DNA of 64,000 bases from a virus, in IMG/VR virus record IMGVR_UViG_3300033141_003979, positions 1 through 64,000 of that record. The stretch is one strand, 5' to 3'. Below, one piece after another: positions 1 through 64,000 of the stretch. A program made the translations under genes and the position numbers. Each line of letters begins with the position of its first letter. Within the stretch, counting starts at the first letter, position 1. The notes under the pieces were generated by a model that was not told the origin of the DNA, made no database searches, and saw only the letters and a list, made by a program, of their open reading frames with translations.

Positions 1-480
1 GCTATAATTGTCGCTGTAGCAGAGAGCACGCAGAACGAACTCCAATACCGCATCACAGAGCCTGTATCCTTGGCTATGGCGGCAGTATATCCCGAAGACC
101 CATACAAGGCCGTGGCTGAATTCATCCTGCACGGCAGGGGGACAACAGAATGTCACTTAGGATTTGAACGGGGTGGGCATGTCAACACTATGCATGGCAT
201 CGGGGGAGGGGTCGTAGATGTATCAAATTATGCCTATCGGCTGGGATCTCTATCATTGATGAGACCAAAGCCCAGACCGGTCCTCGGCTTAGACGAACCC
301 TTTCGTTTTGTATCGCGTGATAAAATGCATTTAGCTGGCCAGATGCTCAAACAAACGAGCAAGGAACTTGGTTTTCAAATCATTATGATAAGCCACATTG
401 CAGAACTGATTGAGGCAGCAGATAAGGTTTTTGAAGTATCTCTTTGCAAAGGAATAAGCGAAGTAAAAGAAATTTCTTAA
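1..480 (+). CDS. SbcC/Rad50 (gp46-like) ABC-ATPase, C-terminal part; 5' end lies outside the window
   Basis: Frame is open from base 1. Degenerate signature GIGGG, Walker B/D-loop LGLDEPF, H-loop IMISH. Confidence 0.8.
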   Translation, partial: AIIVAVAESTQNELQYRITEPVSLAMAAVYPEDPYKAVAEFILHGRGTTECHLGFERGGHVNTMHGIGGGVVDVSNYAYRLGSLSLMRPKPRPVLGLDEPFRFVSRDKMHLAGQMLKQTSKELGFQIIMISHIAELIEAADKVFEVSLCKGISEVKEIS

Positions 481-507
481 TTTCTCCTAAAAGAAAGAAG
501 AATTAGT

Positions 508-1253
508 ATGAGTAAATTCAAAAGGAAAGATGAAGTCCAATTATGTAAGTGCGGTTGTGGCGAAAGAACAAAGAAAAGCCAGAACTATAAAGGCTATAAT
601 AAATATATCAATGGGCATAACAGCATAGGCAAAAAAAGAGTTCTTACTAAAGAACATCGAAAACAAATATCAATTGCACAAAAGAAAAATTCTTTTTTCC
701 ATATTTATAATAAAACAAAAGAACATAGTAAAAAGGTTTCAGAAAGCAACAGAAAAAGGAAACTGTCAAAGGAAACAAAAAAAAGATTTCAGATTCTATA
801 AAATCATTAGGGGCAAATCACCCATTTAGAAGTGAAAAGTATAGAAAAAAACAATCTGAAAGAATGCTAAATGCAGGAGATTTACATCCTTCAAAAAATT
901 CTGAATTCCAAAAAATGCATTCAGAAAGAATGCTAAATGGTGGTGCTGCTCATGCCAATAGTTTTATAAAATCCCTTTCTAAACCCCAAGTTGAATTATT
1001 TGAACTTGTCAAACAAATTTATCCTAATACCATACTTAATCATCCATCATTAAATCGTTCTATTGACATAGCAATCCTTGATCAAATGATTGCCATTGAA
1101 TACGATGGAAGTCATTGGCATCAAAATAAAGAAGCAGATAAAAAGAGACAATTAGAATTAGAAACAATAGGCTGGAAATTTCTGAGATACTGTGATTATG
1201 TTCCATCAATGACTGAGCTGGAAAAGGATTTGAAATTATATGAACAAACTTAA
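508..1253 (+). pseudogene. NUMOD3/CxCGC-repeat endonuclease with DUF559/Vsr-like nuclease domain, split by a -1 frameshift at an A8 run
   Basis: ORF 508-801 (CKCGCG, NUMOD3-like motifs) joins ORF 864-1253 (DIAI..IAIEYDGSHWH) if one A is added at 777-784, reading KETKKKISDSIKS...SERMLN. Confidence 0.75.
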
Positions 1254-1995
1254 AACTGTAGCCATCATTCAAGCTCGCATGAATAGCACACGTCTTCCAG
1301 GCAAGGCCATATTACCATTAGCTAGAAACCCCGCCCTTCAGCAAATGATAGAACGAGTCCAAAAAGCCCAGGGAGTCGATCAGATCATAGTAGCAACCCC
1401 GTATGATGAAAGTAACAAGCCAATTTGGGATTTATGTAACGATATGAAAATTATACCCTGGACTGGCAGTGAGCACGATGTCCTTTATCGGGTACTTACA
1501 GCTGCTTGGGGCAATCGAGCAGACATCATTATTGACCTCACAGGAGATTGCCCGCTTATAGACCACCGGCATATTACTCGGTTAGTCAAAACTGTCAAAA
1601 ATGGCTTCAAGCCATGGAGACGAACTATTGATTATACCTCCAACATCAGTCCACGATCATGGCCAGATGGATTTGATGTACAGGTTTACAGAACAAAAGC
1701 GCTAGAAAAAGTCAGATTAGAATTCAATCCGCCACATCATGTTGGATGGAATATAGCTCAACTTCCAGAGGTTTTCAGGATTGCCAAAAATCTGACTGCC
1801 CCAGCCTTGATGCACTGGCCCGGCCTACGGCTAACCCTAGATACAAAAGAGGACTATGAAGTGCTCCAGAAAGTATTTGAATATTTTGGGGATAAGGATT
1901 TTACTGTAGAGGAGACCATTAGATTGATGGTAGGAAGACCGGAATGGCAAAAAATCAATAGAAAGGTCAGGACAAAGAGCCCGGAGGAGGGGTAA
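1240..1995 (+). CDS. SpsF/PseF-type sugar cytidylyltransferase (CMP-nonulosonate synthetase family)
   Basis: AIIQARMNSTRLPGK, GSEHDVL, TGDCPLID and RLTLDTKED motifs. Confidence 0.9.
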   Translation: MNKLKTVAIIQARMNSTRLPGKAILPLARNPALQQMIERVQKAQGVDQIIVATPYDESNKPIWDLCNDMKIIPWTGSEHDVLYRVLTAAWGNRADIIIDLTGDCPLIDHRHITRLVKTVKNGFKPWRRTIDYTSNISPRSWPDGFDVQVYRTKALEKVRLEFNPPHHVGWNIAQLPEVFRIAKNLTAPALMHWPGLRLTLDTKEDYEVLQKVFEYFGDKDFTVEETIRLMVGRPEWQKINRKVRTKSPEEG

Positions 1996-2168
1996 TGAAA
2001 AAACTATTAGTGGTGTTTATGGCAGTTTCAATTTTCGCAATAGTATCTTGCAATAGCGGTGGCGGAGGCAGCAGTAGCCCTCCTCCTGATCCTGAGCCAA
2101 TTACTGAAAAACCTTTTATCTGGGGGCAAAGCCATTGGGGTAATGCCGACTGGGAAGTAAAAAAGTAA
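1995..2168 (+). CDS. Small predicted lipoprotein (57 aa), not in the ORF track
   Basis: MKKLLVVFMAVSIFAIVS-C lipobox, Gly/Ser/Pro linker, C-terminal WGQSHWGNADW. TAATG overlap and GGAGG RBS. Confidence 0.65.
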   Translation: MKKLLVVFMAVSIFAIVSCNSGGGGSSSPPPDPEPITEKPFIWGQSHWGNADWEVKK

Positions 2169-2181
2169 AGGAGGAAAGATC

Positions 2182-2883
2182 ATGAAAAAGATCATCACAA
2201 TTTGCATTTTGTCAGTACTGTTTGCATTCAACACATCATTCGCCGAGGAAGGAGTCACAATTCCTTACAGTTTTGAAAATGGAACCATTGCAGATGCCAA
2301 TGAGGTCAATGCCGTTTTCAATGCTCTAGCCAAATCCATCAACCAAAATCTCATAGTCATGTATGATTATGGGGCACCAGAAAACACTACCAGGATATTT
2401 GCACACTCTGCCTCTCCAACAACCTTGACTTCTGTAGCTACTACCCCTGGGATGGAAACATGGGAATATTCTGATGGATCAAAAATAGAGCATTTAAAGA
2501 AAGATCATGTAGACGGCACTCTTGAAACTGGCCGCAGGATATACAACACTTCCGGAGTCCTTGTACAAGACTTAACATATTTTCCTGCAGTAATAGGAGT
2601 AGATTTAGCTGGATTGAAAGAGGCCGGCAAAATTTGGGGTAATGCCTATGTCGCCAAAAAGCCTGACAGTAGTATGTATGGAACGGAAATCAATATGTAT
2701 TCAATTATAGGCATTGAAGATGTAACGGTACCGGCAGGGACTTTTACCAATTGTACTAAGGTATTCCAAACTACTGGTAATTACAAAAACGTTGCTTGGT
2801 ATGCTGAAGGGGTGGGCATGGTCAAACGAATTGGGGTTGAAGGATTGATAGAATTACAAGAAGTTGAGTTAATTACTCCATAA
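2182..2883 (+). CDS. Secreted hypothetical protein
   Basis: Signal peptide ending SFA; EDVTVPAGTF..C motif in the C-terminal half; AGGAGG RBS. Confidence 0.7.
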   Translation: MKKIITICILSVLFAFNTSFAEEGVTIPYSFENGTIADANEVNAVFNALAKSINQNLIVMYDYGAPENTTRIFAHSASPTTLTSVATTPGMETWEYSDGSKIEHLKKDHVDGTLETGRRIYNTSGVLVQDLTYFPAVIGVDLAGLKEAGKIWGNAYVAKKPDSSMYGTEINMYSIIGIEDVTVPAGTFTNCTKVFQTTGNYKNVAWYAEGVGMVKRIGVEGLIELQEVELITP

Positions 2884-3062
2884 GACAAGAAATAGATTTC
2901 CAATGGCAAGACGTTCCCAACCAAAGCAATCTAAACAGCGATCAAAGACAAAGAAGCATCGCAGCCATGTCACAAAAAATCGTGGGAGCAATAAATGGTT
3001 AGAAGCCCGAATCGAGAGAGTGAAAAAATTATTCAAACCGAAGAAATGGGGGTGAAAATAGC

Positions 3063-4058
3063 ATGAGTAAAATCTATTCAGCAGCAGTAATCGGATGTGG
3101 ATCAATAGGGGCATTGAAACCTGGAGATATTGATTTACCTGGTGGAACGAACATACTAACTCACAGTCATGCACTGTGGAGGCACGAAAGAATAGATTTA
3201 GTTGCAGTGTGTGATATAGATCCAGAAAAGACAACCCAAGCAATGAATAAATGGGAATGCGATGCCAGAGCCAATATTAACAATCTATTTTATGCATTTA
3301 ATCCTGACATCGTAGTTATAGCAACCCCAACTGAAACTCATGCCAAAATCTTGATGGAAGTGATTGGCCACAGCCCAAAACTAATCATTGCAGAAAAGCC
3401 ATTTGGTTTAAATTTTGAACAGGCAGTAAAAATGGTCAATATATATTCAGAAATTCCAATTGCTATAGATTACATCCGCCGCTATGCCAATGGATATAAA
3501 GATATCAAAAAACAAATTGATACCGGTATATTTGGCAAAGCATTAAATTGTCGAGTACTTTATACGAGGGGACTTTTTCATGAGGGATGCCACGGCTTAG
3601 ACTTGATGCATTGGTTTTTTGGCAATATAATTGATCAATATGTTGAAGTTAGAGATATTGGTGTGGGAAAAGAACGATACATAGTAGATTTAAATGATGA
3701 CGATCCAACAGTATACGCAAATTTTGAATTCGTAGGTTGTCCAAATGTTGTATTCCACCCCTGCGATGGCCGTTGTTACGGGATCTTTGAAGTTGACATC
3801 TGCTTTGAAAAAGGCCGATTACGGTTTATTGATAACGGCCTCTATGTTGAGAAGTATCCAATCAATGAAGAAAATGAATGGGGTCACAAATCCCTTGGCT
3901 ATGGCTTGACAAGTGTCATCCGGACAGAAACCGGACTGAATACGGCCTTGTATAATCTGGTTGATAATGCTGTGAATTTCCTTGATGAAAAAGAGCCCTT
4001 GATCTGCACGGCTGAAGATGCTCTTGCAGTTCATAGGATATTAGAAGATATTACTTAA
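3063..4058 (+). CDS. Gfo/Idh/MocA family NAD(P)-dependent oxidoreductase
   Basis: VIGCGSIG Rossmann motif, IATPTETH, AEKP, GCHGLD. Confidence 0.9.
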   Translation: MSKIYSAAVIGCGSIGALKPGDIDLPGGTNILTHSHALWRHERIDLVAVCDIDPEKTTQAMNKWECDARANINNLFYAFNPDIVVIATPTETHAKILMEVIGHSPKLIIAEKPFGLNFEQAVKMVNIYSEIPIAIDYIRRYANGYKDIKKQIDTGIFGKALNCRVLYTRGLFHEGCHGLDLMHWFFGNIIDQYVEVRDIGVGKERYIVDLNDDDPTVYANFEFVGCPNVVFHPCDGRCYGIFEVDICFEKGRLRFIDNGLYVEKYPINEENEWGHKSLGYGLTSVIRTETGLNTALYNLVDNAVNFLDEKEPLICTAEDALAVHRILEDIT

Positions 4059-4123
4059 TCAGTTTTGAAACTTCAGGAATTTCTTATAATAAAACATAAT
4101 AAAGGAAATTCAAAGAGGGTAAA

Positions 4124-4353
4124 ATGGCAGAAACTCCATCAAAAAGAAGACGAAAAGGTAGAGAAGCATTTGCTCCAAATTGCGATCCTATGGAGTTTCA
4201 ACCTTATAAAAAAGGAACATGGCTCATGATTATCATTTGCAAGATTGGTTAGATGGATGGCAAGAAGCTAAAGAGTTTTTTTTTGAAAAGGAAGAAAAAG
4301 AAAAAGAATCTGAAACAATTTGTAAACATTGTGGTGCAATTATAAAGGATTAA
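4124..4353 (+). pseudogene. Small hypothetical gene with an apparent 1-nt frameshift
   Basis: MAETPSKRR... stops at 4252. The -1 frame continues HDYHLQDWLDGWQEAK...CKHCGAIIKD* to 4353, next to the following ATG. Confidence 0.45.
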
Positions 4354-4356
4354 TAA

Positions 4357-5661
4357 ATGAGTAAACTAGCCCTATTCGGCGGCCCAAAAGTCAGAGAAGA
4401 TCTTTTCCCATCACAAAATACCTTTGATCATGAAGAGATGCAGGCCGTATGGCGAGTTATGAAAGAAGGTCGCCTATCAGGCTATCGGGGAAGTTGGTGT
4501 CCTGAATTTTTCGGGGGTCCTGAAATTCAGGCTCTCGAAACCGAATGGAAGAAGAAATTCAATGTCAAACATGCCATTGCTGTAAATAGTTGCACAAGTG
4601 GTCTTCATGTTGCCTGTGGAGCAATAGGATTAACTCCAGGAAGTGAAGTCATAGTTACCCCTTATTCAATGACATGTAGTTCTACAGCTCCTATGATATA
4701 CGGCGCTATACCTGTATTTGCTGATATCGACAATTATTGTGCTCTTGATCCAAAATCAATTGAAGAAAGAATAACCCCTAATACAAAAGCTATAATTGTT
4801 GTTAGTTTATTTGGAATGCCTTATAATCCAAAAATAAATAATATAGCAAAAAAACATGGGCTTCTAATAATCGAAGATGCTGCTCAAGCAATTGGGTCAG
4901 GCCTATCTTTGGGATATGATGAAGCAAATGGGGAACATTTCATCCATGCTGGAAATCTTGGTGATATCGGAGTATATTCCTTCAATTTCGGAAAGCATAT
5001 CAATGCCGGAGAAGGTGGAATAGTAGTTACTAACAATGATGATTTGGCTTTTAGAGTTAGGCTATTTGCTAATCATGGCGAGGCAGTAATCAGCGCTATG
5101 AATCCAGAAGAGTCAAGAAATATGATATCTGAAAATATAGTTGGATTTAATATGAGAATGACAGAGTTACAAGCTGCAATTATACGAGTACAATTAAAAA
5201 AGCTTGATGGATTTATTAAAACAAGAAGAGAAAATGTTAATACATTACATAATATATTAGAACAAATACCTGCTATAACTCTGTCCCCGATCAGAGACAA
5301 TTGCACTCATAGTTATTATGTAGATTCGTATTTATGGGATAGCAAACAAGCTAAAAATTTATACAGAGATAAATTTATTGAAGCCGTAAAAGCTGAATTA
5401 ACCCCGCGGGCAGGGAGAGAAGGGGAAGGAGTCCCAATTGGTTGTGGATATATATCTCCGTTATATCTCATGCCATTATTTCAACAACAAAATCCCTTGT
5501 CGCCAAATTATAAAAAAGGTTCATGCCCTAATTGTGAAGATTTATCTTTTAATAAATTATTTTTATCGCTTTTTCATGCACCCCGAAGTACAAAAGATGA
5601 TATGAAAGATGTTGGAAAGGCTTTTCAAAAGGTCTGGGAAAATAGGAAAGAATTAAAATAA
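4357..5661 (+). CDS. DegT/DnrJ/EryC1/StrS PLP-dependent sugar aminotransferase (PseC/LegC-like)
   Basis: AVNSCTSGLH, IIEDAAQAIG, YSFNFGKHINAGEGG (PLP lysine), GFNMRMTELQAA. Confidence 0.93.
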   Translation: MSKLALFGGPKVREDLFPSQNTFDHEEMQAVWRVMKEGRLSGYRGSWCPEFFGGPEIQALETEWKKKFNVKHAIAVNSCTSGLHVACGAIGLTPGSEVIVTPYSMTCSSTAPMIYGAIPVFADIDNYCALDPKSIEERITPNTKAIIVVSLFGMPYNPKINNIAKKHGLLIIEDAAQAIGSGLSLGYDEANGEHFIHAGNLGDIGVYSFNFGKHINAGEGGIVVTNNDDLAFRVRLFANHGEAVISAMNPEESRNMISENIVGFNMRMTELQAAIIRVQLKKLDGFIKTRRENVNTLHNILEQIPAITLSPIRDNCTHSYYVDSYLWDSKQAKNLYRDKFIEAVKAELTPRAGREGEGVPIGCGYISPLYLMPLFQQQNPLSPNYKKGSCPNCEDLSFNKLFLSLFHAPRSTKDDMKDVGKAFQKVWENRKELK

Positions 5662-5665
5662 ATCC

Positions 5666-5694
5666 TTGATTTCTACCTAAAACTACTATATACT
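5666..5694 (+). promoter_or_regulatory. Sigma70-type promoter
   Basis: TTGATT (5666-5671), 17 bp spacer, TATACT (5689-5694). An equivalent promoter lies at 11173. Confidence 0.75.
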
Positions 5695-5700
5695 TATGCT

Positions 5701-5800
5701 AGATAGCAAAACGATAAATTCAAATTTCAAGCCTGAGAATCCTCATATTGCGAAGTATGAGGGCGTTATCGTTAACGCTATCTGTTCTCAGGCTTTTTTA
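5701..5800 (+). ncRNA. C4-antisense-like three-stem structured RNA, copy 1
   Basis: Closing stem 5729-5739/5785-5795, GCGA (GNRA) hairpin 5741-5762, hairpin 5763-5778, then a U-run. The 5' leader 5701-5717 is complementary to 5766-5783. Covaries with copy 2. Confidence 0.75.
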
Positions 5801-5812
5801 TTTGGAGACGAC

Positions 5813-6421
5813 ATGGGTAAGTATAGAATAGGAAAAACTACTCAAATTACAATTTTTTGTTCACAATGTAATAAGCCTAAAAAAATATATCCCTTTTTAC
5901 AAAATCAAAAACATCACTTTTGTAATAAAAAATGTCATATAAAATGGCAAACCAAAAATATGAAAGGTAAATATAGTCCTGCTTGGAAAGGCGGAAATGT
6001 TATAGCTTTTTGTTCATGGTGCAATAAACCAAAAGAAATAAATCTCTATAAAAAATACAATCAAAAATACCATTTCTGTAGTCAAGAATGTAAAAAAATA
6101 TGGATGTCAGGTGAAAATGCCCCTAGTTGGCGCGGTGGGATATCTACTACTCCATATTGTTTTATATGGTCAGATTGGGAATATAAACAATCTATCAAAG
6201 ACAGAGATAATAATGAATGTCAAAACAAAGTTGATTGTCGCAAAAATTCTAATCACCTTCCTTTATGCCTTCATCATATAGATCACAATAAACAAGAATG
6301 TAATCCTTGGGATATTATAACTGTTTGTCATAGTTGCAATGGTAGAGCAAATTTCAACATAGAATACTGGAAAGAATTTTATCAAAATATAATGACTGAA
6401 AAATATGGATATAAATATTAA
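5813..6421 (+). CDS. Free-standing HNH endonuclease with zinc-finger repeats
   Basis: Probable start ATG 5813 behind GGAG. Two C..C/FC...C repeats, WKGG/WRGG motifs, LHHIDHNKQEC...CHSCNGRAN. Confidence 0.85.
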   Translation: MGKYRIGKTTQITIFCSQCNKPKKIYPFLQNQKHHFCNKKCHIKWQTKNMKGKYSPAWKGGNVIAFCSWCNKPKEINLYKKYNQKYHFCSQECKKIWMSGENAPSWRGGISTTPYCFIWSDWEYKQSIKDRDNNECQNKVDCRKNSNHLPLCLHHIDHNKQECNPWDIITVCHSCNGRANFNIEYWKEFYQNIMTEKYGYKY

Positions 6422-6433
6422 AAAGGGAATAAT

Positions 6434-7300
6434 ATGACTATCAAATGGTGTGCTGAAATAGGAAGTAATCATAACCAAAATTTAGATAGAACAATTAAAT
6501 TGATAAAAGAGGCTAAAAAAATAGGCTGTGATTTTGTTAAGTTCCAACTTTTCAAGGGAGAGAATTTATATCACTCATCATTCGGTGCCAAGATCAATCA
6601 AATGCGAAAGTGGGAATTACCAAGCCATTTTCTTCCTGAGATAAGCCGGTGCTGCAAGGTCAATGACATCCGACTTGGCATCTCTGTTTTTGATCTTGAA
6701 GCCGTAGAAATTGCCAGCAAATATGCAGATTGCCTCAAGATCGGTAGTTATGAATTGCTTTGGCATGATTTAATCAAAACAGTTGTCAAAACAGGTAAGC
6801 CATGGATGATATCATCAGGTATGGCCGATTGGGGACAAATATCAAAGGCAATATCTCTTGTAAGACCTTGCAAGTTTGCTCAGGTGCCGATGGCAATCCT
6901 TCATTGCAACTCAAACTATCCAGCGCGCCCACAGAACTGCTGCCTTAATCAAATCTCTCTTTTGAATAAAATCTTTCCAGCAATGAAAATCGGCTGGTCA
7001 GATCACACAACTGAATCCGGAGTAATATATAAAGCCGTAGCTCTTGGGGCAAAATTTATTGAATTCCATTTTGACCTAGAAGATGGCCTTGGTTATGAAT
7101 CATCAATAGGCCATTGTTGGAAACCAGATAAGATCGGAGAAGTAATTCACAATGTAAGGATCGGAGAGATTGAAGAAGAAAGCACAGATACAGGCGAAAG
7201 CGAAGCGGCCAAGTGGAGGACAGACCCAACTGATGGGCTGAGACCATTGAAAAAATTTAGGGAAGAGTTGTTGAAAGATGAGGCAATGGAGGAGATATGA
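6434..7300 (+). CDS. NeuB/PseI family nonulosonic acid synthase; no C-terminal SAF domain seen
   Basis: AEIGSNH, VKFQ, KIGS, HCNSNYPA, GWSDHT, IEFHF. Confidence 0.92.
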   Translation: MTIKWCAEIGSNHNQNLDRTIKLIKEAKKIGCDFVKFQLFKGENLYHSSFGAKINQMRKWELPSHFLPEISRCCKVNDIRLGISVFDLEAVEIASKYADCLKIGSYELLWHDLIKTVVKTGKPWMISSGMADWGQISKAISLVRPCKFAQVPMAILHCNSNYPARPQNCCLNQISLLNKIFPAMKIGWSDHTTESGVIYKAVALGAKFIEFHFDLEDGLGYESSIGHCWKPDKIGEVIHNVRIGEIEEESTDTGESEAAKWRTDPTDGLRPLKKFREELLKDEAMEEI

Positions 7301-7509
7301 AAGGTATACTGATAGGATGCGTAATCGGTGCGATAATGTGGGCTGTTATAATTATGTGTGCTACGAGCCTACAACCTGCCACCATTGCCTTGCCGTATCG
7401 TCAGGAATGGCCTCGGAAACTGATGAGCGTTGACAGTTTGGGCATTAGCTACTGGCAAGCAAGACCGTTGGGGTTGATAATGATGATTGAAAAGGGATGT
7501 CCGAGATGA
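7297..7509 (+). CDS. Small hypothetical membrane protein
   Basis: Hydrophobic N-terminus, ATGA overlap, GGAGG RBS. Confidence 0.55.
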   Translation: MKGILIGCVIGAIMWAVIIMCATSLQPATIALPYRQEWPRKLMSVDSLGISYWQARPLGLIMMIEKGCPR

Positions 7510-7730
7510 CCAGAGGCGAGTGGCGACCAAAGCCAGGGGATGGCATAACAGACTACAACGGAATTAAGGTGGTAGAGGAAGGGATAGGCGAGAAATTGTC
7601 TGATATAGCGCTTAGTGATTACCTAAAGGTGCGAAAGCAAGTAAGACTGCTAGAAGATGAAGTTGAATTATTAAAGGCCCAGAAGCAAGAATTGATTAAT
7701 GAAATATTGAGGTTGAGAAGAGGGATATAA
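7497..7730 (+). CDS. Hypothetical coiled-coil protein
   Basis: Tightly packed ORF with a heptad-rich C-terminus. Confidence 0.55.
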   Translation: MSEMTRGEWRPKPGDGITDYNGIKVVEEGIGEKLSDIALSDYLKVRKQVRLLEDEVELLKAQKQELINEILRLRRGI

Positions 7731-7731
7731 C

Positions 7732-8859
7732 ATGAAACACTCGATAGTTTTCAAGCAGAAGGACATATATGCCAGTTTTCCCCTGCTAGGATATATAGAT
7801 GGCATTCTGACTATCGGCTTCTTCACTGCCCCGCAACCAGATCACATGGGCATCTTTGATTGGAATGTTAGGAGGTCACACGATGAAGGAGAGACATGGG
7901 AATATAGAAAATTTATGGATTTTCCTTATGACTGGCCAGCGGCATCGGCAAGAGAAAGATCAGACAGATTTACAACCACATTACCAGAGGGAACAGAAAT
8001 GATCACGGGCTCAACCGGATTCATCGGCAAAAAGAATATGGAGGACAAGTTTGAAAAAGTCCTCAGATGCAAAGGACTATTCCAGCGGACTTCAACTGAC
8101 AATTGGAAAACAGCAGTACAATGGATATGGGAAATCCCCAATGTTGACATTGTATTAACTTTTCCAAGACATCTACAAATCGATAATTTGATATTCATTC
8201 CCGCTTATGCAGTATTGGAAAATGGATTGAATAGAGCCTTTGTATGGAGATCTTCTAATGGAGGTAAAAACTGGCGACTTCACAATATGTTTCCTGATGA
8301 AATAAATGCAAATGAGATTGCCTTTGTCGAAACCGAAAGAGGCATTCTTGCCCACATCCGCAGCGATACCACCCCTTTCATTATGGAAAGTTGGTCATAC
8401 GATGGGATAACTTGGACGTATCCAACTTATATACATTATGACAAGTATTGCCTGAAAGTAGCTGGTGGGCCATCACATCTATTAAGACTACAGGATGGAA
8501 GAATATTAGATACCTATGGCTATCGTTTTAACAAGATGGGTATAAAAGCTGTCATATCAGAAGATGAGGGAGTTTCATGGATTAGTCCTACTACCCTGCG
8601 GAATGATGGCGGATATTCGAGTAGTCTGCACAAAAGAAGATGGAGAAACAAATTCAAATTGCCTCATGCCGGCAACGACGTCGGCTATCCCACATCAGTA
8701 CAATTAGGGAATGAATCAATCTTGACAGCTTACTACATTACCTGTGAAGACAGGATAACGCACATTGCTACAACAAACTGGGATATTGATGATGAAAATC
8801 AATTAGCGACTCCATCTGGCTCACCTAGCCCATCACCTGAATTTGAGGAGGAGAAATAA
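7732..8859 (+). CDS. Sialidase-like BNR/Asp-box beta-propeller protein
   Basis: Asp-boxes SHDEGETW, STDNWKT, SSNGGKNW, SYDGITW, SEDEGVSW; late GYP motif. Confidence 0.82.
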   Translation: MKHSIVFKQKDIYASFPLLGYIDGILTIGFFTAPQPDHMGIFDWNVRRSHDEGETWEYRKFMDFPYDWPAASARERSDRFTTTLPEGTEMITGSTGFIGKKNMEDKFEKVLRCKGLFQRTSTDNWKTAVQWIWEIPNVDIVLTFPRHLQIDNLIFIPAYAVLENGLNRAFVWRSSNGGKNWRLHNMFPDEINANEIAFVETERGILAHIRSDTTPFIMESWSYDGITWTYPTYIHYDKYCLKVAGGPSHLLRLQDGRILDTYGYRFNKMGIKAVISEDEGVSWISPTTLRNDGGYSSSLHKRRWRNKFKLPHAGNDVGYPTSVQLGNESILTAYYITCEDRITHIATTNWDIDDENQLATPSGSPSPSPEFEEEK

Positions 8860-9563
8860 TGAGTGAATATCGAATATACATGATTGATGGTGATCATCTT
8901 TTAGGGTGGAAAGGAAACAAGTGCAAGAACGTCCTCGAACTTGTGAAGATGTCTATTGAGTTATTGAAAGAAGAAGGATGGAAAATTGAATATAAGGAGC
9001 CAAAGACAGAGAAAGGAGAGAAATATATTACTGATGATGGTGAATGTATGTTTGACGTAGAAGTCGACAGAGTGCCTTGCAATTCTTTTCTTCATGGCAT
9101 CCGCCTTACCCTGACCTATCCGGAGCCGGAGCCAGTAGTGGATAAGTGTACAGCAAATATCGGCACTGATTGTGATATCTGTGATCGTGATAAACCATAT
9201 TGTGCTCACTACAAGATAAAAGAAAGACTTAACAAATCAGTACCCGACCCTCAAGGAGATGAAACCGAAGAAGCAGCAACCAATTATATCATACCTGGGC
9301 ATGTACCCAACCTCGACGAGGCGGAGGTGGGTCAAGACGTTCAAAGGAACAAACTACCACGGTGTCCGACTTGTGGGCAACCTGAAGCTGTAGAAATAGA
9401 CGGAAATGGCGAAATACGCATTATTCGTGACGAGCCGGAGGTGGATGAGTGGGAGAAGCTTAAAGAACTTTGTTCTGACAGTTTAGGAGTTTCTGAAATG
9501 AAGTATTTGCTTCGGGGTCTTGTGAAAGAAATTGACAAACTCAGATGTCCGAAGGGAGGATGA
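8859..9563 (+). CDS. Hypothetical Cys-containing protein
   Basis: Translationally coupled ORF with CDIC and CPTCG motifs. Confidence 0.55.
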   Translation: MSEYRIYMIDGDHLLGWKGNKCKNVLELVKMSIELLKEEGWKIEYKEPKTEKGEKYITDDGECMFDVEVDRVPCNSFLHGIRLTLTYPEPEPVVDKCTANIGTDCDICDRDKPYCAHYKIKERLNKSVPDPQGDETEEAATNYIIPGHVPNLDEAEVGQDVQRNKLPRCPTCGQPEAVEIDGNGEIRIIRDEPEVDEWEKLKELCSDSLGVSEMKYLLRGLVKEIDKLRCPKGG

Positions 9564-10553
9564 ATGAACTTCGAGTCTAAACTATTCTGGCAAGGCCGAG
9601 AAGTATTGATTTCCGGTGGCACTGGCAGTCTTGGGAAGGCAATTACAAACTTGCTTATCCAAGAAGAATATCCAATCAAAGGATTGCGCATCTTCAGCCG
9701 TGACGAACTGAAGCAATATCAAATGAGGCAAAGCCTCAAAGCCCCATTCCCAGTGGCTTTCCTGATTGGAGATATCCGCAATCGTAAACGGTTGACCAGG
9801 GCTATGGAAGGGGTCGATACATGCATTCATGCCGCAGCATTAAAACAAGTAGACACATCTGAAAGCAATCCGTGGGAATTTATTGAAACCAACATTATAG
9901 GCACACAAAATGTTCTCGATGCCTGCCTGGATTGCAAGGTTGCCAGAGCAATGTTGATAAGCACTGACAAGGCCTCTTATCCCATTAATCTATACGGCAT
10001 GACCAAAGGATGTGCTGAACGGATCTTTGTGCATGGCAATATTTATTCCGGTGGTAGAATTCCAATATTTGGTGCTTGTAGATATGGGAATGTTCTCGGT
10101 TCACGAGGGTCTGTTATCCAAGTATTTCAGGAACAAGCCCTCAATGGGCAAATAATAACCATCACCGACAGTCAAATGACTAGATTCTGGATTACTATGA
10201 AAGATGTAGCCCGCTTCATTCTTCAATCAATCGAAATCATGCAAGCAGGAGAAATATATATCCCAAAAATGCCGAGCATGAAGATCGTAGATCTAGCAAA
10301 AACTATCATTGCAGAAACAGGCACAATGGGAAAATCGAAAATTGAAGAAATTGGTGTCAGACCAGGAGAGAAATTGCATGAGACATTGGTAACCAAAGAA
10401 GAAAGCTACAAATGTGATGTCCAGGATACCTATTATTTAATCCATCCAGTCAGAGAGTGCCCACCGGAGACGGTCAGGGCTTTATTCTCATATACAAGTG
10501 ATAACAATGATTGGTGGTTAACGAAGAAAGAGTTATGGGAAATGATAAAATGA
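9564..10553 (+). CDS. UDP-GlcNAc 4,6-dehydratase (PseB/FlaA1-like)
   Basis: ISGGTGSLG, FSRDELKQ, HAAALKQV, STDKA, PINLYGMTK, RYGNVLGSRGSV, MTRFW, RPGEKLHE. Confidence 0.93.
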   Translation: MNFESKLFWQGREVLISGGTGSLGKAITNLLIQEEYPIKGLRIFSRDELKQYQMRQSLKAPFPVAFLIGDIRNRKRLTRAMEGVDTCIHAAALKQVDTSESNPWEFIETNIIGTQNVLDACLDCKVARAMLISTDKASYPINLYGMTKGCAERIFVHGNIYSGGRIPIFGACRYGNVLGSRGSVIQVFQEQALNGQIITITDSQMTRFWITMKDVARFILQSIEIMQAGEIYIPKMPSMKIVDLAKTIIAETGTMGKSKIEEIGVRPGEKLHETLVTKEESYKCDVQDTYYLIHPVRECPPETVRALFSYTSDNNDWWLTKKELWEMIK

Positions 10554-11176
10554 CATCAGCAATGTATGAAACTAAACGGCTTATTCTTGAACCATTTAGC
10601 AGGAAACATCTTGAAGGGCCTTATCGTTCATGGTTCCATGATCCTGAAGTAACAAAATACAATTCCCATGGCCTCTTCCCATATACGATTGCCAAGATGG
10701 AAGCTTTTCTTGCATCAATTGAGGCAGGTAATATGATTGTAATGGCAGTAATGGCAAAATCAAAAAAATCAACTATAGAAATTCAAAATTCAAAAATTTC
10801 TTCTGATTGTGACCAAGGATTCAATTACATTTTTTCTGAAACAAACTTAATTCACATCGGCAACATCTCCCTTCAATCTATCAACTGGATTAACCGCAGT
10901 GCCGAGTACGCAGTAATTGTGGGAGATAAATCCTACTGGGGCAAAGGCTATGCCACAGAGGCAAGCCTGCTGTTGTTTGAGCACGGCTTTAAACGATTAA
11001 ATTTACATAAAATTTGGACTGGAACAGCAAAGACAAATATTGGAATGCAGCATGTAGCAAAAAAATTAGGAATGCAGTGGGAAGGAATGTTTCGAGAAGC
11101 AATGTTTTTAAACGGTCAATATGTAGATATTCTTACATATGGGATCTTAAAAAAAGAATTTAATCAAATTTCTTGA
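10550..11176 (+). CDS. GNAT N-acetyltransferase (PseH/RimJ-like)
   Basis: Probable start 10550 (ATGA overlap). HIGNISL..INWINRSAE, YWGKGYATEA, LNLHKI. Confidence 0.85.
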   Translation: MTSAMYETKRLILEPFSRKHLEGPYRSWFHDPEVTKYNSHGLFPYTIAKMEAFLASIEAGNMIVMAVMAKSKKSTIEIQNSKISSDCDQGFNYIFSETNLIHIGNISLQSINWINRSAEYAVIVGDKSYWGKGYATEASLLLFEHGFKRLNLHKIWTGTAKTNIGMQHVAKKLGMQWEGMFREAMFLNGQYVDILTYGILKKEFNQIS

Positions 11177-11201
11177 CTTTTCCAAAAAAAAATAATATAA
11201 T
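11173..11201 (+). promoter_or_regulatory. Sigma70-type promoter
   Basis: TTGACT (11173-11178), 17 bp spacer, TATAAT (11196-11201). Confidence 0.8.
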
Positions 11202-11207
11202 TATGAT

Positions 11208-11310
11208 GAATAGTATAGCAACGATCCAAAATTTAGAGCCTGAGAGTTTTCATGTCGTGAGGCATGGAAGCGTTGTTGCTAACGCTATTCACTCTCGGGC
11301 TTTTCTTTTT
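11208..11310 (+). ncRNA. C4-antisense-like three-stem structured RNA, copy 2
   Basis: Closing stem 11237-11247/11291-11301, GTGA (GNRA) hairpin 11248-11269, hairpin 11270-11285, then a U-run. Leader 11208-11225 is complementary to 11272-11290. Confidence 0.75.
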
Positions 11311-11322
11311 GGGGAGATTGGC

Positions 11323-12219
11323 ATGAGATTCAAAAGACGGAATCTACCACTATGTGAATGTGGATGTGGATATGAAGTTAAATGGTGTCAGACAAGAAAA
11401 CAATGGAATCCATTTATTAATGGACATCAAAATAGAGGCAAAAATAATTCACAATATAGCAAGACTGGCAAATTGAGTGCTGTTTATGGCAAAGACAAAT
11501 ATGCAGAAGAAAAAGCAAAATCTAAACCACTATGTAAATGTGGATGTAAAAATAAGACTAAATGGTGCAAATCAAGAAAGAAATTTAATGAATATATCAA
11601 TGGTCATTACATTTGTATTAATAATCCAATGAATAATCCAAAATCAGTAGCGAAATTAACTGGAAAAAATAGTTGTAATTATGGGAAAACAGGCAAAAAT
11701 CACCCTGCTTATGGATCTCAAAAATCTGAAGCAAAAAGAAAGAAAACATCAAAAACATTAATAGGAAATCAGAATAGCAAAGGGACTAGAAGGAATAAAG
11801 AATTTTGTGAAAACCAAAGAAAAATAATGTTAAATGGAGGGGCAAAACATGCCAATTCGTTTAAGACACCAGAAAGTTATAAAGCCCATACAGAATATAT
11901 GCTTAATGGTGGGGCTGCATATTTAAATTCACTTATTAAATCGCCCTCTAAACCACAAGTAGAATTGTTTGAACTAATCAAACAACTATTTCCAAATGCA
12001 ATTCTTAACCATCCATCATTGAATCGTTCTATTGACATAGCAATTCCTGACAAAATGATTGCAATTGAATATGATGGATCATACTGGCATCAAGATCAAA
12101 AAGCAGATGATAAAAGGCAGAAAGAATTAGAGTCACTTGGATGGAAGTTTCTGAGATACTGTGATTATGTCCCTACTATTGATGAATTAGAAAGGGATTT
12201 AAAAGGAGCAGAAAGATGA
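11323..12219 (+). CDS. Free-standing endonuclease with CxCGC repeats, NUMOD3-like motifs and a DUF559/Vsr-like domain
   Basis: Probable start ATG 11323 behind GGGGAG. CECGCG and CKCGC; C-terminus highly similar to 864-1253. Confidence 0.82.
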   Translation: MRFKRRNLPLCECGCGYEVKWCQTRKQWNPFINGHQNRGKNNSQYSKTGKLSAVYGKDKYAEEKAKSKPLCKCGCKNKTKWCKSRKKFNEYINGHYICINNPMNNPKSVAKLTGKNSCNYGKTGKNHPAYGSQKSEAKRKKTSKTLIGNQNSKGTRRNKEFCENQRKIMLNGGAKHANSFKTPESYKAHTEYMLNGGAAYLNSLIKSPSKPQVELFELIKQLFPNAILNHPSLNRSIDIAIPDKMIAIEYDGSYWHQDQKADDKRQKELESLGWKFLRYCDYVPTIDELERDLKGAER

Positions 12220-12449
12220 AAAAGAGCAAAGCAGAAAAATTCTCTCCTTCAGATATAAAACAAGCAACTGATATGACTATAATTAACAAGATCCAATTCA
12301 TTCGTACCAAAAACAACCAAGCTTGGATGGATATCCTGCGATGTGCTATGTCGAATGCCCCAGAAGAAACAAAGGTGATAATGGCCGCCATTGCAAAAAA
12401 CGATGCAGAAATTACAGAACTGACAAAGGAATTAGCAGATGCCTTGTGA
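12216..12449 (+). CDS. Hypothetical protein
   Basis: ATGA overlap, AGGAG RBS; conserved-looking IRTKNNQAWMDILR segment. Confidence 0.65.
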   Translation: MKKSKAEKFSPSDIKQATDMTIINKIQFIRTKNNQAWMDILRCAMSNAPEETKVIMAAIAKNDAEITELTKELADAL

Positions 12450-12636
12450 ACACAAAAATACGTACTATGAAGATTGGCCTAACGGCAGATGCATTGAAAT
12501 CTGCCTTGATTACAGTATGTCTCGTCATCACTGGGAACAGGGGCAATCTGAGTGGGTAATAGTTAAAGATATTGCAGGAGCAAAAGAGCGAGTGCAGGAG
12601 TCTATCAATGAAATGAGAGACGTAGTATGTTTTTAG
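12439..12636 (+). CDS. Hypothetical protein
   Basis: Overlapping small ORF in operon orientation. Confidence 0.5.
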   Translation: MPCEHKNTYYEDWPNGRCIEICLDYSMSRHHWEQGQSEWVIVKDIAGAKERVQESINEMRDVVCF

Positions 12637-12643
12637 AAAGATA

Positions 12644-12814
12644 ATGGCCAAACTAGTCAAAGGGTATAAGTGCCCAAAGTGTGGAGGGCAGATTCGAGAA
12701 GATGAAAAAATGCAGAATAGGTATTTTTGTACCAATGCCGGAGATGCGTATGGTAAAGGTGTATGTATATTTGAAACTTATCGTAGAAGCGATTTAGTGA
12801 AGGAGGAGGAATGA
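12644..12814 (+). CDS. Small zinc-ribbon protein (56 aa), not in the ORF track
   Basis: MAKLVKGYKCPKCGG...YFC...VCIF. Confidence 0.5.
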   Translation: MAKLVKGYKCPKCGGQIREDEKMQNRYFCTNAGDAYGKGVCIFETYRRSDLVKEEE

Positions 12815-12888
12815 AACTTAAACCTGTTTATAAGATTTACATCTCTATAAATATGTTCATGAATTAGCAGAGTTATTGAGAGGAAAAA

Positions 12889-14271
12889 ATGAAAAAGAAG
12901 AACAAAACGCTGGCTAAAAATCTCAATGCATTCAAAAAAATCAATCCCCCCATGCATGGTTGGCTGATGGAACAGAAAGGGGTTAATTGGATCGATGAGA
13001 TTCGCAGCAAAAATGGGGACAAGAATTTCCTCATCCAAGAAGGCAGCAAAATCCAGCCAGCCTACAATATGAACAACCCAACAAAGCAAGCCAACAAAGG
13101 CACCAAGAACATGAGGTTGCACAAGGAAAACATTTCAATAATTGTTGGCTTTGGCCTTGGTTATCTTGCTAAAGCTATCTTAGACAAGATGGAAAAAGGA
13201 CACCATGTCCTTGTAATTGAGCCAGTAGGAGATGTAATAAAATTAGCCCTCGGCAATATTGATTTTTCCAAGGCAATCTCTAATGGAGACTTATTGATAA
13301 TTGCCCCAGGCAAACAGGAAGTTATTTTTGCTCTCCATTTTATGAGCAATCAATTCGTGATCTCAGACTGGTTCATGACGATAGACAAATATACAAACCT
13401 CAAGCCAGATGTCTACAAAGAGTTAACCGGACTTACTGCCGATATCATTAACCAGGTCATGTGCAATACAGGCACAATAGCTGGTGCCGCAGGCGGCAAG
13501 ATCGCTGACAATGACATTGCCTGCCTGCCCTATGTCATAAGGCACAGGGGTGTTGCAGAATTGAAGGACCTATACAAAGACAAACCTGCTATTCTTGTAA
13601 GTACAGGCCCATCATTGGCCAAAAACATCCACCATCTAATCGACTTAGAGGACAAGACAGTGATCATTGCAGTCGGTCAAGCATTGAGACCTCTGCTTGC
13701 CTATGGAATCCGTCCGGACTTCATCTGCACCGTAGATTTTGGAGAAGTCAATTACTGCCATTTCAAAGGGCTCATGGACAGCAACATTCCCTTAGTAACA
13801 ATCAATAGGGCTTATGCCCCATTGCTCAAGGCTTGGCAGGGACCAAAATTCATCGCAGCAACACCAGTGCCCGGCTTTGAGCACATGGCCACTGGCATAT
13901 TATCAGATAAAGGATTCCTTGAGGCCGGAGGCAGTGTGGCACATTTGGTATTCGGGTTGGCTCAACGACTTGGCTGCAATCCAATAGTCTTCGTGGGCCA
14001 GGATCTTGCTCTCGGAGAGACTTCTCATATCCCTCTGGCCGATGCCGCAGGAGAGGTGAAGATTGATGAAAGCGGGCAAATCCATTGGGAAGTGAAGGAT
14101 CACAGATGTCATCTTCATAAGAAAGATCAAACTTATTTAATGGGGCCTATTGCACAAGTACCAGGCTATTTCGGGAAGCCAGTTATGACGAATATGGGAT
14201 TAGCCAGCTTCTTATCGGTATTTGAGGCAATGGTTGAAGGGCATTTGAGGAGGAATGATGAAACGAATTAA
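12889..14271 (+). CDS. Maf (motility-associated factor, DUF115) protein glycosyltransferase, N-terminal part
   Basis: VGFGLGY, AILVSTGPSLAKNI, GIRPDFICTVD, GGSVAH, LGCNPIVFVGQDLA. Ends before the INATEGG motif. Confidence 0.88.
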   Translation: MKKKNKTLAKNLNAFKKINPPMHGWLMEQKGVNWIDEIRSKNGDKNFLIQEGSKIQPAYNMNNPTKQANKGTKNMRLHKENISIIVGFGLGYLAKAILDKMEKGHHVLVIEPVGDVIKLALGNIDFSKAISNGDLLIIAPGKQEVIFALHFMSNQFVISDWFMTIDKYTNLKPDVYKELTGLTADIINQVMCNTGTIAGAAGGKIADNDIACLPYVIRHRGVAELKDLYKDKPAILVSTGPSLAKNIHHLIDLEDKTVIIAVGQALRPLLAYGIRPDFICTVDFGEVNYCHFKGLMDSNIPLVTINRAYAPLLKAWQGPKFIAATPVPGFEHMATGILSDKGFLEAGGSVAHLVFGLAQRLGCNPIVFVGQDLALGETSHIPLADAAGEVKIDESGQIHWEVKDHRCHLHKKDQTYLMGPIAQVPGYFGKPVMTNMGLASFLSVFEAMVEGHLRRNDETN

Positions 14272-14620
14272 CTGTATCTATTATTTATATGAAAAATGTC
14301 TTCATCCAAAACAAAAGAAAAGACTTTGGTTTTTCCATCCAACATGTTATGTACCTTGCTGCACTCTTCAGAAGCCGTATGCAAAACCACCTAGATGCCC
14401 TCCCCCACCACCTCCCGCCCCGAAAATCCCAATGTGTAAGATAGTAACTCATCTAATTTTGCCCAATGAACCCTACCAAATCTTCGTCTGCCCTAAATGT
14501 GATGGAGAAAAAGAAGATAAAGACGCCGTCCCAAGTCCGATGGCAGACGGAGGAAATTACTATGGGCCTTGCCGCCTATGTGATGGGAAGGGATATATAA
14601 AGGAGAAGGTGGAGAAATGA
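14258..14620 (+). CDS. Cys/Pro-rich zinc-binding hypothetical protein inserted in maf
   Basis: CPKCDG...CRLCDGKG (DnaJ-type zinc motif), poly-Pro tract, GAGGAGG RBS. Confidence 0.6.
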   Translation: MKRINCIYYLYEKCLHPKQKKRLWFFHPTCYVPCCTLQKPYAKPPRCPPPPPPAPKIPMCKIVTHLILPNEPYQIFVCPKCDGEKEDKDAVPSPMADGGNYYGPCRLCDGKGYIKEKVEK

Positions 14621-14700
14621 AATCTAGCTTAATAGGTCTTGTTATTAGTATGCTTATGGGATTAGCAATTATTGTATTTAGCTGGTTAAAGGGAGAATAA
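14617..14700 (+). CDS. 27-aa hydrophobic peptide
   Basis: MKSSLIGLVISMLMGLAIIVFSWLKGE; ATGA overlap, GGAG RBS. Confidence 0.4.
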   Translation: MKSSLIGLVISMLMGLAIIVFSWLKGE

Positions 14701-14701
14701 T

Positions 14702-16174
14702 ATGCAGCGAGTAATTATTAACGCAACGGAAGGTGGGGCTCATATCAAAGGCACAGACCGGATGCCTCTCAAGAAAGTAATTAACAAATACTGCCAAAAA
14801 CCCATCAACAAATCGAAGGTCAAAAAGCTTCTCTCTTTGGCCAAAAATGGAGACGAACTGATTACCAAAGTTATCCCTCTGCTTGAAGATGATATCAAAG
14901 TACTAGATGAAATCTCTACCAGCAGCCGCAGAGGCCTTGCCGCTTGCCGAGGGCTCAAAACCTTAATGAGTAGATCCAATTACAGAGGTCTGCTTTCCAG
15001 AAAGAAGGAAAAGCAACTTGATTGGATGCTCAATAAAGCCAGGCAAAAGGGAGGGAAGGACTTCATAAAAACAAACCAGATATTCTATGCAAAGGCAATT
15101 GCTTCGGTCAAAAAATCTAAGCTCAAGAATGTGTTCATCTTATCTAATAAGAACTTCAAACACTCGGCTACTGCCCAGTTAGCAGCAACCAAAAACCCAC
15201 TAGTTAACGTGGCAATCTACGGTGCCAGCCGAGAGATCCAGGGTCGGCGGTTGAAAGTAAAAGAGACATTAGCACATTTCCTACGAAACAACAAAGATGC
15301 ATTGACCCGCGTAGAGCGGAATGAGCTAATTCTCAAGACGGCAAGGCGAGCATCAGAATCATTGAGGAAATCATACAAAGAAACATTAGAGTTGTTGAAG
15401 AAATATGACGGGACAAAAGACAGTAGTCTGCTGGTATCAAACGAAGTTGAGCCAATAAATCTCGACGACTCAGAAGAGTATTTTGCCGCAGGCAATTGGG
15501 CACATCCGTTGTTAGATGCAAGTAAAATTATTAAAAAAGATCCAACTGATAGAAAGGCTAATGAAATTTTAGCAAAAACATTATCAATGAGGGCACAAGC
15601 TAAAAATAAAGCCCGAAATAATGAAGTCAAAAATGCAGACAGAGAAACCCGATTGCTCCAATACAACAAACTACTCAAAGAGAGTAAGGAAATAGGCCGG
15701 AAAGAAAACAAGTTTGACGAGGCACTAACGATGCTGAAGAAGGCAGCCAAATTGATGCCGGAAGAGGAAGAGGCCCGCTGGGGAGTTGCTACTGCCTTGC
15801 ATCATGCTGGGAAGATTAAAGAGTCCTTGAAAGAATATGAAAAGTTAATCAAGGATTTTCAAGACAATTATATGTACCTCCTTGAATACGGGCAGGTGCT
15901 CCTGCGCAATAAGAAAACTCAGGAAGGCCTCAAAATAATCGGTGAGGTAATGGCAAAGACCGATGAATTTGATTACTTCCTAGCTCGACTAGGCGAGATA
16001 TATGAGCACTCTGATATGATGGAAGAAGCCTTGACAGCATACAATTCATATCTAGAAAAATTCCCATTCAACTATCAGATTTGGGTCCGAAAAGGAAATT
16101 GTCTAACTGCACTAGGTAGAAACACAATGGCAGATTGGGCATTCCGAAAGGCAAGAGAAATCAGACCGGATTAA
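14702..16174 (+). CDS. Maf C-terminal part (INATEGG motif and helical region) fused to TPR repeats
   Basis: Starts MQRVIINATEGGAHIKG, the conserved distal Maf motif. C-terminal TPR-like repeats. Confidence 0.82.
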   Translation: MQRVIINATEGGAHIKGTDRMPLKKVINKYCQKPINKSKVKKLLSLAKNGDELITKVIPLLEDDIKVLDEISTSSRRGLAACRGLKTLMSRSNYRGLLSRKKEKQLDWMLNKARQKGGKDFIKTNQIFYAKAIASVKKSKLKNVFILSNKNFKHSATAQLAATKNPLVNVAIYGASREIQGRRLKVKETLAHFLRNNKDALTRVERNELILKTARRASESLRKSYKETLELLKKYDGTKDSSLLVSNEVEPINLDDSEEYFAAGNWAHPLLDASKIIKKDPTDRKANEILAKTLSMRAQAKNKARNNEVKNADRETRLLQYNKLLKESKEIGRKENKFDEALTMLKKAAKLMPEEEEARWGVATALHHAGKIKESLKEYEKLIKDFQDNYMYLLEYGQVLLRNKKTQEGLKIIGEVMAKTDEFDYFLARLGEIYEHSDMMEEALTAYNSYLEKFPFNYQIWVRKGNCLTALGRNTMADWAFRKAREIRPD

Positions 16175-16519
16175 TCAAATCTTGGCCAGACCAGACTTGC
16201 CCGGCCATTCTATATCGTCTACCTTTGAGAAATCCTGTGGGACATCCCTAAGCTTCTGGCGATATACTTTCCAAGCACTTTTTTCTCCTGCCGTTAATGG
16301 GGCATCTGGTAATACTGTCCAATCAGTGGATTGCAATATCAAATTTCGCTCTTGCCTTTTAGCAATCCACGGATCAAGAATATCCATAGATAGTGGAGTA
16401 TTGCCCTCAGCCATCCATGCAAGGTATTTGCGACCCTCTCGATTCTCTTTAATAGGTGGAAAAATTTGCATAGTAGTCAAATCTTGAATGCTACCCTGTT
16501 TATTATGTATTTTATACAT
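16175..16519 (-). CDS. Tail fibre assembly chaperone
   Basis: YLAWMAEGNTP; RNLILQSTDWTVLPDAPL..W..YRQKLRDVPQ..IEWP. Confidence 0.85.
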   Translation of the reverse strand: MYKIHNKQGSIQDLTTMQIFPPIKENREGRKYLAWMAEGNTPLSMDILDPWIAKRQERNLILQSTDWTVLPDAPLTAGEKSAWKVYRQKLRDVPQDFSKVDDIEWPGKSGLAKI

Positions 16520-16528
16520 ATTTTTCTC

Positions 16529-17758
16529 CTATAACTCAGATTCTGCTGTCCATAGAAAAACAATATACCTGTCTGTAGCGGCGACCCCGTTGGTGCCGCC
16601 GCCTATAAAATTTCGAGTTCCTTCTGCTCCTGCTGTTCCTGCGAGCCCATCCCCTGCTTTCATCCTCACTTTTCCAGCCGTACCAGCTTCATCATATAAA
16701 ATTATACTTGGGGTACTTCTCATGTCAACAGGAAAGCCTACACTTAGCTCCATAGTATGATCTGCATCGGCAAGAGCGGTAATACGGGTGGTTTCCGTAG
16801 AGACAGCCGTTGCTGTTCCAGGAGCAATGGCTTGGTTAAAGCCTTTGCTAAAATATCTTTGACACAATGCCAATTCATTCCCTATTGATCGCATCCCATA
16901 AACAGATGCTTCAGGATTCTTCTCAAGTTGAATATTTGTAATATAGAGGAAATGACCGGTAGTAGTATCTGTCACATCCGACCAAATAAATACCCCAATA
17001 TTCTTAGCTCCTACCGTATCAATAGCAATATTATTGATAATATATTTTGCCCATACCGCAGTCACCCCTAAGTTAGTCGATACATTTTCAGCAGTCCAAT
17101 TAGCCTCCAATGTTGGAGTAACACCCTCACCATTCCAAGCAGAAATGATATCGCTTGTAACAGTATCCGCTGCTCCATCCCACGATATAACCATCGCCTT
17201 GATATTATCCAATTTAGCAACGCTCGATACTTTTGCCTGAAATGATAACGAAACTGTATCCCCTATCATATGGACACAATTTTGTTGCTCAATTACTTGA
17301 AGTATACCAAATTTCTTGTTGGCTGTTTCAACATCTAAGGCACAAGATAATAATGCCCCCGTTGGAGCTTCTGTGCCCTGTGACACATCAACAATATCAT
17401 TACCATCAGAAAGCAAAAGCCAACGATCAAGCAAATATGTATCATCGTCATTTATAGGAGTTGTAGCAGCAGTAAAAGCCGCACTCCCACTTGCTCCCCT
17501 CTGCCCAATCCGCATATCACCATTGATAATGGCATTTTTACCGGTCAAAGAATCAGGTTCAATAAATAATGCCCGCATCGCAGCCAGTAGTTGGTCTCTT
17601 GTTTCTGTTGCTGCTGTCTTGAGTGTTAACCCTGCCCCCTCAACCACCCCAGCAATCTCCTCCTGAAGGGCATTCAGGAAATTTTCTTCAACAGTTGTCC
17701 CTGGTGGTCCATCTACGAATAAATTTGCGGCATTATTTGTCCCTTCTGTTCGATGCAT
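16529..17758 (-). CDS. Tail fibre protein
   Basis: Mu-like fibre N-terminus (FLNALQEEIAGVVEGAGL), KNAIINGDMRIGQRG, ELALCQRYF. Confidence 0.85.
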   Translation of the reverse strand: MHRTEGTNNAANLFVDGPPGTTVEENFLNALQEEIAGVVEGAGLTLKTAATETRDQLLAAMRALFIEPDSLTGKNAIINGDMRIGQRGASGSAAFTAATTPINDDDTYLLDRWLLLSDGNDIVDVSQGTEAPTGALLSCALDVETANKKFGILQVIEQQNCVHMIGDTVSLSFQAKVSSVAKLDNIKAMVISWDGAADTVTSDIISAWNGEGVTPTLEANWTAENVSTNLGVTAVWAKYIINNIAIDTVGAKNIGVFIWSDVTDTTTGHFLYITNIQLEKNPEASVYGMRSIGNELALCQRYFSKGFNQAIAPGTATAVSTETTRITALADADHTMELSVGFPVDMRSTPSIILYDEAGTAGKVRMKAGDGLAGTAGAEGTRNFIGGGTNGVAATDRYIVFLWTAESEL

Positions 17759-17773
17759 TAGTCTCCCTCCTTT

Positions 17774-18367
17774 TTAAGCGACTACTGTCACTCCCCATCC
17801 CAATGAAGGATCAAATCGCCAAATGTTAGTATCGTTCTCAAGACAAGTGCTCTGTTCTGGTTCAACAAAACCAACAACCATATTGCTTGTTTGAGACGTA
17901 GTGGTTATACTCCCTGGTGAATCACTATACAAATAAACTGGCCATCCAACTCTATCATCAGCAAATGAGGTACTAAAAGCAGAATGATAAACAAGCCCCT
18001 CCCTGAGCACATTGCCGAAAGTGCTTATCACATAATCTGCTCCAGCAACCCCTAATGTTACCGGCCTTTCAGAATTTGACCCAATTACAGCGCTCCATAA
18101 TGTCCACTGCCCCGATGGGCCTCTTTCAAGAACATTACCGAAAGAACATGCCTCAGAAATTAACTGAGAATAATCAATCCATCCTTTGATTCCCTCTGAA
18201 GTTAGTCTTTGGGCATCAGGTTGCTTCCAAAAGTCCCCTGGATTAACAAATTCCGCCTCCATGATTGTAACAATCATGTCCCTTGCGTCCTGGCAGGATA
18301 CTTGCCCTGTTACATTGTCTGCAAACAAAGCTAATATTGCCGCCCTTGTTCTCTGTGTGTCTGCCAT
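17774..18367 (-). CDS. Hypothetical virion protein
   Basis: Lies between the baseplate and fibre genes; GGAGG RBS. Confidence 0.65.
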   Translation of the reverse strand: MADTQRTRAAILALFADNVTGQVSCQDARDMIVTIMEAEFVNPGDFWKQPDAQRLTSEGIKGWIDYSQLISEACSFGNVLERGPSGQWTLWSAVIGSNSERPVTLGVAGADYVISTFGNVLREGLVYHSAFSTSFADDRVGWPVYLYSDSPGSITTTSQTSNMVVGFVEPEQSTCLENDTNIWRFDPSLGWGVTVVA

Positions 18368-18385
18368 TGTAGTCCCTCCCTTTTA

Positions 18386-19150
18386 TTATGCTGGTTGTTT
18401 AAATCCTATACCAAAACCATCTGCATTAAATCCACCTCCCAAGTTAACATTAAATCCCAAACCAAATCCTTGGCTAAAACAACCTTCTAGATGACTCTCT
18501 GTTTCAGATGGCAACGAATCAAAACCTGGGCCAAATCCTATCCCATATTCAGGACCATCAAAGTCATAGATCAAAACAGTGTGCCCTGGTTTTAACTTAT
18601 TAAAGGTACAAATCATCGACTCTGTGCCAGGCAAATATGACAGTGGATCTCCTGACTCACTACTCCCGCTAAGAAAATAAACAATATTGCCACTACCAAT
18701 AGTAATTGTAATTTTCCAGTAAAATATAGTTTCTTGATCCCCGCATGGCTCTCCCGATCCCATAACACCACACCAAAATGGGCTATATTCTGTGATAGTT
18801 ATTGTCCAACCAAAAGCTGTGGCAAGCTCTATAAAGTATGCCGGATTCTGTTGACCTAATGCAATCAGTTTGCTGTGGACTGCTAGTCTCCTTTCTTGTA
18901 TTGTTTCCCCTTCTGGAGAGCATTCATCAGGCAATCCCAAATCATTTTCATGGTCAATCAATAATTCTGATGTATATCGGGTGTCCCTCTCTTGAAGCAA
19001 ATCATCTGAGCGCTCATCTACATGAGCAAATTCCTCCGCATCTCCATGCAGAAATTCAGCCGATGTTGATCCTTCATCTCTTGTCCATGCTTTGCCCTTT
19101 GGCAAAAGAGATTGTAGCTCTCTGAGATAATCAATTACTGTTTTTGCCAT
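18386..19150 (-). CDS. Baseplate protein (Mu gp48/YmfQ-like)
   Basis: LQSLLPKGKAW, ENDLGLPDEC, YFIELA, KLKPGHT; synteny. Confidence 0.88.
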   Translation of the reverse strand: MAKTVIDYLRELQSLLPKGKAWTRDEGSTSAEFLHGDAEEFAHVDERSDDLLQERDTRYTSELLIDHENDLGLPDECSPEGETIQERRLAVHSKLIALGQQNPAYFIELATAFGWTITITEYSPFWCGVMGSGEPCGDQETIFYWKITITIGSGNIVYFLSGSSESGDPLSYLPGTESMICTFNKLKPGHTVLIYDFDGPEYGIGFGPGFDSLPSETESHLEGCFSQGFGLGFNVNLGGGFNADGFGIGFKQPA

Positions 19151-20244
19151 TAGTAATCACCAAAAGTTACTGTGCCAAACGTATGAATTTGATTTGTTGC
19201 CGCCGTTGTGTCTGCTACTGGAGAGTCCAACCTATGCCTAACTTCATCGGCAGCTAAACTGATTGCTTCACTAATCCTTGATATATACAATGTTTCTCCT
19301 GGCCCCCCATCTCGCAAAACTAAATCCTCCAGATTTGCCTCTATTGCTGCTCGAACCGCGGCCGTATTAGGGGATATATCAACTTCAAAATTAACTGTTA
19401 ATGCAGTCATCTCAATCATAAACAATCCAGGCTCTGCTGTTACAGGGCACCCCACAATCTGCCCGGTTCCAGGATCTTCATGTTCCACGATGTACTCGCG
19501 TACTGTTGCTCTTTGAATGGCATTCGGAATAATAACGAGATCATCATCACAGGCAAAGGCAATCCCGATTGTCCCAATACCTTGATATAAGGGAAAAGAC
19601 CAGGACCGTGTTGCTCCTGAAACTTCCAGTGCCCAAGTCTCATAATCGAAATACGCTCCACCATGTGGTGGTTGCCTCTTTCTTGTCAAGAGTCTCTCTC
19701 GCAGATCATCATCACTTTCCTCATCCGCCCCGCCTGAGATTCCATCTGCATCAACAGTTACAGAAGTATTGACCCCTGCAATCGGGCTGACAAAGGTCAA
19801 GGTAATTCCCACATCATCATCTCCATCCTCTCCAGCCACAGAAGCAGTAAAGTCTAATGTCGCTGTGCCTCCTGCAATTGTCTCTTCATCATCTATTGTA
19901 TAAATCTGATCATCAGTAGAGAATAATTCACTGCCTGCTGGTATGACCACTCCATTAGTACCCGTTACTGTCCCACTACCTGTAGCCGCCGCGGCTGCCT
20001 TACGGGGAATGCCATACTCAGATGAATGGGCTTCAAGACCAGCCTCATCTGCCGTTGAAACAAACAACTGACGGGCCTGAAAATCTAAGTACTCATAAAG
20101 TAGATGAAAGGCTCCTGCATTCACTCGGGCAATAACAGCCAACACGGATCGCCGCAAGAGAGAGGTTGCCCCAGTAATTCTAGTTTCAAAATCTGAAGTT
20201 ATTCTATCCACAATTTCTTGCAAACTACTTCTGGTAAATGGCAT
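19150..20244 (-). CDS. Baseplate J / Mu gp47 wedge protein
   Basis: GGADEESDDDLRERLL..PPHGGAYFDYETWALEV. Confidence 0.92.
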   Translation of the reverse strand: MPFTRSSLQEIVDRITSDFETRITGATSLLRRSVLAVIARVNAGAFHLLYEYLDFQARQLFVSTADEAGLEAHSSEYGIPRKAAAAATGSGTVTGTNGVVIPAGSELFSTDDQIYTIDDEETIAGGTATLDFTASVAGEDGDDDVGITLTFVSPIAGVNTSVTVDADGISGGADEESDDDLRERLLTRKRQPPHGGAYFDYETWALEVSGATRSWSFPLYQGIGTIGIAFACDDDLVIIPNAIQRATVREYIVEHEDPGTGQIVGCPVTAEPGLFMIEMTALTVNFEVDISPNTAAVRAAIEANLEDLVLRDGGPGETLYISRISEAISLAADEVRHRLDSPVADTTAATNQIHTFGTVTFGDY

Positions 20245-20247
20245 AAT

Positions 20248-20736
20248 TTATCCCTTCAATGATTGAGCATTCCATTGTGCCGAATATTTAAATGGGACTA
20301 TAGAACCATCCGGTCTATACACCTTCACTGAAATAGCCAAAATATCAGACCCAACAGGACCTTGTCTTTCACTTTCAACATCTACCTTTTCTGCTACCCC
20401 GTCTTCTATTAACCATGCCAGTGCTTCGGTTGCGTATTCTTTTGCCCGCACCAATACGTTTTCTGTTGTCTTTTCTCTTTCTAAAAGCCATAATCTTGAT
20501 CCTATTTGGTCTCTTGCTACTTCAGGAGAGGCTAGATCACCCCACCACCCACGTCTATCTGAATTGTTTGGATCAGGCAATACATCATCTTCTTTCGCCC
20601 TGCGGTCTGAAAATAGGCTAATGATCACAGCCGTCTCAAGTCCTGCATCCGATTGAAAGTCTTGAAAAGTTGCATCGAAGACAAAATCCCCTTCCTGTAA
20701 AACATCATTCCAAACAATTTGAATATCGTTAGGCAT
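20248..20736 (-). CDS. Mu gp46-like baseplate protein
   Basis: LETAVIISLFSDRRA, RRGWWGD, IGSRLWLLEREK. Confidence 0.92.
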   Translation of the reverse strand: MPNDIQIVWNDVLQEGDFVFDATFQDFQSDAGLETAVIISLFSDRRAKEDDVLPDPNNSDRRGWWGDLASPEVARDQIGSRLWLLEREKTTENVLVRAKEYATEALAWLIEDGVAEKVDVESERQGPVGSDILAISVKVYRPDGSIVPFKYSAQWNAQSLKG

Positions 20737-21404
20737 TACTCTCCTCTAACCTTAGTGGTTGCATGAGTCGCTATAACACCAAGGACTGTTGGTACTTCTG
20801 TCTCATCTTGTACATCACCATTGTTATCATTCCCTTGTGCATGGGTATGGGTATTAAATAAAGTAATAAAATCTTCATGAACCATTTTCTTCAAGGCGGC
20901 CCAACCGGATTCACCCAGAGAAATTTTAGGACAATCAACAATATGTTCAATTGTATTGATATGGGCCTCAGAAGGAGTTGTAATAGATTTGCTGGTATCT
21001 TGTATCTCGGTTACTTTATCCCCTTTAATATCAAAAATCCGATCTCTTTTGAGGTGAATATGAAAATCCCCTGGACTTGTATCTTCATCTGTATATAGCA
21101 TTACTTCGCCTGCAACTAAATTAGTAGGGCGATAGCGGCGATCATGAACTACTAAAGCAATGCCATGATCTCGATTACCATTTAGAAAACCAATAAAAAC
21201 TTCTGCTTCATCATGTGGAAATGTTTCAAAGCCATATTCTTGAAATCGTTCTATATCACTTATCGTTTCATTACTTAATGCCGTAACTTGTATCTTTTGT
21301 GTACCTTCAGCATTTTCAACTAATCTCAATATTGCACGGCCTAACAGCAAAAATATCTTCTTTTGCAATGGAGCGATAAGTCGTTTGAAATCAGAGAGAA
21401 GCAC
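20736..21404 (-). CDS. Baseplate spike (Mu gp45/gpV-like)
   Basis: ERFQEYGF, DRRYRP.L..GEVMLY, C-terminal HTH metal motif. Confidence 0.88.
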   Translation of the reverse strand: MLLSDFKRLIAPLQKKIFLLLGRAILRLVENAEGTQKIQVTALSNETISDIERFQEYGFETFPHDEAEVFIGFLNGNRDHGIALVVHDRRYRPTNLVAGEVMLYTDEDTSPGDFHIHLKRDRIFDIKGDKVTEIQDTSKSITTPSEAHINTIEHIVDCPKISLGESGWAALKKMVHEDFITLFNTHTHAQGNDNNGDVQDETEVPTVLGVIATHATTKVRGE

Positions 21405-22508
21405 TTATTTTACCCTCGCTCTAGCTTTACTTCGCCAATCCGCCTTAGTCGTCACTGTTTCGGTTTCTTCTGCTGGTTGAGGCTCAAAGGTTTTTGGGTC
21501 TACCATCACTAACTTTGTAATTTTACCTGAACTATCATCTAGACTGAATATAACAGCCGCTATAAGCAATGTTCCATCAATTCCTAAAAAAGAATCCTTT
21601 ACTCTTGCTAAAGAATTAAGGGGCCAAACAACTCCATTTGATTGTGTCCATCCCTGTACTTCATATTCAAGCATACGAGATGTACCTTCTCTATTTGATC
21701 TTTCCCATCCAGCCCTCTTCAAACAAATCCCTTTAGTAGTTAACCCTTGAGCAAAAATAACAATCGGCCTATATCTTTCAATTACATTATCAACGACCCT
21801 CCCAACCGGTTCAGAAGAATCTCTAGTCGTTTTTTTATCTTTACCAAGCCCTTGCCCTTTAATGATATAAGTTTTGAAACGATCTTTATTTGACTGTTCA
21901 ATATTTCCTAATTTAACATTCTTCCCCAATTCTAAGGTATCATAAGTATGAGTTGTGCCAGCACGAGTCAACACTAATTTTCCATCTCCATAACTGACAA
22001 AAAGAATCCCTGTATCTTTACACAATCTTAAAATTGAATCAAAAATAGTTTCTCCTTCATTAACCTTAAATGTATTATCTGCCGTTTTAGTATTGGTCTC
22101 AGCAGCTACCGAATCATCAATCACAATATCAATATCAAATGGAGCACATAAGACTCGGATTATCTTGCCGATTGTTTGCCCATCCCATTTATTAGGAGAT
22201 TCAACAAAAGAACAATCAACAAGATCCCCTGTTTTATCTCTCCCTCCTACCTGAATTTCATGACTATTGCTATCATAAGAAATTGGAATATCTTCTACAT
22301 AACCAGTTATAATTGTCTGCCCATTAATTTCTACTGTACAAGCATCCCCTAAAGCAAATTCATATTTATCAAAACTATCCGGGAATCTAGCTGTAGTAGC
22401 AAGACCAAAAGCACCTGTAATCTGGAATAAGGATTTTTCCACCATTACACGCTTCCACCCGGTAAATACCTTACCTTCAACCTTCAATACAATTTCATTA
22501 CTACTCAC
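21405..22508 (-). CDS. Baseplate hub (Mu gp44/gpP-like)
   Basis: GRDKTGDLVDCS, YEVQGWTQ..G.VWPLN. Confidence 0.9.
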   Translation of the reverse strand: MSSNEIVLKVEGKVFTGWKRVMVEKSLFQITGAFGLATTARFPDSFDKYEFALGDACTVEINGQTIITGYVEDIPISYDSNSHEIQVGGRDKTGDLVDCSFVESPNKWDGQTIGKIIRVLCAPFDIDIVIDDSVAAETNTKTADNTFKVNEGETIFDSILRLCKDTGILFVSYGDGKLVLTRAGTTHTYDTLELGKNVKLGNIEQSNKDRFKTYIIKGQGLGKDKKTTRDSSEPVGRVVDNVIERYRPIVIFAQGLTTKGICLKRAGWERSNREGTSRMLEYEVQGWTQSNGVVWPLNSLARVKDSFLGIDGTLLIAAVIFSLDDSSGKITKLVMVDPKTFEPQPAEETETVTTKADWRSKARARVK

Positions 22509-23985
22509 TCAAAATCTCCAATTCCTTTCCTTGAGGAAGAAATCCAGGATTTTTTACCAACGGAATGTTTCTTGAAATGATTTCCGATTCCCTACCAAGA
22601 TCTTCATATTGATTATATGCCAAAGTTAAACTTGATAATATAACTGGTGGAACTTCATAATTAACTATTCTAGCTAAATCAGCCCCGACTTTAACCATAG
22701 ATTCTACAAAAACGGCCCTAAGAGATGTTAAGGCATTATAACTACCCGGATCAGCCACATTGATATTATAAGCGGCATATTCTGTATTAGCCGCATCATT
22801 ACCTAGTTTTAAAATCAAATCATCTAAAGCAGCAATCACTTCATTCAAAACCTCTATTGCACTGTCATAACTGCTATACCCAATACGAATTGCCGTTCTC
22901 GCCGCCGTGGTTATTGCAGTAACTCTTGCTATATTGATCGTTGCTTCCAAGTTTGCTGCCTGCCTTGCCCTAGTAGTTGTGCTTATTGATACTGCCTCCA
23001 AAGTACCTCCATACGGACTTGGATCATCACTTTCTCCTGTGACTTCTCCAAACCTCCTTATTGCTAATGCTGCTCTCACAGCTGACTTGCCTAAATTTTC
23101 ATCTATAACTGCCGGCTCAGACATTGTGCTGGCCTGGAAACCAGTGGTAGGAGTCTTCTCGACTTTTGCCCCAGAGAAAGGGCCTGCTGAAATCCCTCTT
23201 ACCATACTGCTGCAAGGGCCGAAAAGTTGACTGACTATTATATCACCATACATACCAGATAGGCTCAATAGCCCATTAAACATCCCAACTAGACCATTTC
23301 CCAACTCACAAGTTTGTCTTATAGTAGTGAGATTAATACCCGCCTTGGCTTCTGCCAAATGCACTAATGCTTTAGACATCATGGCAGGCCCTAACTTCTG
23401 AACCCCCCCCATTGCAGACCGCAACATAACATTGAGAGAATCAACGGCAGACATAATTGAGTTAGTAGAAAAATCAGGGGAATCAGTTGAATCATATTTC
23501 TTTCCAAACCCATCTATTGTATCACTTTGTGCATTTTTTACCGCATCATCAACTGCTTTTACAGGGATTGGGCCTGCCCAATCAAAACCAAATGGAGCTT
23601 CATGCTCTTCTGCCTTTACAAATACCATTGAGAAACGGGCAATGCCCCCTTCTCTAAATGACTCAGCAATACGAGCCTTGCCAAGCAAACTAACCATTTT
23701 TTCCCCATAAAAGGGATGAATCAGAATTCCTGGTCCGGATTTCTTCAATTCTTCAATAAGCAAATCACGATGAGCAAAATAATCCTGTTCATTTTCTGCA
23801 TTCTGAACAATGAAACCTTCTATTGAAAATTCATCTGTATCTAGCCCTAAATCTTCAACATAAACTTCATCCCGAAGCGGATATTGATGGACTACATTTC
23901 TGCGGCCAATAATTGTATCAGAAGAAACAACCTCAAACTTTGCTTTCCTAAAAGATGCTGGATGTAAATTATCTCTCCACGACAT
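22501..23985 (-). CDS. DNA circularisation protein (Mu gpN-like)
   Basis: MSWRDNLHPASFR, GRRNVVHQYP.RD..YVEDLG, GPGILIHPFYG. Confidence 0.9.
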   Translation of the reverse strand: MSWRDNLHPASFRKAKFEVVSSDTIIGRRNVVHQYPLRDEVYVEDLGLDTDEFSIEGFIVQNAENEQDYFAHRDLLIEELKKSGPGILIHPFYGEKMVSLLGKARIAESFREGGIARFSMVFVKAEEHEAPFGFDWAGPIPVKAVDDAVKNAQSDTIDGFGKKYDSTDSPDFSTNSIMSAVDSLNVMLRSAMGGVQKLGPAMMSKALVHLAEAKAGINLTTIRQTCELGNGLVGMFNGLLSLSGMYGDIIVSQLFGPCSSMVRGISAGPFSGAKVEKTPTTGFQASTMSEPAVIDENLGKSAVRAALAIRRFGEVTGESDDPSPYGGTLEAVSISTTTRARQAANLEATINIARVTAITTAARTAIRIGYSSYDSAIEVLNEVIAALDDLILKLGNDAANTEYAAYNINVADPGSYNALTSLRAVFVESMVKVGADLARIVNYEVPPVILSSLTLAYNQYEDLGRESEIISRNIPLVKNPGFLPQGKELEILSE

Positions 23986-23986
23986 T

Positions 23987-25744
23987 TTATTGCACCCCTA
24001 CAAAACCTGCTGTAGCTACATTTGGTTTAATATTTCCTCTTGATTTTATCGGCCCTATCTTAGCCATTGTCCCTTCCGCAGCCTCAACAACAACTGTTAT
24101 TAAAGTTTGAGATTTTTCTAAGGCTCGATTAACTGCTTTTTCCAAACCTTGTTGTAAGGCTCTTTCATGTGTTGCTTGTTCAAATAATTTTCTAGGAGGC
24201 CCCATCGGTTCCTTTTCTTCCTCCCATCCTAATCTCTTTTTGATAAATTTTGGCAACCACATTCCTGCTATCATATTCGTCCACTTTCTCATAATTTCTT
24301 TTATGATTATTCCAATTTCTTGCCCTAGAAATTTCCAATTCTCTCTTACCATTTTAATTACTTTTATCCATGCAAAAAAACCTGTAATAATAATGCCTGT
24401 GACTCCAAATTTCGAAGTTAAGATTTTTGTAAGAACCCCCCACCCTTTTGCCATCCAACCAAGACCTATCAATACTGGAGCAATAGCCGCGGCCAATCCC
24501 AAAAATCCTACAATTGTTAATTTGTTTATACTAGACAAACTCTCAAGCCAATCAATTACCGGCTTCAATTTATCAATAAGTTTATCAAGATATGGGATCA
24601 TTACATCACCATAAGCAGCCGCCAACTGCATAACACGATTTTTAAGCATTGATAATCGTGAAGCCATCGTTTTGTATCTAAGTTCAGCCTCTTTTGTTAA
24701 TGCAAGATTCTCTATCCACGCCTTGTTGCCTAATGCCATTGTTTTTCTAAACTTATCACCTGACCCCGATGCCCTTAACAAGGCATCTGACATCCGTATG
24801 CCCTTAAATCCCAACTCATCTAAAATAATATTAATGTTTTCCCCTTCTTTACCCATTGTTGCCAATCCTTCAATAACATCAAGAATAGCAAGCCCGGCAT
24901 TTTCTTCCCAATCTTTTTCAAACTGAGCTGTAGATTTACCAGATACCGAAGCAAAATCATCCATTTTTTGAGTACCAGTGCCAATCTCTTTATCAATCAG
25001 CCTCATGACTTTTGAGAAGGAAGTACCACCAGCCTCAGCCCTAATACCTACTGAACTCAACGAAGCAGAGAGGCTCATTATTTGTGCTTCCGTTAGCCCA
25101 ACTGTTTTACCTGCACCTGCAAGTCGCATCGCCATTTCAACAATTTCTGCTTCTGTTGTAGCTGTATTATTTCCAAGATCAACAATTGTAGATCCTAACC
25201 GTTCCATATCCCCAGCAGCCATTTCTGTAATGTTTGCAAATCGAGCAAGCTGCATAGCCGCATCTCTTGAAGTGAGATTTGTCGTTGCTCCTAGATCCGC
25301 CATGACCTTTGTAAAGCCAAGGATGTCCTGCTGTTTGATTCCTAACTGACCAGCCGCCTCAGCAATACCAAAAATTTCTTCAGTGGCAAGAGGGATTTCT
25401 AATGCCAAGGCCATCAATTCTTTTTTCAATACTGTAAATTCTTTCTCAGTAGCATCCACTGTTTTTCTTACACCAGTGAATGCACTCTCAAAATCAATAG
25501 CCGACTTGATTGCAAGTCCTCCCATTATAGTTAACGGCAAAGTCATCTTCAAGGCCATATCACGACCAACAGCCCCCATCTTCTTTCCGGCGGCGGAAAC
25601 TTTCTCACCTAACTTCTTAAACCCACGGGTAGCCTTGGCCACTGGAGCACTAAGTCTAGTAAGTGCAGTGCCAACTTTTTTAATTGGACCTGTAGCCTTA
25701 TCTATAACGCGAAAAAGAACACTGAGATCATAAGTTTTAGCCAT
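23987..25744 (-). CDS. Tail tape measure protein (TP901-type core, 585 aa)
   Basis: FESAFTGVRKTVD, AEAAGQLGI, RLGSTIVDLGNN.ATTE; position after the chaperone. Confidence 0.92.
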   Translation of the reverse strand: MAKTYDLSVLFRVIDKATGPIKKVGTALTRLSAPVAKATRGFKKLGEKVSAAGKKMGAVGRDMALKMTLPLTIMGGLAIKSAIDFESAFTGVRKTVDATEKEFTVLKKELMALALEIPLATEEIFGIAEAAGQLGIKQQDILGFTKVMADLGATTNLTSRDAAMQLARFANITEMAAGDMERLGSTIVDLGNNTATTEAEIVEMAMRLAGAGKTVGLTEAQIMSLSASLSSVGIRAEAGGTSFSKVMRLIDKEIGTGTQKMDDFASVSGKSTAQFEKDWEENAGLAILDVIEGLATMGKEGENINIILDELGFKGIRMSDALLRASGSGDKFRKTMALGNKAWIENLALTKEAELRYKTMASRLSMLKNRVMQLAAAYGDVMIPYLDKLIDKLKPVIDWLESLSSINKLTIVGFLGLAAAIAPVLIGLGWMAKGWGVLTKILTSKFGVTGIIITGFFAWIKVIKMVRENWKFLGQEIGIIIKEIMRKWTNMIAGMWLPKFIKKRLGWEEEKEPMGPPRKLFEQATHERALQQGLEKAVNRALEKSQTLITVVVEAAEGTMAKIGPIKSRGNIKPNVATAGFVGVQ

Positions 25745-25904
25745 CTATTTCACTCCCCATCCATTTAGCAACTTTACCAACTCCTTCGTTCCAAAACACG
25801 AGATCATCTATAGTCATTTCCCAGATCTCGTTAGGAGGAAACTTAAAAACATAAGCTATTCCCCAAATGACTTCCCTCCACCCGGAAGGAATTCCCCTAA
25901 AAAA
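25737..25904 (-). other. Programmed -1 frameshift site and extended chaperone segment (P2 gpE+E'-like)
   Basis: T TTT TTA slippery site at 25904-25898. The -1 frame reads ...WREVIWGIAYVFKFPPNEIWEMTIDDLVFWNE... to TAA at 25737. Confidence 0.82.
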
Positions 25905-26167
25905 GATTCCAAATCCTCCGCAAATGTCATCAAGTCTTCAAGATCCAATTCATCAACAGACGATTCCGGAAGATCGGCAATAGCAGCAATCAGAGGAATT
26001 AATTCTGCTGGTTCAACCTTCCCTTCCCTTTCCTCAAAATCTTTCGGCAATGCCCTCAGATGTTTTGCCTTGAGGCGGCCAAGTTTCAACTGACTTACCT
26101 CAACTATCCCTCCACCTTCCTTAGGCACAGGGATTGGATATTTCAGTTCAATGATTTTTTCATCCAT
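25856..26167 (-). CDS. Tail assembly chaperone (short form)
   Basis: IELKYPI, L.LGRLKAKHLR, ELDLED; lies between tube and tape measure. Confidence 0.85.
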   Translation of the reverse strand: MDEKIIELKYPIPVPKEGGGIVEVSQLKLGRLKAKHLRALPKDFEEREGKVEPAELIPLIAAIADLPESSVDELDLEDLMTFAEDLESFLGEFLPGGGKSFGE

Positions 26168-26179
26168 CTTGTTTTACCT

Positions 26180-26575
26180 CTATGTTTCACTTTTCGTCTC
26201 AGTCCAGAAAGGCCCTTCAAATATGAGTGGGGTTTCTCCCTCTCCACCAGTTATAGTAAAGTTACGAAGACAAGTTGCTTCTGCAAGAGTATATTCCTTC
26301 CCCCCACCAGCCGCTCTAAAAATAACCGTAGCTTTGCCAATAGGTATCGATGCAAAATCAGTCAACATAATGTCATCACGATCAGTCACAGTAACTTCAC
26401 AACGGGCTGTTATTGGGGTCTCAGTATAGCCATGCGGGCCACTATCCCCCATCACAGCTGCCAATTCATAATTGTGCTGTCCGCTTATGCCTATGCCACT
26501 AGCAACTGCACCAGCTTTATTTAAAAGTAAATCTCCATTGACAACTACTTCAATTCTTCCTGTTATTTTTGCCAT
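26180..26575 (-). CDS. Tail tube protein (Mu gpM-like)
   Basis: AVMGDSGPHGYTETP; follows the sheath gene. Confidence 0.85.
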   Translation of the reverse strand: MAKITGRIEVVVNGDLLLNKAGAVASGIGISGQHNYELAAVMGDSGPHGYTETPITARCEVTVTDRDDIMLTDFASIPIGKATVIFRAAGGGKEYTLAEATCLRNFTITGGEGETPLIFEGPFWTETKSET

Positions 26576-26604
26576 TGACTCAACCCTCCTTTCATCCTTT
26601 TATC

Positions 26605-28155
26605 CTACAAAATAAACTGAATGTTTGCCGCCAATACCCTGAATTGATTGATTAAATCGCTTGGAAGAAGCACATTCACACGGTTCCTGTCTGCCAAATC
26701 CCTCTCCACAACCAGATTATCAATGAATTCATCAAGATTTTCAATGAGCCCTTTATCTCTCAGTAATGTAAACAGAGCAATTGTCTCCGACCGCACTGTT
26801 TTTGGAGTAGCTACTTTGCTCCCAGGCTGGACAGGGAAAGTATCATCAGCCAATTTAAACCTCGGAATGATGAACCTGTTAACCATCCGCACTTTATACT
26901 GGTAACGGATCTCTGACAATGTTGCCAGCGTTTGAATATCCAGATAGCTAGGATCAGGCAATCCCAAAGCATTTGACTGATAGGAAGTAATACTTCGCTC
27001 AATCAATACATTACCCCCACTATCCACCCTGGAAGTTGCTATGCCATCATATAGCAAGGTATCTCTCTCAGACCGAATGAATCTATCTGCAACGGGCGGA
27101 GGCAAAATGCCTTTCAGCTTCAAAAAATGCAATGGTCTTGCCGGATCATTATTCAGATTCCAAGCTGCTACAGCTCCCCATGCCGCAGCCCATTCTTCTG
27201 ACGTATTCGGAGAATTTTCTACTCCTACAATCGTATTATGAGGACTATTACGTGCGTTGCCTGTGCTGGTTAATCCAGCATGGCTATCTACGGTTGCCGT
27301 AAACGCATGCCCTTGCAAATCCTCAAGTGGCAGGAATCTGTCATCAAGCTCTGTTTCAATCCTTGCCATATTGGCTGTTTCCCAATACGGTTGAATGATA
27401 TAATGGAATTGTTCATCCGCTATCACTGCCCATGCATCAGCAAGAGTAGGATTAGTTGCCCCTCCAGCGAATGAATCATAAAAGGATTTAACACCGGCAG
27501 CGCCCGACCCTCTCAAAAATCCTGCTACCGCAGCGCTCCATGAAAACACAGACGGAATCCCATAACCATAATAGTCTTCTTGGAAGCTGATAAAATTGCC
27601 GAGCGTGCCAGAATTGACAGCACTAAAATCCACTCTGCCATCACTTGTTCCATTTATTGCAGCTACAACTGGAAGAGTAGAGATAGCATTAACTAAAGAG
27701 ACAACAGTAGTCGCAATTGATGCCCCTGATTGATTAGAAACAATCGGCACTTCAATCTCAGTGCCATTAATCATAAAACGGTATGTATAATCCGCCGAGG
27801 CAGTTTCATCAACCATAGCCCCTGAAAAATCAAGTTTAGCTTCTGCCGCAGTCCCAGCAATTCCGCTACCCAAGGCAACAGCATATAACTCGGTGTTAGG
27901 ATTGTTCTCCTTAAACTTATTACACATACGGGCCAGAACAGAACCAGCCCCAAAATAACCATCCGCTAGATTGTCCCTTGTGATTGCCATCAGGGTATCA
28001 AACGCGGCAGTACCAGCTGTAGAAAGCTTCTGCCCGATAATCAATGCCTTATGAGGATTTTGGATAAGGCCTTTCAATGCCCTAGAATTATCAATCTCCA
28101 CATAGACCCCCGGCGTCCGGATATCTGCGGGAATATTGTTAAATGAAATCGCCAT
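26605..28155 (-). CDS. Contractile tail sheath (Mu gpL-like)
   Basis: ISFNNIPADIRTPGVYVEIDNS, DPARPL, ERDTLLYDGIAT, DLINQFRVLA. Confidence 0.95.
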   Translation of the reverse strand: MAISFNNIPADIRTPGVYVEIDNSRALKGLIQNPHKALIIGQKLSTAGTAAFDTLMAITRDNLADGYFGAGSVLARMCNKFKENNPNTELYAVALGSGIAGTAAEAKLDFSGAMVDETASADYTYRFMINGTEIEVPIVSNQSGASIATTVVSLVNAISTLPVVAAINGTSDGRVDFSAVNSGTLGNFISFQEDYYGYGIPSVFSWSAAVAGFLRGSGAAGVKSFYDSFAGGATNPTLADAWAVIADEQFHYIIQPYWETANMARIETELDDRFLPLEDLQGHAFTATVDSHAGLTSTGNARNSPHNTIVGVENSPNTSEEWAAAWGAVAAWNLNNDPARPLHFLKLKGILPPPVADRFIRSERDTLLYDGIATSRVDSGGNVLIERSITSYQSNALGLPDPSYLDIQTLATLSEIRYQYKVRMVNRFIIPRFKLADDTFPVQPGSKVATPKTVRSETIALFTLLRDKGLIENLDEFIDNLVVERDLADRNRVNVLLPSDLINQFRVLAANIQFIL

Positions 28156-28987
28156 GATGCATCCCTCCTTCTTGTTTTAATTTTTCAAGATATCTGATAC
28201 CACCGAGGCGATTCTTATTCCTTTTCTTTGCCTCAGATAATTTTCTTTTGTGCTCATCAGAAAACACCCTCCCTAAATTATACTTATTTCCACGATGAAT
28301 ATCAGCAATTAATTTTTTCGTTTCCTCGGTGTGATATTTGCCATAAAAAGAATTATCTTTTCCCATCCCTTTCCCCTTGTGTATATCAGGCAATCTCTTT
28401 CTATGTTCTTCAGAAAACTTCTTGCCATAGTGATGATTCTTTTCACCTACCATAGCAGCAGACATTTTTCTTTTTGTTTCATCGCTTGCCTTTCTTCCCT
28501 TCTGAATCCTAGATATCCCTTCCCTCCTTTCAACTGTCATTGCCTTTTTACATGACTTAGATATTTTCTTTCTTGATTCTTCAGAATGAAACTTGCCTTT
28601 GAACGGATTAGAATTATTTTTGAAATATTCCTTGAGAGTGTCAGAAATTCTTTCTCTAATTTCCTCAGAAGGAGAAACACCTTTATTCCACCCTCCGATC
28701 TCACTGTTACCATCTCCTCCATCAGTAAGATTATATCCATGAGGGGTTTTAGTATTCAAAAATTTGATATAATATTTCTCTTTCTCGCAAGCATTCTGCC
28801 AATTCTCTACTCTTTCTATCAAACAGAAAGAAAAATTATCCTCTCCGTGTTTTCTTAATGCATTATAAACAATAAGGCTTCCATCTCCTTTTGTATGTTC
28901 TGCCCATCTTCTTTCTAAATCATTGGTAATTCCAACATAGCTCTTCCCGTTTATCTTATTAACTATCTGATAAACAGCAATTGCCAT
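28139..28987 (-). CDS. GIY-YIG homing endonuclease with NUMOD3 repeats
   Basis: VYQIVNKINGKSYVGIT..LERRW.EH, EKYYIK, GYNLTDGG, repeated HSEE.(R/K)KK(I/M)S. Confidence 0.92.
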   Translation of the reverse strand: MAIAVYQIVNKINGKSYVGITNDLERRWAEHTKGDGSLIVYNALRKHGEDNFSFCLIERVENWQNACEKEKYYIKFLNTKTPHGYNLTDGGDGNSEIGGWNKGVSPSEEIRERISDTLKEYFKNNSNPFKGKFHSEESRKKISKSCKKAMTVERREGISRIQKGRKASDETKRKMSAAMVGEKNHHYGKKFSEEHRKRLPDIHKGKGMGKDNSFYGKYHTEETKKLIADIHRGNKYNLGRVFSDEHKRKLSEAKKRNKNRLGGIRYLEKLKQEGGMHHGDFI

Positions 28988-29211
28988 TAGTTATCCCTCC
29001 TTTCTACTTTTGTCTGCCTTGTAATTGTTTTTGTCGCACTAGGTGGTTTACCCCTTGTCACGCACCCGTCCCTTAATCGTCGAAGCCAATACGTGCCCGC
29101 ATAACCTACCAAGTCTCTCATTGCCCCACCAGCAGGCAATGGCTCTTTAGTTATCGGATCACGAACAAGCAATCCTTTGTTTGGTACTAAAAATGCAGCA
29201 TCTCCAGCCAT
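28987..29211 (-). CDS. DUF2635 (Mu gp38-like) small tail protein
   Basis: LVP..GL.VRDP.T.EPLP..G; YWLRRLRDGCV. Confidence 0.85.
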   Translation of the reverse strand: MAGDAAFLVPNKGLLVRDPITKEPLPAGGAMRDLVGYAGTYWLRRLRDGCVTRGKPPSATKTITRQTKVERRDN

Positions 29212-29234
29212 AATTTCTCGCCTCCTTTTATCGT

Positions 29235-29900
29235 TTAGTGTTCTGAAACTTTAAATCCCATCCCGAAGCCCCCACCAAAAGCTCCATCCCTCGGATCATC
29301 AGTAAAATCTACAATTGATTCCATATCCGGCGGATAAGTCTTCCCTAATACATCTGTCCAAAAATCATCAGTCATATCTGCAAACTGTTGCCCTGCTGGT
29401 CCAATTATAGCCCACTGCGCATATATCGAATCAAAATCATCCAAAGAATCCCTGCCTACATCAATGCCGTCATCGTCATCAATTCTGGTCACAGCCTCAA
29501 ACTCAAACTGGTACCAAAACTGGCTCCTATTTATCCCAAGCACACTTCCTCCGCCATAAGATATGAGGCTTTCCGTACCTGGAATCTGCCAGCCCAGTAA
29601 TGCTGTGAATAATTCTGTCCTGATCTCAAACAAGGAGTCATAAGCAGTTAATCCTGTCTTGTCTTTTTGTGTAGGGGCGTTATCTAACATAACAACTACA
29701 CCAAATCGTTCTGTGATTTTCTGGTTGATGCCACTGTCCAAAGTATTGGCGTTAGTTGTCTCCCCTAATTGAATCACAAAAGCCATCTCTGCCTGCAACG
29801 TTCCACTGAGGGCAAAGGCTAGTTCTGCCGCCCCTGCAATCTTGTTTTCAAAACGTGTGGAAGCTAGGCGTAATTTTAAAACAATCGGACCAAGTCTCAT
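29235..29900 (-). CDS. Tail terminator/completion protein
   Basis: Probable start 29900. TERFGVVVML, LF.ALLGW, WYQFEF; position before the sheath module. Confidence 0.75.
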   Translation of the reverse strand: MRLGPIVLKLRLASTRFENKIAGAAELAFALSGTLQAEMAFVIQLGETTNANTLDSGINQKITERFGVVVMLDNAPTQKDKTGLTAYDSLFEIRTELFTALLGWQIPGTESLISYGGGSVLGINRSQFWYQFEFEAVTRIDDDDGIDVGRDSLDDFDSIYAQWAIIGPAGQQFADMTDDFWTDVLGKTYPPDMESIVDFTDDPRDGAFGGGFGMGFKVSEH

Positions 29901-30229
29901 CCCGTAATCCTCTTTGTACTTATCGGATGCATCTCTCTCCAATAAAATTCCTGCAATAAATAAAATATTTGGACTTTTGATTCTTTTCCTTTATCATTTA
30001 TATAAAGAATCTCCCCTTCTCTAAGTATTCTCTTAACTATCCCTTTTCTAATTCTGCCATATGCAAGAAAGGAGATTTTGCTTCCAATAGTAAAAAGTTG
30101 TTCTACAAAATTAGCAAGAGCTATTTGAAAATCCCGATATTCTTCCATTAATTTCCACATATCTTCAAAGTTCTTTTCAAATTCATTATATGGAAAATCT
30201 AATTCTTTGAATATTCCTTTATATAACAT
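29897..30229 (-). CDS. AT-rich hypothetical protein
   Basis: ORF inserted between neck genes, visibly lower GC. Confidence 0.5.
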   Translation of the reverse strand: MLYKGIFKELDFPYNEFEKNFEDMWKLMEEYRDFQIALANFVEQLFTIGSKISFLAYGRIRKGIVKRILREGEILYINDKGKESKVQIFYLLQEFYWREMHPISTKRITG

Positions 30230-30234
30230 TCAAC

Positions 30235-30750
30235 CTACCCCATAATTCCCTCAAAAGATTTTGAAATCCATTCAATTGCCCCTTCTCCAATATTATCCAG
30301 GATTTCTTTTTCATGCTTTTCAACTGCCGGATTCAACCAAGGGCGGGCTTCCATTTTCGGGGTGCCAAACTCCAAAAATTCAGAATATGGGGCCCCCGCT
30401 TTTGATCCAACTTCCATCTCCATCCCTCTTACATCAAACATGATAGTTCGTATCAGCCCTCCGTAATCTATTGCCGGTGGTTCTCCAGGAGCTGATGAAT
30501 AATGTCTTTTTGCCGATTTGAGAAATCCCGTCCCACTCTTTTTGACTTTTCTCCCCTTGCTTCTCCAGTAAAATCTTTTTCCTCGTTTAGTATTACGCAT
30601 TGAAAGGATAATAGTATTGCGGATATCATTTGCTCCAATATGAAGTCTTTTTGCAATTTCACCAGGGATCTTCTCAGCTGCTTTATTAAGGTCATCCCCA
30701 ATCTTACCTAACTTCCTGTTCAATCTAGTCAATGCTTCAGATTCAATCAT
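30235..30750 (-). CDS. HK97 gp10-like neck/tail-completion protein
   Basis: SAPGEPPAID.G.L, PYSEFLEFGTPKMEARPWLNPA. Confidence 0.88.
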   Translation of the reverse strand: MIESEALTRLNRKLGKIGDDLNKAAEKIPGEIAKRLHIGANDIRNTIILSMRNTKRGKRFYWRSKGRKVKKSGTGFLKSAKRHYSSAPGEPPAIDYGGLIRTIMFDVRGMEMEVGSKAGAPYSEFLEFGTPKMEARPWLNPAVEKHEKEILDNIGEGAIEWISKSFEGIMG

Positions 30751-31193
30751 GTTGGATATCCAGTCCCTCTTTCTTCAATCTCTTCAGCATCAATTTCAAG
30801 ATATTCATCTCTTTCATTCTTATTCACTACATCATGAATACGAAATAAACGCCCCTTAACTGTAGATCCCTGCTCTAAGAATAAGTGATAATCAGATTTA
30901 AGCAAGCCTAAATCTTCCATAGAATCAAATCCTATACCAAAATCCCTGGCATAAGCCCTGCCAAGGGAAGAAATTGCCAAGCGTCTAACTTTGAAAACAT
31001 GGGTGGAATTCTCATTGATCTGCTCTCCGCGGATATATCTTGATCCAGACCCTTTGAACCTCATAGGCCTGAGTCCCATCCAAACAGTCATCAAGACATC
31101 AAAGCCCCAATCAAATCCACCATCATCATTGGCAACCTGTGTTGGCTTCCCTATCTGCACTCGTCTGCTGAGGTCTGGTGCAAGCCAGGTCAT
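30747..31193 (-). CDS. Head-tail adaptor / head closure protein
   Basis: L.RRVQI..P....DDGG, TVW, GRLFRI..V, YLEI.AEE. Confidence 0.8.
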   Translation of the reverse strand: MTWLAPDLSRRVQIGKPTQVANDDGGFDWGFDVLMTVWMGLRPMRFKGSGSRYIRGEQINENSTHVFKVRRLAISSLGRAYARDFGIGFDSMEDLGLLKSDYHLFLEQGSTVKGRLFRIHDVVNKNERDEYLEIDAEEIEERGTGYPT

Positions 31194-32899
31194 TAATTTG
31201 CCACCTCCTGCAAAAATTCATCAAATCGATCACGAGTCTTTCCCCAATGGGGAACTTCATCTGCCTCTGTCCATCCCCGGCAACTCCGCTCAGAACGAAA
31301 CTGTGACTTGTCCATGCGTCTGCGTGTGAGCGACCTTGAGTGCCTTATATCTATACTCGGGCAGTCGGCAAAATAAACTTTGTATTTGCCCTTCCTCATT
31401 TCTTTTGGTAGCCCTTTCGGGGGCGAAAAACCAAGGCTTCCTTTGAATCCATGTTCTTCAACAAATTTAACCTTCTTTCCGTAATGATCTATCAGAAAAT
31501 CCCTATAAGCACACAAGAGAGACGGAACATTCCTATGATAGAATACAGCCTTACCTGTATCCGCACATACCGACCATACAGCCCGGTCATAGTAAAAGAC
31601 ATCTTTCTTGGGTGGGGTGAAATCAAAATGAGCTGGATGATAAAGCAAGTCATGCTCAATCATAAAAATGACATCTGCTTCACTCTCTTTCAAGCCCATA
31701 AGAATTTGTTTATACATGGACAAGACGGACCTCTCTAAATCCATCACTATATTCTTACCAAAATCAATCGGCTTCTGAGATACTGAGACAATAGGGAACT
31801 TATGTGTTTCCATACACTTTACAATCTGTTTTTGACAGGTTGAAAGAATAGCCTCTCCCGCATGATTATCTGTATAATAAACTAGACCTTTTTTCAATCT
31901 ATTTGTAGATATGCCCTTTGACTTTTCATGATAATCAAACTGATCCCAACCAGGCAAAGGGCTGAATCTATCGATCATCCATGACAAGGGATATTTGGCC
32001 TTTGACCAAGAATTTCCTTTCCACATCTTCTGTGAATAGTCCCTTGCCTTCCTTACATCCTTCCCCCTCAAAGGATAAGGAAATCCAAAGTCTCCACCTT
32101 GAGTTCTAAACATATGAGCAAACCAAGTATTCTTGTTTATTACCTGCCTGCCACCGCTAAGCCAACTTTTGCATGAAATTTCTGTCCCCATCTGACCCCA
32201 AGAACCATGCCCTTCATCTAAACCCCCCAGATCCCAGTAGCGTTCTCTGTGCATCATCCAGCAGGCGCCTATTGCAGTCATCTGATCAGTGATCTTCCCT
32301 TTAGCCCAATCCCTACGGGAGTGAGAGTACTTGTGCTTGATTGCAGGCATGTCTTTTCCATACTTTGATAAGTGATTCCTGTCAAAGTAAGAAAATTTCA
32401 TATCCTTATCAAACCACATATAATCTGACTTCCTCCCCTTGCGGCGTTGCCAGATCATGATCATTTCAAATCCAGTTTGACTTTCACACTTGCTGCATTG
32501 AGTTGGCTTTGGTCCCTGGTAAGTTTTATTCCCACATGACTGACATTTCCAATCAAAAGCGTGTAGATTATACATGCGGGGAACCATTGTCCAATCATAC
32601 TTACAAGCAGTTATAAGCTTAACATCAAAGCCCTTGTCAAAGGCACAATGGGCATCACACTTCATAATGAACTTGGCCTGTGACAGTTTGGCGGCCTCAT
32701 TCGTCGCTGCCCTCTGACCTATCGATTCCCCATGATAAATCAATTTCACTCTTGGATGATCCTTGACAGCCGGCTTAGGCCAACTACCATCACAAACAGA
32801 GATGACTTCTGTATTACCCTCGACATTTTCAAGGATGTTCTCAATAGTTTGGGCTAAGAACATTTCATTTCGACTAGGGATAAGCACTGAGAGATCCAT
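31193..32899 (-). CDS. Two-domain glycosyltransferase: DxH-type GT-A (polypeptide GalNAc-T-like) plus a second GT-A-like domain
   Basis: SVLIPSRNE, KCDAHC, LGGLDEG..SWG....EISCKSWLSGG, AHMFR; inserted CxxC..CxxC ribbon. Second domain LVYYTDN..PIVSVSQKP..EHD.LY. Confidence 0.85.
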   Translation of the reverse strand: MDLSVLIPSRNEMFLAQTIENILENVEGNTEVISVCDGSWPKPAVKDHPRVKLIYHGESIGQRAATNEAAKLSQAKFIMKCDAHCAFDKGFDVKLITACKYDWTMVPRMYNLHAFDWKCQSCGNKTYQGPKPTQCSKCESQTGFEMIMIWQRRKGRKSDYMWFDKDMKFSYFDRNHLSKYGKDMPAIKHKYSHSRRDWAKGKITDQMTAIGACWMMHRERYWDLGGLDEGHGSWGQMGTEISCKSWLSGGRQVINKNTWFAHMFRTQGGDFGFPYPLRGKDVRKARDYSQKMWKGNSWSKAKYPLSWMIDRFSPLPGWDQFDYHEKSKGISTNRLKKGLVYYTDNHAGEAILSTCQKQIVKCMETHKFPIVSVSQKPIDFGKNIVMDLERSVLSMYKQILMGLKESEADVIFMIEHDLLYHPAHFDFTPPKKDVFYYDRAVWSVCADTGKAVFYHRNVPSLLCAYRDFLIDHYGKKVKFVEEHGFKGSLGFSPPKGLPKEMRKGKYKVYFADCPSIDIRHSRSLTRRRMDKSQFRSERSCRGWTEADEVPHWGKTRDRFDEFLQEVAN

Positions 32900-33009
32900 T
32901 ATCTATATTCTATATCCTTTTTCAAGAGAACTCCTGTTAGAATTGATGTCAGGCAGTTTAAATAGGGTATTTAAAGGGTATCTTAAAGTGTTTTCCATAT
33001 TTTATCTCC

Positions 33010-33294
33010 CTAATTGATAGTCACTTCTTTTTCTTCCGTAACAACCCAATCCTCTCCAGCGATGTCGCCGGTGGAAACAATCAAGGGGTGAAACTTTTTG
33101 TCCTCTTCCTTATAAACCATCAATTGATTGTCCATGATGGCAAACCTTGCATTTCTTTCTTCCCACTCTAGTCGTCTGACATGCCTGCCTTTCAATACTT
33201 CATTCATTGCATCCCCAAAATTCATCTGCGGTATCTCAGGAATATCCGCTGCCGTAGGTGACTGTTTGCCACCAGTGTTGTCTCTTTCATTCAT
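33010..33294 (-). CDS. DUF2829 / Tad2-like protein
   Basis: MNFGDA...KG..VRR.EW and S.GDI.GEDW pattern. Confidence 0.6.
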   Translation of the reverse strand: MNERDNTGGKQSPTAADIPEIPQMNFGDAMNEVLKGRHVRRLEWEERNARFAIMDNQLMVYKEEDKKFHPLIVSTGDIAGEDWVVTEEKEVTIN

Positions 33295-33311
33295 CTCTCT
33301 TTTCCTCCTGT

Positions 33312-33911
33312 TTAAAATTCATACCCTAGTAATTCAACGTCCTTACGGTAAACATTATATACAATATCTATACACTCGTCATCGTAGTAATCACGGTATG
33401 GTCCATGTTGAGAACGGTTCTTGTGAGGAAGAACTGGACTGCAATCTATTGCAGAAGCTATTATCTCCCAATCTTTTTTTATGTTTTCTATCCTTGCCAC
33501 AAAATCAACAAAAACTTGTCCTTTGAAATAAACCCTTGGATACTGATGCTCAAAATGCGGATCACATAAAATCCCTTTATCACAAAAGGTAGTTTTCATA
33601 AAATGTTGAAAAGTCTCTCCTTTGCCAATGCATGGCCTGCCCGCTTGCTGCAAAGCATAAAAGGCTGATACCATCCTGTCCCAAGGATTTCTAACAATAG
33701 TAAATTTGAATATCTTATTGACATCAGTAATAGCCAATCTATAAGTCCATAAATTCCGACAATCTCTATAAGTCATTGCCCTGAGTTTTAACAAATCCCT
33801 GTAGACAGAATGGAGGCAACACTTACGAATACCAAAAAATATGAACTTCCCTTCAGTATCAAGAACCACGGGATGCAATTGTCTAATGTGTTTTAGAAGA
33901 GTTTTCATCAA
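33312..33911 (-). CDS. Sulfotransferase family 2 protein
   Basis: FKFTIVRNPWDRMVSAF (3'-phosphate-binding motif), HFEHQ, DFVARIE, Y..DVELLGYEF. Confidence 0.85.
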   Translation of the reverse strand: MMKTLLKHIRQLHPVVLDTEGKFIFFGIRKCCLHSVYRDLLKLRAMTYRDCRNLWTYRLAITDVNKIFKFTIVRNPWDRMVSAFYALQQAGRPCIGKGETFQHFMKTTFCDKGILCDPHFEHQYPRVYFKGQVFVDFVARIENIKKDWEIIASAIDCSPVLPHKNRSQHGPYRDYYDDECIDIVYNVYRKDVELLGYEF

Positions 33912-33936
33912 ATTCTATTAATTAGCCTTATATTTT

Positions 33937-34587
33937 TTACAAACATAACTCATCAAATAACTTTTCTGCTTTTCCCCATAATTGCAATCTATTAAATCTC
34001 TCTCTCATGCCATGCATATAAGGATGCAACCCATCATCATGATCAACACTAATTACAAAATATTTAGTTCTAAAAACTCCAAATCCAAAAGATCTAAAAG
34101 GAATTGGGGGACATCTCAAATTTTCTGTATCAATCCACATTGGCCTGTTAGCCATTATCTTATCTAAGATTTTAAGCAAATATTCACGGTTTGATATTAT
34201 TGCACCAACAAATCCCGCACGCTTTCTAGCAAAGATCGGAATTCTTGAATCAAACATACATACTCTTCTATTATAGTACACTGTATTTTGCTCCCTGTTA
34301 TAAGGGCGAAATTGAAAATGTTCTTTGGGATATAATGAATCCGCCTCTGCAAATGCAACATAAGGAGTATCTGCGTTTTCTACTCCAATAAATATCTGCC
34401 TAAATATATTATGGCTAGATCGCCCTACATCTCCAACACAAATATTTTTCCCGAAACTTAACTCTTTCTGTGATACAGATATAAGAGGTAACTCTTCAAT
34501 AACTAACAAAAGATTTTTTCTGATTTTTTCTGCAAAAGATTCCTTTTCCTTATTGGCCGTATAATAAATAATAGTAAGATCTCTCAT
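33937..34587 (-). CDS. GT-A-like protein, paralogous to the C-terminal domain of 31193-32899
   Basis: LTIIYYTAN, PLISVSQK..FGKNI, AEADSLYP..HF.F.P. Confidence 0.7.
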   Translation of the reverse strand: MRDLTIIYYTANKEKESFAEKIRKNLLLVIEELPLISVSQKELSFGKNICVGDVGRSSHNIFRQIFIGVENADTPYVAFAEADSLYPKEHFQFRPYNREQNTVYYNRRVCMFDSRIPIFARKRAGFVGAIISNREYLLKILDKIMANRPMWIDTENLRCPPIPFRSFGFGVFRTKYFVISVDHDDGLHPYMHGMRERFNRLQLWGKAEKLFDELCL

Positions 34588-34610
34588 ATTCTTATTTTAA
34601 CAAAAAGCTA

Positions 34611-35315
34611 TCACCTTGGACAAATTGAACAATAATCATATTTGTTTCTTCCGCCAGGCATTGACAAATCTTTTACGAATTTAATGTGCTTTTTGCCAAA
34701 CCAATATTGTCTTAAATCAATTTCCGGGAAAGACCCAAACCCAGAAATACCATTAAGATCCTCACAACATAAACAATACCGACCCTCATAATTTATTATT
34801 AATCTTTTTACAAGCGGTTGTTTGCATTTCAGATCATTTAATGATATTGCTTCTGGATGAAAATGAGTCTTTATATGCCATCCTTTTATCTGCACTTTGG
34901 TTTTTTTAAATAAAAATCTTACAGCATTTTTTTTATTATAAGGCCTTCTATCATAAAGAGAAATAATAATTTTATTCAATATCTTGTCCAACCTACCAGC
35001 CATTTCGTCAGTTAAAAAATCTCCATTAGTCACCAGATATATAGTTTTAATCCCATTCTCTTTAAGTAATTTTATTATATCAACAATTCTTGGGTCCATC
35101 AAGGGTTCATTATAATGAGAAAGACAGACACTAGAATTAAAATCTAGTTCAATATATTGCTTTACAAACTCCTCAATCATCTCCATAGACATAAAATTTA
35201 GTTCAAACCGAGATTTAACTGCTTCCCTATCAAGGTAAGAATTTCTAATGCAGGTCGGGCAAAATCGATTACACATCGAACTCGTCTCTAAAACTATTAC
35301 AGGAGGCCTCTTCAT
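34611..35315 (-). CDS. Radical SAM protein with SPASM/twitch-like C-terminus
   Basis: CNRFCPTC, NEPLMDP, TNG, C..P...LCCED...CSIC. Confidence 0.9.
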   Translation of the reverse strand: MKRPPVIVLETSSMCNRFCPTCIRNSYLDREAVKSRFELNFMSMEMIEEFVKQYIELDFNSSVCLSHYNEPLMDPRIVDIIKLLKENGIKTIYLVTNGDFLTDEMAGRLDKILNKIIISLYDRRPYNKKNAVRFLFKKTKVQIKGWHIKTHFHPEAISLNDLKCKQPLVKRLIINYEGRYCLCCEDLNGISGFGSFPEIDLRQYWFGKKHIKFVKDLSMPGGRNKYDYCSICPR

Positions 35316-35319
35316 TCTC

Positions 35320-37314
35320 TTATTTCTTTACCCAAAAAAATGATGGAGAAGATTCATCTGTCACAAATAAATCCTTAATCCCATGAACCCGCACATAAAT
35401 ATTTACTGCATCAACAACACCTCCAACAGCTCCTCTAGTTGAAACCCAATTAAAATAATCATGCCCTGAAATTATCCCTCCTATACGAACCTTCTTTGAC
35501 CATTCAATAAGATCTTGCATTACATAATCAAATGTATGATTCCCATCAATATAAACAAAATCAAGTGATTCTGGTTCTACTTCTTTGATAGCATCCATAC
35601 TTTTCTTTACAATAAATTGAACATCATAAGGTTTAAGTATTTTCTTAGCATGATTATAAAAAGAATTATGGTTTACATCAGAAATTTCAACTTCATCTTC
35701 TCCATAACTAATATATGGATCAACAAGTTTTAATGATAAACCCGGAATATGTTTGCATATTGCTAATGCATTTATCCCACGCTTCACCCCTATTTCTGCT
35801 CCGTACTTAAATCCAAGTTCATTAAACAATGAATACAAATATCTTCTTCTATACTTCCTCACCTTTATTGGTGATATTGCCTTCCTTGATATACTACCTC
35901 GCTTTCTAAAAATAAATCGTAAATTATTCTCTCCCTCTGCCATCCCCCAATGCCGTTCAGTATCCATTACAATCCTCTCTAACCAGTGAACTTTGTATTT
36001 TTCATCAAGCACCGCCTTAATAAAAAAGAAATCTCCTGCATTTTGACGACCAAAACTTTTAATATGTTTTTGAAATACTTCATTCGAAACACAGATATTT
36101 CCACAAGCAATCCTCCCTCCAACAGGAATATGGGTTTCCCAAACATCTTTTTTTGGGTAAATAACATTTTTTATCAACTTCTTAACCATAACAACATCAA
36201 CATGAGAAGCTGATACAAGTTCTTTAACTGAAGCTACAAAATCTTTGTCTATTATGACAGAATCGTCATCTACTAAATAAACATACCTCCCTTTAACTTT
36301 GCTTCGATTAACATAAAATTGTTTATTCGCCCATCCAATACCTCTCCCTATATCATCTACTATAAATATGTGTTCAAAATCTTTATCTGTTTGAGCATTA
36401 ATAGAATCAATGCATTTCTGTAATGCTTTAGGTCTCTTGTAACATCTTGTAACAAAAGACATAAATGGAATTTCGGGAGCTTGTTTTTGTTCTGCCTGTT
36501 TATTTATATCTTTCACCATTGTATTCTCCCAAGAAGGCACCGGAGCAAATTTATCTACCAACCACTGTAAGGAGTGTTTATATCCATGACTATTTCCCGA
36601 CCAAAACTTCAAAGCAAACTCCGCAGATTTTCGCTTCTCCCCCCTGACATCTCTATAAAGTCCCGTGTCCTTCGCCCAATGGGCATACCAAGTATTGCGA
36701 TTGAGCACATACCGGCCACCAGAAAGCCAAGTCTTCAAACATACTTCCTGAGCTTCTTTGCCCATCGCCCCGTAGTTGACTTCATCCAATCCTCCAAGTT
36801 CCCAAAACCTTTCTCTATGCATGAACCAACAGGAGCCTTGAGAGGTCATCAAATCAACTATTGTCTGTCCTACTACCCGATCAGCATATTCATGCCAGTC
36901 CTTTCCTTTAAGATCCGTCTGCCTGATATACTGAAACTCATAACTTTTGTCTTCTCTTTCCCATAATTTAACATTCAATCTATATCTAACCGGAACTACA
37001 GTCCAATCATATTCACAGTTTTCAATTAACTTTATATCAAATCCCTCATCAAAAGAACAATGAGCATCACATTTCATCAAATACTTGCCCTTAGCAATCC
37101 TTGCCCCGGCATTTATCGCTTGTCGCATTCCTTCTGTTTCAGAGAAATGGACTAATGTAACATTCGGGAAGTCTCTTACCGGCGGATCAGGCCAGTAGCC
37201 ATCCAACATAACAATAACTTCAACAGCTCCTTTGGCCTTAACCAAAAGATCATCAATTGTCCTTTGCAAATATGGATCATTCCGCGCCGGTATTATGACA
37301 GACGTTATTTCCAT
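35320..37314 (-). CDS. Tri-domain protein: DxH-type GT-A, second GT2 domain, class I methyltransferase
   Basis: Probable start 37314. SVIIPARN, KCDAHC, LGGLDE..WLSGG..YAH; VYLVDDD; GAEIGV..G, DFVYIDGNH, GGIISGHDY. Confidence 0.87.
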   Translation of the reverse strand: MEITSVIIPARNDPYLQRTIDDLLVKAKGAVEVIVMLDGYWPDPPVRDFPNVTLVHFSETEGMRQAINAGARIAKGKYLMKCDAHCSFDEGFDIKLIENCEYDWTVVPVRYRLNVKLWEREDKSYEFQYIRQTDLKGKDWHEYADRVVGQTIVDLMTSQGSCWFMHRERFWELGGLDEVNYGAMGKEAQEVCLKTWLSGGRYVLNRNTWYAHWAKDTGLYRDVRGEKRKSAEFALKFWSGNSHGYKHSLQWLVDKFAPVPSWENTMVKDINKQAEQKQAPEIPFMSFVTRCYKRPKALQKCIDSINAQTDKDFEHIFIVDDIGRGIGWANKQFYVNRSKVKGRYVYLVDDDSVIIDKDFVASVKELVSASHVDVVMVKKLIKNVIYPKKDVWETHIPVGGRIACGNICVSNEVFQKHIKSFGRQNAGDFFFIKAVLDEKYKVHWLERIVMDTERHWGMAEGENNLRFIFRKRGSISRKAISPIKVRKYRRRYLYSLFNELGFKYGAEIGVKRGINALAICKHIPGLSLKLVDPYISYGEDEVEISDVNHNSFYNHAKKILKPYDVQFIVKKSMDAIKEVEPESLDFVYIDGNHTFDYVMQDLIEWSKKVRIGGIISGHDYFNWVSTRGAVGGVVDAVNIYVRVHGIKDLFVTDESSPSFFWVKK

Positions 37315-37613
37315 TATCTCCACTTCGGATGTACGGTAAAATTTATAGTCCTGCAAAGCCCCTTAAAACCACCATCTGGAAACTCAAAGTACCCCTGAAC
37401 ATAATATTCCCCTGCAACATCCAGATCACCGGCCCCTGTAACATATCTCAAATACTTTTCTTCATATACTGTAGAAGCCCATTCTACTTCAACCCCATTC
37501 TTGAGAACTTTCATTGAATAAACAGTGGCAGTATCAAGGGTAACATCTGCATTTACCTTTATTGTTATTTCGACATTTTCATCATCTACATATATTCTGT
37601 CATCAATATTCAT
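37314..37613 (-). CDS. Small beta-rich virion-associated protein
   Basis: YVT..GDLDVAGEY.VQ motif; coupled to both neighbours. Confidence 0.6.
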   Translation of the reverse strand: MNIDDRIYVDDENVEITIKVNADVTLDTATVYSMKVLKNGVEVEWASTVYEEKYLRYVTGAGDLDVAGEYYVQGYFEFPDGGFKGLCRTINFTVHPKWR

Positions 37614-39166
37614 ATTCCCCTCGATTCAAGAGCCATTCCTATTTCAAAGGACATACTTGTTTTCAAAGAAGTTTCCAAACTTATACTCTTCAATATTCCC
37701 ATCGACGGCGATGGCGATGCAGATATTGAAGGGCTCACTGAAGCTGAAATTGAAGTGCTCGGACTCAGTGATGGCGATAAACTCGGTGATAAACTCTGTG
37801 AAACCGAAGGACTCACACTTAACGATATGCTTGCTGATGGAGAAATTGAAGCTGAGATTGATGCCGAAAGGCTCGGGCTCAAACTTGCTGATGGGCTAAT
37901 TGATGGACTAATTGACAGGCTCACCGATGGAGACAGACTTGCCGATGGACTGATACTTGGGCTGATACTTGGGCTGATACTTGGAGAAATACTTGGACTC
38001 AACGACGCCGAAGGTGAAATCGACGGGCTCAGGCTCTGTGAAATACTTAGTGATATACTTGGGCTCTCTGAAGCAGACGGACTCACTGATGCTGATAGAG
38101 ACAAGCTTATTGACAGACTTATGCTTGGAGAAATGCTTGCCGAAGAGCTGACAGACGGCGAAATTGATAAGCTGATTGAAGGGCTGATTGATAGTGAAAT
38201 AGATGGTGAAATTGATGGGCTAACAGATGGGGAAACGCTAGCAGATAAACTTGACGAAATGGATGAACTTAAACTAGCAGACGGTGACGGCGATGCAGAT
38301 ATTGAAGGGCTCAATGAAGCTGAAGGACTAACAGAAGACGATGGAGATGGAGAAATCGAAGGACTAATTGATGGTGACAAACTTGCTGATGGGCTAATAG
38401 ACGCCGAGATCGATGGACTGATTGAAAGACTGATTGAAGGTGATATGCTTGGGCTCGCTGATGAAGAAATTGATGAAGAAATTGATGGACTAACAGAAGC
38501 CGAAATTGATGGACTGATCGACGGGCTTATGCTCGCCGACGGGCTAACAGATGGGGAAACTGATAGTGAAATGCTTGGACTAATTGAAGGCGATGGAGTA
38601 TGCAATTCCATAGTCCAATCATCTATATCCAACTGAATATCATCAATACCAATAATAAGAGTTTCTAGGTTTTCATCAGAGTTGGTAATACCAGGCTGAA
38701 GTGCTTTAGGTATTCTTGTTGCTGTAACCAATGGTCCAATTTCCTCGATTGTATTTCCCTCAGCATTAAATTCAGCAACAAGATTAGGAATATCATATTT
38801 ATTTTCTAAGCGATACCATGTATTTTCATTAATAGTAAACGTAGAAGTAACATGAAAGTCCCCGCCTTCGGCGTCATCATAAAACTCAGATCTAAGCTTG
38901 AATACCCCACCATCATTTTCACAAACAAAATAAGTTACAGGATCTCCATTTACATCAACTTGCTTGCCAAAATGAAAAGAGTTTCCTATACTGAGAACCC
39001 CAGTATAAAGCTTAAACTCCAAATACACATAAGATGTAAGTGTCGATACACGTATAGCTTGACGACTCCCAGCAGGCTCAGTTGCAGGCAAAGATATTTC
39101 TAAGTAATCTCCCCCCTGATTGCTTAATGGCGCAGTCCTGCAATTTGCATTGTAAGTAACAGCCAT
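37610..39166 (-). CDS. Ser/Pro-repeat protein with N-terminal beta-sandwich (LamG-like) domain
   Basis: Probable start 39166 (TAATG). TWYRLE..Y and IDDI motifs; about 300-aa S-x-S-P tract. Confidence 0.8.
   Translation of the reverse strand: MAVTYNANCRTAPLSNQGGDYLEISLPATEPAGSRQAIRVSTLTSYVYLEFKLYTGVLSIGNSFHFGKQVDVNGDPVTYFVCENDGGVFKLRSEFYDDAEGGDFHVTSTFTINENTWYRLENKYDIPNLVAEFNAEGNTIEEIGPLVTATRIPKALQPGITNSDENLETLIIGIDDIQLDIDDWTMELHTPSPSISPSISLSVSPSVSPSASISPSISPSISASVSPSISSSISSSASPSISPSISLSISPSISASISPSASLSPSISPSISPSPSSSVSPSASLSPSISASPSPSASLSSSISSSLSASVSPSVSPSISPSISLSISPSISLSISPSVSSSASISPSISLSISLSLSASVSPSASESPSISLSISQSLSPSISPSASLSPSISPSISPSISPSISPSASLSPSVSLSISPSISPSASLSPSLSASISASISPSASISLSVSPSVSQSLSPSLSPSLSPSTSISASVSPSISASPSPSMGILKSISLETSLKTSMSFEIGMALESRGI
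37700..38598 (-). repeat. Degenerate 12-nt coding repeat, (S-x-S-P)n
   Basis: Unit AGY-NNN-TCN-CCN, e.g. AGT ATT TCA CCA. Confidence 0.9.
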
Positions 39167-42100
39167 TATGGTATATCTTCCCAATAAGATTGATCTGTGT
39201 TATCACTATCCCAATCATCGTCAACCGCAGCATCGGGATCAAAAGTTTCACTAATGACGCGAGATTCAAAAGAAAAATCCATCGTCATTAGACCCATGAA
39301 CTCTGGATCTGGAGGTTCATCTGGAATCCCATCACTCTCAGTTGCATTATTAACAACAGCTCCAAGTCTTTCGCAAATCTCAACCTTCCATTTTTCTTCA
39401 CTATTTAGAATCTGAATATGAGCGAATGAAATCAAACGGATTGGATCTGATAAGTAATCATGATTCGCTGCCATGCCAGCATGATAATAGGACCGGTATC
39501 CACCAACCCTATACTGCCTACAACTAATAATCGAAGCATGTCTACCTAGTGGGGATGCACCAATATTAGGCCACCCATCATCTGCATGACTACCATCATC
39601 GAGGAACCCACAGTGACGATCACCTCCAAGTCCTATACCATTATGGGCTAACCATTGACGCACATTATACTCCCTAGCCGCACATCTCCGCCAAAAATCT
39701 GGCTTATAGATCTGAATAGTGGTTGATTCAGCAGGGATAACATCATCGACCTCTACTTTCTTTTCCCCAGCGTTCCAATACCAAACCTGTTCATTTCCAT
39801 CTATCTCATCTGCACTGAATACTTCCTCCATGACCGTTCTTGAAGCGGTGATAAGAGAGTTATCACGAGCTACAGCCCCAGGCTTTAAAGCACCCCCATC
39901 TGAATTCAAAAAGGGTTTGCGTGACCTCATCCTGGTGCCATCTACATCGTCAATGGCTTCCCATTGCGTATCCCCAACTCCTATTTCATCTAACAGTTCA
40001 ATCCAGAAACACATCCCGTCATAATCGCACCATTTATCACCCTGCCCGGCCTCTCCGTGAAAAATGGGTGTTTCTGATACAAGACAATAGTAATCAATAT
40101 TGGGGTCTGTTCGATCTGTAAATATATCTTCAACAAACGTCCTGAAGATATGACCTGCATTTATAGCCTCTTCTGGAGTACTATGTATTGAACTACCAGA
40201 TTCGTAGAAGTACATGAAGTGATTAGCCTCAACGGTATCATCATTACAAGTCTCCCAAGCAATTTTGACATAAGTATCTGTGACTTCTTCGACTAGAAAA
40301 TGCCCAACAACATCACCTTCACCATCAGCAGCCGTTCTAACCTCAACCATATCCCATCTATTGACAAAGGAAGTAAGGTCGCCTGTGTAGTTAAATATAT
40401 TATGAGTGTCAACAGAATCAATTTCCATTGAATCCTGATCATCTACTGTATTACCACCAACCAACGGCTTACTCAGTTGATTGATCACCAGCCCATAAGC
40501 AATAGTATCTAATTTACACCCCCCGAAAGTCCAATTTGGATCTCGCTTGTGGCGAATGTCAATAACGATAAACCTGATATTATCCATATCAAAGGTGTGG
40601 CAAAGTGAAGCTCGTTGAACAAGGTATCTAATATTTTCAGTTGTAGAGAAATCTTTTCCATCTGATAATGCTTGACAAAAATGGATAGTAGTTCCGCCTA
40701 TATATTTTACAAATGAATATTCACAAACAGACTCATCTGTTTCGTCCAAATACCTAATACATTGACCAGGATAAAGACCATACTTTGAAACTGTTGGAAA
40801 TCCGTAACTACCGTCTATTGTAGCCTCTGCGCTACTATCATCACCAATTACAACTTCATCATCTGACGGATAAGAGCCAGAAGTGTATTCAATTACAAGC
40901 TGATATGTACCTGTCCCATCCTGTCTTTCGTCGTGCAGTAATGTACCAACCCCATCTATCCCCCATGTCACGCCCTCTCCCTGTGTTAAATTCCCTGTAT
41001 AAGCATCATAAGTAATTTGAAACTCAGGTGGACTTGTATCAACTAAGGTAACATCAGATCCATCTGTATGTGCCCCCTCATAATTATTCCCCATATGAAG
41101 ATCTGGAAGCGGAGTCATTTCTTTGTAAACTCTCAGCGCAGTAGGAACCATATAAGCGTTTAAGGCATCGTCATAATTGCCACCACCTACACAATTAGCG
41201 TTATTTACAAGAAAATCATGGTCTGAAAATATATGGGCAGCAGGATACTTATTATATAATTCAAACTGTTGCCAGTAATTAGATAGCTGTGAACCTCGCC
41301 TTTCATAGACTATATTTCGTATAACTTGTGCTTCGTCTACAGTAGCTATCTCCGGCGATATACTCCATTCATCTCCAAGCTTCCAAACAAGATCAGGAGT
41401 TTTAGCAGACATTGAGGTAAAGACATTGTGGTCTTGCTCCTGGTGATGTTCGTCAGCACCAGCAGCAACAACCATGTCACTTCGAGTACCTGGAGCTTGG
41501 AATGTCTTACAACTTGGAAGAGTACTCCAGTAATAGGCACTTGCCCCACCCTCAAGTTCATACGCCGATTGCCAGCACCCATTCTTTTGTTCAACAAGAA
41601 TATCATAATAGTATGTTTTATTTGCAGTGAGACCTGTTATGGGAACGATTGCCGTGAAGTCTTTGGAATAGCCCTTTGGATCTGTAGCGGTTATTGCCGT
41701 GGCAGAACTTGTGTCGGTGTCTCCTGAATTGGTTTTTACGTCTCCCTCTACCGTACCATATCGTATTCTTACACTACTGGCTTCACTAATTCGTAGCCAT
41801 ATTCTAAGTTCTGTCGAAGACACACAGGCAACTAGCGGCTCATGTGTGACAAAGGCATCTCCTGTTGCCCCACTTATCACTTCTGCATAACAATCAGATA
41901 TTCTATATCCAGAAAAATCTTGCGCACTAGCTCGTATATATCCATAAGCTTCTTTTATTTGCGCCCACGACCAAGCACCATCCCCTTCTGGGTCATTTAC
42001 GGCAAGGAAATAAAAATCTGCCCATACCGCATCTCCAACTTCCCCTCCTGGACTGAACCCACTTGATTTCGGGGTGCTTGCTACTCCAAGACCTTCCTTG

Positions 42101-43998
42101 CGAATAAACGGCACACATTCGTAATGACTAGTATCATATTGCTGACCCCGCCAAAATACCCTTTTAGCTTTTGGGTCTCCCAATGTCTCATCAGGATCTT
42201 CAAAGGCAAGAAGCATTCCCGATCTGTCTGTAGAGTCGTCACTTTCTTTTTTAACTTCAACGAAGGTAAGATCACTGCTATCAGTCACAACCTCTAGTGC
42301 CCCTTCAGCATCGTCTATCCAATCGGCTGCCGTCTCCCACGTACCCGCAGCGATCATTACATTGTCTATATAAAGTTTTCGGGCGCTAACACCTAATTGT
42401 TGTAAGTTTGTAATAGAGCCACCAAAATAAAGTTTATCGAGGGTTTTTGATGCACCTTCATCCGCCTCCTGTACGGCTCCTACAACCCCATTATCCGTAA
42501 ATCGCCATCCGCAGGTGTTTGTCCCTTTACGATAAAACTCAACCCTATGCCATTCACCCGTAGCAAAAGCTACGTCGTTTCCTACTTGAACTCCATTATG
42601 TTCAAGATATATCTTCCCATCAATTGTGGTGATAACTTCTATATACTCAGAATCATCAGCGATGCGACACTGAAAAATTATTTTCTCATTATGTGTCGTT
42701 GCAAAATTGAGATAAAGCCGAAATGAACCAATTATATCAGCTGTATCAAAATTCCCATCATATTTCAGTCTTGAACGGGCTACAATGTCATCCTTATACT
42801 CAAACTCGCAGTATGTGCCAGAGCGTCCTCCGATACCAGAAGCATCTGCATCTATAGAAGAGTTAGAGCCTACGACAGAAGGAACATAAACAACATTTGA
42901 ATTGTCTGTATGTCCAGTAATATCTACGCCAGGGAGGAGGTTTATATCGGCTTCCTCAAAAGACTCCCTGAATATAATTTTATTCCCATTGGTAGGCACA
43001 TAGCCGGGGAGAACTCGTTCATCTGCTCCACCGCCAAGCCACTCGTTAGGTTCAAGAATTTGTTTTCTACAACCAAAGGTTACAAACGTTTTTCCACCAC
43101 CAGACATTATGGCTTCTTCATAAAAAGGTGAAGGACTCGGTGAAACACTAGGACTAAGTGATAGACTGATTGACGGGGATAGGCTTAGTGATATAGACGG
43201 ACTCAAACTTGCCGATGGACTAATTGATGGCGACATACTTGGTGAAATACTCAAACTAATTGATGAAGATATACTAGCTGACAGGCTCAATGACGGCGAT
43301 ATACTTGCACTAATTGATGGTGATATACTTGGACTTGGTGAACCTAGGAGGGCATTTAAGGCTATTTGATAGCCATGCCATTCTGCACCAGTAACATGCC
43401 CATCATAATCAACCGTACCAGAATACGTGTCTATATTTGCTTGTGCTTTAGATCCCATGCAGATATTACCATCCTGCCTGAATACTGCCTCGTGAGTTGT
43501 AGAGCCAGCCTCTACGGTTACATCGGCATCTGTAGCTGCTGCATTAGTCAACGCAGTAGCTACAATAATCAAAGTATCAGTTTCTGTTGTTGTTATATCA
43601 CTACATGTTGCAGTACCAGCAGCATCTATAGTATCATCGCTCTTCGCAGATGAAACATCAATAAGATCCCCTTGTCTTGTTCCTTCTATTCGGAGAATAG
43701 CCCCTCCCCAACCTCCTTGCCCACTCAAACCTGTCCAAGTATAGTTTGCCCCTTCACCTGAAGCACTAGTAATATACTTATAACAAATTACTGAAGATAA
43801 ATCTCTACCAGTAGTGGTATTCTGTTGATAGAGTTGTGTCCATCCTACCGGTATGCCAATTGCTGGAGTATCATCTCCCCTCGAAACACAGGCAATCAGT
43901 AAATCGTTGTCTTGCAGATCAGCAGGTTTATTTATAACAAAACTAGCGGCGGCAACAGTATCATTTTGTGTACTAGTTTTATATTCTGGAGATGCCAT
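39166..43998 (-). CDS. 1610-aa multidomain protein: S/P linker, LamG-like domain, PhoD-like metallophosphatase
   Basis: RIWLR and ITGLTANKTYYY (FN3-like), PDLVWKLGD, SDHDFLVNN, FIVIDIR, GGDRH. Confidence 0.75.
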   Translation of the reverse strand: MASPEYKTSTQNDTVAAASFVINKPADLQDNDLLIACVSRGDDTPAIGIPVGWTQLYQQNTTTGRDLSSVICYKYITSASGEGANYTWTGLSGQGGWGGAILRIEGTRQGDLIDVSSAKSDDTIDAAGTATCSDITTTETDTLIIVATALTNAAATDADVTVEAGSTTHEAVFRQDGNICMGSKAQANIDTYSGTVDYDGHVTGAEWHGYQIALNALLGSPSPSISPSISASISPSLSLSASISSSISLSISPSMSPSISPSASLSPSISLSLSPSISLSLSPSVSPSPSPFYEEAIMSGGGKTFVTFGCRKQILEPNEWLGGGADERVLPGYVPTNGNKIIFRESFEEADINLLPGVDITGHTDNSNVVYVPSVVGSNSSIDADASGIGGRSGTYCEFEYKDDIVARSRLKYDGNFDTADIIGSFRLYLNFATTHNEKIIFQCRIADDSEYIEVITTIDGKIYLEHNGVQVGNDVAFATGEWHRVEFYRKGTNTCGWRFTDNGVVGAVQEADEGASKTLDKLYFGGSITNLQQLGVSARKLYIDNVMIAAGTWETAADWIDDAEGALEVVTDSSDLTFVEVKKESDDSTDRSGMLLAFEDPDETLGDPKAKRVFWRGQQYDTSHYECVPFIRKEGLGVASTPKSSGFSPGGEVGDAVWADFYFLAVNDPEGDGAWSWAQIKEAYGYIRASAQDFSGYRISDCYAEVISGATGDAFVTHEPLVACVSSTELRIWLRISEASSVRIRYGTVEGDVKTNSGDTDTSSATAITATDPKGYSKDFTAIVPITGLTANKTYYYDILVEQKNGCWQSAYELEGGASAYYWSTLPSCKTFQAPGTRSDMVVAAGADEHHQEQDHNVFTSMSAKTPDLVWKLGDEWSISPEIATVDEAQVIRNIVYERRGSQLSNYWQQFELYNKYPAAHIFSDHDFLVNNANCVGGGNYDDALNAYMVPTALRVYKEMTPLPDLHMGNNYEGAHTDGSDVTLVDTSPPEFQITYDAYTGNLTQGEGVTWGIDGVGTLLHDERQDGTGTYQLVIEYTSGSYPSDDEVVIGDDSSAEATIDGSYGFPTVSKYGLYPGQCIRYLDETDESVCEYSFVKYIGGTTIHFCQALSDGKDFSTTENIRYLVQRASLCHTFDMDNIRFIVIDIRHKRDPNWTFGGCKLDTIAYGLVINQLSKPLVGGNTVDDQDSMEIDSVDTHNIFNYTGDLTSFVNRWDMVEVRTAADGEGDVVGHFLVEEVTDTYVKIAWETCNDDTVEANHFMYFYESGSSIHSTPEEAINAGHIFRTFVEDIFTDRTDPNIDYYCLVSETPIFHGEAGQGDKWCDYDGMCFWIELLDEIGVGDTQWEAIDDVDGTRMRSRKPFLNSDGGALKPGAVARDNSLITASRTVMEEVFSADEIDGNEQVWYWNAGEKKVEVDDVIPAESTTIQIYKPDFWRRCAAREYNVRQWLAHNGIGLGGDRHCGFLDDGSHADDGWPNIGASPLGRHASIISCRQYRVGGYRSYYHAGMAANHDYLSDPIRLISFAHIQILNSEEKWKVEICERLGAVVNNATESDGIPDEPPDPEFMGLMTMDFSFESRVISETFDPDAAVDDDWDSDNTDQSYWEDIP
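43128..43344 (-). repeat. (S-x-S-P)n coding repeat
   Basis: About 70-aa Ser/Pro tract. Confidence 0.9.
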
Positions 43999-44001
43999 TA
44001 G

Positions 44002-44415
44002 TTAATCATCCAAGCTAAGGTTGCAATCCCCAGCATCTAATATGAGTTGATCGTCTTCAGTAATTATAACACCGCCCGTAATAGTTCCCCCAATTAAAAA
44101 ATCCCCGTTACTAGGATCAGGATGGTTCCACAAACCAACATAAGGAATAGAAACCCCACCATTCCAATCCCCTCCAGCAGCTTGCGGAAAAGTAATTGCT
44201 GCCCCATTATCAGATGTTCCTGCTGCCCATGCGTTCCAATTTGCAGCAATCACCTGCACACGATCATAAGCATTTTCTTCAGTTATTTCATTTGAACCAT
44301 CATTTCCAGGTGTTGCTGAATGCAAAGCAATGTAGATGTCATCAGTTTCGAATCCATAATTAACTTTACCTAGTAAATGATTTAAAAATGCTTCCTGTAA
44401 ATATTCACCTAACAT
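44002..44415 (-). CDS. Phage tail/virion protein
   Basis: YL....LNHLL, YIALHSA.PG..G.NE, Y.RV, N..AITFP.A..DW. Confidence 0.75.
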   Translation of the reverse strand: MLGEYLQEAFLNHLLGKVNYGFETDDIYIALHSATPGNDGSNEITEENAYDRVQVIAANWNAWAAGTSDNGAAITFPQAAGGDWNGGVSIPYVGLWNHPDPSNGDFLIGGTITGGVIITEDDQLILDAGDCNLSLDD

Positions 44416-44424
44416 AGTATCCTC

Positions 44425-45564
44425 CTAACACCGTACCAATTCCATATCTGTTTCAAAAGCCATACTTGTTGTCAAAGACGATTCAAAAGCAATGATCTTC
44501 AATATCCTTGAAGTTGCCGGCGAAGGACTCGGCGAAGCCGACACGCTCAAGGATATTGAAGGGCTAATACTTAGCGAAATAGACGGGGAAATGCTCAGAG
44601 ATATTGATGTTGAAGGAGACAGAGAAATGCTTGCACTTGGCGATATGCTCGAACTTGGACTGACTGATGGGCTAATTGATAGACTGATACTAGGTGACAG
44701 GCTCAAGGAAATAGAAGCAGAAGGAGAGACCGAAGGGCTAATACTTAATGATATACTTGCTGATGGAGAAACCGAAGCAGATATTGATAAGCTTACCGAT
44801 GGAGAAATACTTGCACTCAAACTAGCAGACGGGCTTATACTTGCACTCGGACTGAGTGATGGAGAAACACTCGCACTAAACGATGCTGATGGAGAAATAC
44901 TTGCACTCGGACTCACAGACGGCGAAATGCTTGCGCTCAGACTTGCCGATGAAGAAACTGATGGACTGATTGATGCTGATGGACTGACCGAGGCAGAAAT
45001 ACTTGGTGAAATGCTTAGCGATATACTTGCCGATGGACTGATCGATGGACTAATACTTGCCGATGGAGAAATCGAAGGGCTTATGCTCAAACTTATGCTT
45101 GCGCTTAATGATGGAGATATACTAGCAGATGGAGATACTGAAGCTGATGGACTGATTCCGGTGATGCGTAATACCACATCCTGAACATATTCAATAGGGG
45201 CAGGACTCGGACTTGGTGATGGTGATGGGGATATTGAAAGGCTCACTGAAGCTGAAAGAGATGGAGAAAGACTTGCCGATGGGCTGATTGATGGACTAAT
45301 ACTTGGTGAAATACTAGGACTGATTGACGCCGAAATGCTCGGGCTAACACTTGAAGATATTGAAGGGCTGAGGCTTGCACTTGGTGAAATGCTTGCTGAA
45401 ATGCTTGGGCTGATTGATGGGCTCAAACTAGCTGACGGACTGATACCAGAGATACGTAATACAACATCCTGAACATACTCGGTTGTTGCTTCATCTCTCG
45501 GAATCCCTCTAGTTGGAACTCCACGTCCTGGTAACCCTCTTTTTGGTACTCCTCTAGTCCCCAT
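44425..45564 (-). CDS. Almost wholly Ser/Pro-repeat (mucin-like) protein
   Basis: N-terminal 4x RG(V/L/I)P, 2x [10 protein letters not shown], long S-x-S-P tracts. Confidence 0.8.
44520..45445 (-). repeat. (S-x-S-P)n coding repeat
   Basis: Two tracts separated by an [10 protein letters not shown] module. Confidence 0.9.
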
Positions 45565-45573
45565 ACTTAACCC

Positions 45574-47421
45574 TTATAAAGTAGAAGTCATTTTAACTTG
45601 AACATATCCCAAAGATACAAATGGTATAGTATAATTATTCCATCCAGCTCCTTCACAGGCTACTTTTGTTGCTCCGTGTCTATAATCCATATCCACGTCA
45701 TCCCCTGTAGGATCATAATTATTTTGCAATAATGTCACAGTAAAGGCGCCTGTGTTAACTACTTCAGACACCATATTTTCCCCTGCATTCAATTCAAGCC
45801 GTTCAGCATCACCAGCATTCGCTATTACCCCAGTCCCTGTCCAATGCCAAGCAAATGTACGTACATTTGTCTCAGTCACAGCTGTAACATGTCCCCAACA
45901 AGTATCCCCAGGTATTGCAGGTGAAGGAGATGGGGATATTGAAGGGCTAACTGAAGGCGATAAAGATGGACTCAATGACGGTGATATACTAGGTGAAATG
46001 CTCGGGCTGATTGAGGCTGAAGGACTATATGATGCAGAGATACTTAGTGAAATGCTCAAGCTTATTGATGGGCTTATACTCGCACTTGGACTGATTGAAG
46101 GACTTAGGCTTGCACTCAGACTCGGCGATAAAGATGGTGAAATTGAAGCTGAAGGAGTAGATGGAGAATATGATGGGCTTATACTTGCCGATGGACTATA
46201 TGATGCCGATGGAGACGAAGAAATCGAAGCCGAAATCGAAGCCGAAGGGGTATCTGGTGATGGACTTGGTGATGGTGAAATCGATGGACTAATTGATGGT
46301 GAAATTGACAAACTAATTGATGGTGAAATGCTTGCAGATGGGCTTAATGATGGACTGATTGATGCCGACAATGACGGGCTTTCTTCCACAAACTCACTTG
46401 CCCCTACATCCCATCTAGCATCCGTACCAGCAGGCCTGGCATTTCCTTCTATACTAAAAGCATAAAGTGGATCAGGGGTAGTAAAGAAATTCATAGGGTT
46501 CCATGTGCCAGAAACATCATTAACTGGCGACATGCCGCAATTGCCCTCACCTAAATTATCGACACCATCCCTAGTAGATAGACTGGCCGTAGCTAAGTAA
46601 TCAGCATCTAGTGAGGCGTCCAAATCCAAACTGTTATCCCATGCAGTAGGAATTCCTCCAGCATCTAAGTCCGCTGTATCATCGTCAGCAGCGTTCCAAT
46701 CCGAAGGTACATCAATATCAACAGCAGGAAATACATCTCCCCCTATGTCCATTCCATAGCAACTAAAAATAATACCTGTGCCATCTGTTAGAGAAGAATA
46801 AAATCCTGCACCACAATCTGCCCCAGTACAACAAATACAGCCCATTGTATATCCTGCGGCCGGAGAGAATCTAAAAGCAAGATCCTCATGCCCATAGGAG
46901 ATACAAGCATAGGCCATACTGTCTTCACCAAACATCCGAAACCCCTGCGGATTTCCACCAGAAGAAACTCCATCATAGGCAATACAATGTATAAAAAACA
47001 CGAAGTCTGCGTCTTCACATCTGAAAATATGAGCACCTGTCGAACCAGTATAACTAGCACTTATTTTAACAATTCTACTATAGAAATCCTTAACTTCAAA
47101 AACAAAAACATTTGCTCCTGTATAAACAAACGTAGCTCCAGTTGCTACAGTACCAGCAAAAGGAGTAGCACAACTTGGTGAGGATTGAATCTTTCTATAG
47201 TGTGTTGCATCTACAATAGCATCTTGGAGTGCGACAGAATCATCATGTACTTGGCTATCATAGCAGTCGAGCACAAGAATACCAAGACCGGTGATATCTA
47301 CATCTGTATCAGCTTCCCAAGTGCCTAAAACACTATAATCTGGATCTCCAGCGCCAGGCAACGAACCGTTGCCTCCAGAATCATAGGTTCAAAGATATGG
47401 TGCTTGATCCCAACAAGCCAT
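45574..47421 (-). CDS. Beta-helix-like protein with S/P tract; true start uncertain (ATG 47421 with in-frame TGA, or TTG 47361)
   Basis: ORF 45574-47361. In-frame ATG at 47421 is coupled to the upstream stop, with TGA at 47391-47389. WDVGASEF motif precedes the S/P tract. Confidence 0.75.
45920..46380 (-). repeat. (S-x-S-P)n coding repeat
   Basis: About 150-aa Ser/Pro tract. Confidence 0.9.
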
Positions 47422-48119
47422 TAGCTAATAAGCCCCTTTTTTGGTTCTAACATATTCAGCCCATCAAAAGCGCTAACAATGCGACCCTTAAGTTTATCCC
47501 AGAAATCAGTCTTACCAAGAGATCTGGACACCGCAGGAGTATAAACATCGTGCCTGTCAAACATCCTTACGGTGTTGACCCCTAGTGTGTCTAAATCAGC
47601 AAGGGGCACACAGAACCTACGTTTTTTAATAATATCCGTTGGATTCGCACCAATATCCCACGATCCCGTTATATCGTAGTAAGGCTCGCATAAGGCTTCT
47701 ATCTTTGGACGATCTAAGTCGGTCACGGGGACAATTAAAAAATGCCTTCTTTCTAGATTGGTCCACCCATGACCCTCTGCTTTATGAGCAATAATATCTC
47801 CGGGTCGTGGCCTTTTGTCGGTCTTCATATCTTCGTGAACAGAATATAGGTTAGGGTCAAATCCTGTTGGATAATCAATACTTTTGCTAACAAGTTTATT
47901 TATAAGGACAGAACCAGCTTTAGCAATATCTGGCGTTAATTTGTTATAGGGGCCGTTCGCATAGCCTTTGCCATCAGCGCATGGAAAGTTCTTGTCGTAA
48001 TAATATGGCTCGCCATTCCAGCCATGAGCGACAACAGGGAAATGATCTGTCAGGCTTTTCTCCTTCATAAGATAACGATTTTTATAGTAAGCAAATAAAG
48101 CTAATTCAAAGTTAGCCAT
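47421..48119 (-). CDS. Hypothetical protein
   Basis: 232-aa ORF in operon orientation with GAGG RBS. Confidence 0.7.
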   Translation of the reverse strand: MANFELALFAYYKNRYLMKEKSLTDHFPVVAHGWNGEPYYYDKNFPCADGKGYANGPYNKLTPDIAKAGSVLINKLVSKSIDYPTGFDPNLYSVHEDMKTDKRPRPGDIIAHKAEGHGWTNLERRHFLIVPVTDLDRPKIEALCEPYYDITGSWDIGANPTDIIKKRRFCVPLADLDTLGVNTVRMFDRHDVYTPAVSRSLGKTDFWDKLKGRIVSAFDGLNMLEPKKGLIS

Positions 48120-48138
48120 CAGTCCTCTCTTCTATAAA

Positions 48139-51100
48139 TTAAGGAGTCAAAATCATAACAACTGTATCTTCATAATCTGCCCCTAACAAAGCCGTCAAAT
48201 TCTGAATATAAAACATGTCCTTGTAATCATAGTCTTCAAATTTCCAAGGAAGATAATTTACCATATCTTCAAACAATTCATCTTGAATGTAAATTTTGGC
48301 TTGAAACATATCGGCAGCTAAAGCAGGCGAACTACTATCTATTTCATTAGATCCAACAATTACAGCATGACTAAAATCACCCATGTACCACCAAGGATTA
48401 TACTTTTCGACTGAGGCCATAAAGTCACTGACGATATCAGACGCATTACTCTGTATAGTAGCCCCTAGTTCTGGGATTATTGGGTCAAACCCATGTAGCC
48501 TGAATGGGGCTTTGGCTACCCACGAAGAATAGGACTGTGTACTATCGATATCGTGTACTTGCCTAAAATCATTAGTTGCTGTCAGATTACCCTCAGCAGG
48601 CATCGGAGAAAGCCCTTGACTATATCCCCAATCTTCCCAATCTGTATAGTTATCGTCTGTACCAGGATGCGCTGCTCTTGCAAAATTAACCCAACCAGTA
48701 GCCGCATCATTACAAGTTGTAAACCAAGCAGTAATCATATCATCATAGTAGCCCTGAACCTCTGCTTCCGTGGCCGCATCTCCCCGATAATTTGCCATTT
48801 CTATCATCGCATACATAGCAGCAACTTGCTTGACGGGGTGGAAATTACCAGACGTCCAAGTAACCCACTCAAAGAAGCCACTATCAGCTTCCCAGGTATG
48901 GTTTGCGTCATTGTCAAATAAAGCGTACATAGTATCGACTACAAAATCCCAGACATCTCCACCCCCTAATGCCTCATCCAGCTTGGCCCAGTCATCGCTT
49001 CTTTGGCAGTATTTATAAAGCCCATAAATTCTATCAGCTATATCATTCCTATTTGACCAACGCCAGCGGCGATAAGGAGATGTATTGTTACAAGTAGTTT
49101 CAAGGGAATGAGTATCATAATCAAGACAACCCCAGACATAGGCATATAAGTTACTGTCTAAAATATAGGTATCAACCAAATTACTCAAATATAATATTGT
49201 ATTTGCCTTCAGGGGCTCTTCAAGATATGGGAGTGCATCTGAAAGTGTCCTTAAAACTTCTCCATCTTTCCAAAATACTTCCTCGGGTGCAGTTGAACTT
49301 TGAGCCCAAAACATTTGCGTAGCCGGATCTAAGTGTGCATCATCATCGACTATATCCTGTACCACTGCGTTAAGAAGTGTTTTCACATTATTTCTTGACA
49401 AACCTAAGTCTGGCGGTGCCACAAACAAATCTAGAGGATCATAGGTATTGCTTGCTTCTGGTGATTCATGAGTCAAGCAGAACAGATGCCCCCAGCTTAC
49501 CCAAAAAACTTCATTTCCGGCAACCACTACAGGGCTAACAGAATCATTTGCTCCCCCGATACCGCCAGTTGTCGAACATCCGAAGCGAGTAAAGAATTTA
49601 TGCATTCCATCTGGATAAATAGTGGTTGGTGTACTGTCTATCAAAAGAGGTTTTCTGTGAGTACCGAATCCATCCCCATAAACAGTTGTGTTAAGTGCCG
49701 GTGTCTCAATATCATAGTATCCTATATCTTCACTTAGAGTCTGATAAAACCTATCATTTACCAGCGTGTAACGACCTATCTCATCTGGCCTCATTACAAA
49801 CGTAGGACTATCATCTTCATCAGCAATTTGAATGCAACTTCCATCATCTAAATCTACCTTAACAAGCCTGTCATCATGATCTAGTGGATCTGTGTAAGCC
49901 CCACCATAGGGCACAAAATAGGCATATCCATCATTACTGATTACTGGCGTGTAAAGCCCCCAGTAACCAAGATAAAGCGGAGTATAGGCTGATCCGCTCC
50001 ACAAATCTGTTCCGTCTGTAGCGTTGAAATAAAATAACGGTCTACGCTCTCCATAAGCTGTATAATATGTATTGTACTCAGAAAGGACAGTTGCAATAGC
50101 CTTATACCCGACAGGCTCAGTATCGTATAGAAGTGCGTTTGGTGCATTTTCCCCCACAAAGGAGTAATCATTTCCTGGCTTGCGTGTGACAAATATAACT
50201 ACTTTAGTGCCTCCGTCACCTTTACCATAAACAGCCATTGTGCGTTTTGTGAATACCCCCTTCATTGTAGCTGTCCATAACTCCGTACCATTTTCCCTCA
50301 AGGCATAAGCGGTATTTGCCCCTGACTGAAAAAATATCGCTGATTCTATTGGAGTCGTTTCTACTTCACCAATAGCAGCCGTACACGATATAGGGCTATC
50401 GGCTGGGTAAGTCCATAAAAGAACCCCAGTAGAAAAGTCATAAGCTTTAAAGTTGCCACCAATATTCCCTACAAAGACCTTGTTGTTATGCACCGCAGGA
50501 GTAACCCAAAGGGAGTCCCCCGTGTCAGCACTCCATATAAGATTACCAGCATCACTCAGACAATAGAGATAACCATCTGTCGAGGCAGCTAGAATACGCA
50601 GATTATTATCTTTGTCACGATCTACTGTTAATGCACTAGGGAGAGCCCCTCCACAGGGGTAAGACCAATCAGTTGTCCCGTCGGATGTATCTAAAGCGTA
50701 AACTTTACCATTCATCAAACCAATATAAACTACATCACCAACAACTACTGGTTCTGCTTCAATCTCTATTCTCTCACCCAAGAATCTGCGCCACCTAAGA
50801 TTTAAGACTCCACTATCTAATTCAAGATCATAAGGGACAAAATAATGCCTATCCATCGAACCACCACGAGTGGGCCACTCTGGTAGATAGATTTTGTAGG
50901 CTACATCATCTGATGTAGCGGCGATGGGAATAGTTATTAGCGCATCTCCATTACTTTCAATAACGTCTGTGGAATTAATGAGGCCCGTATCTGTGTCCCA
51001 CTCCTCTAATATAAAATCAGTATCCGCCATACCTGTCATGGTAAAAGTAAGGTTATTAGGATTTGTTGGGGTTATTCCAGCAGAACAATCAACAGCCCCT

Positions 51101-53319
51101 TCCTGTGCCCCTTCATGTAAACACCAACCATAATCATCATTCTGAGCATGTATATATGCTTTACCTTTTGTTACATTTTTCTGACCTATGCTATCTATCC
51201 CAGCCGGATCATCAGCATCAATGGCCACATATCCTCCATGATGAACATCCAAATCTTCTACAAAATTATAGAAGGCGGCAAGAATAGGCAAATACCCACC
51301 AGATACCTTATCTAAATGCTCTCTCCACCAATATGCCCCCATGTAAAATGGCTGATGATGAAGTCCACCACCCCATACTAGATTATGCAACCACACCCCA
51401 TCATTTGCATTTCCGTCGAGCCAATCCCCACGATCATCGCCCGTAGCTGCCGGGTCAATTCCGCTTTCACTCATTATAAAAGGTTTGCTTATTTGATCAT
51501 CTAATATATCTAATGACCACGAAATACTCCAATCGTATAAATCACTCCCACAAATGCTATTGATGGTACATTTATCATCAGCCTCGTCGGTATATTCATG
51601 AATGTTAACAACATCTAAATTGATACTAGCGACATTATTATCATAATCAGTTTGACGCCAATAGGTTACTTCCCATACTGAAGTTCCAAGAAGATGTACG
51701 TTGGCTGCGGAGTCGATTGATTTCATATAAACGGCGAAGTCATCAGCAGCAGAATACCAATCAGCATCGTTTGGATGATGCTCATTGCAAAATTCCCAAA
51801 GAAATACAGCAGTAGAGTATCCCCAACGAGCAACACAATAACGCCACCACATTTGAATATGCCATTTTGACTTAGTAGTTAAAGCTTGGTTATAGCCATC
51901 ACCTGTATCCGTCCAACTTCCATCATCCTCATCAAGATGTCTAGGAACCCAATCGTTTTTCTCAAAGATAACATACTGGAGTTTGACCCCTGCTGCTTCC
52001 GCTGCTTCCACCTGTTTATCAAAAAAGAAAGATGGCTTTTGTTCTATAACTCTATGCCTATCTGCGCTTTCGTAACGCATAATTTCTTGATCATATACTC
52101 CATCATCATCTGTATCAGCCTTAATGCTTAACTTAGCTATCCAAACTTCACCATAAGAACAGTTATCAAGGTAGAAACTCAAATAGTCCCCATACGTGGT
52201 GCCATCAGCAACTTGGTGATCAAATGTCACTACTGTTGAGTCCCAATCGGTAGTAGCAATCTCATGCCCAAAACCACCCAAAGTATTGTTGCCCCGGATA
52301 GATTCGTAAAAGAAAGCCCCTGTATAATCACATTTATCATCTCCGGCCGGGAATCCATGAGTCTTTAATGTAAATCCGTGATCTTCTCCTATATCTACAG
52401 GGCCAACTAGACCGACAATTTTATAAATAACTGTCATCTGGTAATCAGGAAAGGTATCTTCTGGACCACCATAATCAACAAAATCATGGGAATATCTCGT
52501 GTTCTCCCAAGGGCCTGTCCATATACCACAAGCACCATCCGTGACAGTAATATACCAAGACAACTCCATATCTGTATATGCTTCTTCAAAGTCCAAGGGC
52601 ATTTCAAACCCTTCGTTGCCTGAACTTTTATCTACCCGGATATAGTCTGCCCACTGATTACAATAAGCTGCTTCCGGTCCCATCCACTGGCGGTGAATAT
52701 TTGCCCCTTTACCATCAAAAGAAGTATAACCAGTTGAAGTTTCCATATCTGCCCCACCTATGGGCCAAAAAATATCTCCACTCCCACTATACTCAAAATA
52801 TCGAGTATCGGTTGCAACCTGGATAAAACCCTTTTTAGTTGGTGCTCGTGCTTCAAATGAGCCTGTGGCAGCAGAGGATGTGCCCCCTACATCTTCAGCA
52901 ACTATTGAGTATTGCCATGTACCGACCTTATCCGGTTTAAACCGAATTTTGAATGAATCGTCATCTAGTTTTTCTGTAAGATGATAATTTGATTGAGGGA
53001 AGGTCCCAGATACCTCCATGTCACGATAATAAAATCCAGGTACGTCATAAGCGACGGAATCAGGGCCAGTCATTGTGCAAGTAACAGTTACTCCTTCCTC
53101 TGGAGTCACATTTTCTGGCTGGCTACCATCTTCAACATAAACCTCATAAGGATTATCAAATGTTCCTGTGAGATCAAAAGTAAGCTCATACTTCTCATAA
53201 CAGTTAACTGGATCTGAGTTCTCCGTTACGTTTGAGATAACAGGCACAGCTCCCCAAGCTAATGTTGGAAACAACATTAGAAATGCAAATATAAATATCT
53301 TTTTCATCAGTTTTTTCAA
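48139..53319 (-). CDS. 1726-aa signal-peptide protein: DUF5060-like Ig domain, clan GH-A glycosidase, PQQ/BamB beta-propeller, helical C-terminus
   Basis: YEKYELTF..FDNPY, RFKPDKVGTWQY, YCVARWGYS..WEFCNE, NIHEY, KPFIMSESG; repeated YALD..DG...WSY motifs. Confidence 0.8.
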   Translation of the reverse strand: MKKLMKKIFIFAFLMLFPTLAWGAVPVISNVTENSDPVNCYEKYELTFDLTGTFDNPYEVYVEDGSQPENVTPEEGVTVTCTMTGPDSVAYDVPGFYYRDMEVSGTFPQSNYHLTEKLDDDSFKIRFKPDKVGTWQYSIVAEDVGGTSSAATGSFEARAPTKKGFIQVATDTRYFEYSGSGDIFWPIGGADMETSTGYTSFDGKGANIHRQWMGPEAAYCNQWADYIRVDKSSGNEGFEMPLDFEEAYTDMELSWYITVTDGACGIWTGPWENTRYSHDFVDYGGPEDTFPDYQMTVIYKIVGLVGPVDIGEDHGFTLKTHGFPAGDDKCDYTGAFFYESIRGNNTLGGFGHEIATTDWDSTVVTFDHQVADGTTYGDYLSFYLDNCSYGEVWIAKLSIKADTDDDGVYDQEIMRYESADRHRVIEQKPSFFFDKQVEAAEAAGVKLQYVIFEKNDWVPRHLDEDDGSWTDTGDGYNQALTTKSKWHIQMWWRYCVARWGYSTAVFLWEFCNEHHPNDADWYSAADDFAVYMKSIDSAANVHLLGTSVWEVTYWRQTDYDNNVASINLDVVNIHEYTDEADDKCTINSICGSDLYDWSISWSLDILDDQISKPFIMSESGIDPAATGDDRGDWLDGNANDGVWLHNLVWGGGLHHQPFYMGAYWWREHLDKVSGGYLPILAAFYNFVEDLDVHHGGYVAIDADDPAGIDSIGQKNVTKGKAYIHAQNDDYGWCLHEGAQEGAVDCSAGITPTNPNNLTFTMTGMADTDFILEEWDTDTGLINSTDVIESNGDALITIPIAATSDDVAYKIYLPEWPTRGGSMDRHYFVPYDLELDSGVLNLRWRRFLGERIEIEAEPVVVGDVVYIGLMNGKVYALDTSDGTTDWSYPCGGALPSALTVDRDKDNNLRILAASTDGYLYCLSDAGNLIWSADTGDSLWVTPAVHNNKVFVGNIGGNFKAYDFSTGVLLWTYPADSPISCTAAIGEVETTPIESAIFFQSGANTAYALRENGTELWTATMKGVFTKRTMAVYGKGDGGTKVVIFVTRKPGNDYSFVGENAPNALLYDTEPVGYKAIATVLSEYNTYYTAYGERRPLFYFNATDGTDLWSGSAYTPLYLGYWGLYTPVISNDGYAYFVPYGGAYTDPLDHDDRLVKVDLDDGSCIQIADEDDSPTFVMRPDEIGRYTLVNDRFYQTLSEDIGYYDIETPALNTTVYGDGFGTHRKPLLIDSTPTTIYPDGMHKFFTRFGCSTTGGIGGANDSVSPVVVAGNEVFWVSWGHLFCLTHESPEASNTYDPLDLFVAPPDLGLSRNNVKTLLNAVVQDIVDDDAHLDPATQMFWAQSSTAPEEVFWKDGEVLRTLSDALPYLEEPLKANTILYLSNLVDTYILDSNLYAYVWGCLDYDTHSLETTCNNTSPYRRWRWSNRNDIADRIYGLYKYCQRSDDWAKLDEALGGGDVWDFVVDTMYALFDNDANHTWEADSGFFEWVTWTSGNFHPVKQVAAMYAMIEMANYRGDAATEAEVQGYYDDMITAWFTTCNDAATGWVNFARAAHPGTDDNYTDWEDWGYSQGLSPMPAEGNLTATNDFRQVHDIDSTQSYSSWVAKAPFRLHGFDPIIPELGATIQSNASDIVSDFMASVEKYNPWWYMGDFSHAVIVGSNEIDSSSPALAADMFQAKIYIQDELFEDMVNYLPWKFEDYDYKDMFYIQNLTALLGADYEDTVVMILTP

Positions 53320-53323
53320 ATCT

Positions 53324-54019
53324 CTAATCCGTCAAATCAAGTGTACTTTCTTCTGCCCTATCTCCATCCGATCCCACATTAAGTTGGATCAGCATATTTT
53401 TCCCGTCTCCAATATTCCTATAAGTAATATCCCAATCCTCTGCCCCATTCTTTACCACACTTGTCTTGCCTGCAATGAAGGCAGAAAAAAGCCTCATCAA
53501 ATCACTGTGAGAATATGTACCTTCAATATCTTCATCCATAAATGCATCTACTACAGTTGCTGTAGTGTCAAGAAGGTCGGCATCCACAGCATCCCCTCCG
53601 AAAGTGCCATCCCCTGTATGAGAAGCACGATTAGCATCCCATATCAATGTCGATGGTGCAGTATTATAATCAGGAGCAGTTGTCCATGTCGCACGGGGGC
53701 AACCATAACATTGAATGTTTCCTGTTGAACTTTCTGGCATCATTGCTACATAATCGCCATTAGTTTCATCTGCGTCTATATCAAAAGCATAATACCCATC
53801 TTCTAATTCTGTGGGATTTGCATCAGTCACAGCAACCCCTGCCACTCCATCAATACTAACTTCTGCTGTGATCTGTGCCGCATCTCCTGCTTTTGCCGTA
53901 TGGTCTGTTTCATCAAAGCAAAATACTACCCACTTTTGACTGGCTACATTCTTTTCAAGAGCGAAAGAATGGGAGCAAAATGCAAAGATTAAAAACAATG
54001 CAAAAATTATTCTCTTCAT
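53324..54019 (-). CDS. Hypothetical protein with signal peptide
   Basis: MKRIIFALFLIFAFCSHSFA; ANPTELEDGYY.F. Confidence 0.7.
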   Translation of the reverse strand: MKRIIFALFLIFAFCSHSFALEKNVASQKWVVFCFDETDHTAKAGDAAQITAEVSIDGVAGVAVTDANPTELEDGYYAFDIDADETNGDYVAMMPESSTGNIQCYGCPRATWTTAPDYNTAPSTLIWDANRASHTGDGTFGGDAVDADLLDTTATVVDAFMDEDIEGTYSHSDLMRLFSAFIAGKTSVVKNGAEDWDITYRNIGDGKNMLIQLNVGSDGDRAEESTLDLTD

Positions 54020-54023
54020 AGTA

Positions 54024-54689
54024 CTACCTCACCATTACATCTACCGTGCGAAATAAATCCAACAATGGCCGTGCCTCAGGTGGTGGGTTCTTGCTATCTA
54101 AAACCCTCGTCGCCTGAATCGTTGCCGCCCATAATTTTATAGCATCCCGAATTGGGGCGGGCACATCAGGAGGATCAGGCCCATAGCCTGCTACATACCG
54201 AATCAAGTACCCTCCATAATCCCGTACCGTATTGGAAGGAGCAGTTACAGACTTCTTCAATACCAGTTTGCCAGGCGTTCCCTCAGTGATGACATAATAA
54301 TTGTCCGAATCATATTCTGTCTCAGTATCATCTTCATCTAATGTCGCCACCTTAGTCACAGAGATTAACGGAGGCTGAGGCAATTTGATCACCATACTTG
54401 GCCAATAATCCATCTTCATATCGATGGTCCGGGAGATCAAGGATCTACCAAGATATTCTTCGGTTGCGACACGTGCTGCCATAATGAAACCTTCCAGCAA
54501 CGAGTCCTCATCAGTCACATCAGCCAATCTGCCAAATTCTTTTAACACACCCAATGTAACAGGTTCAACAACAGGGATGGTTGAAACCGACCATACCCTA
54601 TTGCCATGACCAGGAAGGGCTTTTGTAATCAGCCTTCCAGTCTTCCTATCCAGACCGCCATAGGCTAGTTGTGCTAAATCAGTTTCCAC
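54024..54689 (-). CDS. Head-tail connector (HK97 gp6-like)
   Basis: EPVTL..LKE, AAR...EEYLGRSLI, IRYVAGYG...DVPAPIRDAI. Confidence 0.9.
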   Translation of the reverse strand: METDLAQLAYGGLDRKTGRLITKALPGHGNRVWSVSTIPVVEPVTLGVLKEFGRLADVTDEDSLLEGFIMAARVATEEYLGRSLISRTIDMKMDYWPSMVIKLPQPPLISVTKVATLDEDDTETEYDSDNYYVITEGTPGKLVLKKSVTAPSNTVRDYGGYLIRYVAGYGPDPPDVPAPIRDAIKLWAATIQATRVLDSKNPPPEARPLLDLFRTVDVMVR

Positions 54690-54700
54690 AGCCTCCTCCT

Positions 54701-55141
54701 CTACTTAGCAAGTCCAGCCCTGATCTTTTCCGCTTCCTCTTCTGTCAATCCACTTTGAGCCACTTTGATAGAAATCCCCAATGCCCTGGCCTTTTTTATG
54801 ACTTTCTTAGAAGGTATCCCAAGCTCATCAGCCAACTGATAAACCCGCGTTACTGTGGAATTTTCCTCAAGGCTTTTACCACTTACAGCTTCTGCTTCTT
54901 CTTCCGTCTTAGCAGAAACGGTTCCAGCAACTTTATTTTCTGGTACATCCTTAACCATTTTATTCTCAGGAGCTTCTGGCTCTGCCTTTCTCACTCTGAC
55001 AATCTCGGCAACCCCCATGTGTCCTATGAAAGCCTTAGCAAGGTCTTCGGTCACATCATATTCTAGATCCTTCAAAAAATACGTGACAGTAAACCCGTCA
55101 AGGCTCCCTTTGTCATCTCGGAGCATTCTAATTCTAGGCAT
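54701..55141 (-). CDS. Head-completion-region protein with C-terminal IF2 N-terminal-like domain
   Basis: RVYQLADELGIPSKKVIKKARALGISIKVAQSGLTEEEAEKIR. Confidence 0.75.
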   Translation of the reverse strand: MPRIRMLRDDKGSLDGFTVTYFLKDLEYDVTEDLAKAFIGHMGVAEIVRVRKAEPEAPENKMVKDVPENKVAGTVSAKTEEEAEAVSGKSLEENSTVTRVYQLADELGIPSKKVIKKARALGISIKVAQSGLTEEEAEKIRAGLAK

Positions 55142-55166
55142 AACAAACCTCCTATCAAATTAAAAG

Positions 55167-55817
55167 TTAAACCGCTGGCTCTTCAATCACACAAACCCCA
55201 ACGTCACTTACTGAAAATCCATTATCTATGATCGCCCAAACTCCATCCTCAACCCCAACTAAGCGAAGAAACGCTCGACTATCTGCGGAGGCGGTTAGGA
55301 TAATGGCAGACAAGGCATCTTCACTATGCCCGATGAGGCCAACCCCACTAATATTGAGGGTACTAGTTTCACCAGATGCAAAAATATGGATACTCCCAGC
55401 TTCACAATCACCCCGGATCATAAGAACTAACTCTTCTCCTTGATGAGCCGAAGGCAATCTTGCGGATGCCGCAGATTGATCATCATTAATAGAAAAAACA
55501 ATATATCCCTGCATGGATGGAAGAACAGGGGGAGATGATCCTCCCATTGCTGAAAGTTTTTCACTTGCAACATCAACAGGTCCAATGATTGACCATCGTC
55601 CCCTACCCGCCAGAAAATTAAACATTCGAGCAGCAGAAATAGTCTCATCATTCATAAAAAACTCAAAACCTTCTTCACAACTAAAATAGCCGACGCTATT
55701 TCCCATCAACTCGCCGCCAGACCAAAGAGTACAGGCACCATCACTTCCAATATGATGGGTATCTCCTGGCCTTTGGCGAAATACATCTGTCTGATATGTT
55801 ATATCTTCGGTTGCCAT
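55167..55817 (-). CDS. Capsid-accessory protein, paralog 3
   Basis: TYQTDVFRQ..., LPS..GYIVFS, GEEL, AS..S.AFLRL..G.WAII. Confidence 0.7.
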   Translation of the reverse strand: MATEDITYQTDVFRQRPGDTHHIGSDGACTLWSGGELMGNSVGYFSCEEGFEFFMNDETISAARMFNFLAGRGRWSIIGPVDVASEKLSAMGGSSPPVLPSMQGYIVFSINDDQSAASARLPSAHQGEELVLMIRGDCEAGSIHIFASGETSTLNISGVGLIGHSEDALSAIILTASADSRAFLRLVGVEDGVWAIIDNGFSVSDVGVCVIEEPAV

Positions 55818-55841
55818 AACACAAAGCCTCCTATCTAAAAA

Positions 55842-56495
55842 TTAAACTCCCTGAGTCACTATACTTCCTCCATCTCCCATTTCTCCGCCTTGATTTACAA
55901 TTGCCCATGTGCCATCTTCAGGACAAACAAGTCGAAGAAAAGCCGCACTAGCAACAGATGCTGTCATAAGAAGGCTTGTCAATTGCCCCTCATCACTCAT
56001 CCCTATTACTATTGGGCTAGCAAGAACGGAGTCAGAAAAATGCATAGTAAGCGCAGTAGAATCCCCTGTCCCCCTCATCTGGATGACTAATTCTTCTCCC
56101 TTATATCCACGAGCTAAACGGCAAGACAGCTGATGATTGTTCTCCGTCTGAACCATCGAAAGAAAAAAGTATCCTATACGAGAAGGCAAAATTGGCGGTT
56201 GTGAATCAGCCGGGGCTCCAGCAGATAAAGTCGTGCCTGACAAAATCAATACAGACCACTGATTTCTGCCTGTCAGATAGTTCCTCATAACCTGAGCGGT
56301 GACAAAATCTTCTCGAACCCCAAAATTGAAATCTGATAAACAACTCATCGTTGTACTATCAGTGCAATTTATCATCCCTCCAGATTCTACAACAAGGGCA
56401 CCAGATGTCGCAACAGTATATCCACTTACCGTCCTTCCATCCCCATCAGATACCCGCTGATAAACTTTAGTTGTGTATGTATTGTCTTGTGCCAT
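55842..56495 (-). CDS. Capsid-accessory protein, paralog 2
   Basis: Probable start 56495 (MAQDNTYTTKVYQ); same motifs as its neighbours. Confidence 0.7.
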   Translation of the reverse strand: MAQDNTYTTKVYQRVSDGDGRTVSGYTVATSGALVVESGGMINCTDSTTMSCLSDFNFGVREDFVTAQVMRNYLTGRNQWSVLILSGTTLSAGAPADSQPPILPSRIGYFFLSMVQTENNHQLSCRLARGYKGEELVIQMRGTGDSTALTMHFSDSVLASPIVIGMSDEGQLTSLLMTASVASAAFLRLVCPEDGTWAIVNQGGEMGDGGSIVTQGV

Positions 56496-56509
56496 AAGTC
56501 CCTCCCTTT

Positions 56510-57175
56510 TTACACTAGTTTTCGTTCTACCACTTGATTGCCAGTTCCCGTTGCCTGAGTATTGCCTATAATAGCCCAACAACCAGCATCGATCCCAAGC
56601 AAACGGACAAAGGCACGAGACGCAGCAGAAGCATATAGCAAAAGGCTGCTAAGTTGATCACCTGATGTTCCCATTATACTGACACCAGTGAAGTTTTTTG
56701 CACTGTCAAAAGATGAACAACGAAGTATCATACTAACCCCATCGCCTGCCTCTCCTCTAAGAATTATACATAATTCTTCACCCGAATACGCTGAATGAAG
56801 ATTTGCAGAATAGGCATCATCGTTTGCCAAAGAAAATACAATGAATCCTGTCCGAGATGGAGTAACCGGGGCTGCATTGACCCCATTAAAAGAAGTAATA
56901 TTTGGCCCCATTGTTGCTGAAATTTCACCAGCCGCCGAATTAACAACAACTGACCATCTCCCTTTGCCCATCAATGCGTTCCGCATCCGATCAGTAAAAA
57001 AAGTCTCCCCGGCAAGAAAGAAATCAAAAGCAGCAGAACAAGCCATTGACCCTCCGCTGAGGCCCGTTATTGCCCCATCGGATTCAACAGTAAGATCTCC
57101 ACTACTTCCAATTTCTAAATCATTTCCTCCGTGGGGCTGATACACATTTGTTTGATAAGTATCATCTTGAGGCAT
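56510..57175 (-). CDS. Capsid-accessory protein, paralog 1
   Basis: MPQDDTYQTNVYQ; same motifs; GGAGGAGG RBS. Confidence 0.7.
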   Translation of the reverse strand: MPQDDTYQTNVYQPHGGNDLEIGSSGDLTVESDGAITGLSGGSMACSAAFDFFLAGETFFTDRMRNALMGKGRWSVVVNSAAGEISATMGPNITSFNGVNAAPVTPSRTGFIVFSLANDDAYSANLHSAYSGEELCIILRGEAGDGVSMILRCSSFDSAKNFTGVSIMGTSGDQLSSLLLYASAASRAFVRLLGIDAGCWAIIGNTQATGTGNQVVERKLV

Positions 57176-57202
57176 AACAATCCTCCTCCTTTATTCAGGT
57201 TA

Positions 57203-57224
57203 GGTTAGGGCCGAAGCCCTAACC
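57203..57224 (-). promoter_or_regulatory. cUUCGg tetraloop hairpin (mRNA stabiliser or weak terminator)
   Basis: GGTTAGGGC-TTCG-GCCCTAACC on the minus strand, 9-bp perfect stem, no U-tract. Confidence 0.65.
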
Positions 57225-57241
57225 ATCCCATTATTTCGTTC

Positions 57242-57844
57242 CTAAACAACCCCTAATGTCGTATCATGTTTGACAAAGTTAATCGGCCAATCGGCCTCTA
57301 ACCCCTGAATGGCATAACAGGCAACTGTAACCCCGTCAACATTTCCAGCATTACTCACTGAAAGTAAATTACGGACCCATCGTTTCTTGCCTATATAACC
57401 CGCAGCATATACACGAGACATGGCATCAGAAATTGAAGCTACCTGAACTCCCCATGCTCCCCATGTCCCTGATGCTGGGCCACCACCCTCTGAACCAGTC
57501 TGCATCAATGCATAAGAAGCGCTTAAATAATCTGACCACTGCCCACTATGGGTTACATCAATAAGCATATGTGAGGCTTGGCAATTTGCCCATATAACAG
57601 TCCCTGCATCATTGCTTTCCCCATGCTCCATCCGAATCCAAAAACCGGAATCGAAATCCATGCTTATATCGCCAGATGCTTCCCCGGATGCTTCATTCCA
57701 AGCAAAAAGAAAAGTTAATGTCTCATACCCCATCATATCAACTGTGGCCCCTGTAACAGTTGCCGCTGCCGCAGGTTCATAAACCTGTGGACTCATGTGT
57801 TCAAAAAATCTAAAGTTTGAATAACCATCTCGTACTCCACCCAT
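57242..57844 (-). CDS. Capsid decoration-like protein, copy 2
   Basis: Probable start 57844 (MGGVRDGYSNFRFFE); paralog of 57925-58524. Confidence 0.72.
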   Translation of the reverse strand: MGGVRDGYSNFRFFEHMSPQVYEPAAAATVTGATVDMMGYETLTFLFAWNEASGEASGDISMDFDSGFWIRMEHGESNDAGTVIWANCQASHMLIDVTHSGQWSDYLSASYALMQTGSEGGGPASGTWGAWGVQVASISDAMSRVYAAGYIGKKRWVRNLLSVSNAGNVDGVTVACYAIQGLEADWPINFVKHDTTLGVV

Positions 57845-57924
57845 AATATAGTCCTCCTTATCTTCTCTTTGAGACAGGCTGAAGACTTTTTCCAACCTGC
57901 CTCATTTCAATTAAAAATTGCCTG

Positions 57925-58524
57925 TTATCCAACATTGCGTTCAAAGTTAACAGGCCAATCAGCTTCTTTGCCAAGTATTGCAATTCCAGCAAGAGCGACC
58001 GTACTTGTATCACCAGCATTACTAACTGACACTACAAGCCGTACCCATCTCTCACTACCAATATAACCTGCCGCAAAAGCCTGAGATTCCCAATAACTCT
58101 GCAAATCTGCACTCACTCCACCAAGGCAGAAGAATGTACCAGCGGTCAATCCAGAACCAGCATTGCTCACATTCAGGACTCCCATACTTCCACTTATAAA
58201 TCCTGAAGTATTCGCTCCAGCAGCAGCTCCACTTAATCGCAAATCAACGAGAATGTGTTCCGCAGAGCAATTTGCCCATATAACAGTGCCGGCGACATTA
58301 CTTGCTCCATGCTGCATCCGAATCCAAGCACAAGAAGTTACGGAAATCTGTGCAGAAGCTTCTCTTGATCCTTCCCCACCATGAACAACAAAGGTTACTG
58401 TTTCATATCCTTGCCTATCAACAGTTGCCCCAGTCAAGCTAGCAAAAGTTGTTCCATCATAAGTTGATGGTGCAAGGGCTTCAAAGAACTTGAAATTACT
58501 GAAACCGTCTCTTACTCCACCCAT
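57925..58524 (-). CDS. Capsid decoration-like protein, copy 1
   Basis: TGATVDRQGYETVTF, GYIGSERWVRL; immediately after the capsid gene. Confidence 0.75.
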   Translation of the reverse strand: MGGVRDGFSNFKFFEALAPSTYDGTTFASLTGATVDRQGYETVTFVVHGGEGSREASAQISVTSCAWIRMQHGASNVAGTVIWANCSAEHILVDLRLSGAAAGANTSGFISGSMGVLNVSNAGSGLTAGTFFCLGGVSADLQSYWESQAFAAGYIGSERWVRLVVSVSNAGDTSTVALAGIAILGKEADWPVNFERNVG

Positions 58525-58576
58525 AATATTGCCTCCTTATCTTGTATAATTGGTTGCATTATCTGCATAACCAAAA

Positions 58577-60049
58577 CTATACGGCAATATTGCCAAGTTT
58601 AATTGCTTGATAGTTGACGACATCGCCACCAACTCGCTTCCGGGTATAGAACTCAACCATCGGTTTAACGGTAAATGGATCTCTTTGAATGGTGACTCCA
58701 AGACGATCAACGATCATATAAGCCTCTGTCCAATCGGCTAATGCCACAGCTCTAATACCAGCAGCAACAGCAGGCATCGTAGTACTCATTCGCACCGGCA
58801 GGCCCAAGATGGTACTTGTTGCATCGTCCTGAAAACCAGGCTTCCAAATATAGCGCCCTGCACCATCTTTAAGATACATTGCATCAGCCACAGTGCCCCT
58901 GTTCATTACCCAAGTGCCTCGATTCAAATACTGCTCAACCAGGCTATACTTGACTGCAATAAATCCATCGGCGGTAAGGGCCGCAGCGGCTCGCATATTG
59001 GTTCGTTCTATGGCACCCCACTGATCAACTCCAGCGGTGGTATAATTGTTGTAGGTATTAAAGCCTCTAGGCTTACCTACCCCATCGCCAGTAACAAATG
59101 CAACTCCCTCACCTCTGATAAAGCGGCTAGCTACCTTATCAGCCAACCAGTTTTCAATGTTAATCCCTGAGTCCTCAAGCAATGTCTGACTTGCCCTCGG
59201 CTTGGCATACATCACATGAACCGGAATGCGTTTCTTATAAAGCTGAGGAGTTGTAGTCTCTGCTCCTGCTTCAGTCTCGCCTTCCCATCCCCAACCGGCC
59301 TCATCGAAATCAACCATGAACTCGATGGCGCCTGTAGTAATAGATTCCACCGTAGCAAGCTGACGAATGGGATCAACCTCATACAGCCGCTTGGTAATAC
59401 GAGAACTCATATAAGGAGTAACGGTATATCCACCATCAGGATCGATGGCGACCGTCAGGGCCTTAACATTTGTAGGATCAAGCAGCCTTTCATCCTTACG
59501 GAGAAAGGAAATAAGTGCTTTGCGATATGCTCGAAATGCCTCTACATCGGGTTTTATCGCATCTTCTTGATCTGATGTAACCCCAACCCCATCCTTTTGA
59601 ACCACTAAGGCATTAAACTGAAAATCCCTGGCATCCTTCTGTTCCTGAGCAATTGCATCTGCCGACTGTGCCCCGCCCAACGGGACTCGCTTCATGGCTG
59701 CCTCAACGGCATCAATCCGCTTGGTCGCCAACTCATCCAACTTCGCCATAATGTCAGTCTCGACCTTAGCATTAGCATCTGCAATGTCCTTGGCATTCTT
59801 TACATCCAATGCATCCTGCCGGGTTGTAATGTCTTCGGTTAATTTTACGGCCTGTGCTTTGACAAGAACATCCATTCCGTTGTCTTTCTCATCGACCAAC
59901 TTCTTCAAATCTTCATGAGCCTTGCGAAGTTCATCATAATTGGCCTTGGTGTTTTCGCCCAGTTTTTCAATCTCTGCTTTAACAAGCTTTACAACCTCAG
60001 GCTCTTTGGCTCCGCCTGCATCTTTCGTCAAATACTTATCCATAACCAA
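58577..60049 (-). CDS. HK97-family major capsid protein
   Basis: Coiled-coil delta domain, DGGYTV, GW.GE, SQTLLEDS..NIENWL, F..GDGVGKPRG, RDPFT.KP.V.FY..KRVGG. Confidence 0.96.
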   Translation of the reverse strand: MVMDKYLTKDAGGAKEPEVVKLVKAEIEKLGENTKANYDELRKAHEDLKKLVDEKDNGMDVLVKAQAVKLTEDITTRQDALDVKNAKDIADANAKVETDIMAKLDELATKRIDAVEAAMKRVPLGGAQSADAIAQEQKDARDFQFNALVVQKDGVGVTSDQEDAIKPDVEAFRAYRKALISFLRKDERLLDPTNVKALTVAIDPDGGYTVTPYMSSRITKRLYEVDPIRQLATVESITTGAIEFMVDFDEAGWGWEGETEAGAETTTPQLYKKRIPVHVMYAKPRASQTLLEDSGINIENWLADKVASRFIRGEGVAFVTGDGVGKPRGFNTYNNYTTAGVDQWGAIERTNMRAAAALTADGFIAVKYSLVEQYLNRGTWVMNRGTVADAMYLKDGAGRYIWKPGFQDDATSTILGLPVRMSTTMPAVAAGIRAVALADWTEAYMIVDRLGVTIQRDPFTVKPMVEFYTRKRVGGDVVNYQAIKLGNIAV

Positions 60050-60085
60050 ATCCTCCCTTTTCCAACTTACTATTAATTGATATGC

Positions 60086-60763
60086 CTAAAATTCTGAGTT
60101 AGCTTTCTTCAGGCTCTCCAGTATCATCGAAAGCCCATCCATATCCACCGTCCCTGAATCCCTCAAGGCCGTCTTGTGCCGACTAAGGAAAATTTGAGCA
60201 TCGGTCTTGGAATATCCTGATTCCCTCAAAAGCTTTTCCAGATCTCGCTCAGTCTCAGCCTGTTGTAATTGTTCCTTGAACTCCTGTTCCTTAACCGCAG
60301 TAACCTGTGCACGAAGATTGGCCCCGAATGTTACAGGACTAATTTCCCACAATTCTACTTCTTTCAAATAGTTCACCTTTTTCTTTTCGTCTACTTCACG
60401 TTGAACTGTGTCGTAGCCAATACTCAATCCCCTGAGAGCTCCTATTTTCATTAACTCAAACGTCGTATTACCATCTTGAGTTTTCATGGCAAGCTGGCCA
60501 GTGACCTTGAGCCCTCGCTTATCTTCTTTCAGCTCAGTCCATACTCCGATGGGACGACGGGCATCATGTTGATACAGCATAGCAATGCCAGTACCATTGC
60601 GCCCGCCATTATTAAGGGTCTTTAAAAAGGCTCCTGACACGATGATATCTCCATGGCTGTCTGGCTTACCACCGAACATGCTGCCATATCCTTTGAAGAT
60701 TCCAGAATCTTCAACATCATCTGCTTTCAGTTCAAAAGGGACATTCAAAATTTTCTTTTCCAT
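60086..60763 (-). CDS. HK97-family prohead protease
   Basis: FKGYGS.F, MLYQHD..RPIGVW, GLSIGY, LWEISPVTFGAN. Confidence 0.95.
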   Translation of the reverse strand: MEKKILNVPFELKADDVEDSGIFKGYGSMFGGKPDSHGDIIVSGAFLKTLNNGGRNGTGIAMLYQHDARRPIGVWTELKEDKRGLKVTGQLAMKTQDGNTTFELMKIGALRGLSIGYDTVQREVDEKKKVNYLKEVELWEISPVTFGANLRAQVTAVKEQEFKEQLQQAETERDLEKLLRESGYSKTDAQIFLSRHKTALRDSGTVDMDGLSMILESLKKANSEF

Positions 60764-60790
60764 GATCTTATCCTCCCATCTTGGAGTGGG

Positions 60791-60925
60791 ATAGGGTGAA
60801 TAGTTATTTTTCTAAAGCAGGGCAAAGAAAAAGGCAGCAAATATGAGAAGTATGGTCCCATACTGACCGCCTTGTATTCTTTCTTGCGTCTGCTTTAGAT
60901 TCGTCAATCCTTAGCAGAACCCTAT
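60791..60925 (-). ncRNA. Candidate structured RNA upstream of the protease/capsid genes
   Basis: Nested inverted repeats: 60791-60797/60919-60925, 60811-60820/60890-60899 and inner stems. Confidence 0.55.
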
Positions 60926-60935
60926 TTATCAATTA

Positions 60936-61049
60936 TTATATTATAGATCTATATTTCTCATCAAAATTTCTATCCCATTTTATCATTAAGCACCATAATA
61001 ATCCTATACCGATTATTATCCCCACACAAACCCCCTGTATAAAAAACAT
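60936..61049 (-). CDS. 37-aa single-TM peptide, not in the ORF track
   Basis: MFFIQGVCVGIIIGIGLLWCLMIKWDRNFDEKYRSII; AGGAG RBS. Confidence 0.45.
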   Translation of the reverse strand: MFFIQGVCVGIIIGIGLLWCLMIKWDRNFDEKYRSII

Positions 61050-61072
61050 TATTTACTCACTCCTTCCCATAA

Positions 61073-61270
61073 TCAACGTTCAAAAACAATATCATTACCT
61101 TGGTTCTTTAATGGTTTTAAATGCCGATTATTGCCATAGGCAATCTCTACTGGAATCCCTTTCAAAAATGCCTTGCAATTATTAACTTCTGTCAATTCTG
61201 TTCCATCCGGCTGTATAACGCCTATATAATGTTTGCACTTTCTTGTAAAACATCTTGGTTCTGCAATCAT
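61073..61270 (-). CDS. Small Cys/His protein, candidate immunity protein for the MuF toxin
   Basis: C....CKHY, CKAF.KGIP.EI.YG...H..P..NQGNDIVFE; ATGA-type overlap with muF. Confidence 0.65.
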   Translation of the reverse strand: MIAEPRCFTRKCKHYIGVIQPDGTELTEVNNCKAFLKGIPVEIAYGNNRHLKPLKNQGNDIVFER

Positions 61271-62745
61271 TTAATTTTTCCTAATAATTTCTCAAATACC
61301 TCTTCTAATTCTTTTGGCAACATTCTTCTTTTATATAATGGAGATGTAATAGCCGTAAAACATTCAGCAAGAGCCTCATTTTTATTGGATGCACTATAAA
61401 TACTTACATTATTTTCAAACCATTCTTTGGCTAAATGCTGATATTCTATTCCATCAAAAGTAGCTTTTTTATTCCAAAATTTTGTAAATCGTTTTGATAT
61501 ATTAGGAATATTTTCTAAATGGTGACTAAGTTCATGGCGCAAAGTAGTTTTAAAATCTCTACTAACAAGAAATTTTCTTTTGCCGATAAATAAAGAAGGA
61601 CTAAGTCTTTCAGTTAAATCGGGTATTGCCAATTTAATTCTATTAAATCTTGTATCATATTCACCAAGAAATCCTCTTTTTATTGATTTTTTCAATCCTC
61701 TACCTTTAAAGAAATCAATTCCTTGAATTTTTTCCTTATTTAATTGCTTTGTTAAATATGGAAATTTAATCTTTAGTCTTTCCAATTCTTCAAGAGTGGG
61801 ATTTAGTGCATTGTCAATAAAACTTTTTTCAGTTTCCCATCCATATTTTCCACCTAATTGCCCAATATTATTAATTCCTAAAGATTTAAATCTTTCTTCC
61901 GCCTCTTGAATAGTTGAAGTAGGCAGAAATCCTTCCTCCGGCTCATAAGGTTTCATCGGCTCAGACCGCCGGACAGTATGATACATTAAAACACATCGAC
62001 ACAACACAGTATTATCAGCCCCGCCGGCAGGATCGCCAGGATATTCCATCGGCATCCCGTCAACAATAAAGACAGCATCTTGGGCAATCCTATCACCATC
62101 AACATCAGCATGGGTATCTCGTGTACGTTTATCCATTGTAGCCAACCACTCTTTTTCCATCTCAACCCGAGTACTGGCCACCGCCACATCCACACTTTTA
62201 ACAGCCCCTGTATGTGTCTCGGTCGCTGCAATCACCCTCGCCCTGTAAGGAGTCGCAATCCTGCCGGTCCTGACTATCCGCTTGGCAATCTCCCGATGGC
62301 TTTCTCCCTCAGCCATTCCGTGATAGATAACATTTGCTAAAACTTTCTTTGTCGTCTTCTGCACTTTCGTAATCTGCTGAGCTGCCGTTGTATTAGCCCA
62401 ACGATTTAGCTCTGCCCAAAACTCATTTTCCGGCCCCTTGGTTTCGGGCACAACTAAACCTTTGATCTTACTGTCCTCAAAGATGCGGAAAGTCTTCTTA
62501 CTAAACACTGTTCCTGTCCTATGATATTGATTCCATAACTGTATTTCTAATCGTTCACGCTCTTTATTCACCGCATGATCAACCCCATCCAATATCCCTT
62601 GCCTAACCAGTTTGGCAGTATTCAGGTATTGCCGGTTTAGGATAGGCTTTAATCTTTTAGCGTATATATTTTCTAGTCTTACCATTTGCCTTGTCATCTC
62701 AGCGTGATAACGCCTGCGAGCTATTTTATTGGTTATGTTGATCAT
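61267..62745 (-). CDS. MuF (SPP1 gp7-like) minor head protein with C-terminal zincin metallopeptidase domain
   Basis: RARVIAATETH, KEWLAT.D.RTR.TH, PGDP..G.....CRC; then RHELSH and SIYS..N..EALAECF. Confidence 0.85.
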   Translation of the reverse strand: MINITNKIARRRYHAEMTRQMVRLENIYAKRLKPILNRQYLNTAKLVRQGILDGVDHAVNKERERLEIQLWNQYHRTGTVFSKKTFRIFEDSKIKGLVVPETKGPENEFWAELNRWANTTAAQQITKVQKTTKKVLANVIYHGMAEGESHREIAKRIVRTGRIATPYRARVIAATETHTGAVKSVDVAVASTRVEMEKEWLATMDKRTRDTHADVDGDRIAQDAVFIVDGMPMEYPGDPAGGADNTVLCRCVLMYHTVRRSEPMKPYEPEEGFLPTSTIQEAEERFKSLGINNIGQLGGKYGWETEKSFIDNALNPTLEELERLKIKFPYLTKQLNKEKIQGIDFFKGRGLKKSIKRGFLGEYDTRFNRIKLAIPDLTERLSPSLFIGKRKFLVSRDFKTTLRHELSHHLENIPNISKRFTKFWNKKATFDGIEYQHLAKEWFENNVSIYSASNKNEALAECFTAITSPLYKRRMLPKELEEVFEKLLGKIK

Positions 62746-64000
62746 TCTTGATTAGCTTTATCCAACTCTTCCTGCACTAACCAAGCTGGAGTCGGCACCC
62801 CAAGCATATCCTCAATCTCTTCAACATTATACCCTTGATCCAATAATTGCCGGTATGTCTTTTTCTCCTCTTCCTCTTCCTCAATTTCTTCCTCCTCTTC
62901 CTCTTCAATCCCCGCCGCTTCAATAGGAATTTTCGATGCCTCGATAAATATCATCGACCCAGGATCATCCGAAGGCTCATACTTATCTTTACCCACCAGC
63001 TCTCTCTTTTCATCCAATGTCAAAAAGTCTGAAGTCCGTGCCCGATCCCATAACATATCCCGTTTGACTGCCAAGGCAGGTACATCGTCTAATATATAAT
63101 CAAGAAACATCTCACTATCTTTTTCAAATAACCAATTATTCAATTCTCCTTTCAGATAATTGAGCCAGAAGAAAATGGTGTTTTCCCAGAAGGCCAACCT
63201 CGCCTCTTTGTAATTAGCAAATGTTGCCTCACCTGGAATACCTATTAGCATCGGTGGCACCCCATATCCCATTGCAATCTTACGCATCAAGCGGTGGTCA
63301 CCCTCATTGAAATCCAAATCCGCCGGAGTCCACCCATAAGGGGTTACCGTAGTTCCTTTATCCCCTGTAATGATAATGTCCCTTCCAACATTCTCAGGCC
63401 CAGCCCTCTCCTCAAGAGTCCTCTCAAGGCTATCAAACTGATCTACCCCTAACTGCCCAACTAAGGTATAAACCATTCCTGGCCGACCCTGCTGATCGAT
63501 CAAGGACTTATTCCATTGTGTCGCTGCATTGCTTGTATCAACCTCCCTTGCTGCGGCCTCAGTCGCCGCCGCTCCCCACCAATCATCTAATGGGTGAAAT
63601 GTTTTCAGATGTAATATATCACTCTGTAAAGTTACAGGGTCAACTTCATACTCAACTTTCCTTCCCTGAACCTTATATATGTACTTACCAACCTGCCCTG
63701 TCACAGAATTAGTTCCTATCTCAAACCTATCCGGCCTCAAGGTATACAATTCACGAAGTTGTCCACTATTCGGACCTGTCCCCAATTTAATCCGTTCCAA
63801 AAAACCATTGCCACTCATAACCAAAAAAGCCGCAGCCCTGAGAATCACATACTCCAAGCTCTCAGTCGGGTTTGGTCTCTTCAATACCTCCACTACATCT
63901 CCTTCTTGCTCTTCCTCCCGGCCACCACCAGAAAGCTTCCGAAACTGCTTCCAAGGGACTGACGCCACGCTTTGTGCCACTTCCCTTATAGCCGTAAAGG
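62742..64000 (-). CDS. HK97-type portal protein, 5' end outside the window
   Basis: L.RPNP, GNGF, LRPDR, ILHLKTFHPLDDWWG, IAMGYGVPP.LIG..ATFANYKEAR. Confidence 0.93.
   Translation of the reverse strand, partial: FTAIREVAQSVASVPWKQFRKLSGGGREEEQEGDVVEVLKRPNPTESLEYVILRAAAFLVMSGNGFLERIKLGTGPNSGQLRELYTLRPDRFEIGTNSVTGQVGKYIYKVQGRKVEYEVDPVTLQSDILHLKTFHPLDDWWGAAATEAAAREVDTSNAATQWNKSLIDQQGRPGMVYTLVGQLGVDQFDSLERTLEERAGPENVGRDIIITGDKGTTVTPYGWTPADLDFNEGDHRLMRKIAMGYGVPPMLIGIPGEATFANYKEARLAFWENTIFFWLNYLKGELNNWLFEKDSEMFLDYILDDVPALAVKRDMLWDRARTSDFLTLDEKRELVGKDKYEPSDDPGSMIFIEASKIPIEAAGIEEEEEEEIEEEEEEKKTYRQLLDQGYNVEEIEDMLGVPTPAWLVQEELDKANQE

Follow-up and report, generated by a model that had tools for sequence, protein, structure and literature searches.

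Why should a virus carry a set of nonulosonic acid enzymes together with a Maf-type glycosyltransferase, which sugar would they make, and on which protein would it be placed? The locus that raises these questions lies in the window, a stretch of 64,000 nucleotides (positions 1 to 64,000 of IMG/VR record IMGVR_UViG_3300033141_003979). The record is the complete 109,770-bp genome of an uncultured myovirus, with terminal repeats, an estimated completeness of 100%, and structural genes for tail sheath, baseplate hub, tape measure, major head protein, and portal. We found no papers in the literature that describe a phage NulO-Maf module. Our preferred reading, to which we assign a probability of roughly 0.55, is that the locus is a conserved phage module that produces a CMP-nonulosonate of the pseudaminic acid kind during infection, for Maf-type transfer to Ser/Thr of a virion protein. 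The bases for reading it as a module are intact genes, synteny in about 38 contigs, presence in a second phage lineage, and a Maf half with the fold of a solved Maf.

RESULTS

The module is phage resident and old

The module spans positions 1240 to 16174 on the + strand, with homing-endonuclease genes and small ORFs interspersed. The features at and within it are as follows.

864..1253, + strand: free-standing DUF559/MTES_1575-type endonuclease gene, outside the pathway (Pfam)
1240..1995, + strand: cytidylyltransferase (CTase; CTP_transf_3), predicted CMP-nonulosonate synthetase, 251 aa (Pfam, 76.9 bits)
3063..4058, + strand: Gfo/Idh/MocA NAD(P) oxidoreductase (Gfo), 331 aa (Pfam, 52.7 bits)
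4357..5661, + strand: DegT-family PLP aminotransferase, 434 aa, sole copy in the genome (Pfam, 257.8 bits)
5696..6421, + strand: Cys-rich, endonuclease-like mobile ORF, outside the pathway (sequence)
6434..7300, + strand: short NeuB-family nonulosonate synthase, 288 aa (Pfam, 163.4 bits)
7732..8859, + strand: sialidase-fold BNR_2 six-bladed propeller, accessory, 375 aa (Pfam)
9564..10553, + strand: PseB-like UDP-GlcNAc 4,6-dehydratase (Polysacc_synt_2), 329 aa (Pfam, 310 bits)
10511..11176, + strand: GNAT N-acetyltransferase (Acetyltransf_3) (Pfam, 90.7 bits)
11173..12219, + strand: homing-endonuclease gene with a DUF559-type C terminus, outside the pathway (PHROG, Pfam)
12216..12449, + strand: conserved 77-aa protein directly upstream of Maf (homologues in relatives)
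12889..14271, + strand: Maf catalytic half, MAF_flag10/MptE-like, 460 aa (PF01973, 147.9 bits)
14255..14701, + strand: insert splitting Maf (sequence)
14702..16174, + strand: Maf C-terminal half, 490 aa (TPR Pfam matches, alignment to the L007 Maf)

ORF calls and Pfam and NCBIfam matches place all seven gene types named by the original prediction where it had put them, on the + strand, and its view that they reside in a phage rather than in a host chromosome holds as well, given the complete genome and the synteny of the block with related phage contigs. Between this phage and its relatives, module proteins share 40-66% identity, in line with the values for the sheath protein (61-69%) and for the major head protein (57-61%). 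About 38 IMG/VR contigs share the order SbcC-CTase-Gfo-DegT-NeuB-(BNR2)-PseB-GNAT-77aa-Maf-fibre-baseplate, and a relative of the Maf is encoded in 104 IMG/VR stretches. A second, unrelated phage lineage also has the module, there adjoining TerS, TerL, and portal genes. The module is thus an old phage-resident feature. An attachment site, which had been offered as a sign of host DNA, is not applicable here because the genome is complete and terminally repeated.

Could the block nevertheless be an insert from a host, recently acquired or in decay, or host DNA joined on by mis-assembly, with no function for the phage? Its interruption by mobile endonuclease genes and small unconserved ORFs would suit such an origin, as would the split in the Maf gene. 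But every enzyme ORF is intact, the G+C content (0.35-0.42) matches that of the remaining genome, the nearest bacterial homologues of the module proteins are only 25-54% identical, and five phages have Maf split at exactly the same site and conserve both halves. Together with the conserved gene order, these observations make a host insert highly improbable; conservation effectively refutes it.

The interleaved endonuclease genes are real, with DUF559/MTES_1575-type domains at 864-1253 and 11173-12219. The DNA of the former shares 78% identity with 11887-12204 and 74% with genome positions 98566-98801; the latter matches a PHROG homing endonuclease (E 1.8e-10). Neither gene was found in relatives, and the ORF at 5696-6421 has no homologue in relatives and no firm family match. 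The 77-aa protein has homologues at the same position in L006-L010 (37-50% identity) and keeps that position across the clade, with no Pfam match. The BNR_2 gene had been missed earlier; it is conserved, but only in the closest subclade. Its AF2 model (pLDDT 92) has 5hx0, a protein of unknown function, as the best Foldseek match, followed by sialidases, with the Pseudomonas aeruginosa pseudaminidase 2w38 at rank 4.

The enzymes depart from the canonical families

No module enzyme reaches its NCBIfam equivalog cut-off, and only PseB comes near (TIGR03589, 361.9 bits over model positions 3-323 of 324, cut-off 407.75; FnlA, 214); its STDK and YxxxK motifs are visible. The CTase has a KdsB-type model as its best NCBIfam match, with only 21 bits for PseF, and 6oew (97 bits) as its best PDB match. 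In Gfo, the GxGxxG and EKP motifs can be seen. DegT scores 185 against the PseC model (cut-off 423.5), and its best PDB match is KdnA (5k8b, 154 bits), with Helicobacter pylori PseC at 81. The 288-aa NeuB has no SAF domain, falls far under the cut-offs of both NeuB_NnaB (149 bits) and PseI (134 bits), has SpsE (1vli) as its best PDB match, and sits apart from the PseI and NeuB/LegI clades, in a long-branch clade of its own. GNAT scores only 29 against PseH (cut-off 93). Alignments of its relatives begin at residue 14-18, and its true start probably lies ~10 to 14 codons inside the listed ORF.

Four of these enzymes (DegT, GNAT, CTase, and Gfo) have their orthologues in a bacterial cassette of four genes that lies directly after pseI in loci G035, G127, and G191, which also have PseB, PseC, a PseF-like protein, PseG, and PseH. 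PseG scores above cut-off beside the cassette in these three, and the bacterial relatives of Gfo sit directly downstream of pseI. Phage DegT is 37-40% identical to cassette DegT (E 1e-87 to 1e-99) and 27-30% identical to PseC of the same loci; for GNAT the values are 39-42% against the cassette version and 25% against PseH. The CTase is 33-38% identical to the second CTase, that of the cassette. In our tree, phage DegTs are nested within the cassette clade, which is split from PseC at 97% SH-aLRT. The phage enzymes are therefore not the plain PseC, PseH, PseI, and PseF that had been assumed, since NeuB lies outside PseI and DegT, GNAT, and CTase match the cassette. In all bacterial loci that could be interpreted (G035, G127, G191, G443, and G162), the cassette adjoins an aminotransferase of the PseC type that is distinct from its own DegT. 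Its four genes therefore look like an add-on there, and, judged from these relationships, the phage enzymes may be insufficient on their own.

The absence of PseG noted originally extends to the whole genome: a search of all 109,770 bases yielded neither PseG (TIGR03590, PF04101) nor NeuC/LegG (PF02350). We surveyed composition in 34 Maf-bearing viral records, of which 8 are complete (at least 90%). None of the 34 has a PseG-type PF04101 match or a NeuC-type PF02350 match above cut-off. DegT is present in all 34, in exactly one copy each, NeuB and PseB-like proteins are each present in 33, and Gfo (PF01408) is present in 32 (31 of the 33 others plus the window). Gfo is thus a constant member rather than the "extra" enzyme it had been called, and its bacterial orthologues coexist with PseG. 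L173 and L194 have DegT and PseB and lack Gfo, so DegT is tied to PseB and not to Gfo. Two Maf-bearing records, both incomplete, lack Gfo as well as PseG and are therefore evidence against Gfo as a universal UDP-removing enzyme. To call this composition a "Pse pathway minus PseG" would oversimplify it, and a variant sugar, as had been suggested, is likely.

A split Maf transferase

The AF2 model of the Maf catalytic half (pLDDT 87) has the Maf glycosyltransferase 5mu5 as its best Foldseek match (E 1.5e-17; next match, 4.6e-5). The product of 14702-16174, previously called a TPR protein, is the C-terminal half of the same gene: it starts with a conserved VINATEGG strand, ends with TPR repeats (about residues 330-490), and aligns with the intact Maf of L007 (970 aa) over residues 457-954 of the latter. 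Maf is fused in 31 relatives; in four others, as in this phage, it is divided immediately ahead of the VINATEGG strand. The insert here holds two ORFs, one Cys-rich with 121 aa (14255-14620) and one hydrophobic with 27 codons (14618-14701). Each has a ribosome-binding site of its own, and relatives have no homologue of the insert. The phage Maf clade has its own TPR domain, and its identity to the bacterial Mafs found does not exceed 30%.

DISCUSSION

If the module is a pathway, PseB would convert UDP-GlcNAc to a 4-keto-6-deoxy sugar, the single DegT would aminate it, and GNAT would acetylate the product. UDP would then have to be removed, for which Gfo, the BNR_2 propeller (in this subclade), and a host PseG are candidates; Gfo could do so through NAD-dependent oxidation and elimination. 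The divergent short NeuB would condense the sugar with PEP, and the CTase would activate it. Alternatively or additionally, Gfo may tailor the finished sugar, by analogy with ElaA at C8. The absence of BNR_2 from most of the clade counts against a role for it in UDP removal. The TPR half of Maf would most likely pick the acceptor, as does the TPR of Shewanella Maf-1, and we take that acceptor to be a virion protein because the genome has no flagellin gene and the module lies beside tail-fibre and baseplate genes. The Ser-rich phage proteins proposed earlier as targets are not a general answer, because relatives G002, G004, and G005 keep the module and lack the 23-kb Ser-repeat/GT27 block, which encodes the Ser-repeat fibres.

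A possible, though less probable, alternative is host-dependent tailoring, in which the host makes Pse and supplies PseC, PseH, and PseG, phage PseB and NeuB boost the first and condensing steps, and CTase-Gfo-DegT-GNAT further modify finished Pse by activation, ElaA-like hydroxyl oxidation, transamination, and N-acetylation, to give, for example, a tri-amino nonulosonic acid that Maf transfers. The relationships of DegT and GNAT to the cassette and the position of the cassette after pseI favor it, as does the best-matching solved structure for DegT, that of KdnA, an enzyme whose substrate for amination is a free ulosonic acid. A CTase-Gfo precedent exists in ElaB and ElaA, the latter oxidizing C8 of CMP-Leg (PMC13656337), and phage-borne tailoring of Pse has already been shown for prophage EpaA and EpaB (PMC12053666). 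Yet PseB and a single DegT are kept throughout the viral records, none of which has PseC, PseG, or NeuC. That the host should have to supply exactly three intermediate steps in both lineages is unparsimonious. In L173-type phages, which lack Gfo, the only keto substrate for DegT would be the product of PseB. We also know of no natural tri-amino nonulosonic acid, which weighs against such a product.

Whichever sugar is made, Maf might act on host flagellin, pilin, or another surface protein instead of the virion, masking the receptor and so blocking superinfection or loss of progeny on debris, or otherwise reprogramming the surface. The sole Maf acceptor reported from experiments is flagellin (bioRxiv 10.1101/2023.12.03.569772; PMC9298399). 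Furthermore, the module closes the + strand replication/early block and converges on the late genes, which fits expression before virion assembly, and EpaAB act on host capsule (PMC12053666). We nevertheless consider a host acceptor unlikely, given the divergence of the phage Maf clade with its own TPR domain and the constant position of the module, which always adjoins fibre and baseplate genes in the first lineage and packaging and head genes in the second. By our reasoning, flagellin made in the lytic cycle would extend filament tips only.

The canonical route to CMP-pseudaminic acid in Campylobacter and Helicobacter is PseB-PseC-PseH-PseG-PseI-PseF (PMC5109656). The phage families (SDR 4,6-dehydratase, DegT, GNAT, NeuB family, and CTP_transf_3) cover five of these six steps, but PseG is missing from all records, PseB alone scores near its equivalog, NeuB is short, SAF-less, and outside the PseI clade, DegT is outside the PseC clade, and Gfo is an almost constant additional member. 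In Acinetobacter baumannii KL49, legionaminic acid is 8-epimerized by ElaB-ElaA-ElaC (PMC13656337), and prophage EpaA-EpaB convert Pse to 8-epi-Pse (PMC12053666). Compared by description rather than by ElaA/ElaB sequence, the Ela system resembles the module in that a CTase gene adjoins Gfo/Idh/MocA in a nonulosonic acid locus; the module lacks an SDR reductase partner and has an aminotransferase and GNAT after Gfo instead. With EpaAB it shares Pse-modifying genes carried by a phage, but those belong to temperate prophages and come without synthase, dehydratase, or Maf. Mycobacteriophage virions are reportedly glycosylated by phage-encoded glycosyltransferases, in work attributed to Freeman et al. 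(2023, Cell Host Microbe). The concept of phage enzymes glycosylating their own structural proteins is common to both, although virion glycosylation is here proposed from gene content, and the mycobacteriophage system uses other sugars and transferase families, with no nonulosonic acid and no Maf. The closest build is that of Maf-1, the "bipartite" flagellin pseudaminyltransferase of Shewanella oneidensis MR-1, in which MAF_flag10 is joined to an acceptor-binding TPR at the C terminus (bioRxiv 10.1101/2023.12.03.569772). The intact Mafs of phage relatives, about 850-970 aa long, are built in this way, but they share little identity with bacterial Mafs, and the phage genome has no flagellin gene. 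Unlike Maf-1, the Maf of this phage and four relatives consists of two polypeptides, a putative arrangement with a separate acceptor-binding subunit that recalls the three-part Maf-2/GlfM system.

Results

The phage genome and its gene layout

The virus record is 109,770 bp long, carries terminal repeats and has an estimated completeness of 100%; the window is its first 64 kb. PHROG matches to tail sheath, baseplate hub, tape measure, tail fibre, major head protein and portal/head-morphogenesis genes lie on the minus strand, starting at 16.5 kb, and identify the phage as a myovirus. The nonulosonic-acid (NulO) and Maf module at 1240-16174 is the end of a long plus-strand replication arm, which starts at 74 kb and runs on past the genome end, and it converges with the late operon at 16174/16175. 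Each enzyme named in the original prediction was recovered with Pfam and NCBIfam, and two further genes had been overlooked.

Genes of the NulO-Maf module and inserted endonuclease-type genes
1240-1995, +, cytidylyltransferase (CTase); Pfam, NCBIfam
3063-4058, +, Gfo/Idh/MocA (Gfo); Pfam, NCBIfam
4357-5661, +, DegT; Pfam, NCBIfam
6434-7300, +, NeuB; Pfam, NCBIfam
7732-8859, +, BNR_2 sialidase-fold protein; overlooked originally
9564-10553, +, PseB-like dehydratase; Pfam, NCBIfam
10511-11176, +, GNAT; Pfam, NCBIfam
12889-14271, +, Maf, catalytic half; Pfam, NCBIfam
14702-16174, +, Maf, second half; overlooked originally
864-1253, 5696-6421 and 11173-12219, +, three endonuclease-type genes; no counterpart in related phages

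The predicted interleaving with endonucleases and small ORFs was borne out: the three endonuclease-type genes and several small ORFs are absent from related phages and are mobile or accessory inserts. A DUF559/MTES_1575-type endonuclease domain occurs in three copies with 74-78% DNA identity (window 864-1253 and 11887-12204; genome 98566-98801), two of which form direct repeats bracketing most of the sugar genes. Two ORFs with lipoprotein-like signal peptides (1995-2168 and 2182-2883) separate the CTase gene from the Gfo gene and are absent from relatives; the latter ORF has a weak DUF3108-like match. The window holds no tRNAs, and promoter and terminator scans gave counts not above shuffled expectation.

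Spread of the module among phages

The same genes in the same order were found in five IMG/VR contigs retrieved with the Maf half, and a broader Maf alignment yielded 104 viral stretches, from which 78 distinct loci were kept. One clade of about 38 contigs (Maf identity 39-67%) has the order SbcC-like ATPase, CTase, Gfo, DegT, NeuB, BNR_2 (in some members), PseB, GNAT, a 77-aa protein and Maf, followed by tail fibre and baseplate genes on the opposite strand. Compared with three longer relatives, the window's module proteins show 40-66% identity, a range shared by the sheath, head and baseplate proteins, so the module has diverged together with its phage. The conserved order and the matching identities agree with the earlier proposal that the genes are phage-resident. 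In one relative (L007, 13327-14253), Maf is separated from the tail-fibre gene by an ORF resembling an IS110-family transposase, and in another (L010) the site at which Maf is split holds a 4-kb insert with genes of unknown kind; the Maf/tail-fibre region is an insertion hot spot.

A second lineage (L181, L183, L187, L193 and L173) carries CTase, Gfo, DegT, GNAT, a formyltransferase, a very short NeuB-like gene (about 200-256 aa), PseB and a Maf of 590-640 aa, and its module directly adjoins genes for the small and large terminase, portal and prohead protease. Extra genes in two of these loci (L183, 685-9566; L173, 7749-16639) encode a B12-binding radical SAM enzyme, a formyltransferase and a PseA-like N-acetyl-sugar amidotransferase.

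Among 50,697 GenBank phage records, there was no DNA match to the phage and no Maf match, and NeuB matches occurred in three records only. A profile search of genome contigs with the phage-only Maf alignment gave no match, and a literature search found no paper on a phage Maf. Prophage Pse-tailoring genes, EpaA/EpaB, are known (PMC12053666); pseI is mentioned in passing as a viral auxiliary gene, and phages go unmentioned in a large phylogeny of NulO synthases.

A pathway census was taken over 34 Maf-bearing viral records including the window, 8 of them at least 90% complete.

Pathway genes in Maf-bearing viral records
DegT: 34/34 records, one gene each
NeuB family: 33/34 records
PseB-like: 33/34 records; TIGR03589 199-397 bits, none over the 407.75 cut-off
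Gfo/Idh/MocA: 31/33 records, plus the window
PseG type (PF04101): 0/34 records
NeuC/LegG type (PF02350), over cut-off: 0/34 records

The absence of PseG, the UDP-sugar hydrolase, had been predicted from the window; TIGR03590/PF04101 searches, in which the controls matched, found none anywhere in the genome, the first five relatives or the 33 further Maf-bearing records. Given the zero counts for both PF04101 and PF02350, the lack of a nucleotide-sugar hydrolase is a constant feature of the phage modules and not an accident of one genome.

Enzyme identities

The PseB-like dehydratase is the sole near-equivalog among the module enzymes: it matches TIGR03589 over its full length with 361.9 bits (cut-off 407.75; FnlA 214.5) and has the STDK and YxxxK motifs, and LegB reaches 62.7 bits, below its cut-off of 475. 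DegT scores 185 bits against the PseC model TIGR03588 (cut-off 423.5), and its best solved relative is the Kdo-8-aminotransferase KdnA (154 bits; H. pylori PseC, 81). GNAT falls below the PseH cut-off (TIGR03585, 29.3 bits against 93.1), and the CTase scores 21 bits against PseF (TIGR03584, cut-off 205.7) and meets the wider CTP_transf_3 family with 76.9 bits. NeuB, at 288 aa and without a SAF domain, is below cut-off for both PseI (TIGR03586, 133.7 bits against 340) and NeuB/LegI (TIGR03569, 149 against 399.65). A NeuC/LegG-type hydrolysing 2-epimerase (PF02350) is absent from the genome. Describing the set as a near-complete Pse pathway lacking PseG was fair as a first account, but it understates how non-canonical the enzymes are.

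The NeuB phylogeny proposed earlier was run with four phage NeuBs, 14 PseI proteins over the equivalog cut-off, six TIGR03569-labelled NeuB/LegI proteins and 11 short proteobacterial NeuBs, all references being from Pseudomonadota. The phage proteins group together as a separate clade, whose branch is 2.4 changes per site long, and fall outside all three reference groups, and so the tree does not assign the sugar to a Pse, Leg or Neu type within these references.

A related cassette in bacteria

Searching phage Gfo and DegT against 201, then 401 Pseudomonadota genomes showed that CTase, Gfo, DegT and GNAT form a conserved cassette in bacteria. In three genomes (G035, G127 and G191), this cassette immediately follows a bona fide pseI, and these loci (L296, L294 and L295, respectively; cassette at about 10.5-14.4 kb in each) also hold PseB, PseC, a PseF-like CTase, PseG over cut-off and PseH. 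In G443 and G162, other genes of the NeuB family stand with the cassette, as does a separate aminotransferase resembling PseC. These two genomes, together with G164 and G261, have looser versions of the cassette. Phage DegT is 37-40% identical to cassette DegT, versus 27-30% to the canonical copy of the same loci, and phage GNAT is 39-42% identical to cassette GNAT, versus 25% to PseH (G035). In a DegT tree, both phage lineages form one clade nested inside the cassette group and apart from the PseC proteins of five bacterial Pse loci (97% SH-aLRT). The bacterial cassette that follows pseI probably specifies a modified nonulosonic acid, and it represents uncharacterised nonulosonic-acid chemistry in its own right.

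Structure and splitting of Maf

The catalytic half of Maf (460 aa) matches PF01973 (MptE-like; MAF_flag10/DUF115) at residues 214-376 with 147.9 bits (cut-off 34.6), and phage and bacterial Mafs share G240-P-S-L, N246 and Q371-D372 without exception. Against the Maf N-terminal domain family PF20157 it scores 22.8 bits (cut-off 23.5); many close homologues have a precomputed match to this family. The AF2 model (pLDDT 87) retrieves Magnetospirillum Maf (5mu5) at Foldseek rank 1 with E 1.5e-17 over 495 aligned columns; rank 2 has E 4.6e-5. By domain and fold, this half is predicted to be a Maf-type transferase of CMP-nonulosonate to Ser/Thr.

Where Maf is intact, relatives encode it as one polypeptide of about 850-970 aa; the two ORFs of the window align to its residues 1-450 and 457-954, with the break between a variable linker and a conserved VINATEGG strand. 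The gene is split exactly here in five phages, and the inserts measure -19 (overlapping ORFs), 92, about 430, 704 and 4,040 bases; the other 31 complete Maf genes are fused. About 50 clusters of 450-480 aa in a metagenome protein set show that the split form is common. In the window, the insert (14255-14701) encodes a 121-aa Cys-rich ORF and a 27-codon hydrophobic ORF, each with a strong ribosome-binding site and neither with a homologue in the fetched relatives; the 121-aa protein has a poly-Pro stretch and CxxC...CxxC zinc-ribbon-like motifs. Catalogued RNAs, including group I introns, gave no Rfam match with E up to 1 at the split or anywhere in 1-17000, and an intron at the split was rejected on this result together with the RBS-led ORFs.

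The BNR_2 sialidase-fold protein

The BNR_2 protein is modelled as a six-bladed propeller (pLDDT 92). Foldseek returned at least 500 matches, with an uncharacterised Dyadobacter propeller (5hx0) at rank 1 and, after it, mostly sialidases among the matches listed, including the P. aeruginosa pseudaminidase. At the position of the RIP motif of GH33 exo-sialidases, whose catalytic set comprises an Arg triad, an acid/base Asp and a Tyr-Glu nucleophile pair, the sequence reads Y-A-S-F-P-L-L (family consensus YxxFPxL), so that the usual Arg appears to be missing; E195, R210, R265 and Y334 are invariant. In bacteria, homologues with 36-38% identity (Caldilineaceae, Dehalococcoidia, Poribacteria and Latescibacterota) lie in transporter-linked, catabolic-looking loci, with Chloroflexota copies often adjoining DegT, and the examined genomes with such homologues have no NeuB-family gene at E 1e-10. 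In two Caldilineaceae and Dehalococcoidia MAG loci (L012, 4200-18800, and L037), the homologue stands beside DegT, an ABC importer and an FGE-sulfatase-type gene, with two or three further BNR_2 paralogues; such a locus looks like one for uptake and breakdown of an amino-sugar glycan. Among phages, the gene is confined to the window's closest subclade. This distribution and these bacterial contexts rule against BNR_2 as a general PseG substitute; it is an accessory and not the general missing enzyme. Its C-terminus (window 8800-8859) is a disordered Ser-Pro tail (…TPSGSPSPSPEFEEEK; pLDDT under 50) that resembles the Ser-Pro repeats of fibre proteins and could be a glycosylation tag; most homologues are shorter.

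Discussion

The observation of a NulO-Maf module in a phage is solid. To our knowledge, Maf enzymes and pseudaminic/legionaminic acids have hardly been met outside bacterial flagella and surface polysaccharides. What the phage enzymes do together can be read in two ways. The four cassette-type proteins may be an add-on that activates, oxidises, transaminates and acetylates a finished nonulosonic acid, a role suggested by the contexts of the bacterial cassette and parallel to that of ElaB and ElaA, the latter a Gfo/Idh/MocA enzyme that oxidises C8 of CMP-legionaminic acid (PMC13656337). The phage would then depend on the PseC, PseH and PseG of its host. Alternatively, in phages these proteins would do the jobs of PseC, PseH, PseG and PseF, with Gfo releasing UDP via NAD-dependent oxidation and elimination. 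Such chemistry is used by Gfo-fold GH109 glycosidases, and NeuC uses a glycal logic. This second possibility, or at least action of DegT on the PseB product, is favoured by the retention of PseB and a single DegT in 33-34 of the 34 records and by L173-type phages, which keep both without Gfo and have the PseA-like N-acetyl-sugar amidotransferase instead (8wex, E 4e-34).

Gfo as a proven PseG substitute is weakened by its bacterial orthologues, which coexist with PseG over cut-off, and as a universal UDP remover by two Gfo-less viral records (both incomplete) that also lack PseG. Weighing the retention of PseB and DegT against these Gfo-less, PseG-less records, we lean somewhat towards a variant pathway that is largely self-contained, over host-dependent tailoring. 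The consistent lack of both PseG and NeuC suggests that a nonulosonic-acid pathway can be completed in a way not yet recognised. Our fullest proposal is that tailed phages of at least two lineages have a self-sufficient, PseG-independent route to a new Pse-like sugar, in which Gfo would release UDP by NAD-dependent oxidation/elimination or add an amino group, and that a TPR-guided Maf, here in two subunits, would coat the phage's own virion proteins with it; we give this tentative scheme as a whole about one chance in four.

The acceptor had been sought among the phage's Ser-rich proteins or in host flagellin and pili. A 23-kb block (window 31193-54019) with a GT27-like gene encodes the Ser-repeat proteins at 37.6-47.4 kb. 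In three relatives (G002, G004 and G005; G002 is the record of L007), the block and the GT27-like gene are absent and homologues of the neck genes at 30747-31193 and 54024-54689 are adjacent; among the relatives examined, the block is an insertion specific to the window's phage. Since these relatives keep the module without the block, the module predates the block and is independent of it, and Ser-repeat fibres do not hold as the general target for the clade, though in this phage they could be extra acceptors. Just past its portal gene, G002 has a 705-codon ORF (46945-49062, minus strand) with 83% serine, which may encode a genuine poly-Ser protein or be an artefact of repeats. Our most economical guess is that the acceptor is a virion protein, because the module lies beside fibre and baseplate genes in the first lineage and beside packaging and head genes in the second, and because the TPR is phage-specific. 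Host flagellin or pili are another possible target. As for pointers to the host, the window has no tRNAs, and the tail sheath is distantly Mu-like (its identity to Mu-like phages of Proteobacteria does not exceed 41%).

If the phage does coat itself, its virion proteins would be the first Maf substrate other than flagellin, and its particle the first among phages to bear a sialic-acid-like coat. Decorated particles would bear on stability, adsorption, mucus and immune interactions and phage therapy; alternatively, host surface proteins would be rewritten during infection. The compact phage gene sets are also convenient for reconstitution and for production of rare CMP-sugars.

From its genes, the module is predicted to be a phage-specific variant of the Maf/nonulosonic-acid glycosylation system. 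The phage Maf is not encoded beside flagellin: the complete genome has no Flagellin_N match, and the Maf gene neighbours tail-fibre and baseplate genes. In build, the phage Maf resembles Maf-1 of S. oneidensis, as both combine MAF_flag10 with a C-terminal TPR. The TPR of Maf-1 binds the acceptor and is indispensable (bioRxiv 10.1101/2023.12.03.569772), and by analogy the split phage form may separate the catalytic and acceptor-binding functions into two subunits.

What the first reader, a model, noticed from the sequence alone, without database searches (positions are those of the whole stretch)
5666..5815. Promoter plus C4-like three-stem RNA leader in front of an HNH endonuclease
Seen: sigma70 promoter, then leader AGATAGC-aa-AACGATAA, then a three-way junction (11-bp closing stem, GNRA hairpin, GCGTT-ATCGTT-AACGC hairpin), a U-run, RBS and ATG 5813. 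The leader is complementary in two blocks to the third hairpin loop and the adjacent junction strand (TTATCGTT..GCTATCT). Known: P1/P7 C4 and P4 CI antisense RNAs use this bipartite a/b pairing to control antirepressor or lytic genes. Inference: a C4-like switch or attenuator here controls a toxic free-standing nuclease. I found no clear downstream a2-b2 site.
Basis: partly seen in the sequence, partly recalled or inferred. Interest (0 to 1): 0.78.

Follow-up and report, generated by a model that had tools for sequence, protein, structure and literature searches.

The report
Self-pairing terminator leader of homing endonucleases
Selfish DNA-cutting genes in this uncultured 110-kb phage, and in dozens of other environmental phage contigs, each carry a small uncatalogued cassette (promoter, folded Y-shaped RNA ending in a transcription stop signal, ribosome site) whose first 17 bases pair with one arm of the fold; it most likely sets how many transcripts reach the nuclease gene.

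Summary
At 5666-5815 a sigma70-type promoter is followed by a 29-nt leader, a three-way junction (P1, P2 with a GNRA loop, P3), a U-run, GGAG and the ATG of an HNH gene.

The genome (109,770 bp, IMG/VR virus record) holds four copies, each before a free-standing endonuclease gene. I found 7 more copies in three related viral records and about 49 in metagenome contigs.

On a structure-blind alignment of 50 members every helix covaries. That includes the two-block pairing between the leader and the P3 loop plus junction. Cognate leader/target duplexes average -17.0 kcal/mol against -7.5 for non-cognate ones.

It is not a C4 RNA. Rfam 15 gives no match. No second (a2/b2) target exists near the ribosome site, in the ORF or anywhere in the phage.

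Stepwise folding puts the leader pairing first and the terminator fold second, the layout of a transcription attenuator. A static double pseudoknot and a P4-CI-like feedback in trans remain open.

The in-frame "N-terminal extension" that gene callers add is an artefact; half the members have stops there.

This scan has noted other structured leader RNAs before endonuclease genes on other DNA. I could not test whether they belong to this family.

Verdict: a new RNA family with a known kind of mechanism.

The parts
5666..5694 (+). Copy 1 promoter: -35 TTGATT (5666-5671), 17-nt spacer, -10 TATACT (5689-5694)
   Evidence: Across 50 members the -35 and -10 boxes diverge 0.09-0.35, against 0.36-0.51 for the spacer. 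The spacer is 17 nt in 45 of 50 members.
5701..5717 (+). Copy 1 leader. The predicted +1 is A5701. Block 1 is 5701-5707 (AGATAGC) and block 2 is 5710-5717 (AACGATAA).
   Evidence: The first paired leader base is a purine exactly 7 nt after the -10 box in 49 of 50 members. Covariation of both blocks.
5718..5728 (+). A-rich linker with a weak anti-Shine-Dalgarno stretch (UUCAAAU, which can pair with AUUUGGA at 5800-5806)
   Evidence: minimum-free-energy fold. In 35 of 44 members the best linker to post-terminator duplex touches the SD, but the pairing is weak, -2 to -9 kcal/mol.
5729..5795 (+). Three-way junction. P1 is 5729-5740 with 5784-5795. P2 is 5741-5749 with 5754-5762, loop GCGA 5750-5753. 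P3 is 5763-5768 with 5773-5778. Junction strand is 5779-5783. The partner of the leader is 5766-5773 plus 5777-5783.
   Evidence: 92.6% of cells paired and 19 of 27 pairs with double changes. G-U outnumbers A-C 35:2 in P1 and 70:4 in P2, so the fold is RNA of the + strand.
5794..5815 (+). U-run 5794-5799, SD GGAG 5804-5807, start codon 5813-5815
   Evidence: The U-run region is conserved, diverging 0.07-0.29 against about 0.5 for neutral columns.
5813..6421 (+). Free-standing HNH-type endonuclease gene (202 aa). The gene-caller version of 241 aa, starting at 5696, wrongly includes the RNA.
   Evidence: The C-terminal domain is 59% identical to L004:3349-3792 (P0013). That ORF matches PHROG HNH families. 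Homologues carry NUMOD3.
11173..11325 (+). Copy 2 of the cassette. Promoter: -35 TTGACT 11173-11178 and -10 TATAAT 11196-11201. Leader blocks: 11208-11214 and 11217-11224. Junction: 11236-11302. GGGGAG is at 11311-11316 and ATG at 11323.
   Evidence: 133.9 bits.
11323..12219 (+). Second endonuclease gene (298 aa) with a DUF559/REase-like C-terminus
   Evidence: PHROG 3339 'homing endonuclease', E = 9e-10.

Best explanation
This is one copy of a portable cis-regulatory cassette of free-standing homing endonuclease genes.

A host-type sigma70 promoter starts an RNA whose first base opens a 17-nt two-block leader. Next come an A-rich linker and a Y-shaped fold (P1, P2 with a GNRA loop, P3). Its closing stem P1 is followed by a U-run, which makes it an intrinsic terminator. 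The ribosome site and the nuclease ORF follow.

The leader pairs with the P3 loop, part of the P3 stem and the junction strand next to P1. This pairing can form as soon as that stretch is transcribed, before the 3' strand of P1 exists. It consumes P3 and, I infer, hinders closure of P1. Once P1 can close, the Y-shaped terminator is the more stable fold.

The cassette therefore works as a transcription attenuator. Competition between leader pairing (read-through) and the Y-shaped terminator (stop) sets how many transcripts enter the nuclease gene.

Shown: the parts, their conservation, covariation of both pairings, and the order of stabilities.

Inferred: the transcription start, actual termination, the direction of the effect of leader pairing, and whether any signal shifts the balance.
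For: Copies and distribution:
- Four copies in the genome (100-134 bits), each before an endonuclease gene.
- 7 copies in three related viral records and about 49 in metagenome contigs.
- Downstream ORFs are NUMOD3, HNH_3, DUF559/MTES_1575, GIY-YIG and AP2 types.

Promoter:
- The boxes are conserved with a 17-nt spacer.
- The first paired leader base is a purine 7 nt after the -10 box in 49 of 50 members.

Structure:
- P1, P2 and the base of P3 covary.
- The leader pairing covaries at 15 of 15 pairs.
- Cognate duplexes average -17.0 kcal/mol against -7.5 for non-cognate ones. The cognate target is the best of 53 for 37 leaders.

Mutual exclusion:
- Three of the four leader pairs that overlap the P3 stem are kept above chance (p = 0.005, 0.007, 0.0008).
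- The optimal duplex takes at least 3 P3-stem bases in 48 of 49 members. P3 alone is worth about -5 kcal/mol.

Folding order:
- Up to the end of the target stretch, the minimum-free-energy fold contains the leader helix in 36 of 50 members and P3 in 2 of 50.
- Once the 3' strand of P1 is present, P1 forms in 50 of 50 and the leader helix in 0 of 50.
- The terminator fold is then more stable by about 10 kcal/mol on average.
Against: - No transcript data: the start site, termination and read-through are all predictions.
- Nested-structure folding forbids the leader helix and P1 together by construction. My steric argument that they cannot coexist is reasoning, not a computation.
- The best-kept leader pairs are those with the P3 loop and the junction strand, which are unpaired in the Y fold. 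That is what a static double pseudoknot would also show.
- In the leader helix G-U is no commoner than A-C (20:18), unlike P1 and P2.
- Predicted access to the ribosome site is the same in both folds (0.40 and 0.40), so there is no coherent second lock.
- No trigger is identified.
- The metagenome members were retrieved with a pattern that fixes part of P1 and the GNRA loop. Conservation of those parts is therefore overstated.
Confidence: 0.5

Rival explanations
1. Static doubly pseudoknotted leader. P1, P2 and a short 4-bp P3 coexist with two tertiary pairings: leader bases 1-5 with the junction strand, and leader bases 10-16 with the P3 loop. The knot pre-organises and locks the Y-shaped terminator and buries the 5' end. 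Leader pairing would then promote termination and/or protect the RNA from decay that starts at the 5' end, rather than oppose termination.
For: - The most significant leader pairs are those with the P3 loop and the junction (p = 0.0002 each).
- Only the basal 4 bp of P3 covary; the inner two P3 pairs do not.
- The helix begins at the predicted +1 in 49 of 50 members.
- A strand-by-strand layout gives a plausible coaxial stack of P1, junction helix, P3 and loop helix (my own reasoning).
Against: - Complementarity runs into the P3 stem in 48 of 49 members.
- Three of the four overlapping pairs are kept above chance. A static knot does not need this.
- The 12-nt linker would have to span most of the stack.
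Confidence: 0.25
2. Same-locus feedback in trans, working like P4 CI RNA or the IsrK short and long isoforms. The short RNA released at the U-run exposes its P3 loop and junction strand. It pairs with the leader of nascent transcripts from the same cassette. That leaves the nascent P3 and P1 free to fold and terminate. Each nuclease gene would then shut itself off, with a private specificity.
For: - The layout of promoter, complementary leader, structured RNA and terminator resembles seqA followed by CI in P4. P4 CI is described in PMC4825925 (read).
- Copies within one genome are mutually non-cognate. The cognate duplex is always the best in its row by 4-10 kcal/mol.
Against: - There is no downstream target.
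- The leader and its partner diverge at the same rate as the P2 stem, the promoter spacer and the linker. So there is no sign of selection for new specificities.
- Intramolecular pairing has the kinetic advantage.
- There is no Rfam kinship with C4.
Confidence: 0.1
3. The conserved stretch is protein-coding. It would be an N-terminal extension or leader peptide read from the ATG just after the -10 box, as gene callers annotate it (241 aa instead of 202 aa).
For: - The frame is open in all four copies of this genome, and the indels between them are multiples of three.
- 8 of 16 database homologues carry the same 'ML[DN]...SQAFLFG' extension.
- That frame is open in 27 of 53 members, against 9 of 53 for each other frame.
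Against: - 26 of 53 members retrieved by DNA pattern have stops in that frame.
- By my manual codon-by-codon comparison of copies 1 and 2 (sequences), their substitutions fall about equally on all three codon positions.
- Pairs covary on both sides throughout.
- The ATG lies upstream of the predicted start of transcription and has no ribosome site, while a GGAG precedes the downstream ATG.
Confidence: 0.02
4. A stand-alone small RNA gene whose 5' seed acts on another target, in the phage or the host. On this view it merely sits next to endonuclease genes.
For: - A strong promoter and a terminator would give an abundant RNA of about 95 nt.
- The single-stranded 5' end and the U-tail resemble those of Hfq-type small RNAs (from general knowledge).
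Against: - No above-null second site exists anywhere in the phage.
- The element always lies about 10-25 nt upstream of a ribosome site and ORF, nearly always an endonuclease.
- The seed varies freely between copies, always in step with its own P3.
Confidence: 0.05

Closest known systems
P4 CI RNA and P1/P7 C4 antisense RNAs (Rfam C4, c4-a1b1, c4-2)
   Same: - A phage promoter is followed by a sequence (seqA, or a1/b1) that is complementary to a structured RNA made from the same transcript.
- The pairing is bipartite.
- In P4 the outcome is premature transcription termination (PMC4825925).
- The a1/b1 and a2/b2 detail for P1 is from memory.
   Different: - No covariance-model match.
- No downstream second site (seqC, or a2/b2).
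- No immunity or antirepressor genes.
- It occurs in lytic-type phage contigs before endonuclease genes.
- RNase P processing is not indicated.
- It ends in its own U-run terminator.
Transcription attenuators with competing antiterminator and terminator folds (riboswitch expression platforms; the antisense-driven attenuators of pT181 and pIP501)
   Same: - A 5' leader lies between promoter and ORF.
- There is an intrinsic terminator.
- An upstream segment can pair with part of the terminator structure before the terminator is complete.
- The folding order matches.
   Different: - The terminator is a three-way junction, not a simple hairpin.
- The competing strand is the very 5' end of the RNA. 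It attacks a side arm (P3 and the junction strand), not the terminator stem itself.
- No ligand, protein or antisense promoter is evident.
Regulatory hairpins of T4-family homing endonuclease genes (I-TevI, segB, Aeh1 mobE)
   Same: RNA structure in front of a free-standing or intron-borne endonuclease gene holds expression down. This comparison is from memory, and earlier notes of this scan name it as the closest known.
   Different: Those are simple hairpins that sequester the ribosome site, often with a nested late promoter. Here the main device is a promoter-proximal Y-shaped terminator with a self-pairing leader, and predicted SD access does not change between the folds.
int-alpA RNA motif (Rfam RF02996) and other endonuclease-leader RNAs noted earlier in this scan
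   Same: Small Y-shaped leaders with their own promoter sit before phage nuclease genes, and one loop is complementary to a nearby site (notes e1-3035393, e1-5764759, e1-5909538, e1-5916847, e1-5921057).
   Different: - No match to int-alpA or any other Rfam model.
- Here the loop pairs with the 5' end of the RNA and not with the ribosome site.
- Whether any of those notes concerns this family could not be tested; sequence look-ups found nothing.

Membership tests
Rfam C4 antisense RNA / c4-a1b1 / c4-2 | Significant match to the family covariance model | tested here: not met
   No Rfam family reached its gathering score in the window or in the rest of the genome. No C4-type model appeared at E<=10 in 5500-6000 or at E<=1 in 20 other members.
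Rfam C4 antisense RNA / c4-a1b1 / c4-2 | Upstream a1/b1-like sites complementary to two exposed regions of the structured RNA | tested here: met
   Leader blocks 1 and 2 pair with the junction strand and the P3 loop, with covariation.
Rfam C4 antisense RNA / c4-a1b1 / c4-2 | Downstream a2/b2 target covering the ribosome site of the regulated gene | tested here: not met
   Cognate and non-cognate pairing are the same at -25..+30 of the ATG (-10.2 against -9.6 kcal/mol) and at +30..+300. No second site exists in the whole genome.
Rfam C4 antisense RNA / c4-a1b1 / c4-2 | Sits in an immunity operon with antirepressor genes; processed by RNase P | tested here: not met
   Downstream genes are homing endonucleases. 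RNase P processing cannot be tested here.
P4 CI-type RNA-dependent termination | Complementary sites both upstream (seqA) and downstream (seqC) of the RNA, as described in PMC4825925 | tested here: not met
   The upstream site is present. No downstream site was found.
Intrinsic-terminator attenuator | Stem followed directly by a U-tract, lying between promoter and ORF | tested here: met
   P1 (10-12 bp, with G-C pairs at its base) is followed by 4-8 U in all members. The simple hairpin scanner cannot see a branched terminator.
Intrinsic-terminator attenuator | An alternative pairing that excludes the terminator fold, with both kept in evolution | tested here: inconclusive
   Both the leader helix and P3 covary and they share bases. 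Exclusion of P1 itself rests on steric reasoning only.
Intrinsic-terminator attenuator | Measured termination and regulated read-through | not testable with these tools
   No transcript data are available for this uncultured phage.
RBS-sequestering leaders of T4-type homing endonuclease genes | The Shine-Dalgarno sequence is paired in the repressed fold and free in the active one | tested here: inconclusive
   A linker anti-SD can pair in 35 of 44 members. But the predicted unpaired probability of the SD is 0.40 in both folds.
int-alpA RNA motif (RF02996) | Significant match to the family covariance model | tested here: not met

The most novel reading that the evidence does not exclude
The cassette is a self-addressed riboregulator. 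The short RNA released at the Y-shaped terminator returns in trans to the leader of nascent transcripts of the same cassette only. Each selfish nuclease gene would then give a brief burst of expression after infection and switch itself off, with a private and freely evolvable address. That would be a sense-strand counterpart of antisense-driven attenuation and of P4 immunity, carried by mobile genes.
Probability: 0.1. Interest if true: 0.8.

Novelty: new variant of a known kind. Interest (0 to 1): 0.6.

Why it matters
How free-standing homing endonucleases keep a potentially harmful nuclease in check is known only for a few T4-type genes. This cassette bears on that question in four ways:
- It is portable and travels with at least four unrelated nuclease families in many uncultured phages.
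- It uses a branched terminator whose side arm is addressed by the RNA's own 5' end.
- It is small (about 115 nt), has more than 50 natural variants with matched compensatory changes, and can be tested directly in vitro.
- Its 17-nt address varies freely, so it could also serve as a set of orthogonal attenuators.

It also corrects an annotation artefact. Gene callers read through the RNA and add a false 39-44-residue N-terminus to these proteins in public databases.

Tried and rejected
Led nowhere:
- A strict DNA pattern from two copies, scanned in viral contigs, gave one chance hit inside a coding gene. A fixed-spacing pattern gave none.
- blastn against cultured phages returned only short chance matches.
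- Single-protein locus searches found nothing.
So the DNA of the eight database homologues that carry the false N-terminal extension could not be fetched.
- Of 50 viral records bearing related HNH genes that I searched whole with the model, 47 lack the element.
- The genome-contig scan gave 67 stretches, about the number expected by chance. Only one scored with the model.

Considered and rejected:
- C4 kinship.
- A downstream or distant second target.
- A translated extension.
- Diversifying selection on the address. The two closest copies suggested it, but family-wide rates equal those of the P2 stem and the spacer.
- A coherent switch of ribosome-site access.
- A whole-genome RNAduplex scan timed out. 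I replaced it with a vectorised pair-count scan.

Limits:
- The search pattern fixes part of P1 and the GNRA loop. Family size is therefore a lower bound, and conservation of those parts is inflated.

Full report
**1. What is there**

One search shows these features:
- The stop codon of a DegT-type aminotransferase gene at 5659-5661.
- TTGATT (5666-5671), 17 nt, then TATACT (5689-5694).
- A 29-nt leader from about 5701.
- A three-way junction at 5729-5795.
- Six U (5794-5799), GGAG (5804-5807) and ATG 5813 of a 202-aa ORF ending at 6421.

RNAfold gives the junction as the minimum-free-energy and centroid structure (-39.6 kcal/mol, z = -5.9). P1 has 12 pairs, P2 has 9 pairs with a GCGA loop, and P3 has 6 pairs.

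**2. Copies in the genome**

The window is the first 64 kb of a 109,770-bp IMG/VR virus record with direct terminal repeats.
- A pattern search found a second copy at 11173-11325.
- A promoter pattern found a third at genome position 106680.
- A covariance model built from these three found a fourth at genome position 97762-97917 (L006:13762-13917).
- The model found nothing else in the genome (100-134 bits).

All four copies stand directly before free-standing endonuclease genes: one HNH, two with a DUF559/REase-like C-terminus, and one NUMOD3 plus HNH gene that is split between two frames.

The three copies aligned first (1-3) align without gaps from the -35 box to the U-run; copy 4 carries a 3-nt insertion in the linker. 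In those first three copies the junction is 98.8% paired, with 7 double changes. The leader helix is 100% paired, with 9 of its 15 pairs changed on both sides.

**3. The family**

- No cultured phage has the element.
- Related HNH proteins in the protein database often begin with 'ML[DN]...PEN.H.A.YEGV...SQAFLFG...M'. This is the in-frame translation of the RNA, so the element is widespread.
- An alignment-based locus search gave 79 viral loci. Three carry the element.
- Whole-record searches found 4, 1-2 and 2 copies in those three records. The 47 other records searched whole had none.
- One metagenome scan, with a pattern that fits all 11 copies then known, returned 80 loci. The model scored 50 matches in them, one of them doubtful.
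- The same pattern over 185,579 species genomes gave 67 stretches, about the number expected by chance. Only one weak model hit came out, next to an integrase in an Ignavibacteriae MAG.

The element therefore belongs to uncultured phages. The ORFs behind 44 members carry NUMOD3 (11), HNH_3 (8), MTES_1575/DUF559 (8), HNH, HNH_5, GIY-YIG, AP2 and I-HmuI-like domains. These are several unrelated homing-endonuclease families.

**4. Structure tested without leaning on it**

I aligned 50 members with MAFFT, from the -35 box to the U-run, so that the conserved promoter anchors the variable leader.

On this alignment:
- The junction is 92.6% paired, against 78% after shuffling and 33-52% when slid. 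19 of 27 pairs show double changes, including all 9 pairs of P2.
- The leader helix is 81.5% paired, against 58% after shuffling and 31-45% when slid. All 15 pairs show double changes, in 225 cells.

Independent of any alignment, RNAduplex of each leader against each member's P3 plus junction gives -17.0 kcal/mol for cognate pairs and -7.5 for non-cognate ones. The cognate target ranks first of 53 for 37 leaders and in the top two for 47.

G-U outnumbers A-C by 35:2 in P1 and 70:4 in P2, so the fold belongs to RNA of the + strand. In the leader helix the ratio is 20:18. Its outer pairs are loosely kept.

**5. Promoter and start**

- The -35 box (TTGACT, TTGATT or TTTACT) and the -10 box (TATAnT) are conserved, while the 17-nt spacer drifts at the neutral rate.
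- The first base of leader block 1 is a purine exactly 7 nt after the -10 box in 49 of 50 members. The predicted +1 base is therefore the first base of the helix.
- The simple promoter scanner lists both window copies. Its counts in the region are not above chance, so the case for a promoter rests on conservation.

**6. Not coding**

The frame from the ATG after the -10 box to the true start is open in all four copies here, and gene callers use it. Among 53 members retrieved by DNA, 26 have stops in that frame. The ATG lies upstream of the predicted start of transcription. The covariation cannot be explained by coding.

That frame is still open more often (27 of 53) than the other two frames (9 of 53 each). 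I put this down to common descent of a subfamily with spacings of 76, 79, 82, 85 and 88 nt.

**7. Not C4, and no second target**

- Rfam 15 gives nothing at gathering scores for the whole genome.
- It gives nothing C4-like at E<=10 around copy 1 and nothing at E<=1 in 20 other members.
- Pairing of P3 and the junction with the ribosome-site region, the ORF or upstream sequence is no better for cognate than for non-cognate combinations.
- Across the 110-kb genome each leader's only partner above the shuffled-probe level is its own P3 and junction: 14-15 of 15 pairs, against a null median of 13.5.

**8. How it most likely works**

Folding transcripts of growing length gives:
- Up to the end of the junction strand, the minimum-free-energy structure contains the leader helix in 36 of 50 members and P3 in 2 of 50.
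- With the 3' strand of P1 and four U added, P1 forms in 50 of 50 and the leader helix in none.
- The terminator fold is then more stable by about 10 kcal/mol on average.

P3 alone is weak, about -5 kcal/mol. The optimal leader duplex takes at least three P3-stem bases in 48 of 49 members. Three of the four column pairs that overlap the P3 stem are kept above chance.

This is the layout of an attenuator: a first-formed pairing that competes with a later, more stable terminator. I infer, but cannot compute, that P1 cannot close while the P3/junction strand is held in a 15-17-bp duplex. Only one base separates that duplex from the 3' strand of P1.

**9. What remains open**

- *Static knot.* The strongest covariation is with the P3 loop and the junction strand, and only the basal four pairs of P3 covary. 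A static double pseudoknot that coexists with P1 is therefore a serious rival. It would reverse the sign of the leader's effect.
- *Action in trans.* A P4-CI-like action of the terminated RNA on nascent leaders is possible. Copies in one genome are mutually non-cognate. But the address evolves no faster than the P2 stem, the spacer or the linker, so nothing points to selection for specificity.
- *Ribosome site.* The linker can pair weakly with the U-run and the ribosome site in 35 of 44 members. Predicted ribosome-site access is 0.40 in both folds, so I do not claim a translational lock.

**10. Known relatives and novelty**

Literature searches found no description of this family. The P4 CI mechanism is as summarised in PMC4825925. 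Details of P1 C4 and of the T4-type endonuclease hairpins are from memory.

Earlier notes of this scan flagged the other copies in this genome (e1-6019127, e1-6019158). They also report several other structured leaders before endonuclease genes on other DNA. I could not link those to this family by sequence.

Verdict: a real RNA family that is absent from Rfam 15 and from the papers I could search, with a known kind of mechanism (leader attenuation) in an unusual form.

Noticed in passing
G000 79997-80130 (L005:15997-16130, +), outside the window: A second kind of cassette: TTGATT, 17 nt, TATAAT, then a 5' hairpin and a Y-shaped fold that ends in a G+C-rich stem and a U-run, then GGAGG and a TTG start. 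It folds at -47.3 kcal/mol, z = -3.1. It has no Rfam match and is unrelated in sequence to the family studied here.
   Followed up: partly
L004:1410-2684 and L004:5558 to window 1-480: A Rad50/SbcC-like ATPase appears split into two genes. The N-terminal half has a Walker A motif, a coiled coil and a CPLC hook. The C-terminal half has the signature and Walker B motifs. Between them lie RNA cassette copy 3 with its endonuclease gene, small ORFs and an Mre11/SbcD-like nuclease gene (L004:4052-4993).
   Followed up: no
L004:2831-3361 and L004:3349-3792: The endonuclease behind copy 3 is in two overlapping frames: a NUMOD3 part, then an HNH part. It is either a frameshifted pseudogene or a gene that needs a frameshift.
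   Followed up: no
window 508-801 and 864-1253: A further DUF559-type endonuclease gene in two pieces. Its 3' part is 77% identical in DNA to the gene behind copy 2 (repeat D10). It has no RNA cassette: the upstream ORF ends at 480, only 28 nt before it.
   Followed up: partly
window 5696-6421; proteins P0001-P0008, P0016, P0017: Public gene calls read through the RNA element and add a false N-terminus ('ML[DN]...SQAFLFG...') to at least nine endonuclease proteins in the protein collection: the window's own call plus eight homologues.
   Followed up: yes
L086:1501-1618(-) and L148:8597-8714(+): Two family members have ATA where the others have the ATG start codon, and no ORF follows. They may be decayed endonuclease genes that keep an intact RNA cassette.
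   Followed up: no
L240:191-308(-), Ignavibacteriae MAG contig CAMTXU010000003.1: The only model hit in cellular genomes (44.6 bits). It lies just downstream of a tyrosine integrase gene and before a small, very basic ORF, not an endonuclease. This context recalls the int-alpA motif.
   Followed up: partly
window 1240-14271: The endonuclease cassettes are inserted between genes of a pseudaminic/legionaminic-type sugar pathway (cytidylyltransferase, oxidoreductase, DegT, NeuB, PseB-like dehydratase, GNAT, Maf-like). Each cassette's terminator could therefore be polar on the next pathway gene.
   Followed up: no

Follow-up and report, generated by a model that had tools for sequence, protein, structure and literature searches.

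Positions 11173–11325 of the window (the whole stretch of 64,000 nucleotides that was analysed, positions 1 to 64,000 of IMG/VR record IMGVR_UViG_3300033141_003979) hold a sigma70-type promoter, a folded leader of ~120 nt, a Shine-Dalgarno sequence (SD) and the ATG of a nuclease gene. The leader belongs to an RNA family that has no entry in Rfam 15. In architecture the family resembles the c4 antisense RNA of phage P1, and its most likely role is to limit nuclease production. Homing endonucleases need low, well-timed levels and, to our knowledge, little is known about how these levels are controlled outside T-even phages. The cassette (copy 2) is a paralogue of the one found at 5666–5815 (copy 1). 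The complete record, a 109,770 bp genome of an uncultured phage, carries two additional cassettes (c1–c4 in total), each with its own matched code, and 52 distinct relatives were found in viral and metagenome contigs. The parts of the two cassettes of the window are listed in Table 1.

Table 1. Parts of the two nuclease cassettes in the window (positions of the window).
Feature	Position	Strand	Details
Copy 2 promoter	11173–11201	+	-35 TTGACT, 17-nt spacer, -10 TATAAT
Copy 2 leader block 1	11207–11214	+	core GAATAG 11208–11213, complementary to CTATTC (11285–11290) in junction strand J3/1; predicted transcript 5' end; corresponds to c4 site a1
Copy 2 leader block 2	11217–11222	+	AGCAAC, pairs with P3 loop GTTGCT; corresponds to c4 site b1
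Copy 2 P0 5' strand (anti-SD)	11225–11231	+	TCCAAAA; partner TTTTGGG 11307–11313
Copy 2 three-way junction	11237–11301	+	from folding energy and family covariation
Copy 2 P1	11237–11247 with 11291–11301	+	
Copy 2 P2	11249–11256 with 11261–11268	+	loop GTGA 11257–11260
Copy 2 P3	11270–11274 with 11281–11285	+	loop GTTGCT 11275–11280
Copy 2 J3/1	11286–11290	+	
Copy 2 U-run, P0 3' strand, SD	11301–11316	+	U-run abuts P1 (terminator-like); SD GGGGAG 11311–11316
Copy 2 nuclease gene	11323–12219	+	298 aa; ATG at 11323
Copy 1 cassette	5666–5815	+	layout as copy 2
Copy 1 promoter	5666–5694	+	TTGATT, 17-nt spacer, TATACT
Copy 1 leader block 1	5702–5707	+	GATAGC, pairs with junction GCTATC
Copy 1 leader block 2	5710–5715	+	AACGAT, pairs with loop ATCGTT
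Copy 1 P0	5719–5725 with 5800–5806	+	
Copy 1 P1	5730–5740 with 5784–5794	+	
Copy 1 P2 loop	5750–5753	+	GCGA
Copy 1 P3	5763–5767 with 5774–5778	+	loop ATCGTT 5768–5773
Copy 1 nuclease gene	5813–6421	+	202 aa, HNH type; ATG at 5813

The earlier note had described copy 2 as a diverged version of copy 1 with the same architecture and spacing, and this description holds in every sequence detail that it listed: tetraloop and P3 loop differ between the copies and the leaders have changed in step. The gene following copy 2 is indeed of the DUF559 type rather than HNH (DUF559 match of 25.1 bits for a cut-off of 20.6, together with MTES_1575). The copy 2 promoter has 11/12 matches and the top promoter-like score in the 10 kb scanned. 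The upstream GNAT gene (ORF 10511–11176) ends within the -35 box, whose TGA serves as its stop codon. The 72-nt cores of the two copies have computed folding energies of -33 to -35 kcal/mol with z = -6 to -7 relative to shuffles (-33.1 kcal/mol and z = -6.1 for copy 2).

The family fold has a closing stem, P1, with a U-run after it, and two hairpins, P2 (GNRA loop) and P3. The P1/P2 and P2/P3 junctions have no free bases in the family alignment while J3/1 is freely variable. In the alignment of the 52 distinct members 90.6% of the cells pair, versus 76.0% in shuffles (0/500), and the control of sliding the partners gives 35–49% pairing. P1, P2 and P3 are 97–99% paired with many double changes. 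U-G pairs are frequent (e.g., 41/52 at one P2 position), which assigns the RNA to the sense strand of the nuclease gene. P1 has 9–11 bp and is followed by at least four U in all 52 sequences listed, the fixed pattern used to collect homologues having demanded only TT at this place. This G+C-rich stem with its U-run, lying between promoter and gene, has the make-up of an intrinsic terminator and termination is predicted there. Note that the candidate terminator stem encloses a branched fold, an unusual feature in a terminator. In 50 of 51 members a promoter with a score of at least 8/12 lies in fixed register with the leader, whose first paired base is 4–6 nt past the -10 box (two outliers at 7 and 11 nt), and the RNA 5' end is base-paired from about +1. 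P0 is a weak helix over the first SD bases, at least two of which are covered in 39/51 members. P0 helices are 79–86% paired and 6/7 pairs changed on both sides, with an energy that averages only -5.4 kcal/mol against -3.9 in shuffles. A hammerhead-like CUGAGA in P1 was considered and rejected, its bases being fully paired and the junctions having no free core bases. A search pattern centred on P3 gave four chance matches and zero homologues, blastn of copy 1 against GenBank phages gave zero matches, and the RNA element is absent from loci L009–L012, which were reached by protein through the DUF559 nuclease and code for a related C-terminal domain. In the annotation of viral metagenomes, a model of the family would locate nuclease cassettes together with their promoters and true start codons.

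The cassettes are constantly linked with nuclease genes, of at least three unrelated folds, namely HNH, DUF559/MTES_1575 and GIY-YIG homing endonucleases. The tabulation of downstream gene families that had been proposed as a check gave, in the 38 proteins scanned, NUMOD3 (12), HNH (7), MTES_1575 (6), HNH_3 (5), DUF559 (5), HNH_5 (3) and GIY-YIG (1). Another 15 downstream proteins share the Pfam-silent HNH domain of copy 1. Judged from their sequences, the downstream ORFs are homing endonuclease genes that stand free among phage genes, with a nuclease domain of HNH, GIY-YIG or PD-(D/E)xK (DUF559/MTES_1575) type and usually NUMOD or zinc-ribbon DNA-binding modules. The copy 2 nuclease features amino terminal CxCGCG zinc-ribbon repeats and a carboxyl terminal DUF559/MTES_1575 (Vsr-like) domain, matches phrog_3339 (homing endonuclease) and is 44% identical to the product of the gene after copy 3. 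The copy 1 nuclease itself has no Pfam or PHROG match; its carboxyl terminal 100 residues show 59% identity to the HNH part of the product of the gene after copy 4, which matches HNH PHROGs. The diversity of nuclease folds argues for control of expression over binding to one protein, and a type III antitoxin-like RNA binding to the nuclease was judged unlikely given three unrelated folds.

The mobile unit is a cassette of ~175 bp composed of promoter, leader RNA and the first few codons. Its borders are seen in loci L029 and L095, in which ~97% identity spans the region between the -35 box and about codon 7, the RNA included. Beyond the cassette the two loci are unrelated on both sides, their nucleases being DUF559-type and HNH-type, respectively. 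In the genome under study the RNAs cluster as c1/c3 and c2/c4, the nuclease domains as c1/c4 and c2/c3. These borders and the discordant groupings bear out the earlier view of a portable promoter-RNA cassette that travels with different nucleases. Cassettes of this family represent a conserved, probable control module moving between unrelated nuclease genes in uncultured phages.

Two blocks make up the first ~16 bases of the transcript. One is the complement of J3/1 and the other that of the P3 loop; they are 2–5 nt apart and ~14 nt (up to 26 nt) ahead of P1. Block sequences vary between copies yet always match their own partner. Across the 52 members, all 11 leader-to-loop and leader-to-junction pairs have changed on both sides. 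Cognate leader-target duplexes have a mean energy of -16.2 kcal/mol versus -7.3 for non-cognate ones. The own leader is the best partner in 37/51 elements and within the best three in 47/51, and comparison with its shuffled versions gives z = -4.7, with 39/5100 shuffles performing as well as the cognate. The joint duplex was used for this scoring instead of separate longest runs for each block with G-U allowed, which proved too permissive in AT-rich leaders. Four different codes are present in one genome, codes differ within each multi-copy contig (L017, L061, L086), and c2 and c4 have an identical P2 and a different loop code. These data support that the codes are private to each copy. The complementarity demonstrated is within one transcript only, and specificity between molecules, like any function of the code other than keeping the fold together, is a candidate role. 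A two-block pattern search found the exact target in the genome only in the cognate leader, one-mismatch hits at chance level and no second target site elsewhere in the genome beyond chance. This search replaced an unconstrained genome-wide duplex scan that used the segment from loop to junction and was uninformative because G+C-rich chance pairings dominate. When the SD/ATG region was taken as target of the P3 loop and J3/1, cognate energies were -4.7 and -3.7 kcal/mol versus -4.4 and -3.5 for non-cognate pairs, with a cognate median rank of 19–20 of 51, so that this region has no cognate-specific site of the a2/b2 kind. Two-block addresses are what synthetic biology seeks for orthogonal RNA regulators, and the family offers dozens of natural code pairs.

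The layout of the leaders is closest to that of the c4 antisense RNA of phages P1 and P7 and its a1/b1 sites (RF01695; c4-a1b1 motif, Weinberg et al. 2010, PMC2864571). Both have a three-way junction with a closing P1, a P2 with a stable tetraloop, P3 directly after it and an antisense P3 loop. In both, the transcript itself carries an upstream two-block site to which J3/1 and the P3 loop are complementary, with the same polarity: in the P1 phage sequence J3/1 is matched by the 5' block UUGACAG and the P3 loop by the 3' block GUUAGUG. The codes diverge between relatives with pairing kept, as between P1 and P7. The nuclease leaders differ from c4 in lacking a downstream a2/b2 target over the ribosome binding site of a regulated gene, in the spacing of the blocks (2–5 nt apart and ~14–26 nt from P1, versus 7 nt and ~100 nt in P1 c4), in the P3 loop (6 nt versus 10) and in a P1 that has no internal loop and is followed by the U-run. 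The setting is also distinct, homing endonucleases in a lytic-looking myovirus as opposed to the icd-ant immunity operon. The C4 covariance model gave no match in either window copy or the whole genome (E <= 10) or in 20 homologue loci (E <= 1). Rfam searches of the window, the two leaders and the 20 homologue loci, with gathering as well as E-value cut-offs, matched only a tRNA in L087. The int-alpA motif (RF02996) is likewise a small three-armed RNA of phage or prophage DNA, and its model has no match at E <= 10 in the genome or the two leader regions. No paper connecting c4-like RNAs with homing endonucleases was found in the literature searched. The c4 architecture, so far known from phage immunity, would be re-used here with a freely changing two-block address.

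An open frame runs through the RNA. The earlier note considered the long amino termini of the predicted nuclease ORFs to be artefacts of reading through the structure. Three observations favour the short start that this implies: the SD-preceded ATG, a shared amino terminus (M-S/G-R/K-F-K/R-R) and the cassette border. Yet one reading frame across the RNA stays largely stop-free, which does not fit a mere artefact. One structural frame has 9 stop triplets versus 30.8 +/- 4.6 in column shuffles (0/1000), a significance that is overstated because family members are related. It has no stop in 44/52 members, the other two frames being as expected. Stops are thus far below the prediction from column composition, which makes the open frame itself a feature. 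It is in phase with the nuclease ATG in 28/48 members; in the out-of-phase ones it mostly ends -13 to +20 nt from the ATG, including ATGA overlaps in L048 and L024. Length differences in the closest subfamily are mostly multiples of 3. The sole conserved in-frame ATG lies 1 nt past the -10 box, upstream of the predicted start site, and has no SD; its position led to rejection of a leaderless mRNA starting there. The peptide is not conserved, c2 and c4 differing by about 5 synonymous and 12 non-synonymous codons (own count). If real, the open frame would be a rare case of dual selection on RNA structure and translation in a leader.

The reading preferred here is a brake on nuclease expression built into the cassette and acting in cis through termination and poor translation, to which a probability of about 0.5 is given. 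The transcript would begin at the start site of the promoter with the two short blocks. Their docking on J3/1, the strand between P3 and P1, and on the P3 loop would yield a compact knotted RNA with its 5' end tucked in. Most transcripts, whether from the cassette promoter or from upstream read-through, would terminate at the U-run; the remainder would be translated poorly, with P0 over the SD in most members, and little nuclease would be made. The recurrence of the element in copies and relatives, its covariation, the energies of the cognate duplexes, the sense-strand U-G pairs, the fixed promoter register, compensatory changes in P0 and the unrelated nuclease folds all point to this model, for which the T-even phages offer a precedent (PMC2988022). 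P0 is weak, however, and termination ahead of every nuclease gene would deprive phage genes further downstream, among them NeuB at 6434, of transcription, which implies leakage or some form of relief. A fold acting only in cis also gives no reason for the different loop codes of c2 and c4, and an untranslated leader offers none for the open frame.

Loop codes are what a c4-type antisense RNA acting in trans would account for. A product of ~105 nt ending at the U-run would lose its own leader (c4 is matured by RNase P), and the freed J3/1 and P3 loop would bind the two-block site of nascent transcripts from the same cassette only, providing negative feedback for each nuclease. This possibility, compatible with the cis brake, is held tentatively. 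It draws on the P1-like architecture and wiring and on the multiple codes within single genomes and contigs, and the c2/c4 loop difference with P2 unchanged fits selection against cross-talk, as in P1/P7 heteroimmunity. On the other hand, the only complementary site lies 14–26 nt upstream in the same molecule, and self-pairing should win unless the RNA is processed. The start region is no better a target (cognate median rank 20 of 51), the genome holds no second site beyond chance, and the C4 model of Rfam is not matched. The open frame in turn suggests a translated gate, also compatible with the cis brake, in which ribosomes reading through from the upstream gene melt P0 and P1 and reach the nuclease frame or start, whereas transcripts initiated at the cassette promoter, having no start codon, would remain locked. 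Stop depletion confined to one frame, its phase with or ending near the nuclease ATG and the multiples of 3 agree with such a gate, and T4 offers known cases of coupling and ribosome scanning at homing-endonuclease genes (PMC2988022). Its probability is nevertheless low: the conserved ATG is upstream of the start site and has no SD, no peptide is conserved, relatedness inflates the shuffle significance, and out-of-frame reading soon ends by chance in AT-rich DNA. A wider scheme, self-addressed orthogonal riboregulators whose c4-type code acts in trans and in cis on the own leader only, giving each nuclease private feedback from a leader that is also read by ribosomes (RNA lock plus ORF), is similarly doubtful. 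A passive insulator, stopping upstream transcription and restarting it with the 5' end buried for RNA stability and no regulation of the nuclease, is improbable. Every member does have a promoter, a terminator-like stem and a paired 5' end, but the promoter is upstream of the terminator, so that the cassette cannot restart what it stops, and a simple hairpin would suffice where a junction, a GNRA loop and two-block pairing are found. Least probable is a sensor or catalytic RNA (riboswitch aptamer, self-cleaving ribozyme or site of nuclease autorepression). The compact knotted fold with its GNRA loop is suggestive of it and I-TevI represses its own gene, though at the DNA level (PMC2988022), but there are no conserved unpaired core bases, J3/1 varies freely, the nucleases are of unrelated folds and Rfam ribozymes and riboswitches give no match.

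The leaders have parallels in systems where gene expression is controlled by 5' RNA structures. Plasmid rep genes under antisense-controlled transcription attenuation (pT181, pIP501) have the order promoter, leader, terminator, SD and gene, and a fast-evolving loop-to-strand pairing sets incompatibility. Their antisense RNA is a transcript of the opposite strand that, once bound, settles whether a pre-emptor helix or the terminator forms. The nuclease cassettes share this order of elements and a loop-to-strand pairing of rapidly changing specificity, but their two partners are encoded on a single strand, with no competition between leader and terminator stem. In T-even phages homing endonucleases are held down by hairpins masking the ribosome binding site, 5' terminators and translational coupling (PMC2988022). 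The nuclease genes of these phages (I-TevI/II/III, segB, mobE, segF; PMC2988022) are under negative control by 5' RNA structure, as is proposed for the cassettes, and they resemble the cassettes in a terminator-like stem just ahead of or within the gene start, an SD partly in a helix (a weak, predicted one in the cassettes) and hints of upstream coupling. The T-even structures are plain hairpins that have neither a conserved family fold nor a private code, unlike the leaders described here, and are relieved by a late promoter inside the hairpin (PMC2988022). No such promoter was seen in the nuclease cassettes, which instead have their own sigma70-type promoter upstream of the entire fold.

The description that an earlier note gave of copies 1 and 2 of the cassette (a promoter, a leader RNA and the first few codons, heading a homing-endonuclease gene) proved correct in every detail on inspection of sequence, fold and promoter. 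The core of each copy folds 6–7 standard deviations better than its own shuffles. Copies 3 and 4 of the same genome were found by a pattern search followed by a search with a covariance model built from the copies. The RNA starts with two leader segments, blocks 1 and 2, whose partners are J3/1 (the strand leading from P3 to P1) and the loop of the second hairpin, P3; P1 is the closing stem and P2 the GNRA-loop hairpin. The code formed by leader and partners differs among all four copies.

Coordinates and codes of the four cassette copies in the phage record (w, window; g, genome)
Feature	Position	Block 1	Block 2	P3 loop	Description
Copy 1	w 5666-5815	GATAGC	AACGAT	ATCGTT	layout as copy 2, different letters at paired positions
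Copy 1, open frame	w 5696-5815
Copy 2	w 11173-11325	GAATAG	AGCAAC	GTTGCT	promoter, leader blocks, Y-shaped fold, U-run, SD, ATG in that order
Copy 2, promoter					TTGACT-17-TATAAT; best promoter-like site within 10 kb scanned
Copy 2, open frame	w 11203-11325
Copy 2, leader blocks	w 11208-11213; w 11217-11222			 	blocks 1 and 2
Copy 2, Y-shaped fold	w 11237-11301				P1 11 bp; P2 loop GUGA; P3 5 bp, loop GUUGCU; J3/1 contains CUAUUC
Copy 2, after fold	w 11323 (ATG)				U-run, then SD GGGGAG, then ATG
Copy 3	g 97791-97917	GATAA	AGTAAC	GTTACT	precedes second DUF559-type gene
Copy 4	g 106709-106832	GAACAG	GATAAC	GTTATC	precedes NUMOD/HNH gene split by frame break

To collect the family, viral contigs were scanned twice with search patterns and metagenome contigs once; after filtering by the model it comprises 68 matches (54–138 bits) that represent 52 distinct sequences. 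Parts of P1 and P2 were fixed by the search patterns, so that conservation of those bases is uninformative, while P3, its loop, J3/1, the leader and P0, a weak helix over part of the Shine-Dalgarno site (SD), were left free. No Rfam 15 family matches the cassette RNA. The RNA family is real, widespread and uncatalogued.

In the model-based alignment 90.6% of cells hold standard pairs versus 76.0% in shuffles (none of 500 as high), and 35–49% when the partners are slid; P1, P2 and P3 are 97–99% paired. The leader pairings lie outside the model, yet 11 of 11 of their pairs changed on both sides. The P3 loop has its canonical 6 nt in 31 members; of these, 25–31 pair with the leader at any given position of the loop or of J1–J6, with 2–5 different pair types per position. 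Leader and target taken as one joint duplex have a mean energy of -16.2 kcal/mol in cognate versus -7.3 in non-cognate combinations, the cognate leader ranking first in 37 of 51 members and among the top three in 47 (z = -4.7 against shuffles of the own leader). Leader pairing is real, and U-G pairs are frequent, which assigns the RNA to the nuclease gene's sense strand. In the single clear exception, the locus L073, the loop complement is gone and only 9 codons of the nuclease ORF are left. Note that this element (L073:500-647), the only member whose leader lacks a complement to the P3 loop, looks like a decaying cassette. Leader pairing often extends into the P3 3' strand, by one base at the top and two at the bottom, and P3 itself covaries; two readings therefore fit: all helices may form together in a knotted fold, or the RNA may alternate between two states. 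P0 is weak but covaries (e.g., UUCAAAU/AUUUGGA, CUUGAUA/UAUUAAG, CCUAAAA/UUUUAAGG).

A sigma70-type promoter (score at least 8 of 12) lies upstream of the RNA in 50 of 51 members, and the first paired leader base follows the -10 box by 4–6 nt, at about +1, in 48 of 50; block 1 is thus where the primary transcript is predicted to begin. Promoter, leader, G+C-rich stem with U-run, SD and gene follow one another as in an attenuator. P0 would add partial masking of the SD to this layout. Homing endonucleases of T-even phages are restrained by just such means (PMC2988022). The reading that we prefer, with a probability of about one half, is that the cassette RNA is a self-locking brake that acts in cis.

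The closest comparison is the c4 RNA of P1. In this three-way junction P3 follows immediately on P2 (loop UUCG), J3/1 (CUGUCAA) pairs with UUGACAG and the P3 loop (UCACUAAC) with GUUAGUG, the targets occurring once upstream (a1/b1) and once downstream over the icd SD (a2/b2) (alignments of Weinberg et al. 2010). The cassette RNA has equal architecture, polarity and upstream site; unlike c4, it is followed by a U-run and serves nuclease genes. No cognate-specific match was found in its own SD/ATG region, nor elsewhere in the genome, in contrast to the second site of c4. In its workings the cassette RNA resembles part of the c4 system, but it departs from it on two points that define membership; it represents a novel form of the c4 design, set before selfish nucleases, with a function that we infer. 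A role in trans like that of c4 would be compatible with the brake and could come in addition to it, as the speed at which the loop code changes from one close paralogue to another would suggest, but the cis partner is close by and we consider this role rather improbable.

Ribosome passage through the fold, likewise compatible with the cis brake and additional to it, appears slightly less probable still. One structural frame is stop-free in 44 of 52 members and holds 9 stop triplets versus 30.8 ± 4.6 in column shuffles (0 of 1000 as low), a test that is generous since the family sequences are related; in the other two frames stop counts match expectation. The subfamily of the window has the open frame in phase with the start codon of the nuclease, and its members mostly differ in length by multiples of three; in members outside it the frame stops close to that codon. 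What speaks against translation is that the one in-frame ATG that is conserved lacks an SD and sits 1 nt downstream of the -10 box, and that the peptide which the frame would encode shows no conservation. The earlier view that the N-termini of both ORFs are artefacts of reading through the RNA is, because of the stop avoidance, not simply accepted, despite these points against translation.

The cassette had also been proposed to be portable, travelling with different nucleases, which is borne out by the disagreement between groupings. The RNAs of copies 1 and 3 (80% identity) and of copies 2 and 4 (83%) belong together, the remaining pairs being at 60–66%, whereas the nuclease domains pair copies 1 and 4 (HNH, 59% identical) and copies 2 and 3 (DUF559, 44%); the nucleases of copies 1 and 3 share nothing. 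Between two collected loci, L029 and L095, identity is ~97% over a stretch that begins at the -35 box and ends at about codon 7, with unrelated sequence on either flank; one has a DUF559-type and the other an HNH-type nuclease. This defines a module of ~175 bp. A Pfam scan of 38 downstream proteins found NUMOD3 (12), HNH (7), HNH_3 (5), HNH_5 (3), MTES_1575 (6), DUF559 (5), GIY-YIG (1) and AP2 (2). The Pfam-silent HNH domain of copy 1 is common to 15 further downstream proteins, and many have an M-S/G-R/K-F-K/R-R start and CxCGCG zinc-ribbon repeats.

Some downstream genes are altered. The copy 4 nuclease gene (G000:C1:106830-107790, L016:1622-2586, outside the window) is in two frames, a 177-aa N-terminal zinc-ribbon/NUMOD part ending at L016:2155 and an HNH part in another frame from ~L016:2140; a run of six A adjoins the break, which could reflect a pseudogene, a sequencing error or a programmed frameshift. 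At L067:3198-3200 (minus strand) ATA replaces the nuclease ATG of all relatives, and the 340-aa frame behind is intact. A well-preserved cassette (L061:1119-1208, 133 bits) precedes an ORF of only 30 codons starting MGKFKRR, what is left of a nuclease gene; the RNA can therefore outlive its gene. The 182-aa protein behind the cassette at L018:777-1322 has weak winged-helix matches but no nuclease domain that could be recognised, and is possibly a non-nuclease passenger.

The phage record (109,770 bp, direct terminal repeats), whose first 64 kb form the window, codes for a virion with a contractile tail, the sheath of which matches phrog_165 and shares no more than 41% identity with those of Mu/P2-like phages of Proteobacteria. 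Sugar-pathway genes (DegT aminotransferase, NeuB synthase, GNAT acetyltransferase, Maf/MptE-like) surround copies 1 and 2 (window 4357-16174), and any termination at the cassettes would affect their expression. There is no gap between the cassettes and the preceding genes: the upstream gene's stop TGA sits within the -35 box of copies 2 and 4 (TTGACT or TTGATT; window 11173-11178 and L016:1471-1476). In one metagenome contig a tRNA gene (L087:2102-2172, minus strand, 52 bits) lies ~130 nt upstream of the cassette.
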